IMG/VR virus record: IMGVR_UViG_3300006930_000009
Coordinates: 3,794-67,793 of that record
Direction: 5' to 3' (one strand)
Source: a virus
Lineage: Duplodnaviria > Caudoviricetes
DNA: 64,000 nt
In this document: positions 1 through 64,000 of the stretch, one piece after another
Layout: every line of letters starts with the position of its first letter
Numbering within the stretch: position 1 is the first letter of the stretch
Made by a program: the position numbers and the translations under genes
Notes under the pieces: model-generated
What the model saw: only the letters and a program-made list of their open reading frames with translations
Database searches by the model: none
Told to the model about the DNA's origin: nothing

Positions 1-3000
1 AGGAGCATCGTTCAGGCCGACGACATCCTGTAACGCCTTTAATGTAGTGACTCCGGTGCCACCAGATCCTCCGGATCCTTCTGCCCATTGAGGAATACCG
101 GCTTCTCCGATAGCCAGATACTGCATGATGGTTCGATCGGATGGGGGCTGGAGGTACGTCCAGAACGATCCGGTATAATACAGGATCTGTCCTCTTCCGG
201 TCAGACCGGTAACGTTCACTCCCTCAAGATTCTCCAGACCGATGTCAGTGACCATCAACCGGGGTCGCCATTTCCCCTGTGCTTCTCCGACCTTCTTGAT
301 ATACTGGAGCACCATTCCGGGAACCGGCTCATAATCCTGTTCAGAATCAGTACCCTCAAGGATCTTATGGGTATGTCCGGTGAGGGAGAAGTCCTCAGAT
401 ATATACCCGTTCAGGAACTGGGAGTTCAGACCGACAACCAGTTGTTTATGTGCATTCGGCCCAATACGGAACGGGGGGTTTTCTGCGGCGGAAGTGATCG
501 GGTTGAAGGTATGGATGGCTGCTACAGTCCGGTCAACAGAGACGGACATGTATTGTAAGTGATCATCATGGAGATCCGGTTCAATTAACCCATGATGATA
601 TACCCCTACTGGGGGAAGTGTGGATGAGTTTACCCATTTCCCACCCATGTATACCATGATATCACCCTGCTCAAGGGTTTTCCCACCTGATTCCGCACCG
701 ATCTTGGTGTTAATCAGATAGTTGATATCCGGATACGGGAGGTTTCCACCGAGGCCGTAGTTGTGAGCACAGGTCATATCATACGGGCCGCCGGCAGCAT
801 TTGCATCATTCCAGTAATGATGGCCGGTTGAGTGGGCGACTGTGGTGATATACTGAGGGTGACAGTTTGGTTGAGACCGGTTGGATGCAGAGAATGCCGT
901 GTTATGGTTCGTGGAAAGACCGGGGATCAGTTTATTGGTCCACCGTCCCTGTGCCGGGTTTGCATAGTCACACTCATACATCAGGACATGGCCGTTATTC
1001 AGCCCTTCTGATCCAGTAGAGAGATCAAACTGTACATCATTCAGCTGGCGGAGAAAGTCATGAGGGATGTTCCCGTCAGTACCGGATGCCCGGGATGATA
1101 AAATATCACCCGGCCAGAGTTTGGATCCATTTACCGGTATCTGATGTACCCAGTCCAATGAGGTTACTGATGGGGGAGTATATTGAGGGTCCGGGTGGGT
1201 GCAATCAATGTATTCCTTGAATACCGACATCCGGTGACGGTCATAGTCAAAGTACTGCGGGTGATTACATTTCAGATCCCGGTCAAGGGAGTCGTTATGA
1301 TACGGTGGTGATAAGGTAGGGAGTTTAACCGTCCATGCTCCCTGAAGACCAGCTTTGTTCAGTTTCAAAGCATCCCATACCAACGCCATACCGTGCCCTT
1401 TTGCGGTAAGGGTGTTCGGGTCAGGGAAACTAGATTCAACATCTTTCAGGTTTTTAAGATAATCATGTGGGATGTTGGCGAAACTATGAGCAGCGGATGA
1501 ATGGAGCTGCCCCCATCGGGTATCGAAATCCAGTGCAGCTCCCGGAACTACCTCATGATACCCGTTCACGATCTGCGTCTGGGATGTCCGGATATACTGG
1601 TTATGAGCGGTATCAATCAGACGGTCCGTAAGTTGCTGGTGAAACTGTGCCCCTCCGGCGGGAGCGATGTTGATCCACCGTCCTTTCGTTGCTGACCATG
1701 CCAGCATCTGCCCGTCTGATAACGCGTCTCCATTCTCCTCAGTACCGATATCAACATCTTTTAACCATCGGATATGATCATGAGGGATAGACCCGTCATT
1801 ATGTTCGGTGCCGAAATAGTGACGAGCGGTCGTATCATGGCGGGTACCGTCGGTACGCATATACTGGGTGTGTACATCACCCACAGAGAGCCCTTTTAAC
1901 TGGTTATGGGAGAATGTCTGTTCCAGAGGAGACCATCTTCCACCCTGCCAGATCCGAATGACGTTCGCCGGATCAATCGATCCGATGATGATCGCCGTAC
2001 CGAGCCATAACCCGTCGATGCGTAAATACGTATCAATGTCTTCGACGTAGACACAATACCCTTCGGCCGGATTATACCAGTGCCACTGCTGACCATCAAA
2101 TTCGGCAATGCGTTCTGCTTTGGACGGATCGGCTCGCCATGCATTTGACTCACTGCATTGGCCGTTAATGACGGATCCTACCAGATACCGTTCTCCTTTA
2201 TGCAGGAGTTTCGTGGCTGCGTCTACACTTCGGAAGATATCCCCGGAGATGATACTCTTTACCGGTTTAATCCAACCGATATGTTCAACCCAGTCTCGGG
2301 ACACTACATGGTGGTTATACCCGCCGTCTACCGCATCCGGATAATACCCGGGATCGGCGACGTTCATGATCATATGCCGGGTACCATCCTCCTCTTCCAT
2401 GTTCAGGTCGCAGAACATCCGGGCCCGGTCAGATAAGTCTATCCGGAGATACTGTGGGTGGTCGTCATGGGTGAGCGATCGCAGATTGTAGTGGATCTGT
2501 GTACCGCCGAACATGCACCAGATAGACCCGTTGAACGTATACTGCCGGTCGATGTTGTATACGTACATCGCCCACATCAGGGACGGGGTCTCGTATCGCC
2601 ATCCATTGATGGAATCGTACTGAGCTACCTGATTCGAATGCGTGTAAAAGATATTCAGATCTCCATCAGAGGTGTATTGGGGCTGGTTCTCCCGGATGAT
2701 GCACCGGTATCCGCCAAACCATTCTGCCGGTTTCGGGCATTCGGTGACAATATCCAGTACTTCCTTCTTCCACTCCAGACCCTGAATCCGGTAATCGACA
2801 TAGAGTTTATTAGTACCGTCTAACTGATCAACCGGATCAGCAACATTCTGGATCCGGTGCTCCTGCATATTCAGGTCGCAGAACAGTTTGTTCCGATCCC
2901 CGTTCTGCCCTCCGGTAATGTGCAGATATTGGGTATGATCATCGCCGGTAGCGGTATCAATAAACGAATGGTGAGATAAATGGTCCGTATATTTAACAAA

Positions 3001-5106
3001 TGCGTCTGCATGAAGACCGTCAAGGGTATCAGACGGGATCCCGGAGGTGTGACCGAGGCCGTATGGTGGGGACAGGTTATTCTGTGCCTGTTTCACTAAC
3101 TTTGCCGTAATGGATGCCGGAGTAAAGACTTCTGACGGGGTCTCACTCAGGACATATCCGGTATGCGAATGGTTGGATGACGCGAAATAATCTGCGTGCT
3201 TCCCATCCACCATATCAGCATTGACTCCTTCTCCGCGGGTTTCCGGAGATACATCATCTCCTTGAAACAGGATAGCAGATCGGTAACCGTCGAAAAACTC
3301 CGCATTTAATCCTAATACGGTATATCGCTGTGCTGTGGCGGCAACATTCTCCCCAATGGTAAACGGAGTGGCGATGACTGCTCCAGTCTCCGGATCTACT
3401 TCCGGAATGGGGTTGAAGGTGTGCCGGGCGGTGATAACATTATGCAGCGTGCGATGTACATATTGGGATTCCCCTCCGATGGTGAGTGGGAGCCATTGCC
3501 CATTATCGGTATTTAATACGTAAATACAGTCACGTTCTTCGACATAACACGAACATCCGTTGTTCGTGATGGTCATCTCCCACCCGGAAGAGCCTAAATA
3601 CTCATAGATGTAGTTGACCTGCCAGTTTGGTTCTGATGATAAATTAATCCCGGTGGAAATATACCGGGCATGAAGAACCGGGTTTTCAGGAAGACCGTCC
3701 GTCGGATCAAAGAAGTTAATGACCGAAGACTGCCAGTCGCTGCCCTGATTGACATTGGTCTTCTGCCATGTCGTTCCTTCATAGGAATATAACTGGTCCA
3801 GTTCAAGCACGTATGCGGTAAACCCTTTCCGGGGAGCCCGTTCCTGCCATGCTCCGTCATACGTATAGATATACCCATACTTCCAACCATGGCCGGCAAG
3901 GTTACAGATATACCGATTGCCTATTGCCGGGGATGTAGGGATACCGGCAGATGCATTATAAAACCGGTCTACTGGCTGTAACCAATCGAAATCAAGCAAC
4001 CACTCATACGAATGGAACATCGTTACCCAGTCAGACCCGTTAAACAGGAACAGATCATGATCGGCTTTGCTGTAAATAAGCCAGCCTTCGGTAGGAGTAT
4101 AATCAACCCATCCTTTCTGGGTAAACTCGTAAATATGGTTTTTTGTCCACGATGCCGTCTTTGTCGCAATATACCGATCGCCTATTGCCGGGGATGTAGG
4201 GAGTGTTACGGATGGATCGATAAATGATAATACCGGTCCCTGCCATGCCATTGAGTCGGTAGAGCCTTTGATCTTCGACCAGACGGTTCCATCGAAGATA
4301 AATAACGACTCCTCCATCTCGATATAACAGGCACATCCTTTATTAATGTAAATGGATGTCCATCCGGTTTCCGCGGTATAATGGTAAATCCGGTTCGGGT
4401 GCCACTGAGGAGTTACCGAGGTGTTCGTGCCGGTAGAAATATACCGATCTCCGGAGGTTGGGGAAGACGGAAGAGCGGACGATGGGTCATAAAAGTTCAG
4501 GACTGAATCCTGCCAGTCGATAGATCCGACCCGAGAATCTACATATTGTTTTGTGACCAGATCTCCCACACCGACGACGGTATTGACATTCGTCAGCATG
4601 TGGAAGTTCATATTCAGGTCGCCTTCCATCTTTGACGACCCGTCTTTCAGGAAAGCCGGGTTTACAATATTGATGAACTTTCCGTATGGGGTTCCGGCTG
4701 CATACTGAAGGATATCACCGGCCCGTGGGTTATTGATATCAAACCAGCTGACGCCGGGAGTCGGGCCGTCAGATCCGGTATCAGTAACCGGGACATTCAC
4801 CCATCGCTGGGTAATCCCGTCATACTGAAGAATATCTCCGTTTTTAATATAGTTTTTCAGATTGACGTCATCAAGTGCCCGAAGCGTTAAATCTTCATGG
4901 ATCCATTCTTTATTTACAAGGCTGTAACGGAGGATCTGCCGATCGTTTGCCGGGCGGAGGGGAGACTGTCCGGAACTACCGATACCTAACGCCTTATCGA
5001 TCTTCTCAAAATTGTCATTAACATCGTTACCCCAGCCGACTTCCCCTTCTTTCGGCTGGTATAACGTATATTTATCGGTATACGTCCCCTGTTTCTCGTC
5101 TCCCAT
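1..5106 (-). CDS. Long modular tail fibre / adhesin, 3'-partial (>=1702 aa, runs off window)
   Basis: Translated by hand: ATG at 5106 (MGDEKQGTYTDKYTLYQPKEGEVGWGNDVNDNFEKIDKAL...), no stop to position 1. Six DUF2793-like repeats (WQ..V..F.DP..LP..P..GDRYI), seven H...DDHxQY repeats, HxH motifs, NAD.+DG.HA motifs; TTTATATA box 25 nt upstream. Confidence 0.9.
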   Translation of the reverse strand, partial: MGDEKQGTYTDKYTLYQPKEGEVGWGNDVNDNFEKIDKALGIGSSGQSPLRPANDRQILRYSLVNKEWIHEDLTLRALDDVNLKNYIKNGDILQYDGITQRWVNVPVTDTGSDGPTPGVSWFDINNPRAGDILQYAAGTPYGKFINIVNPAFLKDGSSKMEGDLNMNFHMLTNVNTVVGVGDLVTKQYVDSRVGSIDWQDSVLNFYDPSSALPSSPTSGDRYISTGTNTSVTPQWHPNRIYHYTAETGWTSIYINKGCACYIEMEESLFIFDGTVWSKIKGSTDSMAWQGPVLSFIDPSVTLPTSPAIGDRYIATKTASWTKNHIYEFTQKGWVDYTPTEGWLIYSKADHDLFLFNGSDWVTMFHSYEWLLDFDWLQPVDRFYNASAGIPTSPAIGNRYICNLAGHGWKYGYIYTYDGAWQERAPRKGFTAYVLELDQLYSYEGTTWQKTNVNQGSDWQSSVINFFDPTDGLPENPVLHARYISTGINLSSEPNWQVNYIYEYLGSSGWEMTITNNGCSCYVEERDCIYVLNTDNGQWLPLTIGGESQYVHRTLHNVITARHTFNPIPEVDPETGAVIATPFTIGENVAATAQRYTVLGLNAEFFDGYRSAILFQGDDVSPETRGEGVNADMVDGKHADYFASSNHSHTGYVLSETPSEVFTPASITAKLVKQAQNNLSPPYGLGHTSGIPSDTLDGLHADAFVKYTDHLSHHSFIDTATGDDHTQYLHITGGQNGDRNKLFCDLNMQEHRIQNVADPVDQLDGTNKLYVDYRIQGLEWKKEVLDIVTECPKPAEWFGGYRCIIRENQPQYTSDGDLNIFYTHSNQVAQYDSINGWRYETPSLMWAMYVYNIDRQYTFNGSIWCMFGGTQIHYNLRSLTHDDHPQYLRIDLSDRARMFCDLNMEEEDGTRHMIMNVADPGYYPDAVDGGYNHHVVSRDWVEHIGWIKPVKSIISGDIFRSVDAATKLLHKGERYLVGSVINGQCSESNAWRADPSKAERIAEFDGQQWHWYNPAEGYCVYVEDIDTYLRIDGLWLGTAIIIGSIDPANVIRIWQGGRWSPLEQTFSHNQLKGLSVGDVHTQYMRTDGTRHDTTARHYFGTEHNDGSIPHDHIRWLKDVDIGTEENGDALSDGQMLAWSATKGRWINIAPAGGAQFHQQLTDRLIDTAHNQYIRTSQTQIVNGYHEVVPGAALDFDTRWGQLHSSAAHSFANIPHDYLKNLKDVESSFPDPNTLTAKGHGMALVWDALKLNKAGLQGAWTVKLPTLSPPYHNDSLDRDLKCNHPQYFDYDRHRMSVFKEYIDCTHPDPQYTPPSVTSLDWVHQIPVNGSKLWPGDILSSRASGTDGNIPHDFLRQLNDVQFDLSTGSEGLNNGHVLMYECDYANPAQGRWTNKLIPGLSTNHNTAFSASNRSQPNCHPQYITTVAHSTGHHYWNDANAAGGPYDMTCAHNYGLGGNLPYPDINYLINTKIGAESGGKTLEQGDIMVYMGGKWVNSSTLPPVGVYHHGLIEPDLHDDHLQYMSVSVDRTVAAIHTFNPITSAAENPPFRIGPNAHKQLVVGLNSQFLNGYISEDFSLTGHTHKILEGTDSEQDYEPVPGMVLQYIKKVGEAQGKWRPRLMVTDIGLENLEGVNVTGLTGRGQILYYTGSFWTYLQPPSDRTIMQYLAIGEAGIPQWAEGSGGSGGTGVTTLKALQDVVGLNDAP

Positions 5107-5130
5107 ATCGTCAAATATGGAATAGAAAAC

Positions 5131-5138
5131 TATATAAA
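5131..5138 (-). promoter_or_regulatory. TATA box (TTTATATA) of leaderless fibre gene
   Basis: 25 nt upstream of ATG 5106, in context AACTGTTATTTATATAGTT. Confidence 0.6.
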
Positions 5139-5149
5139 TAACAGTTGAA

Positions 5150-8100
5150 TCAGGAAGTGGTGAGTTTGGTCATATTGACCTGCTCAAACTCAATTTTCAA
5201 TAAGTAATGAGGCGGGGATGCATACGGCTGTTGCAACTCATTATATAAGGTTGTGGATTTTCCAAACTGTGAAGTGAATGTCCCGATCACGTTTCCTACG
5301 CCATCGACGATCCGGGTGCCGATAAGACCACTGTAGTTCCCATCAGATGGATTAAACTCACTGCTGTTAATAAGCCCGACATAAATCGGGGCGATCTTCG
5401 CCGGGTTTGCCGCAGTGGTGAACTGGTCTTCATAGCAGATGTTCGGATATTTCTTCTTGATCGAGGCGGCATATACCGTGGTGGTCGGATCGTCCTGATA
5501 CATCGTCGGATCCGGAATCATAATCTTATTCGATGAACAGGTGAACTTAGTAAGTTTTCCACAATAGGTGCAGTATAATCCATACCCTTTTTCGTATGGT
5601 TTAATGGCCTTCTGACCTACCGGGAGTGATCCCTCTGACGGAACCGCGTCGTTTCCGGACCATGTGACTAGTCCCCATTGGTGCGTCTGATAGAAGTGGA
5701 TCGACTGATTCAGTTGGGTATCAGCGAAACAGGTTTTCACTGCACGAACAACGATTGCAATGTCTTTCGGCTTTGCAATGCTATATTTAATGCTGCATAT
5801 ATCCAATCCGTATTCATTCTGCGAGAATTCCATCTCACAGTCGGGGGATGAAATATACACCTCTACCGATGGTTGCACAACCGTCTCGGTAACTCCGTCA
5901 TAGGTATAGGTAAATGGAGATCCCGGTATAGTAAGTTTATATGCTTCTTCCGTCAGATTATCCGGAGATAATGCGTTTACATACGGGTCTGCAACAGAGT
6001 TTGGATTATTCTGGCTGAACGTAATGTAGACATACCCGCCATATCGGATCGTCTCTACCTCTCCATTATCATGCGTGATCTTCAGATCAAATGATGTATG
6101 CAGGTATGGCCCGATAGCGGCAATGACCTGAGGGAGCATCACGTAATACGAGAACTCTCCATACGGAGTCTGCTCATCCTTGATGTAGTATTTTGTCGGA
6201 AGAGTGATCTCTACATTCCCGTCTTCATCCTCTATTGTTGTCGTGATGTTCTCTACAGTTACCGATCCGGCTTTCTTCGCCTGTAATGGAGGGGAAAGGT
6301 AAAACCGTATATAATTTACATCGGCTTCAGCAACTTGACCGTTGGTATACAACGACTTTAAGTAAATCGGGTATTGGGGTCCGGAAGACGCCTCTTCCCG
6401 GGTAGATGCAACGATCACTTTCCGTCCGGAATCAAAATCCGCATAGATGGTGGTAGTGGGATCAATCGTGATATCATCTTCTGCGGGATCTCCTTCCTCT
6501 TCTGATAACGAATCGTAATCAGCGACATGATACGCTTTGAAAGCGAACGTAATCTCCGGATAGACAATACCTGTTGTTCCGGTGAGTGTCAGAGATACTA
6601 CATAGAAATGCGGGCCGTCGGATGCAGATGATTTAAAGGTGAACGGATCGGTGATATCAGATGCTGGAGATGTGGTAAGTACCGTTCCGTCAACCGTCAC
6701 TTTCCATATTGCCGATGAGATCATATCTGATGTGATCCGTAACCCGGAATGGAGATCCCATAAGGTGGTCGGATCGATACTTGCCTGCATAATCCAGCCA
6801 TCACCCACGGTACCGATATACGTAAGCTGGTTTGTCACCGGGTTCGCAATGGTAACGGATTTATTGGCACTGGTTACGGTGATGTTGTTCCGGGAGGTGG
6901 ATGAATTGTATGCATACAGGTAGAACGGGAGTTTTGTTGTTCGCACCGATATGGCTGATGTGGAATCAATAATATAGGATTCGGTAGACTGGATACCGGT
7001 GTAACCCCTTGCAGTAAGGAACTCATTTGCCACATTCATCCCCTGTTTCAGATACGGGATAGATGATAACTGTCTCCAGTCTGCATCAGGGCGCTTTGCC
7101 ATCGTAATTGAGGTAGGGAATATTGTTTGGGGGATCGTTCCGGTGGATTTGACGGATCCGTTTACGTATAGTGTACAGACATCTCCCTTTTTCACGCAGG
7201 CGATATGATACCAAAGTCCGGTGAGGAGAGATATGGACATGGATGCAAGATCAGTCGTATCATTTCTCAGTGCCCATGTTACCATATATGCAGATCCGGA
7301 TGCATCTACCCGGATGGTATGGTTCGTGTTCCATGTTTGGGTATCATGGGAGTAAAGGTAATACGTCCCATTTCCGGAACCATCCTGCCGGAACCAGAAT
7401 TCGATAGTGAAATCTGATGATGTAAAGGCGAGTGATGCATCATAGGGGATGGAGAGGTACTGAGTGCTTCCACGGGACAGAGTGAAACACCGGTCAAACT
7501 TCCCAGTAGCATATACCGGAGTGTCAAATGACGATATCGTCCGGTTATACGATGAGGTATCCTGTAAATTCCCATTGAATGGAATATTTACTAATACATT
7601 TGCATCAACATCAAATGCTACTGAAGGTGAGGTAAACTCTCCGTTATACCGGGCAATGTTGGATATACGAAGACTGTCAATATAGGGAGTGCATCCCGTC
7701 ACTGAATACCAGTAAGGAATACCGTTTGTCAGTTTCATACACCCGATTGAGATCACGGTATCAAATAGACCCGGTGACAAGGATTTCGTCGTGATGGTAT
7801 AGGATAACGTGTCCGGGGCGGACTCGGGGAGCAGTTGATTTGATGAGGATACCGGGCTTGGTGAGGTGAGATAGGTATACTTTGCTGATTCAGGTCCGAT
7901 ATCCATACGAGCGCCGTCACGTAGTTCACCCGGGGAACGGGTGCTGCCAAAATAATACGATCGGTCATTGAACTCATACATATACCCATAGGTAAGACCG
8001 GGTGATACAGCAGTTCCCCAGAGATCCCCGAATGCCGGGTAAAACCCTTCAGGATTACATTTCCGATAGAGTAAATTTCGCAAAGATTTAATATATGCAT

Positions 8101-11100
8101 CGGATGATACACCGGGCCACCAGATATCATTCAGGTAAAATCCGTAATACCACCCATACTTACTAACGGAGTTTGGGATGGGTAAGGATGCATTACACCT
8201 GACGGACGGGATCATACTGGTATTTACCAGACAGGGATCGATTTCACTATTGATCTTAAGCCCGTCGTAGATAACTGACCCTAATGATGAATCAGTAACG
8301 GTGTATTGCAATACCGGGAATTCAATCTGGTATCCACGGGATGCCTGATCAGCATTATACCCTGCCTGATTGAGTCCGTTCATCACCTTCATCTTCCGGA
8401 TCGGATACCGGGGTGAGGTATAGGTCTTGGTTATCGTATTCTGATAATAATACGTGATCGTAACAAGGATGTACGCATTTACTTCAGATCCGGTGAGGTT
8501 CAGATCCTCTACGATATACGGAGATATTTTGACGTTCTCTCCAGCAAGGCACTGCATCTTATCAGATACATATCGGGACTTCAGGCCGGAATTTGTCCAT
8601 ACTTCGGTCGTAAGCTTATAGTACATATTCTTCCCGACGTGAGCTGATTTCGGGCCCTGATTGTACTTCACCATCACCGGATTCGGCATCCCTTCATAGA
8701 TCAATGCCCCGTCTACCGATATTCCTGTGCGATTGTTGACATCAAGACTATACGGTCCTTCATTGAAGCAATAGTTCACGGCTTTCGGCTTTAATAACGT
8801 CTTATGCAGTAACGACTGGGATCCGTAGATGTTGTGTAACTGAGAGACATTGAACAGAATTTTGGATGACCCAAAGTAGGTATCGGTGGTGATCACAATT
8901 CTGACAGGAACCGTAACTTCGCTCACGGTCGTCTTTCCATACCGGGAGTCGGTAGCCTGTACATGAATAGATCCGGTATAGGTAAGATTCCGGCAGATCA
9001 TCCGGGGGTAGTGGAACCGGAAATAGGTCTGATCATTGGTCTGATGAGCGGTAGTTGCATGGAGAAGCATTGCTGACTTCCCCGTAACCGATACATCCCC
9101 GTTCGGATCCATGGTTGCTGATGATGCATATAGATCTTCTGTCAGATGAACATCCCATACAAAGGTAAGGCCGGGGATGGATTGTGCTGCAGTCACCACT
9201 GACTTCCCCGTCTTATTGGTGAGATAGGGAAATACCATCGGGTATAACCGGTCGTTAATGAAATGCCCTAACGCATACGATGTATTTACCGTATCAATGC
9301 CTTCGATATGTTCTGTATAGGTTAACGGTTTTGCCAATGTAGGGTAATCTTCATAGGGGACTTCAAGAGACTGGAGTCGAACAGTATACCCGTCATTCAG
9401 CTTCACCGGAGTGGCGTCGATCTTAATCGAATATTTGCTGATAGCAGGTTCTACATATACTCCATCGACGACTTCGAACAGACTTAAGGTGACGGTATAT
9501 ACTCCCATATCAATAAAATTGAAATCCCACTGGTTAGAGTAGAGATCATTCTGAAGATTGACATATACCGCGTCAGATGCCCGGACAATGGATGAATTTC
9601 CATCAGTATACGCATAATCCCACTTCAATTTATAGGATTTATCCGTATCTTTGATGACATAGGTGAGAAACGACTGGTTGTTCACCTGAATGTACATATC
9701 GGATTTTAATGCAGCCGTCTGGTTTTCCACCCCGCCGGCGATCTTGATATAATGATATGGATACGGGTAGAACAACTCTGCATAAAACTCGTCCGTAAGT
9801 GCATACGAATACCCGATGGTGTTCCCTAACAGATCTTTTACATACACCCTGAGGGAGATGATATAATGCCCGTAGGTATCCGGGGTGAACATCACCGCTC
9901 CGGATTTATTTACCGCACCGACCATCACCGGAGAGTGGTCATGATACGGAGAGATCCCCCAGTAGACATTCCACTCATATTCAAAGACGCATTCATACGG
10001 GAGAGCGTTCGGAATAGAGCACTGCATCGATATCATGTCGCGAGGGAATACCCCGACGACCCATCGTGGGTTCGTTGCCTTCAGATCAACCGGATTATCC
10101 CACTCCCATAGGTAGTTACAGGTTTTCAGATCTTTCCATCTGACGGTTTTTGCATTGGTGACATTTGCCACATACCCGGACGGATACGTCTTTTTCAACG
10201 CAATCATGATCGTCCATACGGCATCATGCACCTGTAACGGCTTTAAGGATCCACACTCTGGTAAGTACAAGACATCCTGATCATTAAACTCCGGGAAGGA
10301 TCGGAGTACCGAATCCTGAGGGCGGATAGACCATGTGACGGTATCACAGTCGGATGAGTTGTTTACGCAGAGGAGATCTTCCGCATTGACCAACCCATAA
10401 TTGACATTATACGGATATACGACGACGAAATCCCCGGTAAGAGATGGAATAGGGATTGCATACAGGGTGATGTCTGCATACCGGTTGAAATACCAATCCG
10501 TAATCGTCGGGGTAAGCACGGTGAGCCGGATAGTATATGGTCCGGAGACGGTAGGGAGGTATGAGAACGTATCAGTGAGCGGGTTGGTAACATTCTTTGT
10601 ATAGACGATTGCGCCTGAATTAAACGCCTCTCCACTGGATATATCGATCCGGATACAGGGTGATGTTGCCCGGATCAGGTTCATCAGGTTTGCCGGGGAT
10701 GTGGCTGATGCCTGTGCTCCCGGAGAATACGGGAATACGGCTACTTTCCCGGCAATAGCAACTTTCGTGATCTCGGTTTTGTCCCCAGCGATCGGGGAGT
10801 TCAGGATCATGTCAAATATGCAAGTCTTTCCCCGACCCGCTACGGCTTTCGTATTCCGGTCAGGATACACATGGATGCGTTTTCTCACCCAGTCACTGTA
10901 CTCAGCACCTCTCTTCACCCGAAGGTAAATGTCCAGAATGGATTCAGAGTCCGTCTCGATGGTATACTCAAGACCGGGACCAATGGCGGTAAAGGTACGG
11001 TTCCCGGCTCCAAATCCCCGTTCGACAACTTTCCATTCGAACGACTCGGGGAAACAGTCACATGTCTGGTCACAGATGATCTTTGTCGGATCCGTATCCG

Positions 11101-12508
11101 GGTTATATGCCGGATCATTCGGGTTTAACCAGTATACATCATAGATCTCCCGGGATGGAGATTGACTCACCTGATAGGACGTGTGAGACGTGATATCAAA
11201 CTGAGCGACCAGTGGCGGGTACCCGACGGTGATAGTCTTCTGTTTCTTCCCTTCAATCCCGGCTGCATCGGTACCATATAAGACAACGGTGTATACCCCG
11301 AGGTTTAACGGCTTATACTGGAGGATCGATCCAAAGTTTGTTGCCGTAGGGATGGCTTCCGTATACACTAAGGTCTTTGACCCATTCGTCTCGGTAAAGT
11401 ATACTTCCCACCGCATATCATGCAGGGTTTTGTTTGAAATGTTCTGACACTTGAACGTGTCCCGGAACACCAGTTCTGAATTGAGTTTAGGTTTCAGAAT
11501 GATGAAATCTAAGAACAGTTCAAACTTCTTATCCCTGACTTCGATGATGACTGACCGGGAACGGGATTGATCGGATCGCCATGCGTAAAACTTGATCTGG
11601 TAACTGCCTTCTTTTGTCGCCTTATATGACAGGTTTAACGTATTATTGATGACCTTGACGACTTCATACCCGCCATCGGGCTTGATATACTGCACAATCC
11701 ATTTGGATGAGGTGATATCAGACGGGGCGGTTGCATGAGCCGTCATCGTCTCTCCGAGCTTACAGATATACCGGATAGCCCCACCCAGATTTACCGGAGC
11801 CGGGTAATCTACTGATACGGTGACGAAGAAACTGTCACGGGAGGTGATCAGGATCTTCTCGGTATCCTGAGCCATGGTATCTTTCATATCCCAGACAGAT
11901 AAGACGACAAAGTAGTTCCCCGGAGCGGAGGGCATATATTCGATCTCATTTACCGCACCAAACGAGGCAATCCGGTTATCAGTCGTCTCCAAATAGACAT
12001 CCCAGTGCCATGTGGATGCAAGGCCGATGGAGTCGTTCCGACATTTGATCTTCTGCCCTTCAGAGATATCAGACTGGCCTCCAATAGGAGATAACAGAGT
12101 GATGTTTGCCTTTACATCTGAAGTATGAGGATCAAATGGAACTTCCTCGAACCAATGTCCGGGTTCAGCGAGATCATACCCGGTACATAAGGTGATCACT
12201 TCCCCGGAGATACACTCATCCAGTTTCAGTTTTACAACGATGGTATTTGCATCTTCGCTGATCTGCTCGATCGGGATAACCCCATGTTCTTTGCAGATGA
12301 AGAAGAGATCGGTGAAATCCACATTGATATCATCCCCGATATAGATCGTATCATTCGTCGATTCTCCATATGAGTTATAGACAGTTACCTGATAGACCCC
12401 ATCAATGATATGGGCACCATCGAGCGTAAACTCATACGTAACGGAGAATTGATCGATTGTCGGTTCAGAAATACCATGTTGGGGATCTTCGATCTCTTTA
12501 AATACCAT
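5150..12508 (-). CDS. Giant virion adhesin-like protein (2452 aa) with PKD/Ig-like repeats and a LamG/ConA-like domain
   Basis: Beta-rich repeats with PKD-like signatures (C.N.S.G...W.W, A.F.IT...C.P.S+EW); LamG motif FTIEFWF...WYHIACVKKG...LYVNG at ~7130-7600; GGTGA RBS; position after baseplate. Confidence 0.75.
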   Translation of the reverse strand: MVFKEIEDPQHGISEPTIDQFSVTYEFTLDGAHIIDGVYQVTVYNSYGESTNDTIYIGDDINVDFTDLFFICKEHGVIPIEQISEDANTIVVKLKLDECISGEVITLCTGYDLAEPGHWFEEVPFDPHTSDVKANITLLSPIGGQSDISEGQKIKCRNDSIGLASTWHWDVYLETTDNRIASFGAVNEIEYMPSAPGNYFVVLSVWDMKDTMAQDTEKILITSRDSFFVTVSVDYPAPVNLGGAIRYICKLGETMTAHATAPSDITSSKWIVQYIKPDGGYEVVKVINNTLNLSYKATKEGSYQIKFYAWRSDQSRSRSVIIEVRDKKFELFLDFIILKPKLNSELVFRDTFKCQNISNKTLHDMRWEVYFTETNGSKTLVYTEAIPTATNFGSILQYKPLNLGVYTVVLYGTDAAGIEGKKQKTITVGYPPLVAQFDITSHTSYQVSQSPSREIYDVYWLNPNDPAYNPDTDPTKIICDQTCDCFPESFEWKVVERGFGAGNRTFTAIGPGLEYTIETDSESILDIYLRVKRGAEYSDWVRKRIHVYPDRNTKAVAGRGKTCIFDMILNSPIAGDKTEITKVAIAGKVAVFPYSPGAQASATSPANLMNLIRATSPCIRIDISSGEAFNSGAIVYTKNVTNPLTDTFSYLPTVSGPYTIRLTVLTPTITDWYFNRYADITLYAIPIPSLTGDFVVVYPYNVNYGLVNAEDLLCVNNSSDCDTVTWSIRPQDSVLRSFPEFNDQDVLYLPECGSLKPLQVHDAVWTIMIALKKTYPSGYVANVTNAKTVRWKDLKTCNYLWEWDNPVDLKATNPRWVVGVFPRDMISMQCSIPNALPYECVFEYEWNVYWGISPYHDHSPVMVGAVNKSGAVMFTPDTYGHYIISLRVYVKDLLGNTIGYSYALTDEFYAELFYPYPYHYIKIAGGVENQTAALKSDMYIQVNNQSFLTYVIKDTDKSYKLKWDYAYTDGNSSIVRASDAVYVNLQNDLYSNQWDFNFIDMGVYTVTLSLFEVVDGVYVEPAISKYSIKIDATPVKLNDGYTVRLQSLEVPYEDYPTLAKPLTYTEHIEGIDTVNTSYALGHFINDRLYPMVFPYLTNKTGKSVVTAAQSIPGLTFVWDVHLTEDLYASSATMDPNGDVSVTGKSAMLLHATTAHQTNDQTYFRFHYPRMICRNLTYTGSIHVQATDSRYGKTTVSEVTVPVRIVITTDTYFGSSKILFNVSQLHNIYGSQSLLHKTLLKPKAVNYCFNEGPYSLDVNNRTGISVDGALIYEGMPNPVMVKYNQGPKSAHVGKNMYYKLTTEVWTNSGLKSRYVSDKMQCLAGENVKISPYIVEDLNLTGSEVNAYILVTITYYYQNTITKTYTSPRYPIRKMKVMNGLNQAGYNADQASRGYQIEFPVLQYTVTDSSLGSVIYDGLKINSEIDPCLVNTSMIPSVRCNASLPIPNSVSKYGWYYGFYLNDIWWPGVSSDAYIKSLRNLLYRKCNPEGFYPAFGDLWGTAVSPGLTYGYMYEFNDRSYYFGSTRSPGELRDGARMDIGPESAKYTYLTSPSPVSSSNQLLPESAPDTLSYTITTKSLSPGLFDTVISIGCMKLTNGIPYWYSVTGCTPYIDSLRISNIARYNGEFTSPSVAFDVDANVLVNIPFNGNLQDTSSYNRTISSFDTPVYATGKFDRCFTLSRGSTQYLSIPYDASLAFTSSDFTIEFWFRQDGSGNGTYYLYSHDTQTWNTNHTIRVDASGSAYMVTWALRNDTTDLASMSISLLTGLWYHIACVKKGDVCTLYVNGSVKSTGTIPQTIFPTSITMAKRPDADWRQLSSIPYLKQGMNVANEFLTARGYTGIQSTESYIIDSTSAISVRTTKLPFYLYAYNSSTSRNNITVTSANKSVTIANPVTNQLTYIGTVGDGWIMQASIDPTTLWDLHSGLRITSDMISSAIWKVTVDGTVLTTSPASDITDPFTFKSSASDGPHFYVVSLTLTGTTGIVYPEITFAFKAYHVADYDSLSEEEGDPAEDDITIDPTTTIYADFDSGRKVIVASTREEASSGPQYPIYLKSLYTNGQVAEADVNYIRFYLSPPLQAKKAGSVTVENITTTIEDEDGNVEITLPTKYYIKDEQTPYGEFSYYVMLPQVIAAIGPYLHTSFDLKITHDNGEVETIRYGGYVYITFSQNNPNSVADPYVNALSPDNLTEEAYKLTIPGSPFTYTYDGVTETVVQPSVEVYISSPDCEMEFSQNEYGLDICSIKYSIAKPKDIAIVVRAVKTCFADTQLNQSIHFYQTHQWGLVTWSGNDAVPSEGSLPVGQKAIKPYEKGYGLYCTYCGKLTKFTCSSNKIMIPDPTMYQDDPTTTVYAASIKKKYPNICYEDQFTTAANPAKIAPIYVGLINSSEFNPSDGNYSGLIGTRIVDGVGNVIGTFTSQFGKSTTLYNELQQPYASPPHYLLKIEFEQVNMTKLTTS

Positions 12509-12518
12509 GATTCACCGA

Positions 12519-14498
12519 TTAGTTCAGAAACTCTACATATGTCTGGTTAGTACCAGCGGAGTGTTTAATACGAACATCACCATTTGCGGCAGCAGTGGTC
12601 ACCGTGATTCGCACCGACATACCAATGGTATCCGTAGTCAGCACGTTTATTGCATCATTGGTTGAGGTATACATCCCCATTACGACGATATCATTTGCGA
12701 CGAATACGCCATCCGTGGTCGTAAAGTCCATATTGGCATACGTGTAACTTGCCAGTTCGGTCAGGGTGTCCGTTCCAGTGAGTTTAAATAACGACATCTT
12801 CACTTCGGATATCGTGGTAGCTGAGCCGGTGGTTTCGGATCGGACATTGACCGTGGTTTTAAAACGTATACGGCGGGGAACGGTGAAATTTGATTTAATA
12901 TTCTCGTCAAGAATAAAGTTTACCTGACGGGTGACACTGGTCTGACCGGCAGGAATGACCCAGTCGGCAGAGTCTACTGACCCATGCGTATATTTACTGA
13001 ATTGTCGGGTAGTGAGTACGTGAGTGATCTCCTGAGTGGATGTCGCATCAGATGATAACTGTTTCAGCGCATACGGAGTCGTTATTTTGTAACAGGATGC
13101 TGATTGTGCAAAGAAGGAGTGCCATGCAAGCCACGGGTTCACCCCGGTTCCGGACGCAGACTGTTGCTGCACAACGATCGGGTTAGAAGTTGTACCCAGA
13201 TTATTGATCAGCTGGACCGGGACGGTGTTGGTGATTCCGGACACTTTCACCCCGTTTACCGTTGCTGCATCCAGTAATGCCTGCTGCTTGGTGATCATCG
13301 CCGGGAAATACCCGGTGGTATCATCCGTGATCTTTAATACAGCAGTGGATATTGCACCGGTTTTGGTATGAATACCAGAGAGGTTTACATCGTCAGTAGC
13401 GACAGTGACACGCTGGGTGGCTCCGGATGCATTCCCGGTATTGGTATCAATGTCACTCCCCCGAATCTTCCGGAGATCCACATTGGTCGATGCGGTGGAT
13501 CCGGGATCGGATACCAGCATAACTTTTAATGGGACGGCTTCCGTGCCAATATCAAAGTTTGCCGCATTCCGAAGTACTACCGGCATCATATCTCCGGCAG
13601 GGGAAACCAGAACGTTTCCACTGGGATCCACGTTCGGCACCATGGATTTGTTTGCGGGAGAACGGAACAGGGCCGGGAATCCGGCTTCCATCACTTCAGC
13701 AACCGGAACGATAGATTCGCTAATCTTTACGACATTCTCCTCACAGATCGTCTTAATAGCAGCAAGGTTCGGGTCATTGGATGCAGTGACGACCCGCATG
13801 GTAGAGCTGGTAGCATTCCCGGAATTCCGGTCATACTCTACCGATGATGGAGTAGTTACCTGCCCGGCAATGTAAATCGGGTTGGTCGGGGTACCGATGA
13901 TCGATCCGGAAGTATCCCTCAGGTTTACTTTCAGACCGCCGCCGGTAACGACTGCACCACCGAGTTTTACCATGTTGGTAACGGTGAGATCATCCGATGC
14001 CAATACCATTCGCTGAGTACCGGCATCGATCGTTCCCCCATTATAGGATATCGGGTTCCCGGAGTTGTCCGTTTGGCGGAACTGAAGAACTTTACTCGGG
14101 GAGAAGTCAACGATTAATGGATGAGCCTGAACACCAAGGTCGGTCGTCCCGTCATAGTTTTTCAGTTTTACAGACAGGATTCCGTCAGATCCGAACGATG
14201 ATTTAATGGATGCGAGGTTGGTAGATATCGTTGATGTATATGAGAGAATAGACGACAGATTTGCGTCATCCGTGGCAATAGTGACACGCTGAGTACCGGC
14301 ATCAGTAGGACCGGATGATACAGATACAGTGACATCACGAATCTTTTTCAGATTACTATTTAATTCGCCATTAAATGCATTATCCCACTCCTGTAATGCG
14401 GTATCGATCTTATCAAAATTTGCATTGACCGTATCTCCCCAATTCTGCTCATGCACATTGGGTTTATAAAATTGAAAGTATTGCGTGTATTCTCCCAT
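12519..14498 (-). CDS. Tail fibre-like protein with four TQRV.+A.DD.NL repeats (659 aa)
   Basis: Probable start MGEYTQ at 14498 after AAGGAG RBS (track starts 14537); N-terminus resembles that of the 1..5106 protein; Thr/Ser/Gly-rich. Confidence 0.7.
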   Translation of the reverse strand: MGEYTQYFQFYKPNVHEQNWGDTVNANFDKIDTALQEWDNAFNGELNSNLKKIRDVTVSVSSGPTDAGTQRVTIATDDANLSSILSYTSTISTNLASIKSSFGSDGILSVKLKNYDGTTDLGVQAHPLIVDFSPSKVLQFRQTDNSGNPISYNGGTIDAGTQRMVLASDDLTVTNMVKLGGAVVTGGGLKVNLRDTSGSIIGTPTNPIYIAGQVTTPSSVEYDRNSGNATSSTMRVVTASNDPNLAAIKTICEENVVKISESIVPVAEVMEAGFPALFRSPANKSMVPNVDPSGNVLVSPAGDMMPVVLRNAANFDIGTEAVPLKVMLVSDPGSTASTNVDLRKIRGSDIDTNTGNASGATQRVTVATDDVNLSGIHTKTGAISTAVLKITDDTTGYFPAMITKQQALLDAATVNGVKVSGITNTVPVQLINNLGTTSNPIVVQQQSASGTGVNPWLAWHSFFAQSASCYKITTPYALKQLSSDATSTQEITHVLTTRQFSKYTHGSVDSADWVIPAGQTSVTRQVNFILDENIKSNFTVPRRIRFKTTVNVRSETTGSATTISEVKMSLFKLTGTDTLTELASYTYANMDFTTTDGVFVANDIVVMGMYTSTNDAINVLTTDTIGMSVRITVTTAAANGDVRIKHSAGTNQTYVEFLN

Positions 14499-14512
14499 GA
14501 TACCTATCTCCC

Positions 14513-14932
14513 TTATACAACCCGGGAGAACCTGCACTTAATCCGGATGGTTGCACCGACGGTATCGTTAAATGACAGCACGCCTCTTACTTCACGGTAA
14601 TACATGACGTTCTGCTCATTGAACAGACCGATCTCCCGGACGTCCACATTGGTAACTCCGGTTGGACAGATCTTCCCTTCATCCCATGTAGAGGTGTACA
14701 TCACGGTGGTGGAATTCGGATCTCCGGTGAGAGTAGGGTCACAGGTGACGATTGCCGGCATCCGGGTATAGGACGAGGTTGCAACCTCATTATACAGGTT
14801 CTGATCAGTATTCAGCGGTTCAGTACCGTTTGTTCCAAGACCAATATACCGGAATGGATGGCCGTTCAGACCATATCCATGCAGTTTTGTCAGCTCTTTA
14901 ATACCATCATTGGTGATTACTCTGCTTGCCAT
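14513..14932 (-). CDS. Tail-collar / fibre-attachment baseplate protein
   Basis: ITNDG...YIGLGTNGT.P...L.NEV...R....VREIGLF....Y.R pattern typical of tail-collar-like proteins; GGAGG RBS. Confidence 0.65.
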   Translation of the reverse strand: MASRVITNDGIKELTKLHGYGLNGHPFRYIGLGTNGTEPLNTDQNLYNEVATSSYTRMPAIVTCDPTLTGDPNSTTVMYTSTWDEGKICPTGVTNVDVREIGLFNEQNVMYYREVRGVLSFNDTVGATIRIKCRFSRVV

Positions 14933-15009
14933 GATTCCTCCTTTGTAAATAAGATCACTTCGGATGTGATCGACATACCCATATTGACTGGCTCATCCGG
15001 ATCATTCAT
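14917..15009 (-). CDS. 30-aa micro-ORF (MNDPDEPVNMGMSITSEVILFTKEESWQAE)
   Basis: ATG 24 nt below TTTATATA (15033-15040); overlaps RBS and start of next gene; below the track's length cutoff. Confidence 0.4.
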   Translation of the reverse strand: MNDPDEPVNMGMSITSEVILFTKEESWQAE

Positions 15010-15053
15010 GACCTAAACGTAGTAGGAAAGAATATATAAAGGATGATCAAGGA

Positions 15054-16514
15054 TTAGAAAAGAGTTACTTCGCTCTCTACTGAAAGCATAATCTCCCCGA
15101 TCTCTTCTACATCATAAAATGCATCTAAGGTGATTTGGTTGACTGCCCGCTGCTCCGGTGTTAAATGACAAAGAATATATCGGGCGGGTTTATCAGCAGT
15201 CACCCACAGGGTAGGGGTATGGTAGGTAATATCAAGCCATACCCGGGACTCATTTGTATGCTCTACCGTCGTATGATCTGAATTCCACCCGCCGGTATTA
15301 TAGGGAACCGAGTTGAACGGGATGAGAGGGTGAGCACCCGTTACCGATATCTCAGGTCGCTGCCATCGGTTAATACCGGTTGTGATCTCCGGGTGAATGA
15401 ACATCATCTGCACCGGAGTCTCTTCACAGTCTCCCCATCCGGCGGTATGCCAGTGAACATCTCCCCACCCGACGTAATCCGACATGATGGGTGACACTGT
15501 GGTGGTAAACGGAGGGATCAGATAGGATACCTGTGCATGTGGACCCGTAGAGCATTTCACATGAGCAGTAGAAGTGATGTTCAGATAATACGATGACACT
15601 CCGGGTGATGCCCCGATATCGGGAGATGTGCCGGTGAATACAAACAATACCGATAAGTTTTCTTTATACCCTCGTTTGGTGTTCGGCCATGGTGCATTAT
15701 GCCACTCTGATACCGACCACCGGGTATCCCATCCAAGTGACCATACGTCCACATTTGCCCCGGCGAGCGGAATAAACTCCTGTGGGCCGGAATCCATATA
15801 GAGGATCAGGTATCCTTTTGCCAGAGCTTGCAGTTCAGCGGTATCGCACTGGAAGGTTACGCCGTTGAAGTATACCCCGGCTGGTTTAATTTCATTGATC
15901 CCTTTGATGAAATATTCGATATCTATCCCATATTGGTTCGCCTGTAAAAGATCAATGGAAAATGCCGGGTAATGGGGATCCGATGCAGTGGCATCGGTAA
16001 TGCGGAACTGCTGATCGGTATACCTCCGGGTAATATTCCCGGGGGTGATGATCATCCCGGTATCAGGGTTGACAAGACCGGTAGTGGCATACACATAGTT
16101 TGCAATATCACGGGCGGATCCTTCTGACCGTAATGTAGCGGCTTTGGTAAGAATCTGCATCTTTAATGCGAGATCCGTGCATGGGGTATACTCTACTCCT
16201 CCGGAAATATTTCGAACGGTAGATACCCGGGTCACTCCGAGCTGCGTTGCCAGCAGATCCAGATATGGGTTTGGGTGAGGAATATCGGACTGTTCAGTCA
16301 GATAATATAAATTCCGGATCTGTTCAATCTCGGGAAAAGACTGCCATAGCGTTTCAATATCAAGGATGGGTGCTTGAAGTAAGGTATAATTCGGCGATCC
16401 ATAATCAGTCTGAAGGTAAGACGATAGTCGTCTCAGGGCTTCCCGAGTACGAATATCCGATTTCGTGAGGATCTTATTCTCACGGAGCATCTGATAATGC
16501 ATCGCTGCGTTCAT
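15054..16514 (-). CDS. Baseplate wedge protein (P2 gpI / Mu gp48-like N-terminus, long C-terminal extension)
   Basis: LDLLATQLGVTR...D..L+..IL.K pattern; directly downstream of the baseplate J-like gene. Confidence 0.65.
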   Translation of the reverse strand: MNAAMHYQMLRENKILTKSDIRTREALRRLSSYLQTDYGSPNYTLLQAPILDIETLWQSFPEIEQIRNLYYLTEQSDIPHPNPYLDLLATQLGVTRVSTVRNISGGVEYTPCTDLALKMQILTKAATLRSEGSARDIANYVYATTGLVNPDTGMIITPGNITRRYTDQQFRITDATASDPHYPAFSIDLLQANQYGIDIEYFIKGINEIKPAGVYFNGVTFQCDTAELQALAKGYLILYMDSGPQEFIPLAGANVDVWSLGWDTRWSVSEWHNAPWPNTKRGYKENLSVLFVFTGTSPDIGASPGVSSYYLNITSTAHVKCSTGPHAQVSYLIPPFTTTVSPIMSDYVGWGDVHWHTAGWGDCEETPVQMMFIHPEITTGINRWQRPEISVTGAHPLIPFNSVPYNTGGWNSDHTTVEHTNESRVWLDITYHTPTLWVTADKPARYILCHLTPEQRAVNQITLDAFYDVEEIGEIMLSVESEVTLF

Positions 16515-16515
16515 T

Positions 16516-18342
16516 TCAGTTCACCGGGTAGGATGCAGTTATGAGGATATCATCGTCTTCAATACATGCCTGATTCCCCGATTCCACCGTAAACCGGTCA
16601 AGTAGTTTCTCTTTCGTCACATTGGTGAGTTTATTTGTCACCTGAAACTTTTGTACAATCCGGGTGACCCCATCGGTGGAATAAATTGCATCGGCGATCT
16701 TCCCAAGCTCTACCGGGTCATCGATATTCAGTCCGTCGAAATACGCTTTGATTGCGGCAATAACGGATGCAATCACCACGCCTTCACTGATATTCTGAAA
16801 CTCAATAACGGCGACCACTTTAAACGCATTCGTGGGAACAGCACTGATATCTACCCGAAGACCTACAGGTTTTACTGCGGCAATGAGGCTGGATAACTGC
16901 TGTGTCCGGGCAGTCACTGCTTCTACCAGTGCTGCGTCGGCTCCGGGTTTGGATGCATTCAGGAAGTCTTCATAATCTGACCGGGCGACCATGGCCTTTG
17001 CAAAATGCAGAGTCGTCCCGTTTATCGTCTCCGATACATCCACCACCTTGCATGCCCGGACAAATGACAGGGTTTTGATATGCGTCTCTATTGAGACAGA
17101 TGTTGATGTCGTATCGGTCTGGTACGTCTTGATTCGGGATCGGAACTCTACATCCGTCTCATCACTATGCCCGTTGGTAAAGTCTTCTATCTGTACAACT
17201 CTTCCTACGGCAGCGATCTTCGAGACCATGGTATTGACTGACCCGCCGTCTGATTTACTCCGTTTCTCCACCGTGGGTAATATGGTGCTGTACACCGTCA
17301 TCGACTCAAGGTTTTTCCAGACATACCGGCATTCCACATCCACCGAATCCGTTCCTGATGGGATGATCACGGTTCCGGCAGTAGGGACAAACATCAGATA
17401 CCGGTTCATCTCCCGAATCGACTGTCCCGGGTAATAATACAGATATTTGTCTGATGATTTGGTATCGACGACCGGATCATACCAACATTCAGTGGCAGTA
17501 TCATTGCGGAAATACATACACCACGACTTATCATATGAATCGATCACCGATGCATTCCGGGATTCAATGGCTGACTGAATCTCTTCATAAGTGGCAGAGG
17601 TATCACTTGTCTTCAGAGCATTCTTGGTGATGACGATATCCCCGGTAACACCGGGTTTCCGATACACCCGGAGACGGATCTTTACTCCGTCAGATATTGC
17701 CGTACCGTTGAATGCATCAAGTTGCACCACTTTACTGATCTTGGAAATATACGGATTGGATGCATCTGCATATATCCGACTGATCGCTCCGGAGGTATAC
17801 CCATCCGTAACCTGTTCAGCTAAGGCGTTCCCTACCGTTCCAACCGTATTACAGGTGACAGAGATATCCTTTGATAGACCCAGTGGGTATTCCGGTATCG
17901 TATACTCCTGCAACGTCACATATTGCAGACCGGTGGTCTTTCCGACAAATACGGTACCCTGTGGGATCGTAATAGGACCGGTGATATATTTCCCGGTAAC
18001 CGGGTTGATCGCCCGATATACCCGTATAAGTCCTGATGCAGCTGACTTTTTATACCTGATTAATCCGAAGACAGATCCAATATTATCCAGATTTATACCT
18101 GATGCATAATCTATATATGATGAATAATAGACATTTTCAAGAGCCTGCCATGTATAATATAATTCAAATGCGATAGAATCAATAAACTGTTTTAACGGAG
18201 ATGATGAGGATAAGTCAATATCAGATCCTAATGTGGATCGGAGCCGGTACTCCAAATCTTCGACAATCTGTGCATGGGGCTTTGGGACGAATCCGGTGAC
18301 GGACGTCTCCTCATTCCATTGAATAACACCATAATCATTCAT
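16516..18342 (-). CDS. Baseplate J-like wedge protein (608 aa)
   Basis: ASGINLDNIG..FGL.R..A...G, TIPQGTVF, GTVGN, TNGHSDETDVEFRSRI motifs. Confidence 0.9.
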   Translation of the reverse strand: MNDYGVIQWNEETSVTGFVPKPHAQIVEDLEYRLRSTLGSDIDLSSSSPLKQFIDSIAFELYYTWQALENVYYSSYIDYASGINLDNIGSVFGLIRYKKSAASGLIRVYRAINPVTGKYITGPITIPQGTVFVGKTTGLQYVTLQEYTIPEYPLGLSKDISVTCNTVGTVGNALAEQVTDGYTSGAISRIYADASNPYISKISKVVQLDAFNGTAISDGVKIRLRVYRKPGVTGDIVITKNALKTSDTSATYEEIQSAIESRNASVIDSYDKSWCMYFRNDTATECWYDPVVDTKSSDKYLYYYPGQSIREMNRYLMFVPTAGTVIIPSGTDSVDVECRYVWKNLESMTVYSTILPTVEKRSKSDGGSVNTMVSKIAAVGRVVQIEDFTNGHSDETDVEFRSRIKTYQTDTTSTSVSIETHIKTLSFVRACKVVDVSETINGTTLHFAKAMVARSDYEDFLNASKPGADAALVEAVTARTQQLSSLIAAVKPVGLRVDISAVPTNAFKVVAVIEFQNISEGVVIASVIAAIKAYFDGLNIDDPVELGKIADAIYSTDGVTRIVQKFQVTNKLTNVTKEKLLDRFTVESGNQACIEDDDILITASYPVN

Positions 18343-18680
18343 AATTTCACATCCATCATAACGCGATCTCCGGTGGTACAGGTAAAGTCTAATGCAATCG
18401 TATAGGTTGTATCCGCATACCGGTCTATTGTAACGGAAACCGTATTAACTTTTGAAACCCCGTATATCGATTCAACATCAGACTTAATAGATTGCCTCAA
18501 AAGACTTATATCAGAGTTTTTATATTGATCGACATCAAACCCAAACGATTTATCAAATATATAACTTGATCTCTTTGTTTTTAAATAGACCATGACATTT
18601 TGCTTAATCAGCTGAGTCCCTGATATCATCGGTTGTGATATATCGATATTCCCATCTGACGTAAGCCGAACGGTTTTCAT
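18339..18680 (-). CDS. Baseplate wedge / sheath initiator (gp25/gpW-like)
   Basis: 113 aa, IKQNV...LKT.R.SY.FD..FG pattern; upstream of J-like gene; TATA at 18703-18710. Confidence 0.7.
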   Translation of the reverse strand: MKTVRLTSDGNIDISQPMISGTQLIKQNVMVYLKTKRSSYIFDKSFGFDVDQYKNSDISLLRQSIKSDVESIYGVSKVNTVSVTIDRYADTTYTIALDFTCTTGDRVMMDVKL

Positions 18681-18716
18681 CCTATAGAAATGTTGAAAAG
18701 AATATATAAAGAAGGA

Positions 18717-21700
18717 TCAACTGCCGAACTCTGATGCCAGATCCAGATAGGTAGATAATGCTGTTTCGTAGATCTCGCCAGTCTGACTCCGAAGATCTGC
18801 TACAGCCTGTGTGATATAGGTTGATTTGTATGCATCTGACAGATACATCACTCCATCATCCGTGATCCATTCGTTAATAGTAAATGCCGGGTCTGCGAGA
18901 GTCAAATATTCAGTATAGTTTGCTTCCGCAGTGCCAAACAATGCCGTATACCCGGCCTGAATATTATTCTTCTTCTGACCTGCTGTCACCCAGTCGATAT
19001 CACCGGATGTCGCCTGTTCATCCAGAGTTGTGCAATATGCATCGATCTTCTGATGTAATGCAGTTGCTTTCGCCTCATAGGGAGTGATAAAGGTATCATA
19101 CGCGGACTCTGCATACTCAGAATACTCTGATGCGGTAGCCGTCTTCTTTACCATATGCTCCGTGAGTGAATAGGTCTGGGAATCGCTATCAATCGACGCC
19201 TGTTCTGACGGCGGCATGGATTCTACTGATGTATACAATAATGAATTAAAACATTCATTGAGGTTCATACCCGACTCATCCGTGATCCCGTTCTCGGTCA
19301 CATCATATTGAGTTCCATTTTTTGAATTGTATGCATCAATTACGTCTTTCAGATTCACCGGCTCATATTTCCCGTTTCCCATACCCAGATAGTTCCGGAG
19401 AGATTCAGACATGTAGACCTGATCCCCCGCCTTGAACTGTTGCACCGATGATGCAGCCGGGGCCGGGTAACGCTCTCCGATGATGGATCGAGGGTTGTAT
19501 AAACACTTCCGGGTATTGGCACAACACTGGCTCATCGAACCCTGATTGTCAGCAATCTTCACCTGCCCATTCAGATACACGTTCTTCCCATCGAGAATCA
19601 TATCACCGGCGGTTTTAATATACGTATCTCCATCGCAGGTGAGCTGAAGGGTATCCTTTGCATACATATCAATGATCCCTTTCTCATCTTTCTGCTGCAT
19701 GGTGAGATGAGCCAGATGAAACGGTTTTCGATCGGTGATAGACGTAAGATCTTTGGGATCCGATACAATCTCTACTAACCGATCCACACTGGTAGAGAAC
19801 CCGGTCGTCTCATTTCCGGATGCAGAGGTCATCACCTGTGTTCCGTCAGCACCTACCGTATGAATCGTCAGTATTGATGCCAGAGCGGATATGGATGATA
19901 TCTTCGATTCATAGACGGCATTATACCGTTTGGTATAGATGTCGGGGCGACGGAGTAACACCCCTACCTCAGGAGCGACCGTGGTCTCCTGAGCCCCGTT
20001 AATATACACGTCAATGACGTTCGAAAATGTCGTGATATCCGGCTGACCATCGGTTCCCGTCATGGCATTCCGGCGATCTGCCTTATACCGGGCCCGGACA
20101 GGGCTTGCAATCAGTTCTGATCGGCGAGACCAGTATCGCATTGATTTTACCGACAGATCCGGCTCATGGTACGGAATGAGTGACTGGATGTATACCTCAT
20201 ACGCTCCCCCTAACGGATCGGATGTCCAATCCATTCCCATTTTGATATCGTCTTCGATCTGCTGGATAGGATCTCCGGGTTTCTCTCCTACGGTAAAACT
20301 ACCGGTATGTACAATCTTCGTCTTCGGGTTTGTCACCCTCACTTCACGGACAGATTCCGGAGCGGTTCCTGTAATAACGAGTTTACATACCAGTGATGAG
20401 ACGGTACGGGAGAGATAGGATACGGTGATCCCTACTCCGGAGATATCAACGGTAGATTCAGACTCAAATGTCGCACCGGTGATTGTTATCTGGCATTCAG
20501 ATCCGGCCGGGGAAAACTCCGGGGTGATCGTTACCGGAGGACGAGGAGTGTAGATCGTAGGATCATCAAACATCGATGCAATCGTCTCTTCATATACCTG
20601 TTCTGCATCGGTAAGTTCCTCCTCATTTTGACGCTTTGTCTGGATACGAGTGAGTTCATCCCGCTGTTCCCATGTAAGGAGTGGGATGTCCGGCACTTCC
20701 TTGACATACATCTGAAACAGGGGCACGTCAGTGAGATCCGGAGGAGAACATTGGTATAACTCATAGCATTTATCACAGGTGAGTGATGACCCGTTCAGCT
20801 TACAGATCTTTTTGGTAACTACCGTCGTGGATCCGGTGGGAGTGATGATATCGCATCGCTCAATCGGATATACCGGTTCAAAGTCGGTATCATGTTCAAT
20901 CAATACCCGTTCACACGGCGTCCGGGTATATATCTCGATCCCATTCTTGGTGATGATAACTTCCTGCGTCGTATAATAAATCGGGGAGAGGCACGGTCGT
21001 TGAGGGATATCCGCACACTTTGTATGGTTTGCAATAATAGGAGTTATCTGCTCGGTTTTCTTCACTACCTGATCATTCAGATACGAAAACTCATCATCCG
21101 GGAATGACCAGTTGATGATCTTATACCGGATAGATTCTTCCGCAATAGATACCCCGGTGAGCGTGTTATACACATCCCCGATGACGATCGGTGCTGCCCC
21201 TTCCGGGAGATTCAGATCGGTAAACGACTGACATGCATCATTTTTCCGTAACGGGTTTTTAATAGACGGAAGAGATGTATCATAAAAATTCGATGCATAG
21301 ATGAGATTCGTGCGTTCCTCTCCTACCAGTTCAGATAATAACGTATTGACAAATTTACAGTCTTTATTCCGGGCGACTGACCAGATATCGTCGTAAGGAG
21401 CATCAGATATGGACTGGATTCCGCCGATCACAAATGCATTGTTCAGATCAAACAATGTCAGTTCATCGATGGTCTGTGGATCCCGACGTTTTAACATCTC
21501 ATCCAGTTCATGTTTTGCAAACATGACGATCATCACATCACCCGGCCGGGGAACAGATACCATGGCCGATGTGCTTGACCCGAGTCCAAATATCGGACAC
21601 CCAAGTATCTTGATGATCTTCCCGTTCACTTTATGTTTCAGCGTGATATCCACTCGCATAATATCGAGTGAAACCGCATCCACGATCCCCATGTCAATCG

Positions 21701-21785
21701 TATTGACTTTACTCACCATGCGTTCGGTGAGGGTCAATAACCGTTGTCCTAATGCGTTATTATCTCCGGTTTGCGGACCTGCCAT
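18717..21785 (-). CDS. Central spike (Gp138/gpV-like) with large insertion and C-terminal extension (1022 aa)
   Basis: N-terminal Gp138-like OB domain (VPRPGDVMIVMFAKHELD...FDLNNAFVIGG), short beta-strand repeats at aa ~700-740, IPT/TIG-like domain at ~20300-20530. Confidence 0.75.
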   Translation of the reverse strand: MAGPQTGDNNALGQRLLTLTERMVSKVNTIDMGIVDAVSLDIMRVDITLKHKVNGKIIKILGCPIFGLGSSTSAMVSVPRPGDVMIVMFAKHELDEMLKRRDPQTIDELTLFDLNNAFVIGGIQSISDAPYDDIWSVARNKDCKFVNTLLSELVGEERTNLIYASNFYDTSLPSIKNPLRKNDACQSFTDLNLPEGAAPIVIGDVYNTLTGVSIAEESIRYKIINWSFPDDEFSYLNDQVVKKTEQITPIIANHTKCADIPQRPCLSPIYYTTQEVIITKNGIEIYTRTPCERVLIEHDTDFEPVYPIERCDIITPTGSTTVVTKKICKLNGSSLTCDKCYELYQCSPPDLTDVPLFQMYVKEVPDIPLLTWEQRDELTRIQTKRQNEEELTDAEQVYEETIASMFDDPTIYTPRPPVTITPEFSPAGSECQITITGATFESESTVDISGVGITVSYLSRTVSSLVCKLVITGTAPESVREVRVTNPKTKIVHTGSFTVGEKPGDPIQQIEDDIKMGMDWTSDPLGGAYEVYIQSLIPYHEPDLSVKSMRYWSRRSELIASPVRARYKADRRNAMTGTDGQPDITTFSNVIDVYINGAQETTVAPEVGVLLRRPDIYTKRYNAVYESKISSISALASILTIHTVGADGTQVMTSASGNETTGFSTSVDRLVEIVSDPKDLTSITDRKPFHLAHLTMQQKDEKGIIDMYAKDTLQLTCDGDTYIKTAGDMILDGKNVYLNGQVKIADNQGSMSQCCANTRKCLYNPRSIIGERYPAPAASSVQQFKAGDQVYMSESLRNYLGMGNGKYEPVNLKDVIDAYNSKNGTQYDVTENGITDESGMNLNECFNSLLYTSVESMPPSEQASIDSDSQTYSLTEHMVKKTATASEYSEYAESAYDTFITPYEAKATALHQKIDAYCTTLDEQATSGDIDWVTAGQKKNNIQAGYTALFGTAEANYTEYLTLADPAFTINEWITDDGVMYLSDAYKSTYITQAVADLRSQTGEIYETALSTYLDLASEFGS

Positions 21786-23003
21786 TTATCCTCCTACAAC
21801 ATTCGCATTCAGGTATTTATCCAGACGGGTATATCCTTTTTTTGCCAATATGCTCTTTTCCGTCGTATCAATGACGGTAGGCACTCCAGACTCTGACGTT
21901 TTTTGGGTATATCCGGATATCACCGTATAATATTCCACCCCAAAGGTAGATCCGGTGTGGCGAATCGACTGAGCATAAAACCCGACGGGTTCGATCTTTT
22001 TCGTCCCCGGGTTCACTTCACCAAACCGGGTAGACTGGATGATAATATTATCATGCATATCAACCGCAGGGGATAAGAGTAACTTTGCCACCCATAATGA
22101 CTCTTCCCCCATAACTGTTGTATCAGTCGGTTCGAATGATAACAGACCAGAATCTACGGTAAACGTATGCACTTCAATACCGGGAGCCTTTGCCATCGAG
22201 CCCTTCTTTTCAAACCGGAATCCGGTATTTTTCCGAATATACCAGACATAGGTATCGGGTTCCTGCGGGGTGACCAATGCAGATACCCGATCGGTATCGG
22301 TATACCGGGGATCATCAAGGATCTTATTATATGTGGTTTTAATCACCAGACCATTGACTCTCCGGGTGACGGCTTCAATAATTGCATACGGTTTCCCGGT
22401 ATAGGTCTCCCATTTTGTCGTGGTAAGACCGGTCGGTTCAATATAGTCAATAATGATACCCCCATCCAGTTCCTTTACGGCGTCAGTAATGATGTCCTCA
22501 TACCGGGTTCCGGGAGGGTAATGATGATCGCCCTGCTTATTATGGGTATCGGTATACAGTAAACTGGTCTGGCATGAACATTTGATTACCGTGACGACAT
22601 CAAGGCCTTCAAATGTCGAATACACGGTATCGGTATATCCTTCAAAGATCACGTGAAAATCGGTTTCATACCCGGCAGAGATCTGGATCATCTGATGGCG
22701 ACGAGTAATACTGCTCCGTAACTCCCGAGAGATATTGTAGATTCGAACTTCAGCGGTGTTCGCATTTCCCCCATCGGTATATAATACGTCAAATACCATA
22801 TCATACCCATCAAAGGATCCCATATCAGCGATATCTTTCTCCGTATAGCTAAAGGTGAACGTCCCGCCGGTCGGTCGGGACGAGTTTACCTGTAATGACG
22901 GATACCGAAATATATAAAAATCAGACGGCGCCTCTTCCGTAAGATCTTTTGGGGCGGCAGTGATAACGACCTCCACCATCCGATAGATATACTTCCCTGT
23001 CAT
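21786..23003 (-). CDS. Baseplate hub protein
   Basis: NTAEVRIYNIS...IQISAGYE..F..IFEG pattern typical of myovirus hub proteins; position upstream of spike. Confidence 0.8.
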   Translation of the reverse strand: MTGKYIYRMVEVVITAAPKDLTEEAPSDFYIFRYPSLQVNSSRPTGGTFTFSYTEKDIADMGSFDGYDMVFDVLYTDGGNANTAEVRIYNISRELRSSITRRHQMIQISAGYETDFHVIFEGYTDTVYSTFEGLDVVTVIKCSCQTSLLYTDTHNKQGDHHYPPGTRYEDIITDAVKELDGGIIIDYIEPTGLTTTKWETYTGKPYAIIEAVTRRVNGLVIKTTYNKILDDPRYTDTDRVSALVTPQEPDTYVWYIRKNTGFRFEKKGSMAKAPGIEVHTFTVDSGLLSFEPTDTTVMGEESLWVAKLLLSPAVDMHDNIIIQSTRFGEVNPGTKKIEPVGFYAQSIRHTGSTFGVEYYTVISGYTQKTSESGVPTVIDTTEKSILAKKGYTRLDKYLNANVVGG

Positions 23004-23290
23004 ACGACCAGCGTCACTCCGGTATCGGTGATCTCATCCACATACACGACGAATGAGACGCATTCGGATGAGCCACGTTTTACATTCGATGGATCTCTCA
23101 CTGTATACCCGGTATTTTCAACAATCTTCCCCCGGAATAATACCACCATGTTCGAGTTGAAAATATCCACCGTGATGAAGGAGAATAATTCATTCTTTCG
23201 AAATTGGAACGTATACATACTCCCATGCAGGTTGACATAAATCTGTTGAGGGTATGCTTGCCCGGGGATGGTCTGAATGGTTGTCGTCAT
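23000..23290 (-). CDS. Small baseplate plug-like protein
   Basis: 96 aa, Q.I.VNL.G..YTF.FR.NE.F pattern; conserved position between Dit-like and hub genes. Confidence 0.6.
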   Translation of the reverse strand: MTTTIQTIPGQAYPQQIYVNLHGSMYTFQFRKNELFSFITVDIFNSNMVVLFRGKIVENTGYTVRDPSNVKRGSSECVSFVVYVDEITDTGVTLVV

Positions 23291-23291
23291 G

Positions 23292-23969
23292 TTAATACGC
23301 CATGTTAGTCACTACGGATCCCGTATTCTGAGATGCAGTCTTTGCAATATAGGATTTGGTCACCGTGGTCCCATCTTCGGCCGTCTTCCCTATTACCGTC
23401 TTCATCGCCGATGTGGTCGGGCCGGCATCTGTCCGGATATTGGACTGACGGTTTACCACTCCGGACAACACCTTCGCATACTTGATCTCGATGAGTGATA
23501 ATGAGCACGGGTAGGTATTGATCGAGTTTTCATCGTCAAACTGCATATCGGCAATCGCCATGTTATTAAACTTGCCAAATCCGGTGATGACTTCCACCAA
23601 TTGTTTCTTTACATACATTGCCATTAACTGTTCCAACTCTTCCCGGCGACGAATCAGTTGTAACTTCACCGATAGCCGGGTAGGTTTGATATCAATATGG
23701 TCAGATATCTCAAACCCGTTTTCCACCCGGTGGGTCGGCACATCCGCACTTTCTGCGGTCGATATCCCTACCGTGGCAGTAAATACCAACCCTCCGATAG
23801 ATATCTGTTCACAGTACATCTCCTCATTGTCAGCATCCACCCAGTCAATCGTATAGGTGTTACCGTCTTCATCTGTATATACCGGGAGATCCGGATTCGT
23901 CACCTTCCCGGTAGATACCCGGGAGAGGGAGTAATCATAATTCTCCCGGATCGTATCATAATCTGACAT
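23292..23969 (-). CDS. Dit-like tail tube initiator
   Basis: SADVPTHRVENGFEISDHI..KP..L motif; start at 23969 gives TGATG coupling to TMP (track starts 23981). Confidence 0.75.
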   Translation of the reverse strand: MSDYDTIRENYDYSLSRVSTGKVTNPDLPVYTDEDGNTYTIDWVDADNEEMYCEQISIGGLVFTATVGISTAESADVPTHRVENGFEISDHIDIKPTRLSVKLQLIRRREELEQLMAMYVKKQLVEVITGFGKFNNMAIADMQFDDENSINTYPCSLSLIEIKYAKVLSGVVNRQSNIRTDAGPTTSAMKTVIGKTAEDGTTVTKSYIAKTASQNTGSVVTNMAY

Positions 23970-26900
23970 CAGATCCCCCATGTGGATAACTCATGACTGA
24001 TCTTCCCGATAACATTGTCACTGATTACCCTGCCAAGTGCTTCCCCGAGCTTCTGTGCATCCACAGTTCCATTGTTAATGGCTTCCACGATATCTCCGCT
24101 GGTGATCGGTATAGTGATGTTCATCCCTTTCATATCCACTGAGTTTGAGGTAGATGGCCGCTCATTCAGATTCTTCAGGTGATCGTTCATCTGACTCAGT
24201 GCCTGATTGGTATCCTGTTTTGATTCCCGTTTGGTTTCCGTCACAACTTCACTGACCTTTTCCCGGGTGGTCGTCACATCATGCTTGGTAATTGATGATG
24301 CGGCATCAGCAGCGGCTTTTGCTCCGGCACCGATGAAATCCCCACCTGCAAGGTTAGAGATCCAGTCCGGCGGTGGTGGGAAGTTGTTAATCATATCAAT
24401 CAACTTTTTCATGATACCGGTGAGCCACTGTAATGCCCCGACAATTGCCTGAACTGAATCAGAGATCTTATCAAATATCCCTTTCACCAACTCAGCAACT
24501 ACCCTGAATGCAGCAAACCGGTCAGCCAGATACATAATGATCTCCTGAAGTGTTCGGAACGGATGCATGAGTTTATCCAGTATAGACAGAATAAACGTAA
24601 TGACGTCCTTAATATAGGCAAGTGAGGATCCAATCTGCGAGTTAATACCGGACATAATGGTATCAAATGCCGATTTCCCTACGGTAGCCAGATCCGTAAC
24701 TGTGATACCCAGTGTCTCCATAATCCTCTGAATCATCAGGAGTGGGTTGGATGCGGCAGTGACGATCCCGATGAACTGGGTCAGGGATCCGATCATCTGG
24801 GATACGTTCCCCGGATTAAAGATATCTTTTAATGATGTCTTTCCTACCACGGACATTAATGTCGTTAACAATGATATGGTTCCGGTAAGCGGGTTGCTGA
24901 ATGATGTCAGCGTTTTAATGATACCCATGAGTGAGTTCAATGCGGATGATACCGGAGTGATGACATCAGGGAGAGCACCCATATGATCTTTCATGGATAA
25001 TACTAATCCGGTGAGAAGACCTATCGGACCGGCAACTCCAGTCGTAATCACCGATAAGGCAGACATATGTACCCCCATTGCACCGATGATGTCAATCAAT
25101 GGTTTGAAGGTATCATATAACCATTTCAATGCCTGAATGAGTGCCCATAATACTGCCGTGACAGCCAGAATACTGACAATCAGCGGGGATAAGTTAAACA
25201 GTAAGATAACAGCGGCTATCTTCCCGATCCATTTCACCACATCTTTTAACCATGATAAGAATCCTGACTCATCAAGATATTTCACACAATCCTTGATGGC
25301 AGCAATGACGGCTTCAAATATACCAATGATGGATGCATCTTCAATCTGAATATTAAATAATCCTAATACCATCTTGATTAACTCATTGATAAACGGAGTG
25401 ATTGCGTTAATGACTTCCATGAACCCGGATACAAAGTCATTCCACAACCCACCCAGATATACCATTGCGCCACCAACGGCTTCTTTCAGGTATTCAAAGA
25501 GTTTTCCAAACCCGATGATCACCGGGGTTACAGTTGGAATATATTGAGATAACCACTTGAAGAATTGCCCGAGAAGGGAGTCGTCCCATCCTTTATCAAG
25601 CACATCCCATAACAGATAGAGTGCAGCAACCACCGCACCTATGGCAGCGATAATAGGCAGGAATGGGGCTATCATTGCATATAGCGCCATTGTTGCCGGG
25701 ATAATGGATGCAGTTAGGAGGTCAAATGATGCAGCAAGGCCAAGGTTTGCAAGAGCCGATGCTTCATCGATAGGGATACCTGCTAGTACGGCAGCATTCT
25801 GTGCAAGATAAGCAACGGTCCCCGTAACAAGCGATACGGTAAGGAGGCGAATGGATCCCATGAGACCTAACTTTGCCCCCGTGGCAGTCTCCGTCGTGGT
25901 GATCATTGCCCATGTTGCCGCATTCTGTGCAAGTGTAGATATCGTCTCTACCTTTTGAGCGATGGATGTCAGAATAATAGATGCCCGGAACTGGGACAGG
26001 AACCCAATTACACTCTTGAAGTTCAGCCCTAACATCTCCGCTGCCTTGTAATACATAATAAGGGCACCAACTCCGGCAGTAAGTCCGGCACCAAGTGTGG
26101 CAATGGATCCAATGATATACATCAATGGGCCGGGAAGTCGGTTCAGTATCTCAAGGAAAGCGTTTACCGGGACAAGAATTACGGTAAGGGCATCATGAAA
26201 CGGGCCGGATAACTGTTGCTGAATCAGAGACAGGTTCTCGTTAAACCGGGTAAGTGACTCATTTAAGGTATCAGCGCCTTCGGATGCCTGACCGAACTGG
26301 CGAAGAACAGCATCGGTCGCCTGTGCACGGGCAGCCATCCGCTGTTCCGGGTTGAGCATAGAGGATGAACTAACCCCCATCTCTTTCGTCGCCTTGATCA
26401 TTTCTTCCCTGAACATCTTCATGGCAGCAGCGCCATTCTGACCGAACTTTTGCCTGAATACTTCCGGATTCAAAGACGTCGTCATTAAATTCGTGACTTC
26501 TTTGAATGAGTCGCGGATATCCAGATGCATCGCATGAGCGTGATCCGTAACGGTTTTTAATACCCCGGGGATCTTTTCAGCGGCTACATACATTCCGGAT
26601 AACTGAGCCGCCATTTCAGAGACATCATTATCCTCCAGTAACCCTTTCGTAGCACGCATTGATTTTGCCATTACTTCATCGGTCGCATTTCCGACCATGG
26701 TGAGGAGATGGATGGCAGATCCGGCAGACTGGATTAACTTCTGCATACCGGTATCAAAGTATGCCAGCGCCCGCTGGCCTAATACGGCAAACTGTTCAGC
26801 GGCAAGCATTGCAGCGAGGGCGGAACTATCAATCCCATCCTTAAACTTATCTACGGCATCGGTCGAATCGTCAAACCCGTCTTTTGCCTTATCTGTTGCA

Positions 26901-27934
26901 TCTTTCAGGGATGCAGTGAGATCGGCTACCTGTTTCTTCAGATCGTCAATGATCTCCTGTGTGGCTTCAGGGACGGGTTTATCCGAATCTCCAACAAATA
27001 ACCGATCAAGGATCGGTTTAAAATCGGCATATAATTCGTCAAGGCTGGTGCGAATATCACCGATAGATGCCGTAACCGACTCACCCATTGATCGGGCATT
27101 TTCCGTGATCTTGGTAAATGCCGATGAGAGATCCCACGTCTTCTGAATGGTAGCGTCTGCTTCAGCAGCCGTATCATCTTTCCCTTTCTCGAATGCAAGC
27201 GATACCGGGATCTCAATCGGTTCCATTCCGGTAATACTTTTTGCAAACTTCTTCATATCTGCAACGACCGGGATCTGCACGGCAGTTACCTGCTTTTGCA
27301 GATCATCAAGATTTAACGACGCTCCTATCGTGATGTCAGGAATACTGGATACATCCACTATTGCCGGGATCGTAATAGGACCAGTTTCATTAGTAACTTC
27401 AGTGATGGTTGCTTTCGCATCCACGGTGATTGCATCAATAGATGCCGGAAGATTAGATAAATCTGCAATAATCGGGACAGTGAGTCCGGATATCTGCTCT
27501 TGTATTCCGGACCAGTCAAGAGTGGGATAAATAGGGATCTCCAGATGGGGGAGATCCTTCATCAGGTTTTGCGCAGCCTCGTCCTTCTGATTTTCAAGGA
27601 ACGACTGCATGACAATCGTTGGAGTGATATCAACCGGAACAGTGAGTTTCCAGTCTTTCCCTACTGATGTCTGAATTGAGGTGATGAGTTCATCGACATT
27701 ATCACTGGTGACGGTGATAGGGAGCGTAAATGCCTCAGTTGAATCGGCGATCCGGGTCTTGATCGTATCCAACATGGCAATGGTCTGATCATCAATAGAT
27801 TTTGTTAATGCCGCAAATGATCGCTCGATATCTTTCGTAGATGCCTCTACCAGTTTTAAGATATCATCAATGACTTTATCGGCATTACTGACAAACGTCA
27901 GCTTATATGTTGCATCAGACCCGTTCTGCTCCAT
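23969..27934 (-). CDS. Tape measure protein (1321 aa)
   Basis: Long alpha-helical protein with Ala/Gly/hydrophobic repeats, between tail chaperone and Dit-like gene. Confidence 0.9.
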   Translation of the reverse strand: MEQNGSDATYKLTFVSNADKVIDDILKLVEASTKDIERSFAALTKSIDDQTIAMLDTIKTRIADSTEAFTLPITVTSDNVDELITSIQTSVGKDWKLTVPVDITPTIVMQSFLENQKDEAAQNLMKDLPHLEIPIYPTLDWSGIQEQISGLTVPIIADLSNLPASIDAITVDAKATITEVTNETGPITIPAIVDVSSIPDITIGASLNLDDLQKQVTAVQIPVVADMKKFAKSITGMEPIEIPVSLAFEKGKDDTAAEADATIQKTWDLSSAFTKITENARSMGESVTASIGDIRTSLDELYADFKPILDRLFVGDSDKPVPEATQEIIDDLKKQVADLTASLKDATDKAKDGFDDSTDAVDKFKDGIDSSALAAMLAAEQFAVLGQRALAYFDTGMQKLIQSAGSAIHLLTMVGNATDEVMAKSMRATKGLLEDNDVSEMAAQLSGMYVAAEKIPGVLKTVTDHAHAMHLDIRDSFKEVTNLMTTSLNPEVFRQKFGQNGAAAMKMFREEMIKATKEMGVSSSSMLNPEQRMAARAQATDAVLRQFGQASEGADTLNESLTRFNENLSLIQQQLSGPFHDALTVILVPVNAFLEILNRLPGPLMYIIGSIATLGAGLTAGVGALIMYYKAAEMLGLNFKSVIGFLSQFRASIILTSIAQKVETISTLAQNAATWAMITTTETATGAKLGLMGSIRLLTVSLVTGTVAYLAQNAAVLAGIPIDEASALANLGLAASFDLLTASIIPATMALYAMIAPFLPIIAAIGAVVAALYLLWDVLDKGWDDSLLGQFFKWLSQYIPTVTPVIIGFGKLFEYLKEAVGGAMVYLGGLWNDFVSGFMEVINAITPFINELIKMVLGLFNIQIEDASIIGIFEAVIAAIKDCVKYLDESGFLSWLKDVVKWIGKIAAVILLFNLSPLIVSILAVTAVLWALIQALKWLYDTFKPLIDIIGAMGVHMSALSVITTGVAGPIGLLTGLVLSMKDHMGALPDVITPVSSALNSLMGIIKTLTSFSNPLTGTISLLTTLMSVVGKTSLKDIFNPGNVSQMIGSLTQFIGIVTAASNPLLMIQRIMETLGITVTDLATVGKSAFDTIMSGINSQIGSSLAYIKDVITFILSILDKLMHPFRTLQEIIMYLADRFAAFRVVAELVKGIFDKISDSVQAIVGALQWLTGIMKKLIDMINNFPPPPDWISNLAGGDFIGAGAKAAADAASSITKHDVTTTREKVSEVVTETKRESKQDTNQALSQMNDHLKNLNERPSTSNSVDMKGMNITIPITSGDIVEAINNGTVDAQKLGEALGRVISDNVIGKISHELSTWGI

Positions 27935-27974
27935 AGTATCTTATCGGTTGTATAAAAAGAGTGATAAAAGGAGG

Positions 27975-28321
27975 TCAGAGATTCTTCTCTTCCCTGCAAT
28001 ACCCGTCATCGGATACCACGAACCGCCGGGTGAATACTCCTCCGGGGAGATCACTTTTCGGTTTGGTTTTTGGTGCAGCAGGTTTCTTTACCACGGGCTG
28101 CTGTTTAGGTGTTGCGATAGACGTAGCGGCCTGTGTAACCGGTTGCATATCCTCATCGGTTTTGTACAGCGTAGATAACGCGTATACCCACCCGATCTGC
28201 TTTTCTAGGGGCCATGCTTTTACGACGTCGATATCAGTCCCGGTCTTAAGCGATATTACGTAAAGCGGGAGGTTCCGTCTAACGTTGTCTGAGAGTTCTG
28301 CCCCGAGTCCAGAAAATCTTC
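27975..28321 (-). other. -1 frame extension of tail assembly chaperone (lambda gpGT-like, fusion ~202 aa)
   Basis: The -1 frame is open from 28322 to TGA at 27975-27977 with no start of its own and reads ELSDNVRRNLPLYVISLKTGTDIDVVKAWPLEKQIGWVYAL...; candidate slip sites GAT TTT C (28318-28312) or TCG GGG (28306-28301). Confidence 0.7.
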
Positions 28322-28582
28322 GTCAGCATCTACCTTATGCTGATCCATGATCTGTTTCCCGACGGTAGTGACTCGCTTTGCATCCCAGCTGGCGATATCA
28401 GACTCTTTGAACCGGCGTTTCTTCCCACTGTCATCAAGAATGCTCTCCAGAATGAGCGTTTTGAACATGGAACCAAGTTTCTTTGTCGCCTGATAGTCAC
28501 CGATGACATCAAGTAACTCAAATCCGGTTAATTTACGAGCCGTATAGGTTTCACTACCCACGGTAATAGTATAGGTTTCCAT
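28256..28582 (-). CDS. Tail assembly chaperone (gpG-like)
   Basis: 108 aa between tube and TMP; overlapping open -1 frame. Confidence 0.75.
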   Translation of the reverse strand: METYTITVGSETYTARKLTGFELLDVIGDYQATKKLGSMFKTLILESILDDSGKKRRFKESDIASWDAKRVTTVGKQIMDQHKVDADEDFLDSGQNSQTTLDGTSRFT

Positions 28583-28625
28583 AACACTTAAATAATAAGA
28601 GAAGAAAGGTATTTAAACCTTTCGA

Positions 28626-29150
28626 TTAGTCAGAGTCCTTGAATGTCTTAAAGGTCATCGATCCGCTGGTGATATCTTCAGTGTTGTACTTCTCCGAGAT
28701 CTTAATTGCCAAACCCTGAACGACCACCTCATTTGCATCGTATGCAAATGTACCCGTGTTGATCTGGGTGATGATACAAGACGTACAATCAACGTTGATA
28801 TACCCACTCACGGAGAAGGATATCTGGAAAAGTAAGTTCTGACGCTTCGCCTTGATGAACTTTGACATTATCTTCGAGGTTACCCGAAGACGAATCGCCC
28901 ATGTCGGTTTGATGTGATGAAGGTTGAACCCAACAACGCCACGAAGAGACTCGATGTGAGTGACTTCGCGGTCATTGTTATACTCGAATGAAGTGAAATC
29001 ATCAACGGTTGTATCGAATGCGTGAAGACGAATATCTCTGACATCCCACTTGATGATATCCTCAGTCGTGCCTTCGACACCGCCGTGCAATGCATCATCG
29101 TTGTATGCACCGGCGTCGTAAAAAGTATCGGTAATAACTGTATCGGACAT
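28626..29150 (-). CDS. Tail tube protein (DUF3277-like)
   Basis: Beta-rich 174-aa protein immediately downstream of the sheath. Confidence 0.7.
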   Translation of the reverse strand: MSDTVITDTFYDAGAYNDDALHGGVEGTTEDIIKWDVRDIRLHAFDTTVDDFTSFEYNNDREVTHIESLRGVVGFNLHHIKPTWAIRLRVTSKIMSKFIKAKRQNLLFQISFSVSGYINVDCTSCIITQINTGTFAYDANEVVVQGLAIKISEKYNTEDITSGSMTFKTFKDSD

Positions 29151-29151
29151 T

Positions 29152-30462
29152 TTACACCTGTATGATCAGATCCATCTGGAATGTGTGAACATCTCCGGAA
29201 AGCTGTGCGGCGACCTTTACCCCACGAAGAATACGGTTTCCGCGATCTTCGGTGGAAATGGTATCAACGGTCGGCATCGTAATCGTATACGTGCTGATAG
29301 CCGCATCACGAAGCAGACGCTCCATTGCTGAACGCAGAGATACCCTTACCATGTCAAGACCGCTCTCAGTGAAAGGTATCTTTGCAGAGTTCAGACGGAG
29401 GGTAAGCATCGCATTGCGAAGCTGGCTGGATGAGTAGTACTCAGTACGCACGATATCGATGAACTTTGGCGAACCGCTGGCGGTTAACGAGTTGGATAAC
29501 CGATTGCTGGATGCCACGTTGATGATCACATTGATACCGGCAGTCTCAAGGGTGGCAATATCAGCGGCATCGAAATATGTCCCTACTGGAGTAAACACGG
29601 CTCTCCAGATCATTGAGTTCCATGGCCGGTTCAGGGCGAGAGCACCCAGTGCGACGGCACCAACGTCATCCTTCGGTATAGCAGCCTTATACTTACAAAT
29701 GACTGCCTTTGCAGCGCCCGGAATAGAGTCAGCATCGAATGTCACGACACCGGTAGCCTTATCGAGCGTGTAGTCAGTTGTAACGGTCTGGGATACTCCG
29801 CCTACGGTAATGACCGGGTCATTCGTAATCGGATAGTTAGGGATGTTGAATACGACCTTTGTGCCGTCACCGATGCCGATCTCCTGACCATTGGTAGTGA
29901 AATCAACCTCATTGGTGAAGGTAGGCTCGTTATGAGCAACGATAAATCCGTTTCGTGACTTGACATTGGTGCTGACGCAGGTAACGATATCGGTTGCCGT
30001 TTGGCCCGGAGCGTTTGTCATGGCAAATACCAGTTTGCAGGTATTGGCGATATCTACATATTCAGACACCAGCGGGTTGTTGACATAAATACCGGCGAAT
30101 ACAATGGTATCAATCGTGCCCTGAATTGCCAGTGGCTGGATGACCGCTTTTGCTGCTGCAATGTTATTTGATGTTGGCTTTCGGTCGGTCCCACAGGGTA
30201 TCCCCATGATATAAAACCGGGTAAGCCCCTGTGCCATAAGTGCCTGTGCAGCCCGTGCTACCGGAGAGATGCCAAGAAGCTTGTTTGTTGAGTCGTATTT
30301 GCAATGGTCAGCATAAACCTTTTCGAGAGTTGTGTACAGTTTGGGTTTATACTCCGTTGACTCAGACAGACCAAGGATCAGTGGGACTCCCCATGAAGTC
30401 TGGGATGCAACCATGGTCTCATCGACCACATTAATGAGTACTGATTCTGCTACGTCTGGAAT
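29152..30462 (-). CDS. Tail sheath protein (DUF3383-like) with inserted Ig-like domain
   Basis: FIDIVR...L.......KIPFTESG...GNRIL.GV...A.LSG.VH C-terminus; frame open upstream of track start 30429 to ATT at 30462 (PDVAESVLINVVDET). Confidence 0.85.
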   Translation of the reverse strand: MPDVAESVLINVVDETMVASQTSWGVPLILGLSESTEYKPKLYTTLEKVYADHCKYDSTNKLLGISPVARAAQALMAQGLTRFYIMGIPCGTDRKPTSNNIAAAKAVIQPLAIQGTIDTIVFAGIYVNNPLVSEYVDIANTCKLVFAMTNAPGQTATDIVTCVSTNVKSRNGFIVAHNEPTFTNEVDFTTNGQEIGIGDGTKVVFNIPNYPITNDPVITVGGVSQTVTTDYTLDKATGVVTFDADSIPGAAKAVICKYKAAIPKDDVGAVALGALALNRPWNSMIWRAVFTPVGTYFDAADIATLETAGINVIINVASSNRLSNSLTASGSPKFIDIVRTEYYSSSQLRNAMLTLRLNSAKIPFTESGLDMVRVSLRSAMERLLRDAAISTYTITMPTVDTISTEDRGNRILRGVKVAAQLSGDVHTFQMDLIIQV

Positions 30463-30510
30463 AACGCATCACCTGAGTAATCAGGCGATAGAAAAGTATA
30501 TAAATAAGTG

Positions 30511-31113
30511 TCAATATTGCGGGGTATTCCGCAAATCAACATAAAAGGTTTTGGGATCGGATTTCCAGTCCCCTTCCACGAATTCTACATCTCCGACAAC
30601 TTCAGCGATAGTCGGTAAAACCTGCCATATGGCAAACGGATACCGGATCGTGATATCAAACTGCTTGCGAAGAAGCCCGTCCTCTAAATGAGTAAGATCG
30701 GTTATCGGAGAGAGTTGCATCACTTCGGTGATATCACGGAGCGTATGATGACTCCATAAACTCATCTTTCGCATGACCGATTCCAACAACCCTACCGCAT
30801 TATACATATCAGACTGTGCCACATGTACATTTATCGACATCTGACATGTGTATCGCTGACCGACCAGATTTTCAACATATCGCTCATCTGTCCCGGCATC
30901 AGACCGGAGCATCATATTTACCGGGGAATGGTGTCCTCCGGCGTTTTGATCGCCAAAATAAGATATCGTAATAGCGACATCAGCCGATGAGAGCATGTCT
31001 CGAACTGAAGATAAATGAGCATAATCCGTGACTATTGTATAGGTTTTCCCAGAAAAAGATATAGAAGTAGGGATGGATTTGAATACATCTACCTCTAGGT
31101 TTGGCGGTCTCAT
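30511..31113 (-). CDS. Neck / tail terminator protein
   Basis: 200 aa ending RKQFDITIRY, directly upstream of sheath. Confidence 0.6.
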   Translation of the reverse strand: MRPPNLEVDVFKSIPTSISFSGKTYTIVTDYAHLSSVRDMLSSADVAITISYFGDQNAGGHHSPVNMMLRSDAGTDERYVENLVGQRYTCQMSINVHVAQSDMYNAVGLLESVMRKMSLWSHHTLRDITEVMQLSPITDLTHLEDGLLRKQFDITIRYPFAIWQVLPTIAEVVGDVEFVEGDWKSDPKTFYVDLRNTPQY

Positions 31114-31397
31114 CGTTTCATCCGGATGATCCCCATAAAGGTATCCATGAGGGCGGCGGTGGATTCGATGAATGACCGGGCCTCACTCACAATACGGGCA
31201 ACCTCTTCTTTTGATATCTCACATCCGGCTTCCCCTGTGGGATCTACGGCATCGTCGATTGCATCAATGGTATCCCGGAATTCTGCAATACAAGAAAGCA
31301 AAAGCTTCCTCAGGTTGCCAAACAAAATACCAAATATGACAGTCCATATGATCGATGCGACGAACCATATCTGATACGGATCCTGAAAATCAATCAT
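31110..31397 (-). CDS. Small membrane protein, possible holin-like
   Basis: One N-terminal hydrophobic helix (IWFVASIIWTVIFGILFG) followed by a charged domain. Confidence 0.45.
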   Translation of the reverse strand: MIDFQDPYQIWFVASIIWTVIFGILFGNLRKLLLSCIAEFRDTIDAIDDAVDPTGEAGCEISKEEVARIVSEARSFIESTAALMDTFMGIIRMKR

Positions 31398-31405
31398 ACT
31401 ATATA

Positions 31406-31870
31406 CTACTCCGATTTTCCATTTATATCAGCGTCAGGTTTGATCATCCGGATGATATACTCTTTTTCCCGGGGGATGATGGTTCGAAACAACGGACGTT
31501 CGGGAATAGATTCTGTACCATACTCAAGCCATAAGGCGATCTTTGCCCGTTCAGGACAGTTAAACACGCCTACCAGTAATGTAACTTCCCCATTCTTTCC
31601 TTCAATGACCCGGTAATCCAATGAGTCGCGAAGCAGACCAGTTTCATGCCATGCAAGCCCGTCCCCGCCGGAAGGAGACCAATCTAAAAAAGAGAGAGAA
31701 TGCTGATTATCAATGGTGTGTTTTAACTGAGTGACAAGATGTTTTCCGATTGCATGGTAATCCGGTTTAAACGTCTTGATTTTTTGCAACTTCCGTTTTA
31801 AGTTGGATAGATCCGCCTTCACTTGGATCATTATCAAATAACTCCAGTATCCGTTTCTGACAGTCTTCAC
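31406..31870 (-). CDS. Virion morphogenesis / tail completion protein (Mu gpG / HK97 gp10-like)
   Basis: L.ETG.LRDS+.Y...A...EYGT..IP.RP.F motif; likely true start 31831. Confidence 0.75.
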   Translation of the reverse strand: MKTVRNGYWSYLIMIQVKADLSNLKRKLQKIKTFKPDYHAIGKHLVTQLKHTIDNQHSLSFLDWSPSGGDGLAWHETGLLRDSLDYRVIEGKNGEVTLLVGVFNCPERAKIALWLEYGTESIPERPLFRTIIPREKEYIIRMIKPDADINGKSE

Positions 31871-32123
31871 AACAGGCGACGAAGATGATCTTCTGATATT
31901 TCTTTGGGAATGAGATGAGTTGATCCCGCTTCTGCCGTACCGTCAATTTAATCAGGTTATTACATTCCGGGTTGAAACAGGGAATATGAGTAATCTGATC
32001 ATCAATAGATGGCTGGTTGGCATACTCATCCAGTGCCTGTATTACATCAGGAGTGACGATCTCAGTGCGATTCTCTCCATCGGCAAGATAGTATTTGCCA
32101 CCTTTTTTACTGATATGTTTCAT
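31767..32123 (-). CDS. Hypothetical protein, possible Zn finger
   Basis: CFNPEC...CCEDC cysteines; operon context. Confidence 0.55.
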   Translation of the reverse strand: MKHISKKGGKYYLADGENRTEIVTPDVIQALDEYANQPSIDDQITHIPCFNPECNNLIKLTVRQKRDQLISFPKKYQKIIFVACCEDCQKRILELFDNDPSEGGSIQLKTEVAKNQDV

Positions 32124-32353
32124 GACACCACCAGACGTAAGGGATCAATGGTTAATTTCCGTTTCAAATACACAATCTCATTCATATATTCTTCGCCTTC
32201 CACTTCACCGGTTTTTAGTTTCATGACGACTCCGTATAACAGGATCTTTTCCCGCTCGATTTTACAGGTGGATCGCTCTTCGCAGTTAATCGTGCATATG
32301 CCCTGATGAGGACATATGTAATAGATTACTTCTTCTTCCAACTCGGTTGCCAT
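32120..32353 (-). CDS. Small Cys-containing hypothetical protein
   Basis: CPHQGICTINC....C; ATGA-type coupling with the next gene. Confidence 0.5.
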   Translation of the reverse strand: MATELEEEVIYYICPHQGICTINCEERSTCKIEREKILLYGVVMKLKTGEVEGEEYMNEIVYLKRKLTIDPLRLVVS

Positions 32354-32850
32354 ACGGGTTTCATCACCTCAGGTTCTGTGGATTTGGGATCGATATCGAC
32401 AACCGGTTTGGATGTATCGATACATACTCCGGTAGTTGCTGATGTTTTCTGTTCGTCAGTCACCATTGATGGCGGTGGGGTACCAGCGTTCTGCTGTAAT
32501 CTGACTAAATGATACGTATATCGTACAACACCGAGTTTTGCCCAATATGGGAGTTTTTGAGGACGGGCATGCACTTCCCAATGAGACTGCTCCCCATCCA
32601 GTTCCTCGATGATGACCCGATCACGGGGAGACATACTGGTCTCGGTATACAGGCGACGATCCCCGACATTGTAAATTGCCTGTGGGGTACGGGAGATCAT
32701 CTCAAATGTCACATCTTCCCAATGTCCTTTAATCGGTTCCGTCTCGATAATCTCCGGGACGAATATCCCGTTTGCGGTATGAGCGTGTTCCAACACGGTG
32801 ACTTTAAATATCCCGTGCTGGTAATCCATTACTTCAAGACACGTTTTCAT
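32326..32850 (-). CDS. Head closure / stopper protein
   Basis: G.Y..GDRRLYT.......DRV...GE..WEV motif; follows connector gene. Confidence 0.65.
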   Translation of the reverse strand: MKTCLEVMDYQHGIFKVTVLEHAHTANGIFVPEIIETEPIKGHWEDVTFEMISRTPQAIYNVGDRRLYTETSMSPRDRVIIEELDGEQSHWEVHARPQKLPYWAKLGVVRYTYHLVRLQQNAGTPPPSMVTDEQKTSATTGVCIDTSKPVVDIDPKSTEPEVMKPVWQPSWKKK

Positions 32851-32852
32851 GA

Positions 32853-33347
32853 TCAGTAATTGTCATACATGACAAACATCGGGGCTTCCAATTTGAAGAG
32901 CTCGCTCTCGATCTGTTTATTCAAAATCTCCAGTGCCTGTTCGTAACTTCCTCCCCATTGGATAGATAACCCTCCTTCTGATACTCCGGTAGGATTTCGA
33001 TTCGGGTTTGGTACTAACATCTGAGAGATCAGATCCGCTGTTGCCATCATTCGCTGGATCTTCTTTCCAGTTGGATCATCGATATTGATGACATAGGCAT
33101 TACTCAGCCAGTAATCCGCCCAACTTGTAGAGGAATACACAATTCCTCCGGTGGTTGCCGGCATGAGGATAGATGGATCATTACTCGGGTACAACGTAAG
33201 ACAGGATCCCTGACCCTGATACCGTTTAAAAAGGAAATCTGCAGCGGCATCAAGAGCATCCTGTATAACCTCATCAGGGAATGTGTACGGAGGGGTAGAA
33301 TCCCCTACGGCAAACCGGACCGATGCAATTGATGCAGCCACGATCAC
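32853..33347 (-). CDS. Head-tail connector (adaptor) protein
   Basis: VR..+GD...PYTFPDE.IQ..LD and SEGGLSI.W motifs. Confidence 0.7.
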   Translation of the reverse strand: MIVAASIASVRFAVGDSTPPYTFPDEVIQDALDAAADFLFKRYQGQGSCLTLYPSNDPSILMPATTGGIVYSSTSWADYWLSNAYVINIDDPTGKKIQRMMATADLISQMLVPNPNRNPTGVSEGGLSIQWGGSYEQALEILNKQIESELFKLEAPMFVMYDNY

Positions 33348-33739
33348 TCACTCTTTTTTGTGACGGGTTTCTTCCGGGCAGGTGCCGTCTTTGGCGTAGA
33401 TGCTACAGCCTTCTTCACTTCGGATGCGATCTGAGATGAGATCATATCCACAACCGGAGTTGCAACAGCCCCTTCCTCTACCGGGAAATCGTCTTCCGTG
33501 ACGTTGGTAGTGAGCGGGTCAGGCCAGTCTTTCAGGGACTCTTCCTTCTTTGCAGGAGGGGTCTTATCCCGGTTAACGGAACCAAGAATGATAATATTGC
33601 CTCGTTTGATGGAGCTCTTCAGACCGGTGCTCCATTTCTCCCGATCTCCCTCAATGACAAACGTATTTCCTTTGGTGTAGGTGTTACCGTTAAATACAAA
33701 ACGGGCCGCACGAACTTCCACCTCAAGTTGGTCTTCCAT
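33344..33739 (-). CDS. Small head-completion-associated protein with low-complexity tail
   Basis: First gene of head-tail operon; TATA 33763-33770 lies 24 nt upstream; Lys/Pro-rich C-terminus. Confidence 0.6.
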   Translation of the reverse strand: MEDQLEVEVRAARFVFNGNTYTKGNTFVIEGDREKWSTGLKSSIKRGNIIILGSVNRDKTPPAKKEESLKDWPDPLTTNVTEDDFPVEEGAVATPVVDMISSQIASEVKKAVASTPKTAPARKKPVTKKSE

Positions 33740-33850
33740 ATTTAAACGTTTTCATTAAAGAGTATATAAATCTTTCTATTAATACGATTGTTTTTTATAG
33801 TTTCATAGCAAATAACATCCTACGTGTGAATAACACGGGAGAAGTTCACC

Positions 33851-34288
33851 ATGGTAAATTTTGAAGTCAAGGGTATCGGTCTCACAACTGAGATCGCCCG
33901 CACAAAACCTCAGGACCGCGTCGTTGTTGCAACTGCCGAACTGTCCGGAAAGACCGCGGGGAAGCTCTTCGTCGGTATCGATGATATTGATCCAAGCACA
34001 CCAAACGCATTCGGACTATTCTTCAATGGGAAACAAGTCGATGTGAATGATAATGAAACCTACATGCAGACCAACACTGCCAAAGAGCCGAAGTCAGGGT
34101 GGAAGACCTACGCGTTCGATGTCCCAATGAGATACCTGACTAACGATCCGAAACCGGCAACATACACCATCCAGTTCCTTCTCGGCACCCTCAAAGATGA
34201 GGTTTTCACACTGGAGTCCACAAGCAAAGTATATATTCTTGAAGTCCCTCAGGATGAGATCCGCACCGGGGAAGTCACTCCTGAATAA
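33851..34288 (+). CDS. Hypothetical beta-sandwich (Ig-like?) protein
   Basis: 145-aa ORF divergent from head-tail operon; alternating beta-strand pattern. Confidence 0.6.
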   Translation: MVNFEVKGIGLTTEIARTKPQDRVVVATAELSGKTAGKLFVGIDDIDPSTPNAFGLFFNGKQVDVNDNETYMQTNTAKEPKSGWKTYAFDVPMRYLTNDPKPATYTIQFLLGTLKDEVFTLESTSKVYILEVPQDEIRTGEVTPE

Positions 34289-34293
34289 CCCTA

Positions 34294-34316
34294 TTTTTAA
34301 CCAGTTTATATAAGTT
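34294..34316 (+). promoter_or_regulatory. Extended promoter TTTTTAACCAGTTTATATAAGTT of PAS gene
   Basis: TATA 26 nt upstream of ATG 34338; 19 nt identical to 44856-44838 on the minus strand. Confidence 0.7.
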
Positions 34317-34337
34317 CTTATCGCCATTTCATAATTC

Positions 34338-35627
34338 ATGGATTTGGCAGAGCTGAGACAATACTCCGAACTCCTCATACAGGAAGATGAGCGGATACGG
34401 TCCAGTGAACAGAACCTCATCACGCTATTTCAAAATATTACTGATTTCATCTTTATCATCGATGCGGTCACTCATACCGTCATTGATGTAAATAAATCCG
34501 TATTAGATACATTTGGGTATACGATTGATGAAATCAAAGGAAAGCATATCTATGATCTCCATCCGGATCGATCGCAGGAAGACATTGATATGTGTTTTAT
34601 GGATGACGCCTGTTCCTGTGAAGTACCGTTTGTAACGAAAGAGGGAAAGGAGATCCCGTCGGTAACCAAGATCACGAAGTTTATCTGGGATGATAACGAC
34701 GCGTACGTATGCATTGCCCGGGATATGACGGAGCGGTTTGCCTATGAAGCAGAACTCAATACCCGGAATATGGAACTTGAAGTGGCTCTTGAAGAGTTAC
34801 GGAATACCGAAGATGAGTTAAAGTCGCAGATTAACAACATCACCTATCAGAATTCCTTAATCCGGGCAATGTGTGACAATGTCCCAGATATGATATGGGC
34901 AAAGGACGTAAATAATAACTATATTTTCGCCAATCAGGCAATTGCAGCAAACCTTTTAAATGCCACATCCACGTCAGAGCCCTTAGGGAAAGACGATCTG
35001 TATTTTGCCGAACGGGAACGGTTACTCCATCCAAACGATCCAAACTGGCATACATTTGGAGAGATTTGTAAAAATAGCGATGAGATCGTTCTCCGGGAGA
35101 AGAAGACCCGGAGATTTCAAGAGTTTGGAAATGTTAAAGGGAAGTTTGTATGGCTTGATGTCTACAAATCTCCGTTCTTTTTTGGATCTGAACTTATCGG
35201 AGTGGTTGGATCAGGGAGGGATGTTACTGAGGAACAATCATTAACTAATGCGATGATAAGTCAGAAGAACTTCCTTGAAGCGTTACTGGAAAATCTCCCC
35301 TTACCCATATTTTACAAGGATATGGACGGGAAGTTCATCGATGCAAATGGGGAGTTTTGCAATTTCTACGGAGCATCACTCTCCTACATTATCGGGAAAA
35401 CTACGCAGGATCTCTTCCCGGAGGATGCAAAATATCTTAATGAGAAAGAAGAAGAGTTGAAGAAAACCGGGCGGGTAAAGTTTTATTACGATGCCTATGA
35501 CAAGCACATGGTAAAGCATCGGATTATCATCATTAAAACCTTGCACCATGATGCGAATGGGAAAGCAATCGGGATCATTGGATGTGGCATTGGAATTGCC
35601 CATACCGCTCTTATGGAAGGATTATGA
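34338..35627 (+). CDS. Three-PAS/PAC sensor protein without output domain
   Basis: PAS signatures: DFIFIID...VN....FGY..DEI.GK; PDMIWAKD...Y.FAN...WHTFGEICKNSD...GRDVTE; PLPIFYKDMDGKFIDAN. Coiled coil ELEVALEELRNTEDEL. No HisKA/HATPase/REC. Confidence 0.9.
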   Translation: MDLAELRQYSELLIQEDERIRSSEQNLITLFQNITDFIFIIDAVTHTVIDVNKSVLDTFGYTIDEIKGKHIYDLHPDRSQEDIDMCFMDDACSCEVPFVTKEGKEIPSVTKITKFIWDDNDAYVCIARDMTERFAYEAELNTRNMELEVALEELRNTEDELKSQINNITYQNSLIRAMCDNVPDMIWAKDVNNNYIFANQAIAANLLNATSTSEPLGKDDLYFAERERLLHPNDPNWHTFGEICKNSDEIVLREKKTRRFQEFGNVKGKFVWLDVYKSPFFFGSELIGVVGSGRDVTEEQSLTNAMISQKNFLEALLENLPLPIFYKDMDGKFIDANGEFCNFYGASLSYIIGKTTQDLFPEDAKYLNEKEEELKKTGRVKFYYDAYDKHMVKHRIIIIKTLHHDANGKAIGIIGCGIGIAHTALMEGL

Positions 35628-36070
35628 CCGATTTAAACCGGCCGATAGGTGCAGATGCACTAGGGATCACTCTGAAAGATGTACTAAACATGTACCTCAG
35701 AGAAGTGGAAACGCTACAGAAAACAATGATCCGACTAGAGCGGAGAATTGAGAGGGATATCGATCGAATCGATACCGATATCCGGCAATATGGTGTCACC
35801 ACTAGAGAAGACATCAATTTACTCCGGGACGAAGTCGCTGCCATGAGAGACCATATGTCATCCCTTGAGCTCAATGTCAGTGAATTAAATAATACCCTGT
35901 CCACCATGATATCTGATGCAGAGAGCCGGAGAAAAGATGCAGATCATGAACATGCATTACAGATACGAGAATTGCAGTTAAAATCCGGAGTGATTGGAGG
36001 CGGAGCAGGTGGGCTTATCGCCACATGTCTCCCTCAAATCATCGAACTGGTTCAGCAGATCATTAACTGA
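35624..36070 (+). CDS. Coiled-coil protein with C-terminal Gly-rich hydrophobic segment (XhlA/holin-like)
   Basis: ATG 35624 overlaps PAS stop (ATGA); heptad repeats then GVIGGGAGGLIATCLPQIIELV. Confidence 0.65.
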   Translation: MTDLNRPIGADALGITLKDVLNMYLREVETLQKTMIRLERRIERDIDRIDTDIRQYGVTTREDINLLRDEVAAMRDHMSSLELNVSELNNTLSTMISDAESRRKDADHEHALQIRELQLKSGVIGGGAGGLIATCLPQIIELVQQIIN

Positions 36071-36275
36071 CCGTATACCCGAGAGAGATCATCTTTTCTT
36101 TTACCCTCTCCATCAAATCCGCATCAATGTCATCAGGAATGGGATCCCACTCTCCATCGGAGTGTTTGAATAATGCGGTATATAACCTGAGTTGTGTTCT
36201 GGTAATCTCGTCTTTACATACCCATCCTACCCGGGGATCATATACCGCAAGATCCCCATCGATATACATCTTCAT
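36063..36275 (-). CDS. Small hypothetical protein coupled to the metallopeptidase gene (possible immunity/partner)
   Basis: 70 aa, ATGA overlap with the 36272..37405 stop. Confidence 0.65.
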   Translation of the reverse strand: MKMYIDGDLAVYDPRVGWVCKDEITRTQLRLYTALFKHSDGEWDPIPDDIDADLMERVKEKMISLGYTVS

Positions 36276-37405
36276 TGCTTCGCCTCTTTTAATACATTAA
36301 CGATGAAATTAAAATAATCCGGATCTTTCTGATAGAAATGAATCGGATCCTGATAGAGGTATTGAATACCCATTGACAATATCTCTCCGGGTCTATCTTT
36401 ATATAACTTTCCACAATAGGGATTGGGGAAATTATCCGGTTTACATATCTCCGTATCGTTATAATTCTTTCCGGTAGCCTCCTTTAATGGGACAACGGGT
36501 GAATCTCCTGTCCGTTTTGCAAAAAACTCATTGCACCGGTTCTGGATATTTCCGGATTTCTCCAGTATGTGAGCCATCTCATGAACAAATGCTCTCCGGA
36601 AAGCTGAGTATTTCGCCGTCCAGCTGAACGATAAGCAGATGAAATTGTTATTATCACCCATCTCAGATTTAAATGATCGGTTCCCGGCAAGCGGATAGAT
36701 ATATGTAGGGCCTGTGGAAGGAATACCTTTGGTGATCTCCGCAAACCACTCTTTCGCTGGTTCAATATGTTCGTATAAATGTTGGGCAGCGAGATTATTA
36801 TGAAAGCTTTGTAACGGCACATCCGGATGATACTTCCGTATTTCAGACGTATCTGGTGGGATAGTTGTCGTATCCATGATATATGACGGCTGGTTCTCTT
36901 TCCCTTTATTGATATACCCGGCGAGAGCCTGATAAATTGGCTGCATCGCTTCCATCATCTGGGTCTCATATTTATTGATCTCCGGATCAACCTTCCAATC
37001 GATATATCGGAGAATTTCTTCAATCTCCTTTCTGACTTTATTTCGATCTTTCACATTACCTTTGATCTTTTTTAATTCAGTTAGTTGATCAGATAATACA
37101 TTTGCTCTCGTATACATCTCCTTCCGCTTATCCACATGGACCTGTAATTGACTGGTTATTGAGGTATATTGTTCCATATGGGGTTGAAATATGGTATTGA
37201 CATCGACTGTTTCCGGTTTAGCAACCGTTGCAAATTGATCTAATGGCTTATTCGGATTTGTGCGTTGGATTTCGTCAGTTTCATAATATTTCGCTCCTCT
37301 GGTAGTGGTTTTCACCTGAGCGTTTTTCGGCACCTTATCCGGATGTGCCGTGACATATACCCGGTATAAATCACATAATATTCTTTTACGGATGGGAGAA
37401 AACAT
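36272..37405 (-). CDS. N-terminally tagged protein with C-terminal zincin-like metallopeptidase
   Basis: HEMAH at 36583-36569, third-ligand segment EILSMG; YCGKLY and DPDYF motifs like phage MuF-associated peptidases; shared N-terminal tag. Confidence 0.8.
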   Translation of the reverse strand: MFSPIRKRILCDLYRVYVTAHPDKVPKNAQVKTTTRGAKYYETDEIQRTNPNKPLDQFATVAKPETVDVNTIFQPHMEQYTSITSQLQVHVDKRKEMYTRANVLSDQLTELKKIKGNVKDRNKVRKEIEEILRYIDWKVDPEINKYETQMMEAMQPIYQALAGYINKGKENQPSYIMDTTTIPPDTSEIRKYHPDVPLQSFHNNLAAQHLYEHIEPAKEWFAEITKGIPSTGPTYIYPLAGNRSFKSEMGDNNNFICLSFSWTAKYSAFRRAFVHEMAHILEKSGNIQNRCNEFFAKRTGDSPVVPLKEATGKNYNDTEICKPDNFPNPYCGKLYKDRPGEILSMGIQYLYQDPIHFYQKDPDYFNFIVNVLKEAKQ

Positions 37406-37482
37406 ACTATAGGGTCAATAACATGAGATAAAAACAGTAGTCAGTCGATAGGTTTTTATTTTCCGATTGCAAATAATTTATT

Positions 37483-38331
37483 GTGACAGTCATTGATAAC
37501 ATTCTGAATGCATTACAGCAACAGAATATGACGTCTGAGGAGATTCACACTCAGATTGGCGGAAAGCGTACTACGGTAAAAACCGAACTATCCAAGATGC
37601 GGCGAATGGGTCTGGTAAGTCAAACAGATACTCACTATACCATTACAAAATTAGGCTTATTACAGGCATTGAAAGCAAGTAAAGACGTATCCGTGCGGAG
37701 TTACAATCTTGGTATTGCGTCCAGAGATAACCTCTATAAACAACTTCCCAATCGGCAGATCTTCACCACCGCCGATATCTATCGGGATGTGTTGAGGACG
37801 GAAAAGACCGAGGCACTGAAATCTCAGGTAAAGTATTCACTCCAGCACCTACTGAAGGAGCGGAAGATTAAACGCGTGTCCCCGATCGATCAACCCACGG
37901 CTAAACTGGTACAATATGTGAAGGGTGTTGAAGAGGATGAATGGATATGCTCTGTATGCCAGCAGATTCTTCCGGCAAACTATTTCGATGTGATAAACTA
38001 TGGAATGCCGGGTGCGAAATGCCATGCATGTCGTACAGATGCCGAATTTGTACATGCGGAACCGGTTTCGGTAATGGATTTCATTACCGCTACCGATATT
38101 GAGGATCCGGGACTGCATGCAATGGAAGCCGTGCAGATGGCAATGGAACAGGTGTCTAATGGATCCCTGAAATTCATCGAAGAACAGGTAGGGATGATAT
38201 CCAAGTCACTCGGGAAGATTCACTGGATGGGTGAGCATATCGCCAGTATCGATAAGTCCATGCAGGAGATGGTGAAGATTAATAAAGCCACCCATGACCT
38301 GTTTGTGCAACTTGCAACCAAAAAACAATAA
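37483..38331 (+). CDS. Transcription regulator: two winged-HTH-like domains, Zn finger, coiled coil
   Basis: MTSEEI...GGKRTTVKTELSKMRRMGLV...Y.ITKLG; CSVC...CHAC. Confidence 0.7.
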   Translation: MTVIDNILNALQQQNMTSEEIHTQIGGKRTTVKTELSKMRRMGLVSQTDTHYTITKLGLLQALKASKDVSVRSYNLGIASRDNLYKQLPNRQIFTTADIYRDVLRTEKTEALKSQVKYSLQHLLKERKIKRVSPIDQPTAKLVQYVKGVEEDEWICSVCQQILPANYFDVINYGMPGAKCHACRTDAEFVHAEPVSVMDFITATDIEDPGLHAMEAVQMAMEQVSNGSLKFIEEQVGMISKSLGKIHWMGEHIASIDKSMQEMVKINKATHDLFVQLATKKQ

Positions 38332-38443
38332 CTTCTATTTTAGTTTAATTTTATCATTTAACACCGAACTACATATTTAATACTATTCTATATTAAATTT
38401 GTAATACAAACCTATATACGCTAGTATTGGAAAATGATAATGT

Positions 38444-39124
38444 ATGCGAGCATATCTCATTCCTGATGGGTTAAACCTGCCTATCAAGCAACCGGTAAAT
38501 TGGGATATTACCTCATGGGCGTATAATGACGCTCCATTGATTGATGGGGGAATCTTTTGCCGGGGATGTTTCATCAAAGTGATTGACCGGACCTGCACCA
38601 CTGAACACCAGCAAAAGACCATCGATGCGTTTGTCAAGGAATATGGGAGAGAACCTACCGATATCGAACGAATGTTCCTGCTTCGGATCACCATGCTTGA
38701 GACGGCAGTGAAATGTCTGAATGAGGATATGGTAAATACTACCGACCAGTGGGTGTCCCGGGATGATGAAGGGAAATTGAGAGTGACTGATTGGACTGAT
38801 GCAAAGGTACCGGATGAACGGATCAAAGACTACTCGCTGAAAGAATTCAATCCAAATACCTGTTTCTCGATTGCATCGGCTGCAGCACGGGGAGCCCGGA
38901 GTTCCAATATCATCTGTATCAATAAAGATTTACAGGATCGGGTAACGTATGAGATTGAATCCATGCTGAATGGAAAGTCATCATCTGATGGTCTGTGGTA
39001 TATCAAAACATCAGCCATTGAATGGATCAAAACAAAGATCCCGGAGACTGATACGGATGTGTTTGTCATCAAAGGATCAGATACTACCTGCAAAATCACG
39101 GTCAGCAAAAGACCGGAATCTTAA
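38444..39124 (-). CDS. Hypothetical protein
   Basis: 226-aa ORF with CRGC. Confidence 0.6.
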
Positions 39125-39151
39125 TATTTTCTCACATCCTATTTTATTGCC

Positions 39152-39346
39152 ATGCGGAGAGCGTGGACACAAGAAGAGATCGATCAGGTAACCTATTTAT
39201 ACTGTTATACAAATAAATCCGCAGCAGAAATAGGGCAAATTATTGGCCGGACACAGGGATCTGTATCATCAAAAATAGGTACGTTAGGGTTAAAGGATGA
39301 ACGTTACTTACCGCCGTTTAAGCAAACGCACGGGCAGCAAACGTAA
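39152..39346 (+). CDS. Small HTH protein (GcrA/Myb-like)
   Basis: WTQEEI......KSAAEIG..IGRT.GSV..K...LGL. Confidence 0.7.
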   Translation: MRRAWTQEEIDQVTYLYCYTNKSAAEIGQIIGRTQGSVSSKIGTLGLKDERYLPPFKQTHGQQT

Positions 39347-39749
39347 TATTCGTCGTCCCGACAGTGATATCCACAGCCGTGCACTGGAAGAGTTTCATAC
39401 CACCAGCGGTACCTTTTGCTACAGGAACGAACGCACATGACATCTCTGCTCCGGCATCAAAATCATCTGCCCGAATGGGTTCAGTTGTAGTTACCACATA
39501 GATACCATTTGTTTTTGCATCGGTCTGATCTTTCACCAGTACCCGGTTCCCGGCAGCAAGGGTGACGCCATCGATAGTAGCCCCGGCTGCAAGTCCGGTA
39601 GCGAGATCAGCAATGTTTGCAGTAGTCGCTACAACACAAGCAGTCTTCATCAGTGAGGCTTTTAAAAGAGCGTTGATAGCGAGAGTGGCGGATTGTTCCT
39701 CAGCAACATCAGTCTGATTGTTCCGGATTTGATCCATGAATGTTGACAT
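39318..39749 (-). CDS. Stand-alone virion fibre-type domain protein
   Basis: TIDGVTLAAGNRVLVKDQT...NGIYVV motif common in phage structural proteins; TATA ~25 nt above ATG 39749. Confidence 0.7.
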   Translation of the reverse strand: MSTFMDQIRNNQTDVAEEQSATLAINALLKASLMKTACVVATTANIADLATGLAAGATIDGVTLAAGNRVLVKDQTDAKTNGIYVVTTTEPIRADDFDAGAEMSCAFVPVAKGTAGGMKLFQCTAVDITVGTTNITFAARAFA

Positions 39750-39972
39750 GACCAAATGGTAGGAGAGCCCCGGATATAAAAGATCGTCTCTTTAAGATAT
39801 CCTGCATTTCTTCCACGGTATAATGATTGTCACAGGGTGGAATCTTCTTTCGTCTGTCACGGACTTCATCAACCCGACTCTGCCAGTCTCCCATATCGCA
39901 ATACGGGTTCCATCCATCGATATCATGCCAGAAACAGCATATCTCACAGGGGCGAAGAGTCCGGTCAATCAT
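39709..39972 (-). CDS. Small Cys-rich hypothetical protein
   Basis: CEICC...C...C; operon context. Confidence 0.5.
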   Translation of the reverse strand: MIDRTLRPCEICCFWHDIDGWNPYCDMGDWQSRVDEVRDRRKKIPPCDNHYTVEEMQDILKRRSFISGALLPFGHVNIHGSNPEQSD

Positions 39973-39984
39973 AAAAATAGAGTA

Positions 39985-40374
39985 TTACAGAAGTGCAGTG
40001 ACTTCTGATTCTTCGATGATAGTAATCTCGCGTTCCTTGATATACAGGTAAACCTTGGACTTGGTATCCTTTCTACCCAGCTGGATTACTCCAGTGAATT
40101 CGGCATCAACGTCAAAGAAGTACGGTTCCCCGAGAATGTTCTGATGACGTTTAACGAAATCACCGTCAAACTTGTATTTTGGATGTGTCTTGGTTAACAC
40201 GCGAATCCAGAGAGGGCATGCGGACCAGTCATCATGATTGGTCTTCCCGTCCACGAGGAGTTTAATGCCCCAGAACTGACCATCATTTGCAAAATATACA
40301 TCGCCGAAACCGGCGATTGCTATGGGATCATTACACTTATCCCAATTAATAGGCTTACGCTGCGATGCTGCCAT
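39985..40374 (-). CDS. Hypothetical protein
   Basis: 129-aa ORF with intergenic TATA-like element upstream. Confidence 0.6.
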   Translation of the reverse strand: MAASQRKPINWDKCNDPIAIAGFGDVYFANDGQFWGIKLLVDGKTNHDDWSACPLWIRVLTKTHPKYKFDGDFVKRHQNILGEPYFFDVDAEFTGVIQLGRKDTKSKVYLYIKEREITIIEESEVTALL

Positions 40375-40399
40375 ACATACATGTTATCAACGGTAGTAT

Positions 40400-40684
40400 T
40401 TATACCTGCTCCAATTCCTGACGCAAATTGTTCAGCATTTCTAATTTTGACCGGCGATCTTCAGCCCGAGCATCACAGATAACTGCATTGCAATATTCGT
40501 TAAATGCATTGGTGATGATCTCAAAATGAGGATCGTTGACATTAATACTAATGGTAGCCCTGCAATTATCCGGAATAGAAATGGTAATATACTTTTTCGT
40601 ATTGGTGATACATCCAAACCGGTTCACAACATCCCGGTTTACTTCATCCTCTTTTGAGTGGAACACATATCCCATACCATACAT
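40400..40684 (-). CDS. Hypothetical protein
   Basis: 94-aa ORF. Confidence 0.55.
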   Translation of the reverse strand: MYGMGYVFHSKEDEVNRDVVNRFGCITNTKKYITISIPDNCRATISINVNDPHFEIITNAFNEYCNAVICDARAEDRRSKLEMLNNLRQELEQV

Positions 40685-40755
40685 ATTTCATTCATGATGA
40701 TTTAAACGATTGGGTATACAAAATAATTATATCATCCAGCGACGAATGATAGCAT

Positions 40756-41013
40756 ATGCTTGTCGAATTGAAATGCATTATTGATATCCCGGAAGACCGG
40801 GTAGATGATTTCTGTTACGATATCACAACTGAAATCGAAAACATGCAGGAGAAAGGCACGGGGAGATCATTCCAACAGATCAAATCAGAGTCGATCGCCA
40901 CCGTAATAAATACGGTGATGAATGCTGATAAAGGATATCAGCGATACATCGTGTTCAAAAATGCAGAGTGTTCATCAGAGTTCTTCCGGGTCCACAATAT
41001 CAGTCACCGCTGA
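40756..41013 (+). CDS. Hypothetical protein
   Basis: 85-aa ORF, convergent on the tagged gene. Confidence 0.5.
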   Translation: MLVELKCIIDIPEDRVDDFCYDITTEIENMQEKGTGRSFQQIKSESIATVINTVMNADKGYQRYIVFKNAECSSEFFRVHNISHR

Positions 41014-42306
41014 CTCTTCTTCAACATCAGGGCCATTAAATATTTTATCTGATTCTTCATCGGTCATATCATCAGGTGTATCAAAGTCAAAATTTGCAAT
41101 ATGATCCGGCTCCCATACGCCATCATTTTCATGATCAATTGTTATTACCCGTTTTGACTTTGACATATAGATAACATCTTTTTTGATATAATCAGGTAAT
41201 GTATCCCTATAGTTTCCGGGAAGTGCATGCACCACCGGCTCCCATACACTCATAGGTAATTCAAGCGTAGTGAAATCATTGATAATATCATATGCAGTCG
41301 ATGCATTAGGCTTTTTCTTCATTAACTCAAACGCAACCGGTTTTAACTTATCCATTAACCGATTATTAATATCGTCATTTGTGAGAATTTTCCCGGTTTC
41401 TTTATCCAACACAGAATTATCTTTTGTATACACGATCGAGTCTTCCACTTCCTTCGCAATAGCATGAGTTGATTTCGCTACATAATCGGGTTCATGAATA
41501 CGAAGCATTGCAGTGGTAGCTTTTAACGGTTCTGATGGGTTTACATCCTTAATGTCGAAGAGATCTACATGTTCTTCATAAAATGCATTGGCAATGTTTA
41601 GAAGATGATTTTTTGGATAGGCTCCAACTGGAGAATCAAATGGTTCCCGGTGATTGGCGATAATATCTTCAAATTCATCTGCCCGGGCAATAGCCATATT
41701 TACTTTATCGACAAGTTCAGGGAACGTACCTATCTTTTTTAAATAATAATTAATCTGCCGTAATTTACTTTTACTCTTATCTAAAGACTCGCTGATGGTG
41801 CGTTTTTGATTAATATAACTGCCAACTTTATGCCGGGTAGACTGCGCCTCATGACTGGATGGATCCGTATCAATTTTACGTATTAAATGATCAGCGAGTG
41901 CGTATTTCGCACCATATTGTTTCCTCTCAGATGTAAATCGATCATCCTGATGATACTCTTCTAAATTGTCTATAGCGTACGTATCTTCAGCATCTCTCAA
42001 TGATTCAGGTAATTCAGCCGGAATATATTTTGCATATTGCCCATACGGAAGATTACCGGTCGATTTCGTATGATAGCTATAGGATGGGTCTTTCTTAACT
42101 TTCTCCAAATAGGCCCGACGGTCTGCTAAAATAGACTCTTTCGTATGAGTGGATAGATCCGGATTATTACTATAGGGTATCGTATAATACCGCCCACCCT
42201 GTTCACCGGTTTCGACCGATCGTCCTTTCGGAGCATCTTTCCCATCGGAAAGATACACTTTCCGTAGTGCTAAATCATAAATAATCTTCCGGCGGAGGTG
42301 CAGCAT
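40975..42306 (-). CDS. N-terminally tagged protein, unknown C-terminal domain, acidic tail
   Basis: 443 aa; begins RRKIIYDLALRKVYLSDGKDAPKGRSVETGEQGGRYY. Confidence 0.75.
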   Translation of the reverse strand: MLHLRRKIIYDLALRKVYLSDGKDAPKGRSVETGEQGGRYYTIPYSNNPDLSTHTKESILADRRAYLEKVKKDPSYSYHTKSTGNLPYGQYAKYIPAELPESLRDAEDTYAIDNLEEYHQDDRFTSERKQYGAKYALADHLIRKIDTDPSSHEAQSTRHKVGSYINQKRTISESLDKSKSKLRQINYYLKKIGTFPELVDKVNMAIARADEFEDIIANHREPFDSPVGAYPKNHLLNIANAFYEEHVDLFDIKDVNPSEPLKATTAMLRIHEPDYVAKSTHAIAKEVEDSIVYTKDNSVLDKETGKILTNDDINNRLMDKLKPVAFELMKKKPNASTAYDIINDFTTLELPMSVWEPVVHALPGNYRDTLPDYIKKDVIYMSKSKRVITIDHENDGVWEPDHIANFDFDTPDDMTDEESDKIFNGPDVEEESAVTDIVDPEEL

Positions 42307-42340
42307 ATATACATTTAAAGGAAAGGTGTGTATTTAAACG

Positions 42341-42574
42341 TCATTCAGTATACGGATTACCGCCATCAATAACATATCCCGGGTCTGTAGGGGGCTGTGT
42401 TTTATATATTTCAAGTAATAAATCTATCGCTTCCCCTAAGGTTTTCGGGCAATGGCCTACCAGTTCAATCCATGCGGCTTCATCGTCTAAATTATATGTG
42501 AGAATGTGAGATATAACGACATCCTGTTCGGTATTTGTGCAATCAATACGACGAATATCGTCAATAAATGTCAT
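42341..42574 (-). CDS. Small hypothetical protein
   Basis: 77 aa, ATGA coupled to upstream fibre gene. Confidence 0.55.
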   Translation of the reverse strand: MTFIDDIRRIDCTNTEQDVVISHILTYNLDDEAAWIELVGHCPKTLGEAIDLLLEIYKTQPPTDPGYVIDGGNPYTE

Positions 42575-43410
42575 CCTCCAATCTCCGATGTTATCGTTGC
42601 AGTAAATTCCCGGGTTACTCCGGATACGACAAACCCGTGGGTATACACCGATACGATTTCAATGTCAGGATCATCGAGTTCAATATCCGGAAGCATACTC
42701 TTCAATGACTGATAGGGAAAAAACCCAGACAGTGCTGGGTATTTCGTCACCTCAAAATACCGCATGCAATTCAGTAGTTCATCATAATACGGCGTAGGGG
42801 AGAACGGCATGTCGGAATCACCAAGATACATCTGCACATGAGTGATACATAACTCCGTAATCTGTTGACCAAATATCAATACCGCAATATTCCGGTTATC
42901 TCCAACCACGGTCGCCCCATCAGGGATCACTGTCTTCCACTCTTCCTCAAGCGGTGATAAGGATACATGATCACTCGCCATATACCACCCTTCTTCTAAC
43001 GATAATGATGACCAGTTGGTAATAGGGTCAAGAAACGGGGCATTGGGGGTACCAGTCCATCGTAATATGGCCGATCCTACCATCTCACCGGTACCGGATG
43101 CGGCAAATGATACGGATGCACCTAATCCAGTGAACTTTTTACTATCCACCGTATCCATAATCTGAAAAATGCCGACATCTATCGGTTCAATGGATGCTAT
43201 TTTTAATGCCGAACAGTGCATCGACGCATCTTTCTCTACCCGTGCCGTAACTCCATCCGGTAACAGAATACACCAGCGATCCGGACCAAATGACATATCC
43301 GTAACCATGAGTGAGGTACCACGCTGCCATATATCCATACACTCGTTATCAATGGCATTACGAAACAGATTTGCCTGATAATCATACCCGGATGAGTTCA
43401 CCAACTTCAT
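42571..43410 (-). CDS. Fibre-associated carbohydrate-binding-like protein
   Basis: NLF.N....DIWQRGTS.....GPDRW and PFSP.PY.DEL..C.RYFE motifs; start 43410 gives ATGA overlap (track 43470). Confidence 0.7.
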   Translation of the reverse strand: MKLVNSSGYDYQANLFRNAIDNECMDIWQRGTSLMVTDMSFGPDRWCILLPDGVTARVEKDASMHCSALKIASIEPIDVGIFQIMDTVDSKKFTGLGASVSFAASGTGEMVGSAILRWTGTPNAPFLDPITNWSSLSLEEGWYMASDHVSLSPLEEEWKTVIPDGATVVGDNRNIAVLIFGQQITELCITHVQMYLGDSDMPFSPTPYYDELLNCMRYFEVTKYPALSGFFPYQSLKSMLPDIELDDPDIEIVSVYTHGFVVSGVTREFTATITSEIGG

Positions 43411-43895
43411 GTAACCCTCAGTGTACCAACTGCGTTCACCACCGCAAAAGTAGTATTTGCCACAATGCATACTAATGTGACGGTATTATATCGTTGATTA
43501 TTTGCCGATCGAAGATATCCGCCTGTACCTAATGATGTTGTTGTGTTTAAATACACGATCCTTTGATTAGCATTCTGTGCAACCCTCCATGTACCGGCAT
43601 TCGCCGTGCCATTACCGACGATATAAAACATATCGCCGACTTTACAAGAGGTTGGTAGTGTTAAAATACATTCATTCGCCGTATTAGTAATATACCCAGT
43701 ATTCACCAGCATGGTAGCTGCCGATGTCGCCACTACCCATTGAGTAGTCCCAATAGATGGCAAATTCGGATACGCTAATACCCCATTCCCGATCTTTAGC
43801 TCATTCCGGGACGCGTCATATCCAAACTCTCCATTCGCCGGTATGACGGTGTTCCATTGAGCAGACGTACCTCGTTTAGGACGGATCCTTACCAT
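43407..43895 (-). CDS. Short fibre protein with Mtd-N/hyaluronidase-like N-terminal domain
   Basis: RI..KRGT.AQW...PA.GEFGYD....LKIGNG..Y.NLP, then T4 gp34-like GYITN...LTLP....GD segment. Confidence 0.75.
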   Translation of the reverse strand: MVRIRPKRGTSAQWNTVIPANGEFGYDASRNELKIGNGVLAYPNLPSIGTTQWVVATSAATMLVNTGYITNTANECILTLPTSCKVGDMFYIVGNGTANAGTWRVAQNANQRIVYLNTTTSLGTGGYLRSANNQRYNTVTLVCIVANTTFAVVNAVGTLRVT

Positions 43896-43906
43896 AAAAA
43901 TAAAGA

Positions 43907-44812
43907 TTATGCGGGAGTACCGCCGTCAATCTCTCCCCATGAGGGGTCAGCAGCATCACCGTGTGATATCAACACATTCCCATCAATGGTGGATGCAGGT
44001 AACCGGGTCCACCCGGTAGCGTTCCTGAACAGGATATCACCCTGAGTACCACCAACAGGTACTTGAATAAAGCTGGATGGTCCATATGCACTGTTTACCA
44101 GTTCTCCACCAGCAGACAAAGTCGGGAAGTTACCGGCGGTCGGAGTACCAACAATAGAGATATACTTGTCATCGTGTAGATGATCCGTGAATGCGATCTC
44201 CTTCTCAGTACCGGCCAGACCGGCTTTCCACACATCAGCAGACTCATCCCAGTAGATACTGGCATTTGTCGAAGTACCACGTTCGACCTCAATACCACCG
44301 CCTACGGTAGGTGCTCCGGTGACATTGTTATTCAGCACGATAACATTATCATCGACGGTAAGTGTGGTAGAATTGATGGTGGTCGTTGCACCGGTAACGG
44401 TAAGGTTCTTCACCGTTAAATCGGCATAATCAGAGTCGTCAGAGTTTCGAAGCTCAAACTTCCCGGAGTTGTTCTTAATCTGAATCGGGTCAGTACCGTC
44501 CTGATCGATGGTAAATGATGAGGCGGTTGTCCCGGTAATCGAGGTAATAGACAGGGTAGCGTTCACGAACTTCCCGGATCCGGCATTCCATTGAATGACC
44601 TGTCCATCGGTCAGTGAACTCAGGTTGACATCTTTCAGAGTTGCCAACTTGTTAATGGTGTTTTCTGCTGGCAGTGCGGTCCATACATGGAGCCCGTCAC
44701 CCCGGCGAATTTCACCAGTGGTCTCATCGAGACCGTACTCACCTGTCTTTAATATCAGAGTTGACGCTGTCCATTGGACGGTCGTCCCCCTACGCATTCT
44801 GATAACAGACAT
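43907..44812 (-). CDS. Fibre protein with Mtd-N-like domain
   Basis: IRMRRGT..QW.....L..GEYGLD..TG..+.GDG..W..LP; L.DV....DGQV+.WN; IEVERGT. Confidence 0.8.
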   Translation of the reverse strand: MSVIRMRRGTTVQWTASTLILKTGEYGLDETTGEIRRGDGLHVWTALPAENTINKLATLKDVNLSSLTDGQVIQWNAGSGKFVNATLSITSITGTTASSFTIDQDGTDPIQIKNNSGKFELRNSDDSDYADLTVKNLTVTGATTTINSTTLTVDDNVIVLNNNVTGAPTVGGGIEVERGTSTNASIYWDESADVWKAGLAGTEKEIAFTDHLHDDKYISIVGTPTAGNFPTLSAGGELVNSAYGPSSFIQVPVGGTQGDILFRNATGWTRLPASTIDGNVLISHGDAADPSWGEIDGGTPA

Positions 44813-44833
44813 AGATAACCAATACTATAGATA

Positions 44834-44856
44834 ACTATATATAAACTGGTTAAAAA
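44834..44856 (-). promoter_or_regulatory. Extended promoter TTTTTAACCAGTTTATATATAGTT of fibre operon
   Basis: TATA 26 nt upstream of ATG 44812; 19-nt identity with PAS promoter. Confidence 0.7.
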
Positions 44857-44868
44857 CAGATTTATTGC

Positions 44869-45588
44869 CTAAATAGGCACGTAATCCCGGTAAATTGTGG
44901 TGAACGATTTCGGAGATATCCTTCCAGTGCCCTCTTTCAATAATGCATTTAGGCAGGCGTCCCATTGCTTCTTATGAGACATGCGGTAATACACCGACGA
45001 TTCGTATGTATCACAGTCAAACAGTTCCGGAGTAGGAAAACTGGCTGTGCCGGTATACGATAATACGATGACATCACTCTTCGTAGTGGTGAATAGTTTA
45101 AGTACCTCTTTCCAATCATCTTGTTTGAATATCTGAAGATCTATCCCCTGATTGATAATCGAAACGACCCACTTATAATCCTCTTTCAGGAAGTAGGAAA
45201 AGTTCTCACAAAGCAGGTGGATGAGAACCGAGATCTTCATGACATCATTCCCATACTGCATGATCCGGTTTATACGCCATAGGTAATGGTTGATGAAATC
45301 ACCGACCAGTGGATCATAGATCCGGAGATGGTCCATTGCAGTTTTGTAATAGAGCATGACTCGCTGGATTTCATCAGCTGACATACCGACCTGTGGTGTT
45401 CGAAGCAGTTCCATCAGATCTTCATCTTTTGACCGGATTAATGCAAGCCGGTCTGCCCGATTTGCATATACGAGAGAATTATACAGGATACCGTAGCAGA
45501 GGTTCTTCGTCAGTTCATCCATCTGATTCCGGACCGGTCCATAGAGATCGGCGGTTTTGTTCACAGTATTAAATCGAATGGCACTCAT
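44869..45588 (-). CDS. Hypothetical protein
   Basis: 239-aa ORF. Confidence 0.65.
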   Translation of the reverse strand: MSAIRFNTVNKTADLYGPVRNQMDELTKNLCYGILYNSLVYANRADRLALIRSKDEDLMELLRTPQVGMSADEIQRVMLYYKTAMDHLRIYDPLVGDFINHYLWRINRIMQYGNDVMKISVLIHLLCENFSYFLKEDYKWVVSIINQGIDLQIFKQDDWKEVLKLFTTTKSDVIVLSYTGTASFPTPELFDCDTYESSVYYRMSHKKQWDACLNALLKEGTGRISPKSFTTIYRDYVPI

Positions 45589-45854
45589 GTTGCCTCACAG
45601 CATTTAAGGTATGCGTTTCCGGTAGGAGTAATATGATGGGTTGAATAGTGCACGGAGGTAGGTTCAGCCCGGACATACCCCATGGTATACAACCGGGATA
45701 TTGTCCTGCTGCTTATCGGACGCTCTTTTCCACCCATTACATACGATTGTCTAATAGGGCCTCTAGTGAGAAGATAATATTTTATCCTCCCATCCCGGAT
45801 GGCCTCAAGTACATCACGCTGCGTCTTGGACAATTTCATAGATTTCACACTCAT
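45585..45854 (-). CDS. Small wHTH-like hypothetical protein
   Basis: LSKTQRDVL...ISSRTI.RL...GYV pattern; ATGA coupling. Confidence 0.5.
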   Translation of the reverse strand: MSVKSMKLSKTQRDVLEAIRDGRIKYYLLTRGPIRQSYVMGGKERPISSRTISRLYTMGYVRAEPTSVHYSTHHITPTGNAYLKCCEAT

Positions 45855-46107
45855 GGATCAAATGAGGCTGGTTTATCACACCGACGATCTCTCCATACAA
45901 TACATTATCATCGAGAGGTAATCCATTATCCGCCCTGCGGATGGCATAACTCATACACGGGACGCATTTATATGATGCATGCCATGGTTCACCAATGTAC
46001 AGATCATACCAGTCGATGATTTTATACATTGCCCCGGAAAACATCGTCTCCGGATGATATCGAATTCTCACCACTTTGCCGGCGAGTCTGTGACTTTCGC
46101 AGTGCAT
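45814..46107 (-). CDS. Hypothetical protein
   Basis: 97-aa ORF starting 10 nt below the 21-bp repeat. Confidence 0.6.
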   Translation of the reverse strand: MHCESHRLAGKVVRIRYHPETMFSGAMYKIIDWYDLYIGEPWHASYKCVPCMSYAIRRADNGLPLDDNVLYGEIVGVINQPHLIHECEIYEIVQDAA

Positions 46108-46116
46108 GGTATTTAA

Positions 46117-46137
46117 TTTGTAGTAAAAAGAGATAAA
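46117..46137. repeat. 21-bp intergenic direct repeat, copy 1 (TTTGTAGTAAAAAGAGATAAA)
   Basis: Identical to 46718-46738. Confidence 0.9.
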
Positions 46138-46139
46138 TG

Positions 46140-46595
46140 TTATGCTTCTTCCCGGAGATTACAGGTGCCTTTAAGGATATTCCGGGAAGATATACGGCAT
46201 AACCATGCTCCGGTTGGATCGGTATAGTCGTGTTTACATCCGTTACATGGGGAGTTTTTAATATCGTTTAACAGAGTTGCTACCTTGATGGTATATTCAG
46301 CCCACTCAAGCACGATACCGACATAGTCGAACATCTTATCCGGGTTGTATGGCGTACCGATGGTATCTTTCATGGTACGATCCAGCATTGCTTTTACCTG
46401 AGTTGGAATGATATCCGGGAGGATGAAGTTGACATGATGATCATAGTTGAAATGATCTTCCGGTACCCATAGGTCGCATATTTCCCCGGATTCCGGGTTA
46501 TCAGGTTTACAGTCTAATAGGTGCAGGTTCCCACAGTTTTTACAGGTGATAGCATAGTCTATAACCCGGGGTGTTTGCTGACAGGTTTCGCACAT
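46140..46595 (-). CDS. Cys-rich (Zn-finger) hypothetical protein
   Basis: Start MCETCQQ at 46595 just after the preceding stop; several CxxC motifs (track starts 46640). Confidence 0.6.
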   Translation of the reverse strand: MCETCQQTPRVIDYAITCKNCGNLHLLDCKPDNPESGEICDLWVPEDHFNYDHHVNFILPDIIPTQVKAMLDRTMKDTIGTPYNPDKMFDYVGIVLEWAEYTIKVATLLNDIKNSPCNGCKHDYTDPTGAWLCRISSRNILKGTCNLREEA

Positions 46596-46597
46596 AG

Positions 46598-46708
46598 TCA
46601 CCAGTCGTTCTGCTGCATCTGAGAACCACACCCGTGACAATACCAGATCCGGCAGTCATCTGTTTCAGATACCAGTTCCATATCATTTTTGCATTTCTCG
46701 CATTGCAT
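46598..46708 (-). CDS. 36-aa Zn-ribbon protein (MQCEKCKNDMELVSETDDCRIWYCHGCGSQMQQNDW)
   Basis: CxxC...CxxC; starts 10 nt below repeat copy 2; not in track. Confidence 0.6.
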   Translation of the reverse strand: MQCEKCKNDMELVSETDDCRIWYCHGCGSQMQQNDW

Positions 46709-46717
46709 AATAGATAT

Positions 46718-46738
46718 TTTGTAGTAAAAAGAGATAAA
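46718..46738. repeat. 21-bp intergenic direct repeat, copy 2
   Basis: Identical to 46117-46137. Confidence 0.9.
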
Positions 46739-46739
46739 G

Positions 46740-46898
46740 TTACTGTTTTAACCGGCGATTAATTAAGCGATGATACATGATAACCATCGCCTTATCCCGG
46801 ATTGCAATCTGTTCCGGAGTGAGAGGCACGTATCCCGGAATAGATAACCGGGTTGTGCCTGATGGTTCATCACCCCAGTTGTGATAACCCATTCCCAT
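46740..46898 (-). CDS. 52-aa hypothetical protein
   Basis: Hand translation MGMGYHNWGDEP...RRLKQ; abuts upstream stop (TAAATG). Confidence 0.45.
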   Translation of the reverse strand: MGMGYHNWGDEPSGTTRLSIPGYVPLTPEQIAIRDKAMVIMYHRLINRRLKQ

Positions 46899-47003
46899 TT
46901 AATTCATCGCCCCGATACAATATACAAATCCTACACCCCAACAGCAAAACAGGAAAACTACGAATAGTAGAGCATTAATATTTGAAGTATCGTTTATATT
47001 CAT
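46899..47003 (-). CDS. 34-aa single-pass membrane micro-protein
   Basis: MNINDTSNINALLFVVFLFCCWGVGFVYCIGAMN. Confidence 0.4.
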   Translation of the reverse strand: MNINDTSNINALLFVVFLFCCWGVGFVYCIGAMN

Positions 47004-47204
47004 CTATTATAATCGTGGTATGATGAGATAAATGTTATGGGGCGTTACTACGCGTATACGTTGTATTGGGTAGTTACTATGCAGGATCGTGGTAGTCAAT
47101 TCCATAGTTTGTAATACCTGTGGTCTATCATCATATTACACGTATTTTTGAAAACGGAGTTTATTTTAGCAATTTATTTATACTAATACAACTACTATAT
47201 TTGT

Positions 47205-48407
47205 ATGGAACGAAGATACCTTGGTATCGACGTATTAAACGCAGCAAAAAATAGAATATCATGGGCGTTTGATACATTTGATACTATAAGTGTAAGTTTT
47301 TCTGGAGGGAAAGACTCTACAGTGATGCTGCATTTAGTTGCAGATGAGGCAAGGCGGAGGAATAGGATGATACATTGTTTATTTGTTGATTGGGAAGCAC
47401 AATACTCATTAACCATACAGCATGTAAATGCAATGTTTTCATTATACAATGATGTAATCATCCCATATTGGATCGCATTACCGTTTAAAACAGTAAATGC
47501 CGTTTCCCAATTTGAGCCTGAATGGATGTGCTGGGATCCTGATAAGAAAGATCTATGGGTACGGGATCGGCCGGAAAATGCAATAACTGATGAGGCATAT
47601 TTCCCATTCTACACCCACGGTATGACGTTTGAAGAGTTCATGCCTGCATTTAGTAACTGGCTTGGTAAATCATCCGGAATCATGATAGGTATAAGAGTGG
47701 GTGAGAGTATGCATCGATATCGGACGTTATTTATGGAAAATAAAACTACTTTGGATAACAAGCAGTTCACTACAAAGATAAATGATTCAATTTATAACTG
47801 TTATCCAATATACGACTGGACTGATTCAGACATATGGGCATTCCATGGTATTACGGGATCCATATATAATAAATTATATGATAGAATGCATCAAGCAGGA
47901 TTGCCGTTAAAACATATGCGAGTATGTGAACCATATGGGTTAGAACAGCGGGTTGGTTTATGGTTATATCACGCTATAGAGCCTGAAACATGGGGGAAAA
48001 TAGTAGCCCGGGTGAATGGTGCTAACCAAGGAGCGTTGTATGCAAAAACAAAAGGTAACATTATGGGAAATGGAACACTTACACTACCAGCGGGGCATAC
48101 GTGGAAATCATTTGCATTACAGTTATTAGAGTCGATGCCTGTTTCAACAAGTGATCATTATAAAAATAAGATTGCAGTGTATTTAAAATGGTATTCTTCC
48201 CGAGGGTATCAAGATGGGATACCGGATGCACAAGAGAATGATCTTAAACATGCCGATAAATCACCGTCATGGAGACGAATATGTAAAACAATACTTATGA
48301 ATGACTATTGGTGTAGATCATTATCATTTTCACCAACAAAATCATCAGCATATACTCGTTATCTGGATAGAATGAAACAGCGGAGGGAAGAATGGAATCT
48401 GATATGA
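47205..48407 (+). CDS. ibrA: PAPS-reductase-like PP-loop protein with DUF3440 (IbrA/YbdN family)
   Basis: SFSGGKDS PP-loop, DWEAQY, IGIR..ES..RY, YPIYDW...DIW, RVCEPYG.EQR.GL, SWRRIC...L.NDYWC motifs. Confidence 0.9.
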   Translation: MERRYLGIDVLNAAKNRISWAFDTFDTISVSFSGGKDSTVMLHLVADEARRRNRMIHCLFVDWEAQYSLTIQHVNAMFSLYNDVIIPYWIALPFKTVNAVSQFEPEWMCWDPDKKDLWVRDRPENAITDEAYFPFYTHGMTFEEFMPAFSNWLGKSSGIMIGIRVGESMHRYRTLFMENKTTLDNKQFTTKINDSIYNCYPIYDWTDSDIWAFHGITGSIYNKLYDRMHQAGLPLKHMRVCEPYGLEQRVGLWLYHAIEPETWGKIVARVNGANQGALYAKTKGNIMGNGTLTLPAGHTWKSFALQLLESMPVSTSDHYKNKIAVYLKWYSSRGYQDGIPDAQENDLKHADKSPSWRRICKTILMNDYWCRSLSFSPTKSSAYTRYLDRMKQRREEWNLI

Positions 48408-48907
48408 CATGGACGAAAGATCACCCAGTGTCAAATGTACAATGGGTCGATGCGACATTAGTTATTGCAAATAATTACAACCCAAATAAAGTTGCAAAAC
48501 CTGAGATGGATTTACTCATGGAAAGTATTACATCTGATGGATTCACCCAGCCTATCGTTGTATGGGAGCATAATGGAGTATATGAAGTTGTAGATGGATT
48601 CCATAGACATCTTATAGGGAAGAAGTTAGGTATGAGTCATCTACCGGTTACCATAATTAACCAGCACCGAACAAAGAAAGGGGATAGGATGGCATCAACG
48701 ATACGGCATAATCGAGCACGGGGAGTGCATCAGGTATCATCCATGAGTGAAATTATTCAAGAGATGGTGAAATTAGGATGGGATGATAAAAAGATAGGGA
48801 AAGAGTTGGGAATGGAGCCCGATGAAGTGTTGCGATTAAAGCAGATAGGTGGGTTAGCTGAACTATATGCCAATACGGCATTATCGGAGGCATGGGATGT
48901 TAAATAA
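48392..48907 (+). CDS. ibrB: ParB/sulfiredoxin-like protein (IbrB/YbdM family)
   Basis: HPV..V.WV.....AN.YNPN.VA..EM.LL..SI..DG+TQPIV, VVDGFHR, RMASTIRHNRARG.H. Confidence 0.9.
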   Translation: MESDMTWTKDHPVSNVQWVDATLVIANNYNPNKVAKPEMDLLMESITSDGFTQPIVVWEHNGVYEVVDGFHRHLIGKKLGMSHLPVTIINQHRTKKGDRMASTIRHNRARGVHQVSSMSEIIQEMVKLGWDDKKIGKELGMEPDEVLRLKQIGGLAELYANTALSEAWDVK

Positions 48908-49523
48908 TGATGTGATGATTGATGGGTTAGAAGAGTCAATCCTTTATTTATATTTAAAAATGAGACTCCCTATCAATGATATTGCAACCACATTATCATA
49001 TCCTATCGCTAAAATTAATAAATTTCTTAAAGTGACAGGGATGATTGATGTTGTTAAATATAAAAAAGTAAGACCATGGGTTTACCATTCAATTATTGAA
49101 TTATATTCTCATAATATGAGCACCCGTGATATTGCAAATTATGTCCCAATAGGAGCCACTATGATTGCTAATATACTGCGTGAAAATAATATTCTTCGAT
49201 CGACCCGGGTAAAATCTACTATCACTGATACCGAAATACATGATATTATCAATCAGTGTAAACAACAGTATCCGGATATTATAGACAGTATCCCTGATAC
49301 TGATGGGTGGTTAGATCAAAACCACCCATTGTATAATATCATATATACTATTGAAGCAATGGAAGCATTATATGGACGTAATTGGTATAATAGATACCCA
49401 CCGTGCCCTACGTGCGGTAAACCAGTTAAAGTATTACCATGTAGAGATAGAACCGGTGATGTCCATTATTGTGACGATATATGTTATCGGAAATGGCAAA
49501 AGGTGAATCATGCGCTTAACTGA
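48897..49523 (+). CDS. Tandem-HTH protein with C-terminal Zn finger
   Basis: Two HTH-like segments; CPTCGK...C...YCDDICY; GGAGG RBS before ATG 48897. Confidence 0.65.
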   Translation: MLNNDVMIDGLEESILYLYLKMRLPINDIATTLSYPIAKINKFLKVTGMIDVVKYKKVRPWVYHSIIELYSHNMSTRDIANYVPIGATMIANILRENNILRSTRVKSTITDTEIHDIINQCKQQYPDIIDSIPDTDGWLDQNHPLYNIIYTIEAMEALYGRNWYNRYPPCPTCGKPVKVLPCRDRTGDVHYCDDICYRKWQKVNHALN

Positions 49524-50376
49524 TGAACAGATATCAATTATAAACCGAGAGTATGATGACGGTGTTCCCGTATTAACCATATGGAAAACGCATGATATTC
49601 CTAAAAATCGTATATTTGAATATTTAAAAGACGCAGGAAAGATTAGAAAAGGCGGTGCAGTAAAAACCATTACATCAGAAATGGAAAATGAGTGCATTGA
49701 ATTATATAAATCAGGGTTATCATCATCACAAATCCATATACAGGCCGGAATATCAAAAACATCAATAATTAATATTATTAAAAATGCGGGGTGTTCCCGA
49801 TCATTATCTGAATCTCAATCATATCGATCTTACCCTGATGATATAAAGCAATTAGCATTTGATCTCTATGAAGAAGGTTACTCTACCGGGGATATATGTG
49901 AAATCATTGAGGTTTCTCACCCATCAAATATCATCAAATGGTTGAAACAGGCAAATATTCACATCCGAAGTCGTTCAGAAGCGGCAAAGATAAGTAATAA
50001 TCATTTTATGAGGGGAAAGCATGGAGATGAACACCCAATGTGGAATAATGGTTCATCATATACTTATTGTCCATTATTTAATGATGAATTTAGAGAACGT
50101 GTTCGATCATTCTTTAATTACACATGTCCATTATGCGGGAAGCATCAGGATGATGAAAAGCGACGATTGCATGTACATCACATTCATTATAAAAAGGATT
50201 CATGCTGTAATCCAGATTCACCCAGATTATTTATAGCACTATGCCACTCATGCCATATGAAGACCAATAAAAATAGAGAATATTGGGAAAATCATTTATC
50301 AAGTATTATATCAACTAAATTTAATAATAAATGCTATTATACAAAATCAGAATATGATACTTTAATTACTCAATAA
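49510..50376 (+). CDS. Multi-HTH + HNH endonuclease (homing-endonuclease-like)
   Basis: Three HTH repeats, NUMOD3-like GKHGDEHPMWNNG, CPLCG...LHVHHIHY...IALCHSCH..TN. Confidence 0.8.
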   Translation: MRLTDEQISIINREYDDGVPVLTIWKTHDIPKNRIFEYLKDAGKIRKGGAVKTITSEMENECIELYKSGLSSSQIHIQAGISKTSIINIIKNAGCSRSLSESQSYRSYPDDIKQLAFDLYEEGYSTGDICEIIEVSHPSNIIKWLKQANIHIRSRSEAAKISNNHFMRGKHGDEHPMWNNGSSYTYCPLFNDEFRERVRSFFNYTCPLCGKHQDDEKRRLHVHHIHYKKDSCCNPDSPRLFIALCHSCHMKTNKNREYWENHLSSIISTKFNNKCYYTKSEYDTLITQ

Positions 50377-50462
50377 TAGCATATGTAAAAATGATAGTAT
50401 TTATACTTATCTATCATTTAACTAACGTTATTTTTGATAAAGAAGAGTGATTTAAAGGCTGT

Positions 50463-51347
50463 TTAACCTTTAAGACCAGAAACAACGCAGATAAATTCCG
50501 GAGCATCGACTATGGGCTCTGCCATACATAAGTTGTAGTACCTATGATCGATCATAATATTGCCCGTCTGTGCGCCTTCTACAGCGACAGTAGTGAGTGG
50601 GATCGCCTCAGCGAGATAACCGAATGCCTGTCTACGCAGAACACACATCTGACCGGTGTCAGTTGGGTCGATTGCGTTGTCGATGATGATGTTCAGACCG
50701 ACGAGGGATGGAACCTGTCCGGACTCAACATAGCTGACAGAGTTATAGAGCTTGTTACGGATGATATCGAACTTGGTCATACGCTCGAAAGTCGCTGAGG
50801 ACATGATGACATCAGTTGCTTCGAGGTAAGTGCTGTCACGAATGAGGCGTTTTGCCTGTTCGAGGTCAGCGATTGGATCTCCCATACCTGCACCGGTGTT
50901 AGCGGTCCAGTCGGATCCATCCGGAATCTCAACAATACCGGTAGTATTGAGGATGCTATCGAAGATCAGGTTGTCTTCAAAGGCTCTCATACGGTAGGCT
51001 GCACGCTCGATCTTACGACCGATAGTGTTGACCATGCCGAACTTCCGCTCCATCATAGAGACATCAAAGTATGCACCGTATGGACGGATGGCCTTTGATT
51101 TCTTTCTGTGGTCGAAGTCAAGACTTGGGAAACCTCCCTGCTCCTGTAACCATGATACGTTACCGGTCACATCCTGCTCTTCGAGGTATGCGACTGCGTC
51201 TCCCTGAGTCTGTTCGACTCCCATGAGGGTACGCCCGATGAGGGTCTTTTCGTAGACCATCTTGATACGAGCTGCGACAATTGGCGGCTTGATATCAACA
51301 TTGGAGTTATACGAAAGATCCTGCTGAGTAAATACTGTTGTAGACAT
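50463..51347 (-). CDS. Major capsid protein (HK97 fold)
   Basis: 294 aa after protease and decoration genes; YG..F.VS.E, DPIADL..A...I, IMSSATF, G.V..L.GL.+I motifs. Confidence 0.9.
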   Translation of the reverse strand: MSTTVFTQQDLSYNSNVDIKPPIVAARIKMVYEKTLIGRTLMGVEQTQGDAVAYLEEQDVTGNVSWLQEQGGFPSLDFDHRKKSKAIRPYGAYFDVSMMERKFGMVNTIGRKIERAAYRMRAFEDNLIFDSILNTTGIVEIPDGSDWTANTGAGMGDPIADLEQAKRLIRDSTYLEATDVIMSSATFERMTKFDIIRNKLYNSVSYVESGQVPSLVGLNIIIDNAIDPTDTGQMCVLRRQAFGYLAEAIPLTTVAVEGAQTGNIMIDHRYYNLCMAEPIVDAPEFICVVSGLKG

Positions 51348-51349
51348 GA

Positions 51350-51790
51350 TTACACCAGAATCTGAACTACGGAAGCTGCTCCACCACCGATCCAGATCTT
51401 TCCGAATCCTTTCTCACCTGCACCGGCTTTCTTTACCCGGCCGGCTGTGGTCGTGTCAAGAACAACCCGGTCACCTGCGACAAGAGTCTCTGCTGCAACT
51501 GCACGAATGAGTGCCTGCTGAAACTCGAATGGAAGGACGTTCACACGGGATGCAGTGTCTGGAGAGAGCTTAACTCCCTGCTTACTTCCATCATGGATAC
51601 CGATGGTAACGATACCGAATGCTTCTCCAGAAGTCGTTGCCTTTTTCACGGTAGCATTACCGGTAATCTGCACAATCTGACCGGGAGCGTAGTAGAAACC
51701 TTCGGAATCTGCGGTTACTCCAGTCATATCAACAGCGGCAGAGAGGGGTTCTCCTCTCTTGAGCTCGGCTGCAATTGGGGATACTGCCAT
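51350..51790 (-). CDS. Capsid decoration/cement protein
   Basis: G.+V.ITG..TV.KAT....AFG+V...A..TL.AGD.V...T.GRV.K pattern; between scaffold and MCP. Confidence 0.75.
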   Translation of the reverse strand: MAVSPIAAELKRGEPLSAAVDMTGVTADSEGFYYAPGQIVQITGNATVKKATTSGEAFGIVTIGIHDGSKQGVKLSPDTASRVNVLPFEFQQALIRAVAAETLVAGDRVVLDTTTAGRVKKAGAGEKGFGKIWIGGGAASVVQILV

Positions 51791-51795
51791 TTATT

Positions 51796-52305
51796 TCACC
51801 GTCCTGTAAATTTGGTCACTGGTCCAAACAGACTGAGTGCTGCATCTGCTGGAGTAGTTCCGTCAGCACACAGATCGACTTTTGCCCGACCGGTCAGGAA
51901 CCTGTCAGACAGAGACATTGGCTTCTCTTCCTCTGGCATCGGAGGTGCAGCCGGTGGTGCGGGTGCGTCCATTGGAGGAGCCGCTGGCTCTTCAGGGGCT
52001 GCCTGCTTTACTGCCTGATCGATCTTTTCCTGTGCTCTCTGTGCAAAGTTCTTGAGCTGTTCGACGTACTTCTGGAGCTGTTCGACAGTCATACTCTGGA
52101 TAAACTCTTCATCGACTTCGAGATTCAGGGACTTGATTTCTGCAATCAACTGACCCTTTTCCTCAGCAACATCAACCTGATCGCGGAGACCTTCTATTTC
52201 GGCTTCAGCGGTTCCAAGCGCCCGCTGTGCCTCTTCGAGATCCGCTACAAGCATTTCATTGATCCGCTGAAGCTCGATGATCTGCTGCGACTGGTCATCG
52301 GTCAT
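51796..52305 (-). CDS. Nested in-frame scaffold protein (169 aa) from internal start
   Basis: AACGGTTTATATAGTT promoter inside the gene (TATA 52329-52336), 24 nt above in-frame ATG at the start of the coiled coil. Confidence 0.6.
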   Translation of the reverse strand: MTDDQSQQIIELQRINEMLVADLEEAQRALGTAEAEIEGLRDQVDVAEEKGQLIAEIKSLNLEVDEEFIQSMTVEQLQKYVEQLKNFAQRAQEKIDQAVKQAAPEEPAAPPMDAPAPPAAPPMPEEEKPMSLSDRFLTGRAKVDLCADGTTPADAALSLFGPVTKFTGR

Positions 52306-53391
52306 GTCTGTTAAGTTTTTCGGATAACTATATAAACCGTTGTCGGAATCTGATAGGTTACCCTCTACTACTTCAACGTTTCCATCATCCTCGCTACCAA
52401 CAGCCTCATTCACCTCATCCTGATGAGCCTGTAAGTGGGCAGTAACGGCTTCGATAAACTCTTCCGGGATACCTGCCTGACCAATACCCTGCATGGCTTC
52501 AGACAGACCATCGATGATCAGATCTCCGTCTGCATTGTGGTGAGGGAGTTTATAGGTCGAAACGTCTGATATATCGCCGACGAATGCAAACAGTGACGGG
52601 TTATCGTTATCCACTACGGGAGCAGTCCAGTCCTCATCAACGATATCGTATGATTCCGGATTATCTGGAACGAAGTTATTACCTTCTTTACCGGCCTCTT
52701 CTTCAGGAGTTTCCTCAGGGACTTCATCCCGGGCATCTTCCTGCTTCCCGTCCTGTACCGGGGTTACACCGGACTCCTGAATTTCATCAGGTCGGAGTTC
52801 TTTCGTCTCCCCATCTTCGGACAGGTTTGTTTCCACCTTTGGCGTCTCATTTGATGAACTGGATTCTATCAGGCGAGCATTTGAGTCGGCAGGCTGGATA
52901 ACGTTCGCGATATGGATCAGTTTCATGTCGTGGATCTTGTTATTGGAATCCATCTGACCGATTACCCGGACAGAGAAAAACGTGTTATCCGGATCCCGTT
53001 TAATCAGCTTGACCAGATCTCGCTGCATACTGGTGTCTTGCCAGAGGTCAATATCGGCAATAGCGGCTTTCCGGGCTGGATCATACCAGATATTTACGGT
53101 AGACCCTATTTTCATCATAGGATTATCAGTATGTCCGATGACGATCGGTGCCGGGACATAGGCGAGGTTTCTCTCCGACTTAAGGTTCACACAACCGGTG
53201 ACCATCTTTTCGATCTCCGGTCCGGTAAATGAGATTCGGTTATGGGTACCTTCGGATACTGCTAATATCCGGCGGCGTACCGGAGCATCAGCGGCCATCG
53301 GTGCATTATCTGCGGATAGGTTTACTACTTCGGTCGAACTGACCGGAATAGTACTCAAATCCATAATCACCGTACGCATTTGAGAGGTCAT
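51796..53391 (-). CDS. Prohead protease fused to acidic linker and scaffold
   Basis: His in IVIGHT, Ser in FFSVR, HIANV..PAD..AR; acidic region; C-terminal coiled coil and Pro/Ala-rich tail. Confidence 0.8.
   Translation of the reverse strand: MTSQMRTVIMDLSTIPVSSTEVVNLSADNAPMAADAPVRRRILAVSEGTHNRISFTGPEIEKMVTGCVNLKSERNLAYVPAPIVIGHTDNPMMKIGSTVNIWYDPARKAAIADIDLWQDTSMQRDLVKLIKRDPDNTFFSVRVIGQMDSNNKIHDMKLIHIANVIQPADSNARLIESSSSNETPKVETNLSEDGETKELRPDEIQESGVTPVQDGKQEDARDEVPEETPEEEAGKEGNNFVPDNPESYDIVDEDWTAPVVDNDNPSLFAFVGDISDVSTYKLPHHNADGDLIIDGLSEAMQGIGQAGIPEEFIEAVTAHLQAHQDEVNEAVGSEDDGNVEVVEGNLSDSDNGLYSYPKNLTDMTDDQSQQIIELQRINEMLVADLEEAQRALGTAEAEIEGLRDQVDVAEEKGQLIAEIKSLNLEVDEEFIQSMTVEQLQKYVEQLKNFAQRAQEKIDQAVKQAAPEEPAAPPMDAPAPPAAPPMPEEEKPMSLSDRFLTGRAKVDLCADGTTPADAALSLFGPVTKFTGR
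52326..52341 (-). promoter_or_regulatory. Internal promoter for scaffold-decoration-MCP transcript
   Basis: Matches the AAC..TTTATATA.GTT consensus of 5131, 34305, 44838, 57759 and 63034 promoters. Confidence 0.6.
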
Positions 53392-53498
53392 AGTACCGGA
53401 TAGGTGGGATACCGGTATATTTATATAGGAGTCGAAGTTCTCACAAATAAAGTTATTCTGACAAAAGAATTATCTGGATAGGTGGCAAACAGATCTCT

Positions 53499-53792
53499 AT
53501 GGCTGAATATACCATGGAGCAAGTTACCCCATCTCCCATGTTAAAGAGGATCATGTCGGGAGATGATGGTGTGTATTGTTACCAGTCAAAAAAGATCGTC
53601 GATCCGGAAAATCCTACTGAAGAGAAGATGTTTTCTATTGATGTGAATGAAGAAGCACTGGCATTATTATCACGGGTGAAAAAGAGTCGTGGTGGATCAT
53701 TCAGCGATGTGATTATACACTGGTGCAATACGATCCGGGAAAATGAGGAGATAAATATGGATAAAGCACTTAACGAGTTCTATCGTCGTTAA
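53499..53792 (+). CDS. Ribbon-helix-helix-like regulator / antitoxin-like protein
   Basis: SIDVNEEALALLSRVKK.RGGSFSDVI motif resembling archaeal DUF217-type RHH; divergent from head operon. Confidence 0.6.
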   Translation: MAEYTMEQVTPSPMLKRIMSGDDGVYCYQSKKIVDPENPTEEKMFSIDVNEEALALLSRVKKSRGGSFSDVIIHWCNTIRENEEINMDKALNEFYRR

Positions 53793-53851
53793 GCAGCGGG
53801 TTCCGCTTATACACTTATTAAATTATTAGACCGGTTTTATCACCGGTAACA

Positions 53852-55093
53852 TTACTTCGGGTTCTTTTTAATACGTTTGTATCTAACCGACTCTTTATGA
53901 GTCACCCCGTCAGGAGTCTTATACGTAATTTCTGCTTTTGGTGTGGGTTCTTTCTTTGGATTTGTAACCTTTTCAACCGGTTTAGTATCTTTCTGTACCG
54001 GTTTCTGACCAGTGTGATGATAAGTAGTACCAAACTGCTGTTTGTCGATGGCGGCAACATGCTGAGCGTCCATGATGTCTAAGTTCTTCATGGTTTTATT
54101 ACATTTCTCCATTTCACTCACATCATCATTCGCTTTTGCAGCCATATACTTTTTGTATACCGACTGCTGTTGTGCCGATATGACATCCTGACGTTTTCTC
54201 AGCTGAGGTAAGGTAAACTTTGTCGATAGGTAATCAATCGCTGCATCTGATTCAGACTTGAGAAGTTTAGACAAGTCGCCGCCAGCCCGGGATGCAGCGT
54301 CGGCAAGGTACGACTCTACGTCTTCTACAGATTTCTTTACCGGCGTCTTTTTAGCAGGTGTTGTCTCCTTTGCTGTCTTTTCAGTCTTCGCCGGATCACC
54401 ATATGCAATCTCTTTCATCACGTCAAGAGTACTCTTTGATTTGACTTTCTTCAACGTCTTTTCAGCACCGGATTTCGCTTTCTTCACATCAGCCAGTGCC
54501 TTACTCGGCTGACGTGCTCCCTTTTCAACCGTAATCTCTTTTGGTTTATATCCAGTCTTCAATGCCTTATCCAATTCATCAGGCTCCCCGTCAAAATATG
54601 CTGCCTCATGCTTTAATCGTTTCTGACAGGATGACGGATCCCCTTTTGCGGTAGCAACGATTACCGGCTGCCGGGGTGACTTCCCCTGACCGATAGGCTC
54701 ATAGCGTAATACCGCACCGTCTTTTGTCGGTAGGATGTGGAACCGACCGGCCATGTGAAATGAGTCAGGTTTACCAGTGGATTTTCGATCATTGTATTTC
54801 GGTTTACGGGTTACCGATGAAGTGTCCGGTTGTTCACCATCCCGGAAATGCATATGGGCAACGCCACCATTATGATCTTTCCACCCGGTAGTGACATTTG
54901 CTCGTTTATATAACCGGGTTTTTGTACGCATCACTTCTTTGTGTTCAGGTGACACATCTTCAGAATTATAGAATTTACCCCCACGTTTCCCGGTCTGCAC
55001 TGATACGCCCGGAGGAGGAGTGGCTGTTCCACGGAGATAGATCTTTCTCAGATCTATCTCAATTCTCTTTTGCAGTTCAGCGAGGTTTATCAT
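53852..55093 (-). CDS. N-terminally tagged basic (Lys-rich) protein at the usual MuF position
   Basis: 413 aa; begins QKRIEIDLRKIYLRGTATPPPGVSVQTGKRGGKFY. Confidence 0.75.
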   Translation of the reverse strand: MINLAELQKRIEIDLRKIYLRGTATPPPGVSVQTGKRGGKFYNSEDVSPEHKEVMRTKTRLYKRANVTTGWKDHNGGVAHMHFRDGEQPDTSSVTRKPKYNDRKSTGKPDSFHMAGRFHILPTKDGAVLRYEPIGQGKSPRQPVIVATAKGDPSSCQKRLKHEAAYFDGEPDELDKALKTGYKPKEITVEKGARQPSKALADVKKAKSGAEKTLKKVKSKSTLDVMKEIAYGDPAKTEKTAKETTPAKKTPVKKSVEDVESYLADAASRAGGDLSKLLKSESDAAIDYLSTKFTLPQLRKRQDVISAQQQSVYKKYMAAKANDDVSEMEKCNKTMKNLDIMDAQHVAAIDKQQFGTTYHHTGQKPVQKDTKPVEKVTNPKKEPTPKAEITYKTPDGVTHKESVRYKRIKKNPK

Positions 55094-55461
55094 GCTCCAA
55101 ACACCGTAGATATCGTATGACTGTCATCGGCAGACAATGATTTCTTACAGGGTGCGGACTTCTTCTCATCCTTTTTTCCGTTTGACTTCTTCGGTTTCGA
55201 CTCTTTCTTTTCAGGCTCATCCGGATCTTCCGGTTCAGACCCGCGGAAGGTGACACCTACTGTAGTTTTGAGTCTCTTATGGCCGAACTGTCCACCACCA
55301 TACGATCTGCTTGACCCACCGGCATTGGCGAATGCTTTATCTTTTCTCGCTTTCTGACGCTCTCTGCGAGATTTAAGATCAATATTCCCGGTATGGTATG
55401 CATCAAGCGTGTCCTGAATCCGGCCGGAAAGATCCGCCAGATACACTACAAGATCAGTCAT
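55090..55461 (-). CDS. Small basic head-associated protein
   Basis: Start MTDLVVY at 55461, ~26 nt below a TTTAAAT box; Lys/Arg-rich. Confidence 0.6.
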   Translation of the reverse strand: MTDLVVYLADLSGRIQDTLDAYHTGNIDLKSRRERQKARKDKAFANAGGSSRSYGGGQFGHKRLKTTVGVTFRGSEPEDPDEPEKKESKPKKSNGKKDEKKSAPCKKSLSADDSHTISTVFGA

Positions 55462-55510
55462 ATAACAAATATGCTGAATATAATGATTTAAATAAGAGTC
55501 AAAAAAGAGA

Positions 55511-55894
55511 TTAGAGTTTGTTTGTTTTCTGCTTGGTGTCCATACCACCACGGGAGCCCGGGTTGTAGAAATCAGCAGATGGGCCGGAAATCTTCAGGCC
55601 GGAATCAGTCCACGGTCCTTCCTCACGCAGGCCGTTCATTCCCGGAGTAGAGTTTCCTTTCTTCTGCTTTGCAGATGCGATAACCTTTTTCACGATATCG
55701 GGCTGGAGTGCCTGTGGGATATCAGGTGCAAGTGGGTTATCATTTCGCTGTACATATTCATGCTCGGCGATATAGCCTTCCTGCGTTGCAGGTGAGTCAG
55801 GCTTTGCAACCTGTACATCTACACCGCTCTGAGGGAGAATAGACTTTTCAGCCTCACCGGATGCAGCGCCGAATGACGGAAGATTTTCAGGCAT
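55511..55894 (-). CDS. Low-complexity hypothetical protein (PW.D.GL paralogue)
   Basis: TTTAAATACCT box ~27 nt above ATG 55894. Confidence 0.6.
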   Translation of the reverse strand: MPENLPSFGAASGEAEKSILPQSGVDVQVAKPDSPATQEGYIAEHEYVQRNDNPLAPDIPQALQPDIVKKVIASAKQKKGNSTPGMNGLREEGPWTDSGLKISGPSADFYNPGSRGGMDTKQKTNKL

Positions 55895-55933
55895 AGTACT
55901 CACTTTTTCTGTTACAAGGTATTTAAACTAAAG

Positions 55934-56152
55934 TCACGGGATGCGGTCTTTCACCACAATATTCCCATATTTCTGTTCAGTTCCATTCACCCGGGCCACT
56001 TCAGCAAGCTGATCTTTCGTGAGACCGGTATCATACCATGGGGAATCATGTTCCCCAGTCATTCCCTGAGATGACGCGTTCTTCTTGATGCTAGGTACTG
56101 ATTTCGCTGCCGCTTTCTTCAGTATCTTGTCTATTCCGCTTTTTTCTGACAT
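55934..56152 (-). CDS. Small basic protein (PW.D.GL paralogue)
   Basis: 72 aa, GGAGG RBS, overlaps portal end. Confidence 0.6.
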   Translation of the reverse strand: MSEKSGIDKILKKAAAKSVPSIKKNASSQGMTGEHDSPWYDTGLTKDQLAEVARVNGTEQKYGNIVVKDRIP

Positions 56153-57716
56153 TTGTTCCCTCCTTTGCTATCTGTTTCTCAAGATTATAAATCCGGGTCA
56201 TCATACTCTCCAGCATTTCCGTTGAGATCATCACCGTAGATCCGGAGAAATCGCCTAATGTTGCCGGTGGAAGTCCTTGTGACGGATCTGATGGTTGAGC
56301 AGGCGCCTGTCCCTGAGGGGGCATCTGCCCACCGCCCATTAACGCTGCCATTGGATCCATCATACCCTGTTGCTGCCCACCACCATGTAACGTATCCACA
56401 TACTGTTTAAACTGGTCTTTCTCATCATCAGGCACCGGATACCCGACATCTTCCATGAGTTTTGTCAATTGCCCTAACGTCATTAACTGGAGGAATGGCT
56501 GAGCCATCTGTACGGAGCGTGCCCGATCCTCCGGCATAATGGACATCCATTTCATCTCCGGGATCTCTGCATCCCCGCCGAATAAATGATAGATATATGG
56601 GGCTATGATCCGCTCATTAATGATTTCGGAGAATATTTCCCGCTCATTTGCCACATCCCTTTCAAAGAACTTTAACTGGATTTCTCCAACGGACCGGTTC
56701 GATGAAGTAGATGAAGTAAACGAGTCAGCAAAGCCCATTGCAGCAATAAACTCATCCTCAGTAAGACGGATAGCTTCAGCAACACCACCACCCATTCCGG
56801 ATGATTGCAAGACATTGATGCTCATCCCATCAGGGACGAATATATCCATTCCTGCCTTAATACCGGATTTGATCTCCTGCTGGATACGTCTTCTGTCCGC
56901 CCACTGATCCCTCGGGATGCTGAATATCAGTTTCGGGTCAATGTGGCGCTTGACCATGATAGACTGAGACCGCTCGTATCCGAGCTTATTCATAATCAGG
57001 TCATAGTTTTCCCGGAGTAAGGAGATACCGTCTGGGCAATCGTGGTCAGGATACCGGGGGATGAAGATCAGTTCATCGGGGGCGAAGAATATTACATCCT
57101 CTTTCTTCTTGTCCGGTTGTTCTCTCCGGGCCTGATCGTTTGGAACACCCTGCTGGGTGAGTATCTGAACGTAGCCGATGATCTCATCACCGGATCCGGG
57201 TTTCAGTCCTCTCAGATAAGCGGCAGTACCGGTCTTATCTTTCAATAACTCTTTCAGGTTATCGATATCTACCTGATTGTCACGGAATACTTTGATGGAG
57301 GATGGTGGGATGATCTTTACTTTCTTGATGCTGATCTGCTTCTTATCTTCATAGACTTCATACACGACTTCAATGCATACCCTGCCATAAACTAACCAGT
57401 CTTTATAGATGCGCAGGGCCTGTTGTTTCAGATGCAGTCGTTTCGATACCCGTTTGATGATCTTCAGGATCTCTTCATCGCCCTTTTCCCAGTCAAACGC
57501 CATAACGTTCTTTGCGGTCGTTCGTAATATACGCGCAATCTTCCCCTTCTTCGATACGCGGGAACACCACGCGTCCCAACCGCCTTCCGGTTCAAAGTCG
57601 GTATCTACCCCATGCTCCGTCTTTGACCGTTCCAAAATAGAGGTGAGCATTGAGGTGAGTTCTAAGTCTACACTGACAAACTCATCGTAATACCCACTCT
57701 GCCCCGCACCTTCCAT
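56091..57716 (-). CDS. Portal protein
   Basis: Directly after TerL; +YG...+E+V, K+IPP.SI.V, DELI.I.RYP...GIS.L motifs; Gln/Met/Pro-rich tail. Confidence 0.85.
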   Translation of the reverse strand: MEGAGQSGYYDEFVSVDLELTSMLTSILERSKTEHGVDTDFEPEGGWDAWCSRVSKKGKIARILRTTAKNVMAFDWEKGDEEILKIIKRVSKRLHLKQQALRIYKDWLVYGRVCIEVVYEVYEDKKQISIKKVKIIPPSSIKVFRDNQVDIDNLKELLKDKTGTAAYLRGLKPGSGDEIIGYVQILTQQGVPNDQARREQPDKKKEDVIFFAPDELIFIPRYPDHDCPDGISLLRENYDLIMNKLGYERSQSIMVKRHIDPKLIFSIPRDQWADRRRIQQEIKSGIKAGMDIFVPDGMSINVLQSSGMGGGVAEAIRLTEDEFIAAMGFADSFTSSTSSNRSVGEIQLKFFERDVANEREIFSEIINERIIAPYIYHLFGGDAEIPEMKWMSIMPEDRARSVQMAQPFLQLMTLGQLTKLMEDVGYPVPDDEKDQFKQYVDTLHGGGQQQGMMDPMAALMGGGQMPPQGQAPAQPSDPSQGLPPATLGDFSGSTVMISTEMLESMMTRIYNLEKQIAKEGTNVRKKRNRQDTEESGSEIST

Positions 57717-57754
57717 TATTTAATCTTTTCTCCTTACTGGTATATAGTTTACGC

Positions 57755-57772
57755 AACTTATATAAATAAGTT
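57755..57772 (-). promoter_or_regulatory. Portal promoter: TATA box flanked by an inverted repeat
   Basis: AACTTAT-ATAA-ATAAGTT; AAGGAG RBS before ATG 57716. Confidence 0.6.
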
Positions 57773-57863
57773 TGCAAAATAGATAGATTTAATATGTAGT
57801 AGATACAATAGAGTAATGTCGCAATGCGACCTCTCTCAAGCCATGTATCATACGTGTTCACCG

Positions 57864-57888
57864 GGTATTATTTCACACCAATAATACC
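57864..57888 (-). terminator. 9-bp stem-loop immediately after terL stop
   Basis: GGTATTATT-tcacacc-AATAATACC. Confidence 0.45.
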
Positions 57889-59613
57889 TTATGTATAGTC
57901 CCAATCGTCTACACTTGGTATCACATGGTCGTAATAATAGACGGCTAATGCCAGTGACATTACTGTATCATCATGCTTCCCTAATGGGGCAGCGTAATGA
58001 AACTTCCCATCCTTGCCTAACGTAAAGGTGAACCGCTGTAACTCATCGACGAGTTCTTCAATCTTCGGAAACGTAATTTTATAGTTATTAATCATGAAGA
58101 TGAGTTTCTGCACCAGTAATGGTTTGGTTTTTGTATTGAATTTGAATGGAAGCACATTCATCCCGGAATTCATCAGATCTTCAGCGATTGGATCCCCTAC
58201 TCCGGTAGAATCCATTACTACCTGAGGGTTATTGTATACTTTCGCTACTTCCCGGATCCGTTCCTTCTGTACTGACCAGTCGATCTGGTTAAACCGTTCC
58301 CAGTATACAACCGTATTTTCCGATACATCAAATACGGTAATGACGGTATAATCGTTATATTTTGCCAGATCCACTCCAATAAGATAAAGGTGATCCCATA
58401 TGGGATCAATATACCACCCTTCCCGGATACACCCGGGGATTCCGGTAAATACAATACCGGTTGAGTCGATGAACTGAGCTTCTATCTCCTGTAAATACGC
58501 CATCGGTGGGAGGGTGCGTTTCAACTCTTCCAGTTCTTTTCTATCGAGGATCGGGTTATCCCATGAAGAGCAGTTGAAGGATGACCACTCAACATCATAC
58601 GTCTCTGACTCGGGGATACCACGCATGAACAGATCATAGTAATAGTTTAACCCGGCCGGGGTACCGATGATTAATGCACCGCCTTTCTTATCTGATAGGG
58701 CAGGCCGTAAAATATATGACCAGACGTCCGGTTTGATAAATGCGGCTTCATCCATAACGATGAAATCGAGACCTTCTCCTCTCAAACCTTCTGGACGTTC
58801 AGCGGACTTTGCCCATATCTCAGCGCCATTCACCAGATAGATGACTGATTCTGACCGGTTGATCTCTTCGATTAACTCCTCCGGTAGGAATTTTATCACT
58901 TTCCTCCAGAGGAGCATGGTGGCAGTGAACGTAGGGGCGATAACCCAGTTTACGGAGTCTGGCTTCTGTAATGCCTTCTGAATGACGCGATATGCGGCGA
59001 AGATTGAATTATGGGTAGGTATTAATGATCTCCCGGCTAAAAATAAATGTGATTCATTATCTACCGTTATACATTTTACAGGAACGGATTCTACAGGAAC
59101 GATATCAACAATATATTTTGCCTTATGAATATAATTTGTCTCTTTATGAATGGGTAAAATATACGCGGGGAGTTTTATTGTATAACCTAATTGTAATTTA
59201 TTATATAACTGACCAGTAGTGTATTTCTTCCCACATTCCTCTCCTTCACAATCTACAACCCAGTCATGTTCTTTATCGGCAACTATCGAATCACCATTAT
59301 CAAAATGCAGTCTATAACATGATCGGTCAGAATATACCCCATGTAATTCGATAATCTCTACGGGGGAACCCGTCTCGTCAAATATCCAATCTCCCTCTTT
59401 TAACTCTCCAACCGTGGTCCACGTAAAATCACTTAATAGTATCGGGGTTGTTAAACACAGGGCTTTTCCAAAGCGCCTCCCTGATGCGATAACCTGAAAC
59501 CTTTTTCGATCATTCCACATCTCCCGTTGCTTTTTATGCAACACCGGAGTGAACGATACCCGTTCCGGGAGCTTTCGCTTATTTACTTTCTTCCCTACGT
59601 TCCGATCAGCCAT
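57889..59613 (-). CDS. terL: Terminase large subunit containing an intein
   Basis: Walker A GRRFGK/S, Walker B FIVMDEAA, nuclease GVDLAK.ND.T and HDD.V..LALA. Confidence 0.95.
   Translation of the reverse strand: MADRNVGKKVNKRKLPERVSFTPVLHKKQREMWNDRKRFQVIASGRRFGKALCLTTPILLSDFTWTTVGELKEGDWIFDETGSPVEIIELHGVYSDRSCYRLHFDNGDSIVADKEHDWVVDCEGEECGKKYTTGQLYNKLQLGYTIKLPAYILPIHKETNYIHKAKYIVDIVPVESVPVKCITVDNESHLFLAGRSLIPTHNSIFAAYRVIQKALQKPDSVNWVIAPTFTATMLLWRKVIKFLPEELIEEINRSESVIYLVNGAEIWAKSAERPEGLRGEGLDFIVMDEAAFIKPDVWSYILRPALSDKKGGALIIGTPAGLNYYYDLFMRGIPESETYDVEWSSFNCSSWDNPILDRKELEELKRTLPPMAYLQEIEAQFIDSTGIVFTGIPGCIREGWYIDPIWDHLYLIGVDLAKYNDYTVITVFDVSENTVVYWERFNQIDWSVQKERIREVAKVYNNPQVVMDSTGVGDPIAEDLMNSGMNVLPFKFNTKTKPLLVQKLIFMINNYKITFPKIEELVDELQRFTFTLGKDGKFHYAAPLGKHDDTVMSLALAVYYYDHVIPSVDDWDYT
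59008..59463 (-). other. Class 3 mini-intein (152 aa) in TerL Walker A
   Basis: Starts Ala (ALCLTTPI), block B HDW, block F VKCITV, block G THN, +1 Ser; no endonuclease domain. Confidence 0.85.
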
Positions 59614-59642
59614 GATTAAAACAGGTATTTAAAAAGAGGTAT

Positions 59643-59978
59643 TTAATGAGAGGTCAGGAAAATGGAAATATAGTCAGGAGATTCGATATATTCGTTATAT
59701 TGCACCGTATGGCATGATGCACATACCGTGATGGTTTTGATCCGTTTCCTCTCCTTCCGGGTGGCATATCGAGAATGGATCTTCCGGTGACAGGTCTGAC
59801 ATAAGGTGATCAGGTTCATGGCATCATTATTCGCCCGGTCGCCATCAATATGATGCACCGTGAGATTATCCCGCGAGCCACATGTCCGACATTGTCTGTC
59901 ATCACGATCTTTTACACCGGTTTTTAACTTCCGGGTAAATCCGGGTTTCGAAACCTTTTTCGACACGTAATGACACAT
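59643..59978 (-). CDS. HNH endonuclease (terminase-associated, HK97 gp74-like)
   Basis: RD...CR.CG....L.VHHIDG...NN...NL.TLC..CH..IH; directly upstream of terL. Confidence 0.85.
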   Translation of the reverse strand: MCHYVSKKVSKPGFTRKLKTGVKDRDDRQCRTCGSRDNLTVHHIDGDRANNDAMNLITLCQTCHRKIHSRYATRKERKRIKTITVCASCHTVQYNEYIESPDYISIFLTSH

Positions 59979-60005
59979 GTCATTGCCGGTCTATAAAAAT
60001 AGAGG

Positions 60006-60278
60006 TCAGGGTTGCCAGACGATGCCTTCCGGACCGGGAATTGCATACTGTTTACGAGCCTGAGATGCCCGGATTGCAGCATTATATACCAGAGCCACTT
60101 TGGCATTTCCCGGCACCGGGGAGTTGTTTGCTGCATCAATCTCATCGAGCAGTGTCCACAATGCAGTAGCGATCTCTTTATATCGCTTTGCATCGATCTC
60201 ATCAGTAAGCAGTACCGATTCGCTGGTAGCGGTATCGATCATCACTTCAATATCTTCGGTTCGTTTTCTAGCTGCCAT
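60006..60278 (-). CDS. Hypothetical protein
   Basis: Start MAARK at 60278. Confidence 0.55.
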   Translation of the reverse strand: MAARKRTEDIEVMIDTATSESVLLTDEIDAKRYKEIATALWTLLDEIDAANNSPVPGNAKVALVYNAAIRASQARKQYAIPGPEGIVWQP

Positions 60279-60615
60279 TATTACACTCCGTGCAGAATTT
60301 CCGCTCAGTAAACACATATTTGTTGGTACATTGGAACATTTTCAGGGCATTCTGCTCCCCAAGCTGCACCACAAATATCTGCCCGACATCCCAATGAGTG
60401 AGCACCGGGCCGGTTTTGGTAATCAGGTAAATCCCATTCTCCGACGTGTTATACTGGTCTTTGATCATAATGATCATACCAACACGTATCTGTACCCCGT
60501 CAAGATAATCGCCGGGTTGGATTGCATGCACATGAGGGATGAGCCCTGTAGATGCAATATTTACCCCGGCTTTAAAAGGAGTGAACCTGAAATATTCCTC
60601 TCGGGAAATCTTCAT
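60268..60615 (-). CDS. Paralogue of the 39318..39749 fibre-type domain protein
   Basis: DGVQIRVGMIIMIKDQ...ENGIYLI...KMFQCT. Confidence 0.65.
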   Translation of the reverse strand: MKISREEYFRFTPFKAGVNIASTGLIPHVHAIQPGDYLDGVQIRVGMIIMIKDQYNTSENGIYLITKTGPVLTHWDVGQIFVVQLGEQNALKMFQCTNKYVFTERKFCTECNNGS

Positions 60616-60619
60616 ACTA

Positions 60620-61108
60620 TTAAAAAGAAATGTATTTATTTAAAGCGTTATCAAGATACCATGCATGTTCCATGGATGGGTTATCTACTAATACCCGGTC
60701 AGTATCAATCTTTATCTGATTGGCGACTGATATACACCATTCCGGATCTGATGATTCGATCACGAACCATACATTATCATATAACCGGTATACATTCCCA
60801 TACTGGTTGATAATATTACTGACATTCGGCATATCTTCTGTGATAAATACCGTAATACTGTCAAACAGTTCCGGATCCTCAACCATATAGGTACCGGGCA
60901 CTTCTGCATGAAAACCGAATTCATACGGGATCTCCCGGCGAATATCATCAATGTTTTGCGACTGGATACATTCCCGGGTAAATAATACCGGGGCGGTTAC
61001 ATCACAGAATTTGAGCAACATCGGAGCGGTCACATGAAAACGACGCTTTCCGATATGAATACCCCGGTTCCCAATAATCACCGGGGACAGTTTCTGTTCC
61101 TTCACCAT
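60620..61108 (-). CDS. Hypothetical protein
   Basis: 162-aa ORF, TAATG coupled. Confidence 0.6.
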   Translation of the reverse strand: MVKEQKLSPVIIGNRGIHIGKRRFHVTAPMLLKFCDVTAPVLFTRECIQSQNIDDIRREIPYEFGFHAEVPGTYMVEDPELFDSITVFITEDMPNVSNIINQYGNVYRLYDNVWFVIESSDPEWCISVANQIKIDTDRVLVDNPSMEHAWYLDNALNKYISF

Positions 61109-61629
61109 TATTCGTCATCCTCATCATAACTTAAACTTTTGTCTGTAAATGCCCCGGATTCGGACTCTTCCAGATCGATAATATCCATCTGTTCTTCCAA
61201 ATTCACCAGTTCAATCTCAATCTTGGTAGGAGTGTCAGACGATATTTCCAACTTGTTTCCGTATAGTGCTTTATGTGCATTGATGATTAATTTAGAGTAT
61301 TCCCGATGATCTTCAATGTTTGTGGTTTTATCTGTCAATTCTCCCACTTTATAGAGGGAAGTCATCATCTCCTGCAATAGTCCGGACTGACCTGATAAAA
61401 ACAATCGTTCAAACCGCTGCTGGACGGTTTTCGGTTGATTTTTCAATGCACAAAGTTTCTTTGGCCCGTCTGACTCAAACGATGTCGCCATCGCAGGACA
61501 TACTTCAAACGCTGGACATCGCTCTGAGCAAAAGCGCATTGTTCGTATTTTTTGAAGGCATTGAGCGCGTTCAAGCTTCGCTGGATCCTGATTCAGGGTC
61601 GATAGCGAAGTGATAGGGAAATCAGCCAT
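61108..61629 (-). CDS. Possible terminase small subunit (Cys-rich N-terminus)
   Basis: CSERCP...CP...C; helical core; TKIEIELV strand and acidic tail as in many TerS; a few genes upstream of terL. Confidence 0.4.
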   Translation of the reverse strand: MADFPITSLSTLNQDPAKLERAQCLQKIRTMRFCSERCPAFEVCPAMATSFESDGPKKLCALKNQPKTVQQRFERLFLSGQSGLLQEMMTSLYKVGELTDKTTNIEDHREYSKLIINAHKALYGNKLEISSDTPTKIEIELVNLEEQMDIIDLEESESGAFTDKSLSYDEDDE

Positions 61630-61668
61630 ATTACTAGGTAATTACAACCGTAGGTATAAAAAGAGTGG

Positions 61669-61893
61669 TTATACGGGTACGAGGTGGTTTGCACCACCGT
61701 ACACGATTAACGCATGCGGGTCTACCGTTAATGTAGAAAACGGGCTGGTGATAAGACCGTGATCATTATCCAGTCTCACCAGTGCTTGCTTTTCTTTCCC
61801 AAATACGCGAATGACCGATCCATGTAAGGTCATTCCGCTCCGGGTGGTAACGGTGACCATGGATCCTTCCATGACATCGTTGTCTGTTGACAT
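61669..61893 (-). CDS. Small SH3/KOW-like protein
   Basis: EGSMVTV....G....GSV+RV.....ALVRLD. Confidence 0.5.
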   Translation of the reverse strand: MSTDNDVMEGSMVTVTTRSGMTLHGSVIRVFGKEKQALVRLDNDHGLITSPFSTLTVDPHALIVYGGANHLVPV

Positions 61894-61983
61894 AGTACTT
61901 AGTATTGCAGTACGAGGTAATGAATTTATTTGTAATTAAAATATGCATACACTATATATACGTCTAATTGATATAATCTAATT

Positions 61984-62187
61984 ATGATCGAATCCACATC
62001 ATATGACGATCAACTTCCCACTGATCAGAAGGCTGCAGATTTGCAGAAAAAGATTGAATCAGGGGAGTTACCCGCGGGGAACCGCTGGACGACACCGGTT
62101 AAAAGTTTCATTAACAAGTGTACGTTTGGAAAGCTCTGTAAACCAGCAACTGCGGAGAAAACCGGTTGCCCGGGTATCTCCAAGTAA
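61984..62187 (+). CDS. Small hypothetical protein
   Basis: 67 aa below TATATATA at ~61953-61960. Confidence 0.55.
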   Translation: MIESTSYDDQLPTDQKAADLQKKIESGELPAGNRWTTPVKSFINKCTFGKLCKPATAEKTGCPGISK

Positions 62188-62205
62188 ACCATTTTTGAGG
62201 ACACT

Positions 62206-63018
62206 ATGAATAAATTCATTGTAATCATTTGCACCTTTCTCCTGATTGCACCGGTAATCGCTACCGAATCGCAATCAAATATCAAGATTGGAGGATCAGC
62301 AGGCGCATTCATCACCAACTCTGACCGGTCATCCACCGTATCATCCGGATCCGTAGGATTTATGACCGGTGGTGAAAACTGGAATGAACAGACTGCCGGA
62401 ACCCGTATTGTCACGCTCGGGCTTACTAAGTATCAGGAGAAAACGGTAACAAATAACAAGATTGAAAACTCTCTGATATCAAATACCGAGATTGAGTATG
62501 ATAACGGCGCTGCCATTGATCAGACATTCACGATGACGGACAATAAGGCCAACATCCCGGATATCATGTGTGATGCCGGTCAGAACCAGCCGACGACATC
62601 AATGGGGGCGAACGGTAGTACAATCATCGAAGGTCAGACACCCGCATACCAGTCTACTGAGGCACATTACTCATCTATCGGTGCACAAGCAGGACGGTAT
62701 AAGACAGGGGCAGTCATTGATGATGCGAACATGTCTACGGCCATGAGAGCACAGAGCAATGGTGGCGGTACTACGGCAACAGTTACGACAAAGGTCATGA
62801 CCGGATTTAACAAGTCATCCGACGTGATGAACTTTGAGAAGGATGAGCGGTCACACACGGCATGGTTTGACTACGGGGAGTCCGGATTCGATGCGTCAAT
62901 CGATACTGATTGGACGGATCACTCCAAATCATTTATGACCAAGTCCAACTCATCAGTCGTTGCCAACCGGACGGTAAATGAGACCGTGATAAACGAGACG
63001 GTAAATCTTACCGTCTAA
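62206..63018 (+). CDS. Secreted / surface protein with signal peptide
   Basis: MNKFIVIICTFLLIAPVIA signal; Thr/Ser/Asn-rich with several N-x-S/T sequons; GAGGA RBS. Confidence 0.75.
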   Translation: MNKFIVIICTFLLIAPVIATESQSNIKIGGSAGAFITNSDRSSTVSSGSVGFMTGGENWNEQTAGTRIVTLGLTKYQEKTVTNNKIENSLISNTEIEYDNGAAIDQTFTMTDNKANIPDIMCDAGQNQPTTSMGANGSTIIEGQTPAYQSTEAHYSSIGAQAGRYKTGAVIDDANMSTAMRAQSNGGGTTATVTTKVMTGFNKSSDVMNFEKDERSHTAWFDYGESGFDASIDTDWTDHSKSFMTKSNSSVVANRTVNETVINETVNLTV

Positions 63019-63065
63019 CTTTTTTGATAACTGTTTATATAGTTTTCCCGGTAAAATATATCGAT

Positions 63066-63434
63066 ATGACTGGTATACTGAAAACTGATGGTATTTGGGT
63101 AGATGCTGCAAATATCAAATCTCCTCAGTTCAGAATCGGGACTACCGCCAAAAAGGTACATGAGATCTATTGCAGTTTTTATGGACCTGAAGTGGGAACA
63201 TACGCGGTTTCTGTAGAGATTGATGGCACTCCGATCACCAACCTTACGGTCAATGTCGGGGATAAGCGGATCGGGAAAGATAAGTTCTCATTCTTCGTAT
63301 ATCCGGAGGAGAAGAAATCAGTCGGTGTACATAAAGTTGTATATAAAACCGGATACCGGACTGAACTTCCTGACGGGAAGGTTGAAACAAAATACCTCTG
63401 GACTTCTCCAGAGTTTGAGATCATTATCGAATAA
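63066..63434 (+). CDS. Hypothetical beta-sandwich (Ig-like?) protein
   Basis: ATG 63066 lies 25 nt below TTTATATA (63034-63041); track start 63024 is TTG. Confidence 0.6.
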   Translation: MTGILKTDGIWVDAANIKSPQFRIGTTAKKVHEIYCSFYGPEVGTYAVSVEIDGTPITNLTVNVGDKRIGKDKFSFFVYPEEKKSVGVHKVVYKTGYRTELPDGKVETKYLWTSPEFEIIIE

Positions 63435-63675
63435 TCTTCTTTTTTTCGAACTTCATCCCGTCGTACTGATATCCTGCATCCACCACTTCCTGAATGACCA
63501 TCTCAAGGCACTCATTCGGTAATGATGTGATACCGGCATGACACCGGATATGATATAACACCTGAACGCAGGTGATTGAAGAGGGATTGGTTGCAATGGA
63601 TTCCCGGGCAAGTTCCCGGAGATCCTGCTCCCAAGAAGAGGAAAGGTTAGTCTTTTGAGGGAATGATCCCATCAT
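63424..63675 (-). CDS. Hypothetical protein
   Basis: Probable start MMGSF overlapping the radA end. Confidence 0.4.
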   Translation of the reverse strand: MMGSFPQKTNLSSSWEQDLRELARESIATNPSSITCVQVLYHIRCHAGITSLPNECLEMVIQEVVDAGYQYDGMKFEKKKIIR

Positions 63676-64000
63676 CAGACACCATACATGCGGCTTCACC
63701 ATCAGCAAGATGGGGAGCATCGACGAGTTTAATCACTCGCTTTGTACCTTTGGATTTCCGGATGTAACACCGGACGGTGGATGCATGACCGACGATATTA
63801 CCCCCGACGGGTTTTGTCGGATCTCCGAAGAACTGAGCAGGGTTTGACTGTACCTGATTCGTCACATATACGACGGCATTGTATTCGTCAGCAAACTTCC
63901 TGAGGGCGGACATATACTTATTCAGTGTCTGTTGCCGCTCAGCAAGCATCTCCCTACCAACGAACTCTGCCCGGAATGCCGATATCAGTGAATCGATGAT
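63647..64000 (-). CDS. radA: RadA recombinase, C-terminal part (5'-partial)
   Basis: IDSLI..FRAEF.GR..LAERQQ.LN, VTNQV.SNP..FFGDP.KP.GGNIVGH, RKSKG.KR+..LVD.PHL..GEA. Confidence 0.92.
   Translation of the reverse strand: MIDSLISAFRAEFVGREMLAERQQTLNKYMSALRKFADEYNAVVYVTNQVQSNPAQFFGDPTKPVGGNIVGHASTVRCYIRKSKGTKRVIKLVDAPHLADGEAACMVSDDGIIPSKD

Follow-up and report, generated by a model that had tools for sequence, protein, structure and literature searches.

Why does a tailed virus carry the gene of a triple-PAS sensor that has no recognisable output domain, and what is the role of the small membrane-type protein encoded directly behind it? The two genes, here called A and B, lie in a stretch of 64,000 bp (the window) of a 67,793-bp IMG/VR virus record, which is about 46% complete according to CheckV. 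The coordinates of the locus are compiled in Table 1. A preceding sequence-only reading had taken the PAS gene to be virus-encoded, and the content of the window bears this out: it encodes a large terminase, portal, HK97-like capsid, tail sheath, neck and baseplate J proteins and therefore represents a large myovirus-type genome. The carriers of the pair are best explained as large tailed viruses of methanogens with Methanospirillum-like hosts, and the bins of Methanospirillum MAGs include one viral contig that harbors the A-B pair.

Table 1. Features of the A-B locus, with positions counted from the first nucleotide of the window
Feature	Position	Strand	Basis or remark
Putative archaeal TATA box TTTATATA	34305..34312	+	26 nt upstream of the start codon of gene A (34338)
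Gene A, 429-aa output-less sensor: N-helix, PAS1, helix, PAS2, PAS3	34338..35627	+	Pfam, AlphaFold2, Foldseek
PAS1 (residues 37-129)	34446..34724	+	Pfam PAS_9/PAS, AlphaFold2
50-residue helix (residues 131-180) between PAS1 and PAS2	34728..34877	+	AlphaFold2 DSSP
PAS2 (residues 185-295), accessory domain	34890..35222	+	resembles Methanospirillaceae sensors
WHTFGEIC motif (residues 237-244), N-terminal end of PAS2 helix F-alpha	35046..35069	+	sequence, AlphaFold2
PAS3 (residues 324-419)	35307..35594	+	Pfam, AlphaFold2
ATGA stop/start overlap, preceded by GGAAGG	35624..35627	+	TGA of A at 35625-35627, ATG of B at 35624
Gene B, new family, 148 aa; a single continuous helix ending in an anchor-like segment	35624..36070	+	profile search, AlphaFold2
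N-terminal motif ITLKDVLNMYLREVE, best-conserved part of B	35666..35710	+	family alignment
Gly-rich uncharged segment SGVIGGGAGGLIATCLPQII	35984..36043	+	predicted tail anchor or oligomerisation helix

The sequence upstream of the PAS gene is informative about host and expression. The octamer TTTATATA is present in 17 copies in the window versus 4.4 expected, an approximately four-fold enrichment that was reached in none of 100 shuffles, and several copies precede a start codon of the matching strand by about 25 nt. Enrichment and spacing are thus indicative of archaeal TATA promoters whose transcripts have a short leader or none, and they support an archaeal host. The PAS genes of the contigs L004, L011, L012 and L025 are likewise preceded by TATA-like boxes. 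For the pair, this implies a two-gene operon with its own predicted archaeal promoter and a leader that is short or absent. Further copies of the octamer are found, for example, at positions 5131-5138, 18703-18710, 33763-33770 and 44838-44845. The A-B pair is encoded on the plus strand, opposite in orientation to the flanking structural genes on the minus strand. Its convergent neighbor (36272-37405, minus strand) encodes a 377-aa protein with a match to phrog_33618 and a weak one to a "minor head protein" PHROG; it is syntenic in L001 (11959-13086) and unlinked to the PAS pair in other lineages. A possible target of a diversity-generating retroelement is a 301-aa protein (43907-44812, minus strand) with an N-terminal match to Mtd_N, the major tropism determinant (E=2.7e-7), and a PAPS-reductase/DUF3440 (IbrA-like) protein (47205-48407) is encoded in a plus-strand, AT-rich islet by the capsid gene.

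The start codon of gene A is backed by the N-termini of its homologues. Pfam reports PAS families only, above the gathering score and in three places; PF00989, PF13426 and PF08448 reach 81-84 bits against cut-offs of 22-27, with at most three stretches per family. The AlphaFold2 model (pLDDT 93.7, based on a 40-sequence alignment) comprises, in addition to the elements of Table 1, a helix of residues 3-33 ahead of PAS1 and a helix of residues 297-319 between PAS2 and PAS3. The profile matches together with the three modeled five-stranded PAS folds place A in the PAS domain superfamily. A six-residue helix (420-426) follows PAS3, and the protein ends about 10 residues past this domain. Neither a kinase nor an HTH or other output domain was detected with Pfam and NCBIfam, and the combination of HisKA/DHp and HATPase_c after the sensor is absent from A in both databases, so that it does not qualify as a two-component histidine kinase; the kinase homologues P0007 and P0008 run 240 aa beyond its end point. 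Pfam and AlphaFold2 hence agree on the architecture originally read from the sequence, namely PAS-coiled coil-PAS-PAS, terminating after the third PAC without kinase or DNA-binding output.

The best solved structural match of A in Foldseek is PpsR (4hh2) minus its HTH, followed by DosP and LOV-kinases. The helix of residues 131-180 is a probable dimerisation coiled coil, comparable to the Q-linker of PpsR, and A is probably dimeric because it combines the N-terminal helix with this 50-residue inter-PAS helix, as in PpsR. PAS1 resembles the PAS domain of a haloarchaeal sensor (3bwl). PAS3 resembles that of BvgS (6zj8) and is devoid of the D-I/V-T motif that closes PAS1 and PAS2. A PAS3-type domain adjoins the partner gene in all six lineages in which the upstream domain could be typed. 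The PAS3 domains of L004, L011, L012, L016, L023 and L027 mostly contain D/G-C-N at the position of ArcB Cys180 and the BvgS "CN", and the window has D-A-N in this place; the cysteine-containing version is a possible, not universal thiol-redox site.

The partner protein B is modeled by AlphaFold2 as a single uninterrupted helix of residues 17-147 (pLDDT 83). Apart from the N-terminal motif ITLKDVLNMYLREVE, which we infer to be a candidate docking site for the PAS protein, its conserved parts are DIRQ[YW] and D-x-x-H-x-L-x-I directly ahead of the tail. All 16 members of the family harbor a Gly-rich uncharged run of 16-25 residues near the C-terminus, followed by 0-16 residues. The KD19 maxima of this tail are 1.3-2.1 and borderline (1.3-1.5) in several members, a composition consistent with either a tail anchor or a glycine-zipper oligomerisation helix. 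B yielded at most sub-threshold coiled-coil matches in Pfam, PHROGs, NCBIfam and PADLOC. The PADLOC defence and toxin-antitoxin models matched neither A nor the B of the window, and distant B members gave weak coiled-coil matches only. DUF7201, which had been suggested by ESM Atlas, was discarded, as there was no match to its own record even at E<=10. B is not matched in 50,697 isolate phage records. Its profile has one match in 201 Methanomicrobiales genomes, which corresponds to a viral contig, and B was not found in the other 200 genomes, proviruses included. The B family is restricted to viruses.

The overlap between the stop codon of the PAS gene and the ATG of its partner, noted from the sequence at the outset, was located as an ATGA. 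Among the junctions of 10 loci, eight show an overlap of 4-13 nt and two a gap of 1-2 nt, and most of them have a GGAGG-like element before B. On the basis of this layout, A and B are predicted to be translationally coupled. The pair is present in at least eight distinct viral lineages, represented by the 10 loci examined, with differing gene neighborhoods; the combination of PAS gene and B occurs in the window, L001/L002/L013, L004-L008, L011, L012/L014, L015, L016, L023/L024 and L027. Full-length relatives of A on the viral contigs L001/L002/L013, L004-L008/L017, L011 and L012/L014 have a size of 432-438 aa and an identity of 40-57%, and a B homologue (36-53%) lies directly downstream of each. 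The contigs L001, L002 and L013 (178, 114 and 34 kb) are syntenic with the window. In L004-L008 and L017 the pair resides beside genes for DNA polymerase B, a histone-deacetylase-family protein, thymidylate synthase, HNH and TnpB, in L011 beside a dNMP kinase gene, and in L027 between tail-fibre and tail-tube genes. The neighborhoods accordingly comprise structural genes, DNA polymerase B/HDAC/ThyA, dNMP kinase, RNase H/thymidylate kinase and tail fibres. In L004-L008, which were binned as Methanospirillum, the histone-deacetylase-family gene (PF00850) is located directly after the pair, for example at 5662-6630 in L004. A gene-neighborhood survey in other viruses had been proposed as a check of the linkage, and this linkage is retained in 10 of 10 loci.

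Among 1.84 billion representatives, the exhaustive profile search with B retrieved 34 clusters, of which 14 reach E<=1e-10. Wherever the upstream DNA of distant members is readable, B is preceded by an overlapping or abutting gene whose size varies. The sensor of L023/L024 has 290 aa and consists of PAS1, helix and PAS3 without PAS2, with identities of 29% (PAS1) and 41% to the matching parts of A; the sensor of L027 (177 aa) is composed of a coiled coil and one PAS3-like domain. The coupled upstream ORF of L025 (110 aa) has no Pfam match and exhibits a PAS-like strand pattern only, and PAS-ending fragments lie upstream of B in L015 and L016. Since B is kept while the size of the sensor varies, the constant core consists of a PAS3-type domain and B, to which a sensor with one to three PAS domains contributes. 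A fused PAS-B protein was not found, which is weak evidence. It is likely that A and B work as one sensor-partner unit. One lead is that the [I/F]-[T/S]-x-[K/R]-D motif of B might replace the missing "DIT" helix of PAS3 in trans; the PAS protein of L015, which retains its own post-PAS coiled coil, runs counter to this idea.

PAS2 differs in distribution and probably in provenance from the rest of the sensor. The WHTFGEIC motif, from whose His and Cys a cofactor had been conjectured, is strongly conserved in 40 homologues: W237, H238, G241 and C244 reach at least 90%, and F240 is invariant. In the AlphaFold2 model, H238 is located two residues before F-alpha and C244 inside its first turns. F-alpha is the helix that bears the haem histidine in FixL and DosP, and a cofactor bound via His238/Cys244 is plausible. 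No solved relative of PAS2 was found by sequence. An analogy of C244 to the redox cysteines of ArcB, judged by equivalents of the redox-active Cys180/Cys241, was rejected, as the identity to E. coli ArcB is 21% (BLASTP) and C244 aligns with no ArcB cysteine. PAS2-like domains occur in seven of 41 genomes of the Methanospirillum family, and PAS2 is 46-59% identical to domains of multi-PAS ORFs (579-1275 aa) from Methanospirillaceae, the binned viral contig excepted, versus only about 30-35% for PAS1 and PAS3. In a DNA search of window positions 24001-44000 against 121 Methanospirillaceae genomes, the PAS2 stretch alone produced matches (34805-35210, 66-67% identity), and CRISPR-spacer-type matches were absent from the same comparison. 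PAS2 is thus a host-like, probably captured domain, judging from its similarity, and its donor cannot be named because bacterial kinases carry PAS2 domains of equal similarity. It is missing in the 290-aa, 177-aa and 110-aa versions of the sensor and represents an accessory add-on of the 430-aa subfamily.

A possible clue to the function of B is provided by phage proteins of Firmicutes. A wider alignment search with B also reached a 119-aa family, phrog_1893, whose function is unknown. The hhalign probability between both families is 90.9% with 14 sequences and 94.6% with five core sequences, values that are probably inflated by coiled-coil composition, as a repetitive coiled-coil protein scored 96% on the coiled coil alone; a CCDC90-like protein reached 34%. 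The alignment is end to end and covers the DIRQ[YW] motif and the Gly-rich tail. Searched against PHROGs directly, members of the B family had marginal matches only and none to phrog_1893; the homology of both families is probable on grounds of the profile alignment. Holin and endolysin directly follow the phrog_1893 gene in Lactococcus phage CHPC836 and a phage-plasmid of Vagococcus, and in Lactococcus phage r1t the member ORF46 is one gene away from them. The Vagococcus element (CP093385.1, 78.9 kb, phage-plasmid-like, with ParA) harbors the cassette of phrog_1893, holin and glucosaminidase/amidase twice (L049, L050). The position just upstream of holin and endolysin is also that of xhlA in PBSX.

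The initial label "XhlA/holin-like" holds for B with respect to architecture, as B combines a long helix with a single C-terminal hydrophobic segment like XhlA, and it fails with respect to family and context. XhlA (PF10779) does not match the B of the window at E<=0.1 and is absent among 25 of the 58 Pfam families matched by 16 B members at E<=0.05; its profile is touched by one of eight phrog_1893 members (E=0.023). Holins are characterised by one or more clear TM helices, a charged C-terminal tail and a gene beside that of the endolysin; B differs from them in having one borderline hydrophobic segment at the extreme C-terminus and no endolysin neighbor. No holin, lysin or other lysis enzyme adjoins the pair in the window or the nine related loci, and the archaeal-virus loci scanned lack a consistent holin-like multi-TM neighbor. 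These absences count against a strict lysis role, as do the borderline hydropathy of the tail and the probable inflation of the hhalign values. The earlier proposal of a sensor that gates lysis or egress is hence somewhat strengthened by the alignment with phrog_1893 and the position of its genes and weakened by the possible coiled-coil artefact and the missing linkage to a lysis enzyme. We regard control of lysis or egress as a possible, rather doubtful output of the pair.

Different readings of the locus have to be weighed against this background. The simplest one is that A represents a recently truncated host kinase that drifts without function beside an unrelated ORF. A indeed stops where kinases go on, and one bacterial kinase homologue, P0006 in L009, is genuinely broken. 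However, length, domain order and coupling are maintained at 36-57% identity across lineages, and the substitution pattern speaks against a drifting remnant: between lineages pS is about 0.8 (saturated), compared with a pN of 0.27-0.43 in A and 0.31-0.48 in B, and the near-identical contigs L012, L014 and L020 show omega values of 0.26-0.36 (A) and 0-0.1 (B). Purifying selection acts on both genes. Instead of recent truncation, relaxed selection and unlinked genes, which the sequence-only reading had named as the picture opposed to its own, we found linkage in 10 of 10 loci and selective constraint; A is therefore not a drifting kinase remnant, and this explanation retains next to no credibility. 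P0006 itself, once considered a sixth output-less homologue, was rejected as a broken bacterial kinase in three ORFs within an LptD/SurA-type, non-viral neighborhood. It is split into a 443-aa PAS part, a 53-aa HisKA and a 132-aa HATPase (L009, 10001-12017), and it is a pseudogene or a programmed break, because the identical break is present in two assemblies. The second of the two original hypotheses supposes a decoy, in which A heterodimerises via PAS2 with multi-PAS kinases of the host and silences or rewires their signalling as a dominant-negative partner, with B only tethering A to the membrane. The identity of PAS2 with the large Methanospirillaceae proteins and its position as the sole part of window 24001-44000 with nucleotide similarity to this family fit such a scenario, and stand-alone PAS/LOV proteins that act by heterodimerisation, for example VIVID, are established. 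However, the three short sensor versions drop PAS2 and still keep B, PAS1 and PAS3 are much less host-like, and the invariable coupling to a virus-specific membrane partner is left unexplained. As the core function, the decoy is accordingly weakened, and we consider it unlikely.

The conspicuous arrangement of the pair could alternatively reflect a moron-type conflict cassette, with B as membrane toxin and A as sensor or antitoxin, serving superinfection exclusion, abortive infection against rivals or addiction. A compact two-gene unit with its own promoter, inverted relative to the flanking structural genes, at positions that vary between viruses, and with a small membrane-type second product whose reading frame begins before the preceding gene has ended is what one would look for in such a cassette. 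The search for known systems argues in the other direction, as PADLOC returned nothing beyond coiled-coil noise, the search of the 200 other genomes, cellular sequence and proviruses alike, did not find the pair, and neither an integrase nor a lysogeny context was seen near it; we therefore rate a conflict role as decidedly unlikely. If the pair served morphogenesis, B and its relatives in phrog_1893 would be assembly or fibre chaperones encoded at the end of the tail module, and not lysis proteins, with A tuning assembly to the host state. This idea is prompted by the pair between tail-fibre and tail-tube genes in L027, by the tail or neck-passage genes that precede phrog_1893 and by the structural genes around the pair in the window, but three lineages place the pair in replication and nucleotide-metabolism modules, and a soluble chaperone with a conserved hydrophobic tail would be unusual. 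It appears highly improbable to us.

The interpretation that we favor, tentatively and at slightly less than even chances, is that of a kinase-free, virus-specific sensor-effector cassette in which A senses, B acts at the membrane and a lysis- or egress-linked event is the most likely output. Transcription of A and B would start at an archaeal promoter of their own, and their translation would be coupled. A would be a cytoplasmic dimer that reads one or more intracellular signals, such as a small molecule or the redox state, and additional PAS domains, here PAS1 and the host-like PAS2, would add inputs. B would form a long coiled-coil helix that its Gly-rich C-terminal segment attaches to the membrane on the cytoplasmic side. 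We infer that PAS3 of A binds the conserved N-terminal helix of B and that the signal alters this binding; the oligomeric or membrane state of B would change in consequence and bring about a membrane event, presumably tied to lysis or egress by analogy with the XhlA-position proteins of Firmicute phages. The pair probably allows the virus to tie a membrane event, possibly the bursting of the cell, to the state of its host. It is located in replication-type modules in three lineages, and late expression is thus not assured. A more specific version, in which A senses the methanogen's redox or energy state and releases or restrains a tail-anchored B, thereby timing egress, would turn the pair into a sensor-gated membrane-lesion system (holin-like or XhlA-like), the first of its kind in archaeal tailed viruses; we consider this rather unlikely.

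Little is known about the exit of tailed archaeal viruses from their hosts, and genes for holins, the hole-forming proteins, "remain elusive" in archaeal virus genomes (PMC10791045). If the sensor-gated lesion pair proves true, it would be this "elusive" hole-forming component of archaeal head-tail virus lysis (PMC10791045). The pair is a concrete candidate for the signal-dependent control of a membrane step in viruses of methanogens, which are relevant to methane-producing digesters and sediments. It resembles a modular signalling device without kinase or DNA-binding parts, in which the PAS-partner core is constant and viruses add PAS domains, one of them host-like. B represents a new, virus-only and membrane-anchor-like family that is always PAS-coupled and probably related, at a distance, to lysis-cassette proteins of Firmicute phages.

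Several known systems share single traits with the pair. XhlA of the Bacillus subtilis prophage PBSX (PF10779) is, like B, a small coiled coil with one C-terminal hydrophobic segment, and phrog_1893 (r1t ORF46) has the DIRQ[YW] motif and the Gly-rich tail in common with B. In contrast to both, B is devoid of an adjacent holin or endolysin and belongs to viruses of an archaeal host without murein; the XhlA-position proteins of Firmicutes lack a coupled PAS gene, whereas B is always preceded by one. On the side of the sensor, VIVID and PpSB1-LOV are short proteins without enzymatic output that act by binding partners, but they consist of a single domain and, unlike A, have no dedicated coupled membrane partner. 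PpsR/CrtJ (4hh2), the partner of AppA, shares with A the three PAS domains and the long helix after the first one and is regulated through protein-protein contacts on helices; it ends in an HTH and binds DNA, whereas A has no HTH, and the identity is 12-14%. PAS domains were not found in archaeal or methanogen viruses in a full-text literature search, and the known virus-encoded PAS proteins comprise the kinase of Atu_ph07 and several stand-alone PAS proteins in BFVD. A functional precedent is VqmA-Phage of vibriophage VP882, a virus-encoded PAS receptor of a host-related signal that triggers lysis (PMC8284805). VqmA-Phage acts transcriptionally via a DNA-binding output, whereas A, which has no output domain, is paired with a membrane-type protein.

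Follow-up and report, generated by a model that had tools for sequence, protein, structure and literature searches.

The window analyzed here, a 64,000-nucleotide stretch of a 67,793-bp tailed virus record, encodes three proteins, designated P0001, P0002 and P0003, that are unrelated over most of their length and begin with the same short tag. The three genes, all on the minus strand, lie where the original prediction had placed them, and with their tags and one small neighboring gene they are arranged as follows:

36063..36275, minus strand: 70-aa gene that overlaps the P0001 stop (ORF)
36272..37405, minus strand: P0001, 377 aa; tag, helical middle and C-terminal HExxH zincin-like domain at about residues 245-373 (PHROG matches)
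37271..37405, minus strand: tag of P0001, residues 1-45 (BLASTP and HMM)
40975..42306, minus strand: P0002, 443 aa; tag and a body with an acidic tail (ORF)
42175..42306, minus strand: tag of P0002, residues 1-44 (BLASTP and HMM)
53852..55093, minus strand: P0003, 413 aa; tag, domain conserved to about residue 208 and lysine-rich variable C-terminus (comparison with P0026)
54956..55093, minus strand: tag of P0003, residues 1-46; N-terminal helix specific to the clade, then a beta-meander module (BLASTP, HMM and AlphaFold2)

In pairwise BLASTP comparisons, the similarity among these proteins is restricted to the first ~45 residues, and the remainder does not align. The N-termini match with E = 1e-3 (P0001/P0002), 3e-5 (P0001/P0003) and 5e-8 (P0002/P0003), so that all three alignments are significant and the predicted family with a common N-terminal tag and unrelated C-termini is borne out. 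The region is short and the tags are just 29-40% identical to each other, as might be expected if the N-termini were unrelated and resembled one another by chance or low complexity. However, each of the three pairwise matches begins at residue 1, the tags are retained in orthologs of P0001, P0002 and P0003 from related viruses, and a profile built from the tag recovers hundreds of sharply conserved copies with E-values down to 1e-26. We therefore regard chance resemblance as refuted. A six-frame search of the window with the three-sequence HMM matched precisely these three proteins, and an improved HMM found the same three and no fourth copy in the whole record.

The cargoes had been correctly described as a HExxH zincin-like domain (P0001), a body with an acidic tail (P0002) and a lysine-rich body (P0003). 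The C-terminus of P0001 carries the motif HEMAH and matches phrog_33618 at 4e-25 as well as phrog_20397, phrog_8561 and phrog_19443, the last of which is annotated as 'minor head protein'. Its ortholog P0009, 55% identical, is also followed by a small gene (81 aa, in locus L001); the 70-aa gene after P0001 had no family match. P0001 and some relatives are encoded away from virion, portal and terminase genes. P0002 comes immediately after same-strand genes resembling tail fibres, in a fibre-gene operon whose upstream regions 42571-43470 and 43907-44812 match tail fibre and Mtd_N families, and has a full-length ortholog at 28% identity (P0045). Pfam, NCBIfam and PHROGs returned no function for P0002 or P0003.

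P0003 is embedded in the head genes of the virus:

50463..51347, minus strand: major capsid protein, HK97 fold (phrog_1650 at 3e-18; PF25209 precomputed for its cluster)
51796..53391, minus strand: probable prohead protease at residues ~1-185, joined to a coiled-coil scaffold, 531 aa (ESM Atlas and motifs)
55090..55903, minus strand: two small genes of 130 and 153 aa in the gap between portal and P0003 (ORFs)
56091..57716, minus strand: portal protein, Mu type (PF06074 at 4.7e-13 and portal PHROGs)
57889..59613, minus strand: large terminase (similarity matches)

The assignment of the 531-aa protein as a probable prohead protease fused to a scaffold follows from its ESM Atlas neighbors and its conserved motifs. 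Its nearest clusters by feature and structure are S77, S78, S80 and DUF2213 (TM 0.62-0.72 over residues 5-185), its homologs preserve the His and Ser motifs and that of the C-terminal strand, and residues 310-455 form a tropomyosin-like coil. The Pfam S78 models PF04586 and PF14550 did not match it, and hhalign comparison with S78 domains was not significant. According to the HMM search of the whole record, this protein does not itself carry the module.

P0003 thus stands, as predicted, between the portal and the protease-like protein, downstream of the portal and past the two small genes, which are present in the closest relative and absent from relatives bearing MuF. The original prediction also saw no MuF here, in agreement with our search of the whole record, where PF04233 has no match at E <= 10. 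Two more distant relatives that have the head module in common with this virus, with major capsid proteins 54-57% identical, encode a genuine PF04233 MuF at the place of P0003 (L010 and L011), and we consider it somewhat more probable than otherwise that the tagged P0003 has taken over the genomic slot given to MuF in these relatives. By hhalign the two proteins show no homology, P0003 and P0026 against four MuF proteins giving a probability of 0.1%. The proposal that the tagged protein replaces MuF may hold for this slot but not as a rule, because the module and MuF coexist in HVTV-1, L005 and L014. P0003 and P0026 are 58% identical over the first 208 residues and divergent thereafter. Single-protein scans of IMG/VR returned no homologs of P0003 or of the portal, and tblastn of P0003 and P0008 found no match among 50,697 phage records. 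The single-sequence AlphaFold model of P0003 is poor (pLDDT 48).

The shared N-terminus consists of a short clade-specific helix, [RK][RK]I..DL, and a module with a core of ~32 residues, [LIV]xK[AS][RK][VI]Y[LVI]x5AP.G..V..G.RGG.YYE[TS]. A profile of the module matched 159 protein clusters at E <= 1e-3 and 21 at E <= 1e-10 out of 1.84 billion representatives. Conservation is sharp at Y (98%), P (99%), GG (88-95%) and YY (97%). A Lys at position -2 relative to the module (64%) and a Glu immediately behind YY (65%) are conserved too; two of the three window tags lack this Glu. For the P0003 tag, AlphaFold2 run with 38 sequences of the module predicts a three-stranded beta-meander (helix 4-15, strands 17-20, 32-34 and 40-43, mean pLDDT 74). 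A flexible low-complexity linker, acidic or Gly/Ser, comes after the module, which is net acidic in haloviruses.

Most bearing proteins contain two to five dispersed copies located between the Pfam domains of long proteins. We counted copy positions in those 149 of 151 proteins (the listed matches and the three window proteins) where the module HMM has a match. Of ~289 copies, about 18% begin within 30 residues of the protein start, the other ~82% being internal or C-terminal; the extreme N-terminal position of the window proteins is found in 53 of the 149 bearers. The element had been described as an N-terminal tag, which applies to the window proteins, but most copies elsewhere are internal and repeated. 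Copies within the same protein are on average 55% identical, against 44% across proteins, and just 23 of 224 copies have their nearest neighbor in the same protein, a weak signal of concerted evolution.

No Pfam family, PDB sequence or paper in the literature searched covers the module, nor does any Pfam family matched on the bearing proteins, and most likely it is an element so far unnamed and undescribed. With the three-sequence profile the SAV1 WW domain appeared at E = 0.075; this resemblance was lost with the 38-sequence profile, and Foldseek returned no PDB match at E <= 0.001. A word-indexed search with the tag profile recovered the three window proteins only. Two Bacteroidota loci found in a genome-contig scan share just the G-K-R-G-G-K-Y-Y half at the C-terminus of unrelated proteins and were treated as a different, possibly convergent motif.

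The domains on module-bearing proteins include prohead protease S78, portal, MuF, DUF5661, topoisomerase IB, ADP-ribosyltransferases, SAM lyase, GNAT, HD, NUDIX, rubrerythrin/EncFtn-like, RelA_SpoT and zeta toxin. Within the clade of the window virus alone, at least 10 different bodies follow the tag, among them a SAM lyase and an HD-like protein. The HMM search thus finds the tag joined to many unrelated C-termini rather than always to the same one, and the notion of a portable element with swappable cargo stands. In many bearers the first copy comes directly after the S78 prohead-protease domain; copies also follow portal domains or lie between portal and MuF, and L014 carries the module on a portal-MuF fusion, on a protease polyprotein and on the next two proteins. 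In two complete genomes of cultured haloviruses, five of five copies (HVTV-1) and three of four (HCTV-5) fall within the gene cluster that separates portal and prohead protease. Bearers with virion, portal or terminase genes as neighbors include P0003, P0002 (fibre genes) and those in L004, L005, L012-L014 and HVTV-1. Several tagged genes lie outside head modules in methyltransferase or anti-restriction surroundings: a tagged SAM lyase amid three N6/N4 methyltransferases (L016), and P0071 near Lar and a DNA methylase. The module-bearing HCTV-5 gp26 adjoins ribonucleotide reductase. An all-against-all comparison found no partner protein family common to the module-bearing loci. The original prediction assumed an archaeal host, which is likely, on a basis limited to MAG labels and relatives.

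We hypothesize that the module is a portable docking unit that loads proteins into the procapsid, in the manner of the capsid-targeting sequences of T4 and P1, and rate this explanation as modestly probable. In archaeal tailed viruses, the module stands at the start of separate proteins or between domains of giant polyvalent proteins amid head-assembly genes, and each would anchor the protein or domain that carries it to some repeated component of the procapsid during assembly. Candidates for this component are the scaffold/protease core and the capsid protein's inner face. Packed in along with the DNA, the cargo would be available for delivery to the host, and P0001 (a zincin peptidase), P0002 and P0003 (the post-portal protein) would be virion-internal proteins. 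Loading is supported by the prohead-internal proteins that carry the module, namely the S78 protease, the portal extensions and the portal-module-MuF fusion, together with the effector-type enzymes. Also counted in its favor were the head-cluster position of the HVTV-1 and HCTV-5 copies, the MuF of L010 and L011 in the slot of P0003, the fibre-gene operon around P0002, the 'minor head protein' match of P0001 and the greater likeness of copies within a protein than across proteins. Conversely, the loci yielded no common partner family, late expression of the tagged genes is not assured, since some lie outside head modules with methyltransferase, anti-restriction or ribonucleotide reductase neighbors, and the copies on portals need another rationale because a portal needs no loading signal. 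That the likeness of copies within a protein is modest was counted against loading.

The genes lying away from the head cluster (the L016 SAM lyase, P0071 and HCTV-5 gp26), several of them in anti-restriction-type surroundings, and the prevalence of nucleic-acid and host-modifying enzymes among the cargoes would suit a module that works in the host cell or infected cytoplasm, either as a small domain binding nucleic acid or a host factor, or as a handle for oligomerisation or regulation of counter-defence enzymes. Such a role leaves unexplained both the copies on portal, MuF and prohead-protease proteins and the restriction of the HVTV-1 copies to the head cluster. The net acidic charge of the module in haloviruses argues against DNA binding, and the weak WW-domain resemblance vanished with the larger profile. 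We judge this role improbable.

Slightly less probable still is that the module is processing punctuation, marking the points at which polyproteins are split into individual enzymes by the prohead protease or a different one. A copy at the N-terminus of a stand-alone protein would then be what remains after such a cut, or its equivalent, and the module would serve protease recognition and not shell docking. The position of the first copy immediately after an S78 domain at the start of many bearers, the location of copies at domain boundaries and the protease-like protein adjoining P0003 are consistent with punctuation, and the Lys before the module and the Glu after YY are plausible candidate cut sites. 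However, a folded 30-residue beta-sheet unit far exceeds what a protease site needs, the Glu is absent from two of the three window tags, and where a bearer has a single N-terminal copy, as many do, there is nothing to separate. The two roles could be combined, as they are in the T4 capsid-targeting sequence.

Extending the procapsid-loading hypothesis, we tentatively propose, as a possibility that we hold less probable than loading itself, a loading code used generally by archaeal tailed viruses, in which any protein or domain preceded by the module enters the capsid through one conserved docking site. Polyproteins and separate tagged proteins would be interchangeable ways of packing variable host-modifying enzymes, and MuF would have been displaced in some lineages. 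The lineages named for this code are haloviruses, magroviruses and viruses of methanogen and Archaeoglobi relatives.

Apart from DNA, the contents of archaeal tailed virus heads are very poorly known. If the loading hypothesis is true, the 32-residue module would let virion-delivered enzymes of haloviruses, magroviruses and uncultured archaeal viruses be listed from sequence alone; ADP-ribosyltransferases, zeta toxins, SAM lyases, topoisomerase IB and peptidases are among the enzymes found in this analysis. The module could likewise be used as a handle to load chosen proteins into archaeal virus capsids. Loading is directly testable in the culturable HVTV-1 or HCTV-5 on Haloarcula. The locus also indicates that one head-assembly slot, that of MuF, can pass to a different protein in close relatives.

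Several known systems resemble parts of this arrangement. Polyvalent proteins combine ART, zincin peptidase, MuF/portal, nuclease and methylase domains and, by prediction, enter the virion and are injected (Iyer et al., 2017, PMC5512222). Most module bearers are likewise giant multi-domain proteins beside virion genes, and many have the two or more effector or enzymatic domains that define a polyvalent protein, whereas P0001, P0002 and P0003 have one body and a single cargo each. The text of that study makes no mention of the module, haloviruses or archaeal viruses (PMC5512222).

P0003 occupies the same post-portal slot as MuF (SPP1 gp7/Mu gp30), and MuF polymorphic toxins similarly couple a constant, head-associated N-terminus with effector domains that vary at the C-terminus; P0003 differs in its lack of PF04233 and of any hhalign relation to MuF, and the module occurs alongside MuF in the three viruses named above. 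The C-terminal tail of the HK97 protease (gp4) is reportedly its encapsidation signal, a finding attributed to Duda et al. in 2013. In S78 polyproteins the first copy of the module sits at the same place as this tail and the SPN3US gp245 propeptide (PMC7411985), the parts that take those proteases into the prohead, directly after the protease domain, a likeness of position rather than of demonstrated sequence relation, and one in which the module-free protease-like protein of the window has no part.

The closest parallel is with the N-terminal capsid-targeting sequences of T4 (internal proteins IPI-III, and Alt) and of P1 (DarB), which bring proteins into the prohead so that they are delivered alongside the DNA, and which are portable to other cargo (PMC7411985, PMC9024508). 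Those sequences are short N-terminal elements carried, like the tag of the window proteins, by proteins with nothing else in common, and the genes are scattered; an ADP-ribosyltransferase and proteins acting against restriction are among their bearers. The T4 and P1 sequences have no sequence similarity to the module. The T4 sequence, ~10-20 residues long, is cleaved away by gp21, and the P1 signal has no consensus among Dar proteins, whereas the module, with its putative loading role, is a folded and sharply conserved unit of ~32 residues. Unlike either signal, it is internal and repeated in ~80% of copies and is also present on portal and protease proteins.

The three open reading frames named in the original prediction are present and read as it described. 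They belong to a tailed virus, represented by a linear IMG/VR contig of 67,793 bp (CheckV completeness 46%); the window spans bases 3794-67793 of this contig. Long tail and fibre genes are located farther along from the head genes. The features of interest are as follows.

Head genes and tagged proteins of the window
57889-59613, minus strand: large terminase (head gene)
56091-57716, minus strand: Mu-type portal (head gene)
50463-51347, minus strand: HK97-fold capsid protein (head gene)
36272-37405: P0001, 377 aa, zincin-like C-terminus with HEMAH
40975-42306: P0002, 443 aa, acidic tail
53852-55093: P0003, 413 aa, lysine-rich

Pairwise BLASTP confirms the family, with E-values of 1e-3 (P0001/P0002), 5e-8 (P0002/P0003) and 3e-5 (P0001/P0003) and alignments confined to the extreme N-termini. 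Each tag begins at the earliest possible start codon of its frame, a stop lying only 3-10 codons upstream. Across the six reading frames of the window, an HMM of the three tags matched exactly these proteins, and an improved HMM of the module, the core of the tag, found the same three and no others in the whole record.

Searching 1.84 billion representative proteins with the three-tag profile returned 159 matches at E <= 1e-3 (21 at E <= 1e-10), most of which cover profile positions 15-45 only and occur internally, two to five times per protein, in proteins of 400-1800 aa. The matches listed and the three proteins of the window together make 151 proteins, of which 149 contain a copy by the module HMM: one copy in 46, two in 77, three in 18, four in 5 and five in 3, at a median spacing of 220 residues. 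In just 53 proteins does a copy begin in the first 30 residues (about 18% of some 289 copies). The tag is a single copy of a widespread module. The consensus of 266 copies is [LIV]xK[AS][RK][VI]Y[LVI]x5AP.G..V..G.RGG.YYE[TS], in which the Tyr (98%), Pro (99%), Gly-Gly (95/88%) and Tyr-Tyr (80/97%) are conserved; conservation ends four residues upstream, and a Gly/Ser/Glu/Pro-rich stretch follows downstream. For residues 1-56 of P0003, given an alignment of 38 natural copies, AlphaFold2 predicts a helix (4-15) and a three-stranded sheet (17-20, 32-34, 40-43) with a mean pLDDT of 74, rising to 81-86 over the module. Unrelated proteins in Bacteroidota genomes (L008:5274-5936 and L009:4324-6096) end in Q-T-G-K-R-G-G-K-Y-Y-[YI]-N-S-x-G-N-K-T, which corresponds to the second half of the module only and could represent a distinct hairpin motif of basic character.

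The prediction that the tag carries swappable C-termini held in the window's own clade, where at least ten unrelated bodies follow it, so the tag is not tied to one C-terminus. A close relative, whose MCP shares 90% identity with that of the window and which is represented by syntenic contigs of 178 and 113.6 kb, has the order terminase, portal, three small genes, P0026, a 466-aa protein, a homolog of the window's 531-aa protein (51796-53391, minus strand), a 146-aa protein and MCP. P0026, a tagged protein of 666 aa, shares 58% identity with P0003 across 208 residues and diverges beyond; its variable lysine-rich C-terminal part (gene at L002:10001-12001) repeats the peptide P-S-T-F-[ND]-A-W-[EK]-K-A-T-H-P-D twice. 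In the 466-aa protein the tag is degenerate; an HD-like motif is present, but a Pfam scan gave no match. The same relative encodes a P0001 ortholog (55% identity) and another tagged protein of 500 aa. A second relative has three tagged proteins, a SAM lyase of 289 aa and two others of 926 and 217 aa; their genes are found amid three N6/N4 methyltransferase genes.

A small gene with no family match (36063-36275, minus strand) overlaps the stop of P0001, and the P0001 ortholog of the related virus is likewise trailed by one (L001:11125-11370); its product could be a partner of the inhibitor or immunity type. A multi-PAS protein that lacks an output domain (34338-35627, plus strand) is conserved beside the same ortholog (L001:11773-13086), and the virus encoding P0167 has a PAS protein between terminase and portal. 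Terminases of relatives (L002/L003:4155-7163; the P0167 contig) measure 982-1002 aa versus 574 aa in the window, and one matches LAGLIDADG, so the terminase holds inteins of differing size across the clade. The 178-kb contig carries several OrfB_IS605/TnpB (Cas12f-like) genes (L002:528-1676, L017:12137-13270, L017:19413-20540), one of them adjoining the tagged protein P0071.

Pfam scans of 28 matches individually and 64 more in bulk identified the domains that accompany the module. Peptidase_S78 is N-terminal with the first copy immediately behind it, Phage_portal occurs with C-terminal extensions, and topoisomerase IB is found in 11 bearers; further partners are DUF5661, ADP-ribosyltransferases, S-AdoMet lyase, GNAT, HD, NUDIX, poly(A) polymerase-like, rubrerythrin/EncFtn-like, PI3/4-kinase-like and ATLF-type zincin domains. 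Locus L014 encodes a 934-aa portal-module-MuF fusion and an 832-aa S78 polyprotein carrying two copies; two more of its proteins, one of 339 aa and one with RelA_SpoT, bear a copy close to their N-termini. At L005, a portal with two copies precedes an ART and SAM-lyase protein with two more, and MuF is separate. The S78 polyprotein of L004 is followed by two proteins that begin with the module, and L012 and L013 hold arrays of adjoining multi-copy proteins. These contexts fit a role associated with the head.

In a tblastn search of 50,697 deposited phage records, matches to the module were restricted to cultured viruses of haloarchaea, HVTV-1/HVTV-2 and HCTV-5. HVTV-1 has five copies by a profile scan of its complete genome (102 kb, 174 features), two in gene 113, one at the start of gene 115 (1313 aa, Zeta_toxin and ADP-ribosyltransferase domains) and two in gene 116. 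All five are flanked by gene 112, taken to be the portal because it comes after the terminase, and gene 119, annotated as the prohead protease; the MuF-like 'head assembly' gene 114 is located amid them. HCTV-5 has three copies in gene 114 (zeta toxin/ParB protein, 1311 aa) and one in a 145-aa protein adjoining ribonucleotide reductase. In arrangement, the fused HCTV-5 protein equals the split HVTV-1 genes 115-116: both have a module at the N-terminus, then a zeta-toxin body, then two modules at the C-terminus. Among BFVD structures, HVTV-1 gp116 and 'uncultured archaeal virus' proteins matched the tag model best, one of the latter being annotated as an XkdF-type protease. One bearer comes from a Methanosarcinales MAG.

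The original prediction also held that the tag, as a capsid-targeting/ejection signal, replaces MuF. More distant relatives (MCP 54-57% identical) have the order portal, MuF (PF04233, 414-433 aa), small gene, 531-aa-protein homolog (33-35% identical), small gene, MCP, with no module found within 10 kb either side. P0003 does occupy this slot, and PF04233 was not found in the whole record. Profile comparison showed no relation of P0003 and P0026 to MuF, and in a relative whose MCP is 69% identical the portal directly adjoins the 531-aa-protein homolog. Since HVTV-1, L005 and L014 have both module and MuF, replacement is at most a local event.

The 531-aa protein itself, between P0003 and the capsid gene, is recognized by no Pfam or PHROG model, with no protease match in either. 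In the ESM Atlas its first ~185 residues find their closest neighbours, both by features and by structure (TM 0.62-0.72), among S77, S78, S80 and DUF2213 prohead proteases, and they carry conserved His, Ser and C-terminal strand motifs; a scaffold-like coiled coil follows, and homologs of 441-534 aa occupy its position in relatives. These two kinds of evidence provide a lead that it is probably a protease-scaffold fusion.

The module is a homologous and portable element, strongly associated with prohead-resident proteins and effector-type enzymes and placed at domain boundaries with a flexible linker behind. We infer that it would dock its bearer onto a repeated partner inside the procapsid; an all-against-all comparison of module-bearing loci found no common partner protein. 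Alternatively, it may be a protease-recognition or punctuation element, a role that could be combined with docking, or it may act in the host cell, as the anti-restriction neighbourhoods of some tagged genes suggest.

No Pfam family covers the module in scans of its bearers, PDB sequences lack it, PHROGs contain it only within phrog_24083 (function not annotated), and neither the polyvalent-protein paper (PMC5512222) nor the magrovirus paper mentions it. Shared loading tags on phage cargo are an established concept, and the proposed docking would resemble the capsid-targeting sequences of T4 and P1 (PMC7411985, PMC9024508) and the encapsidation tail of prohead proteases.
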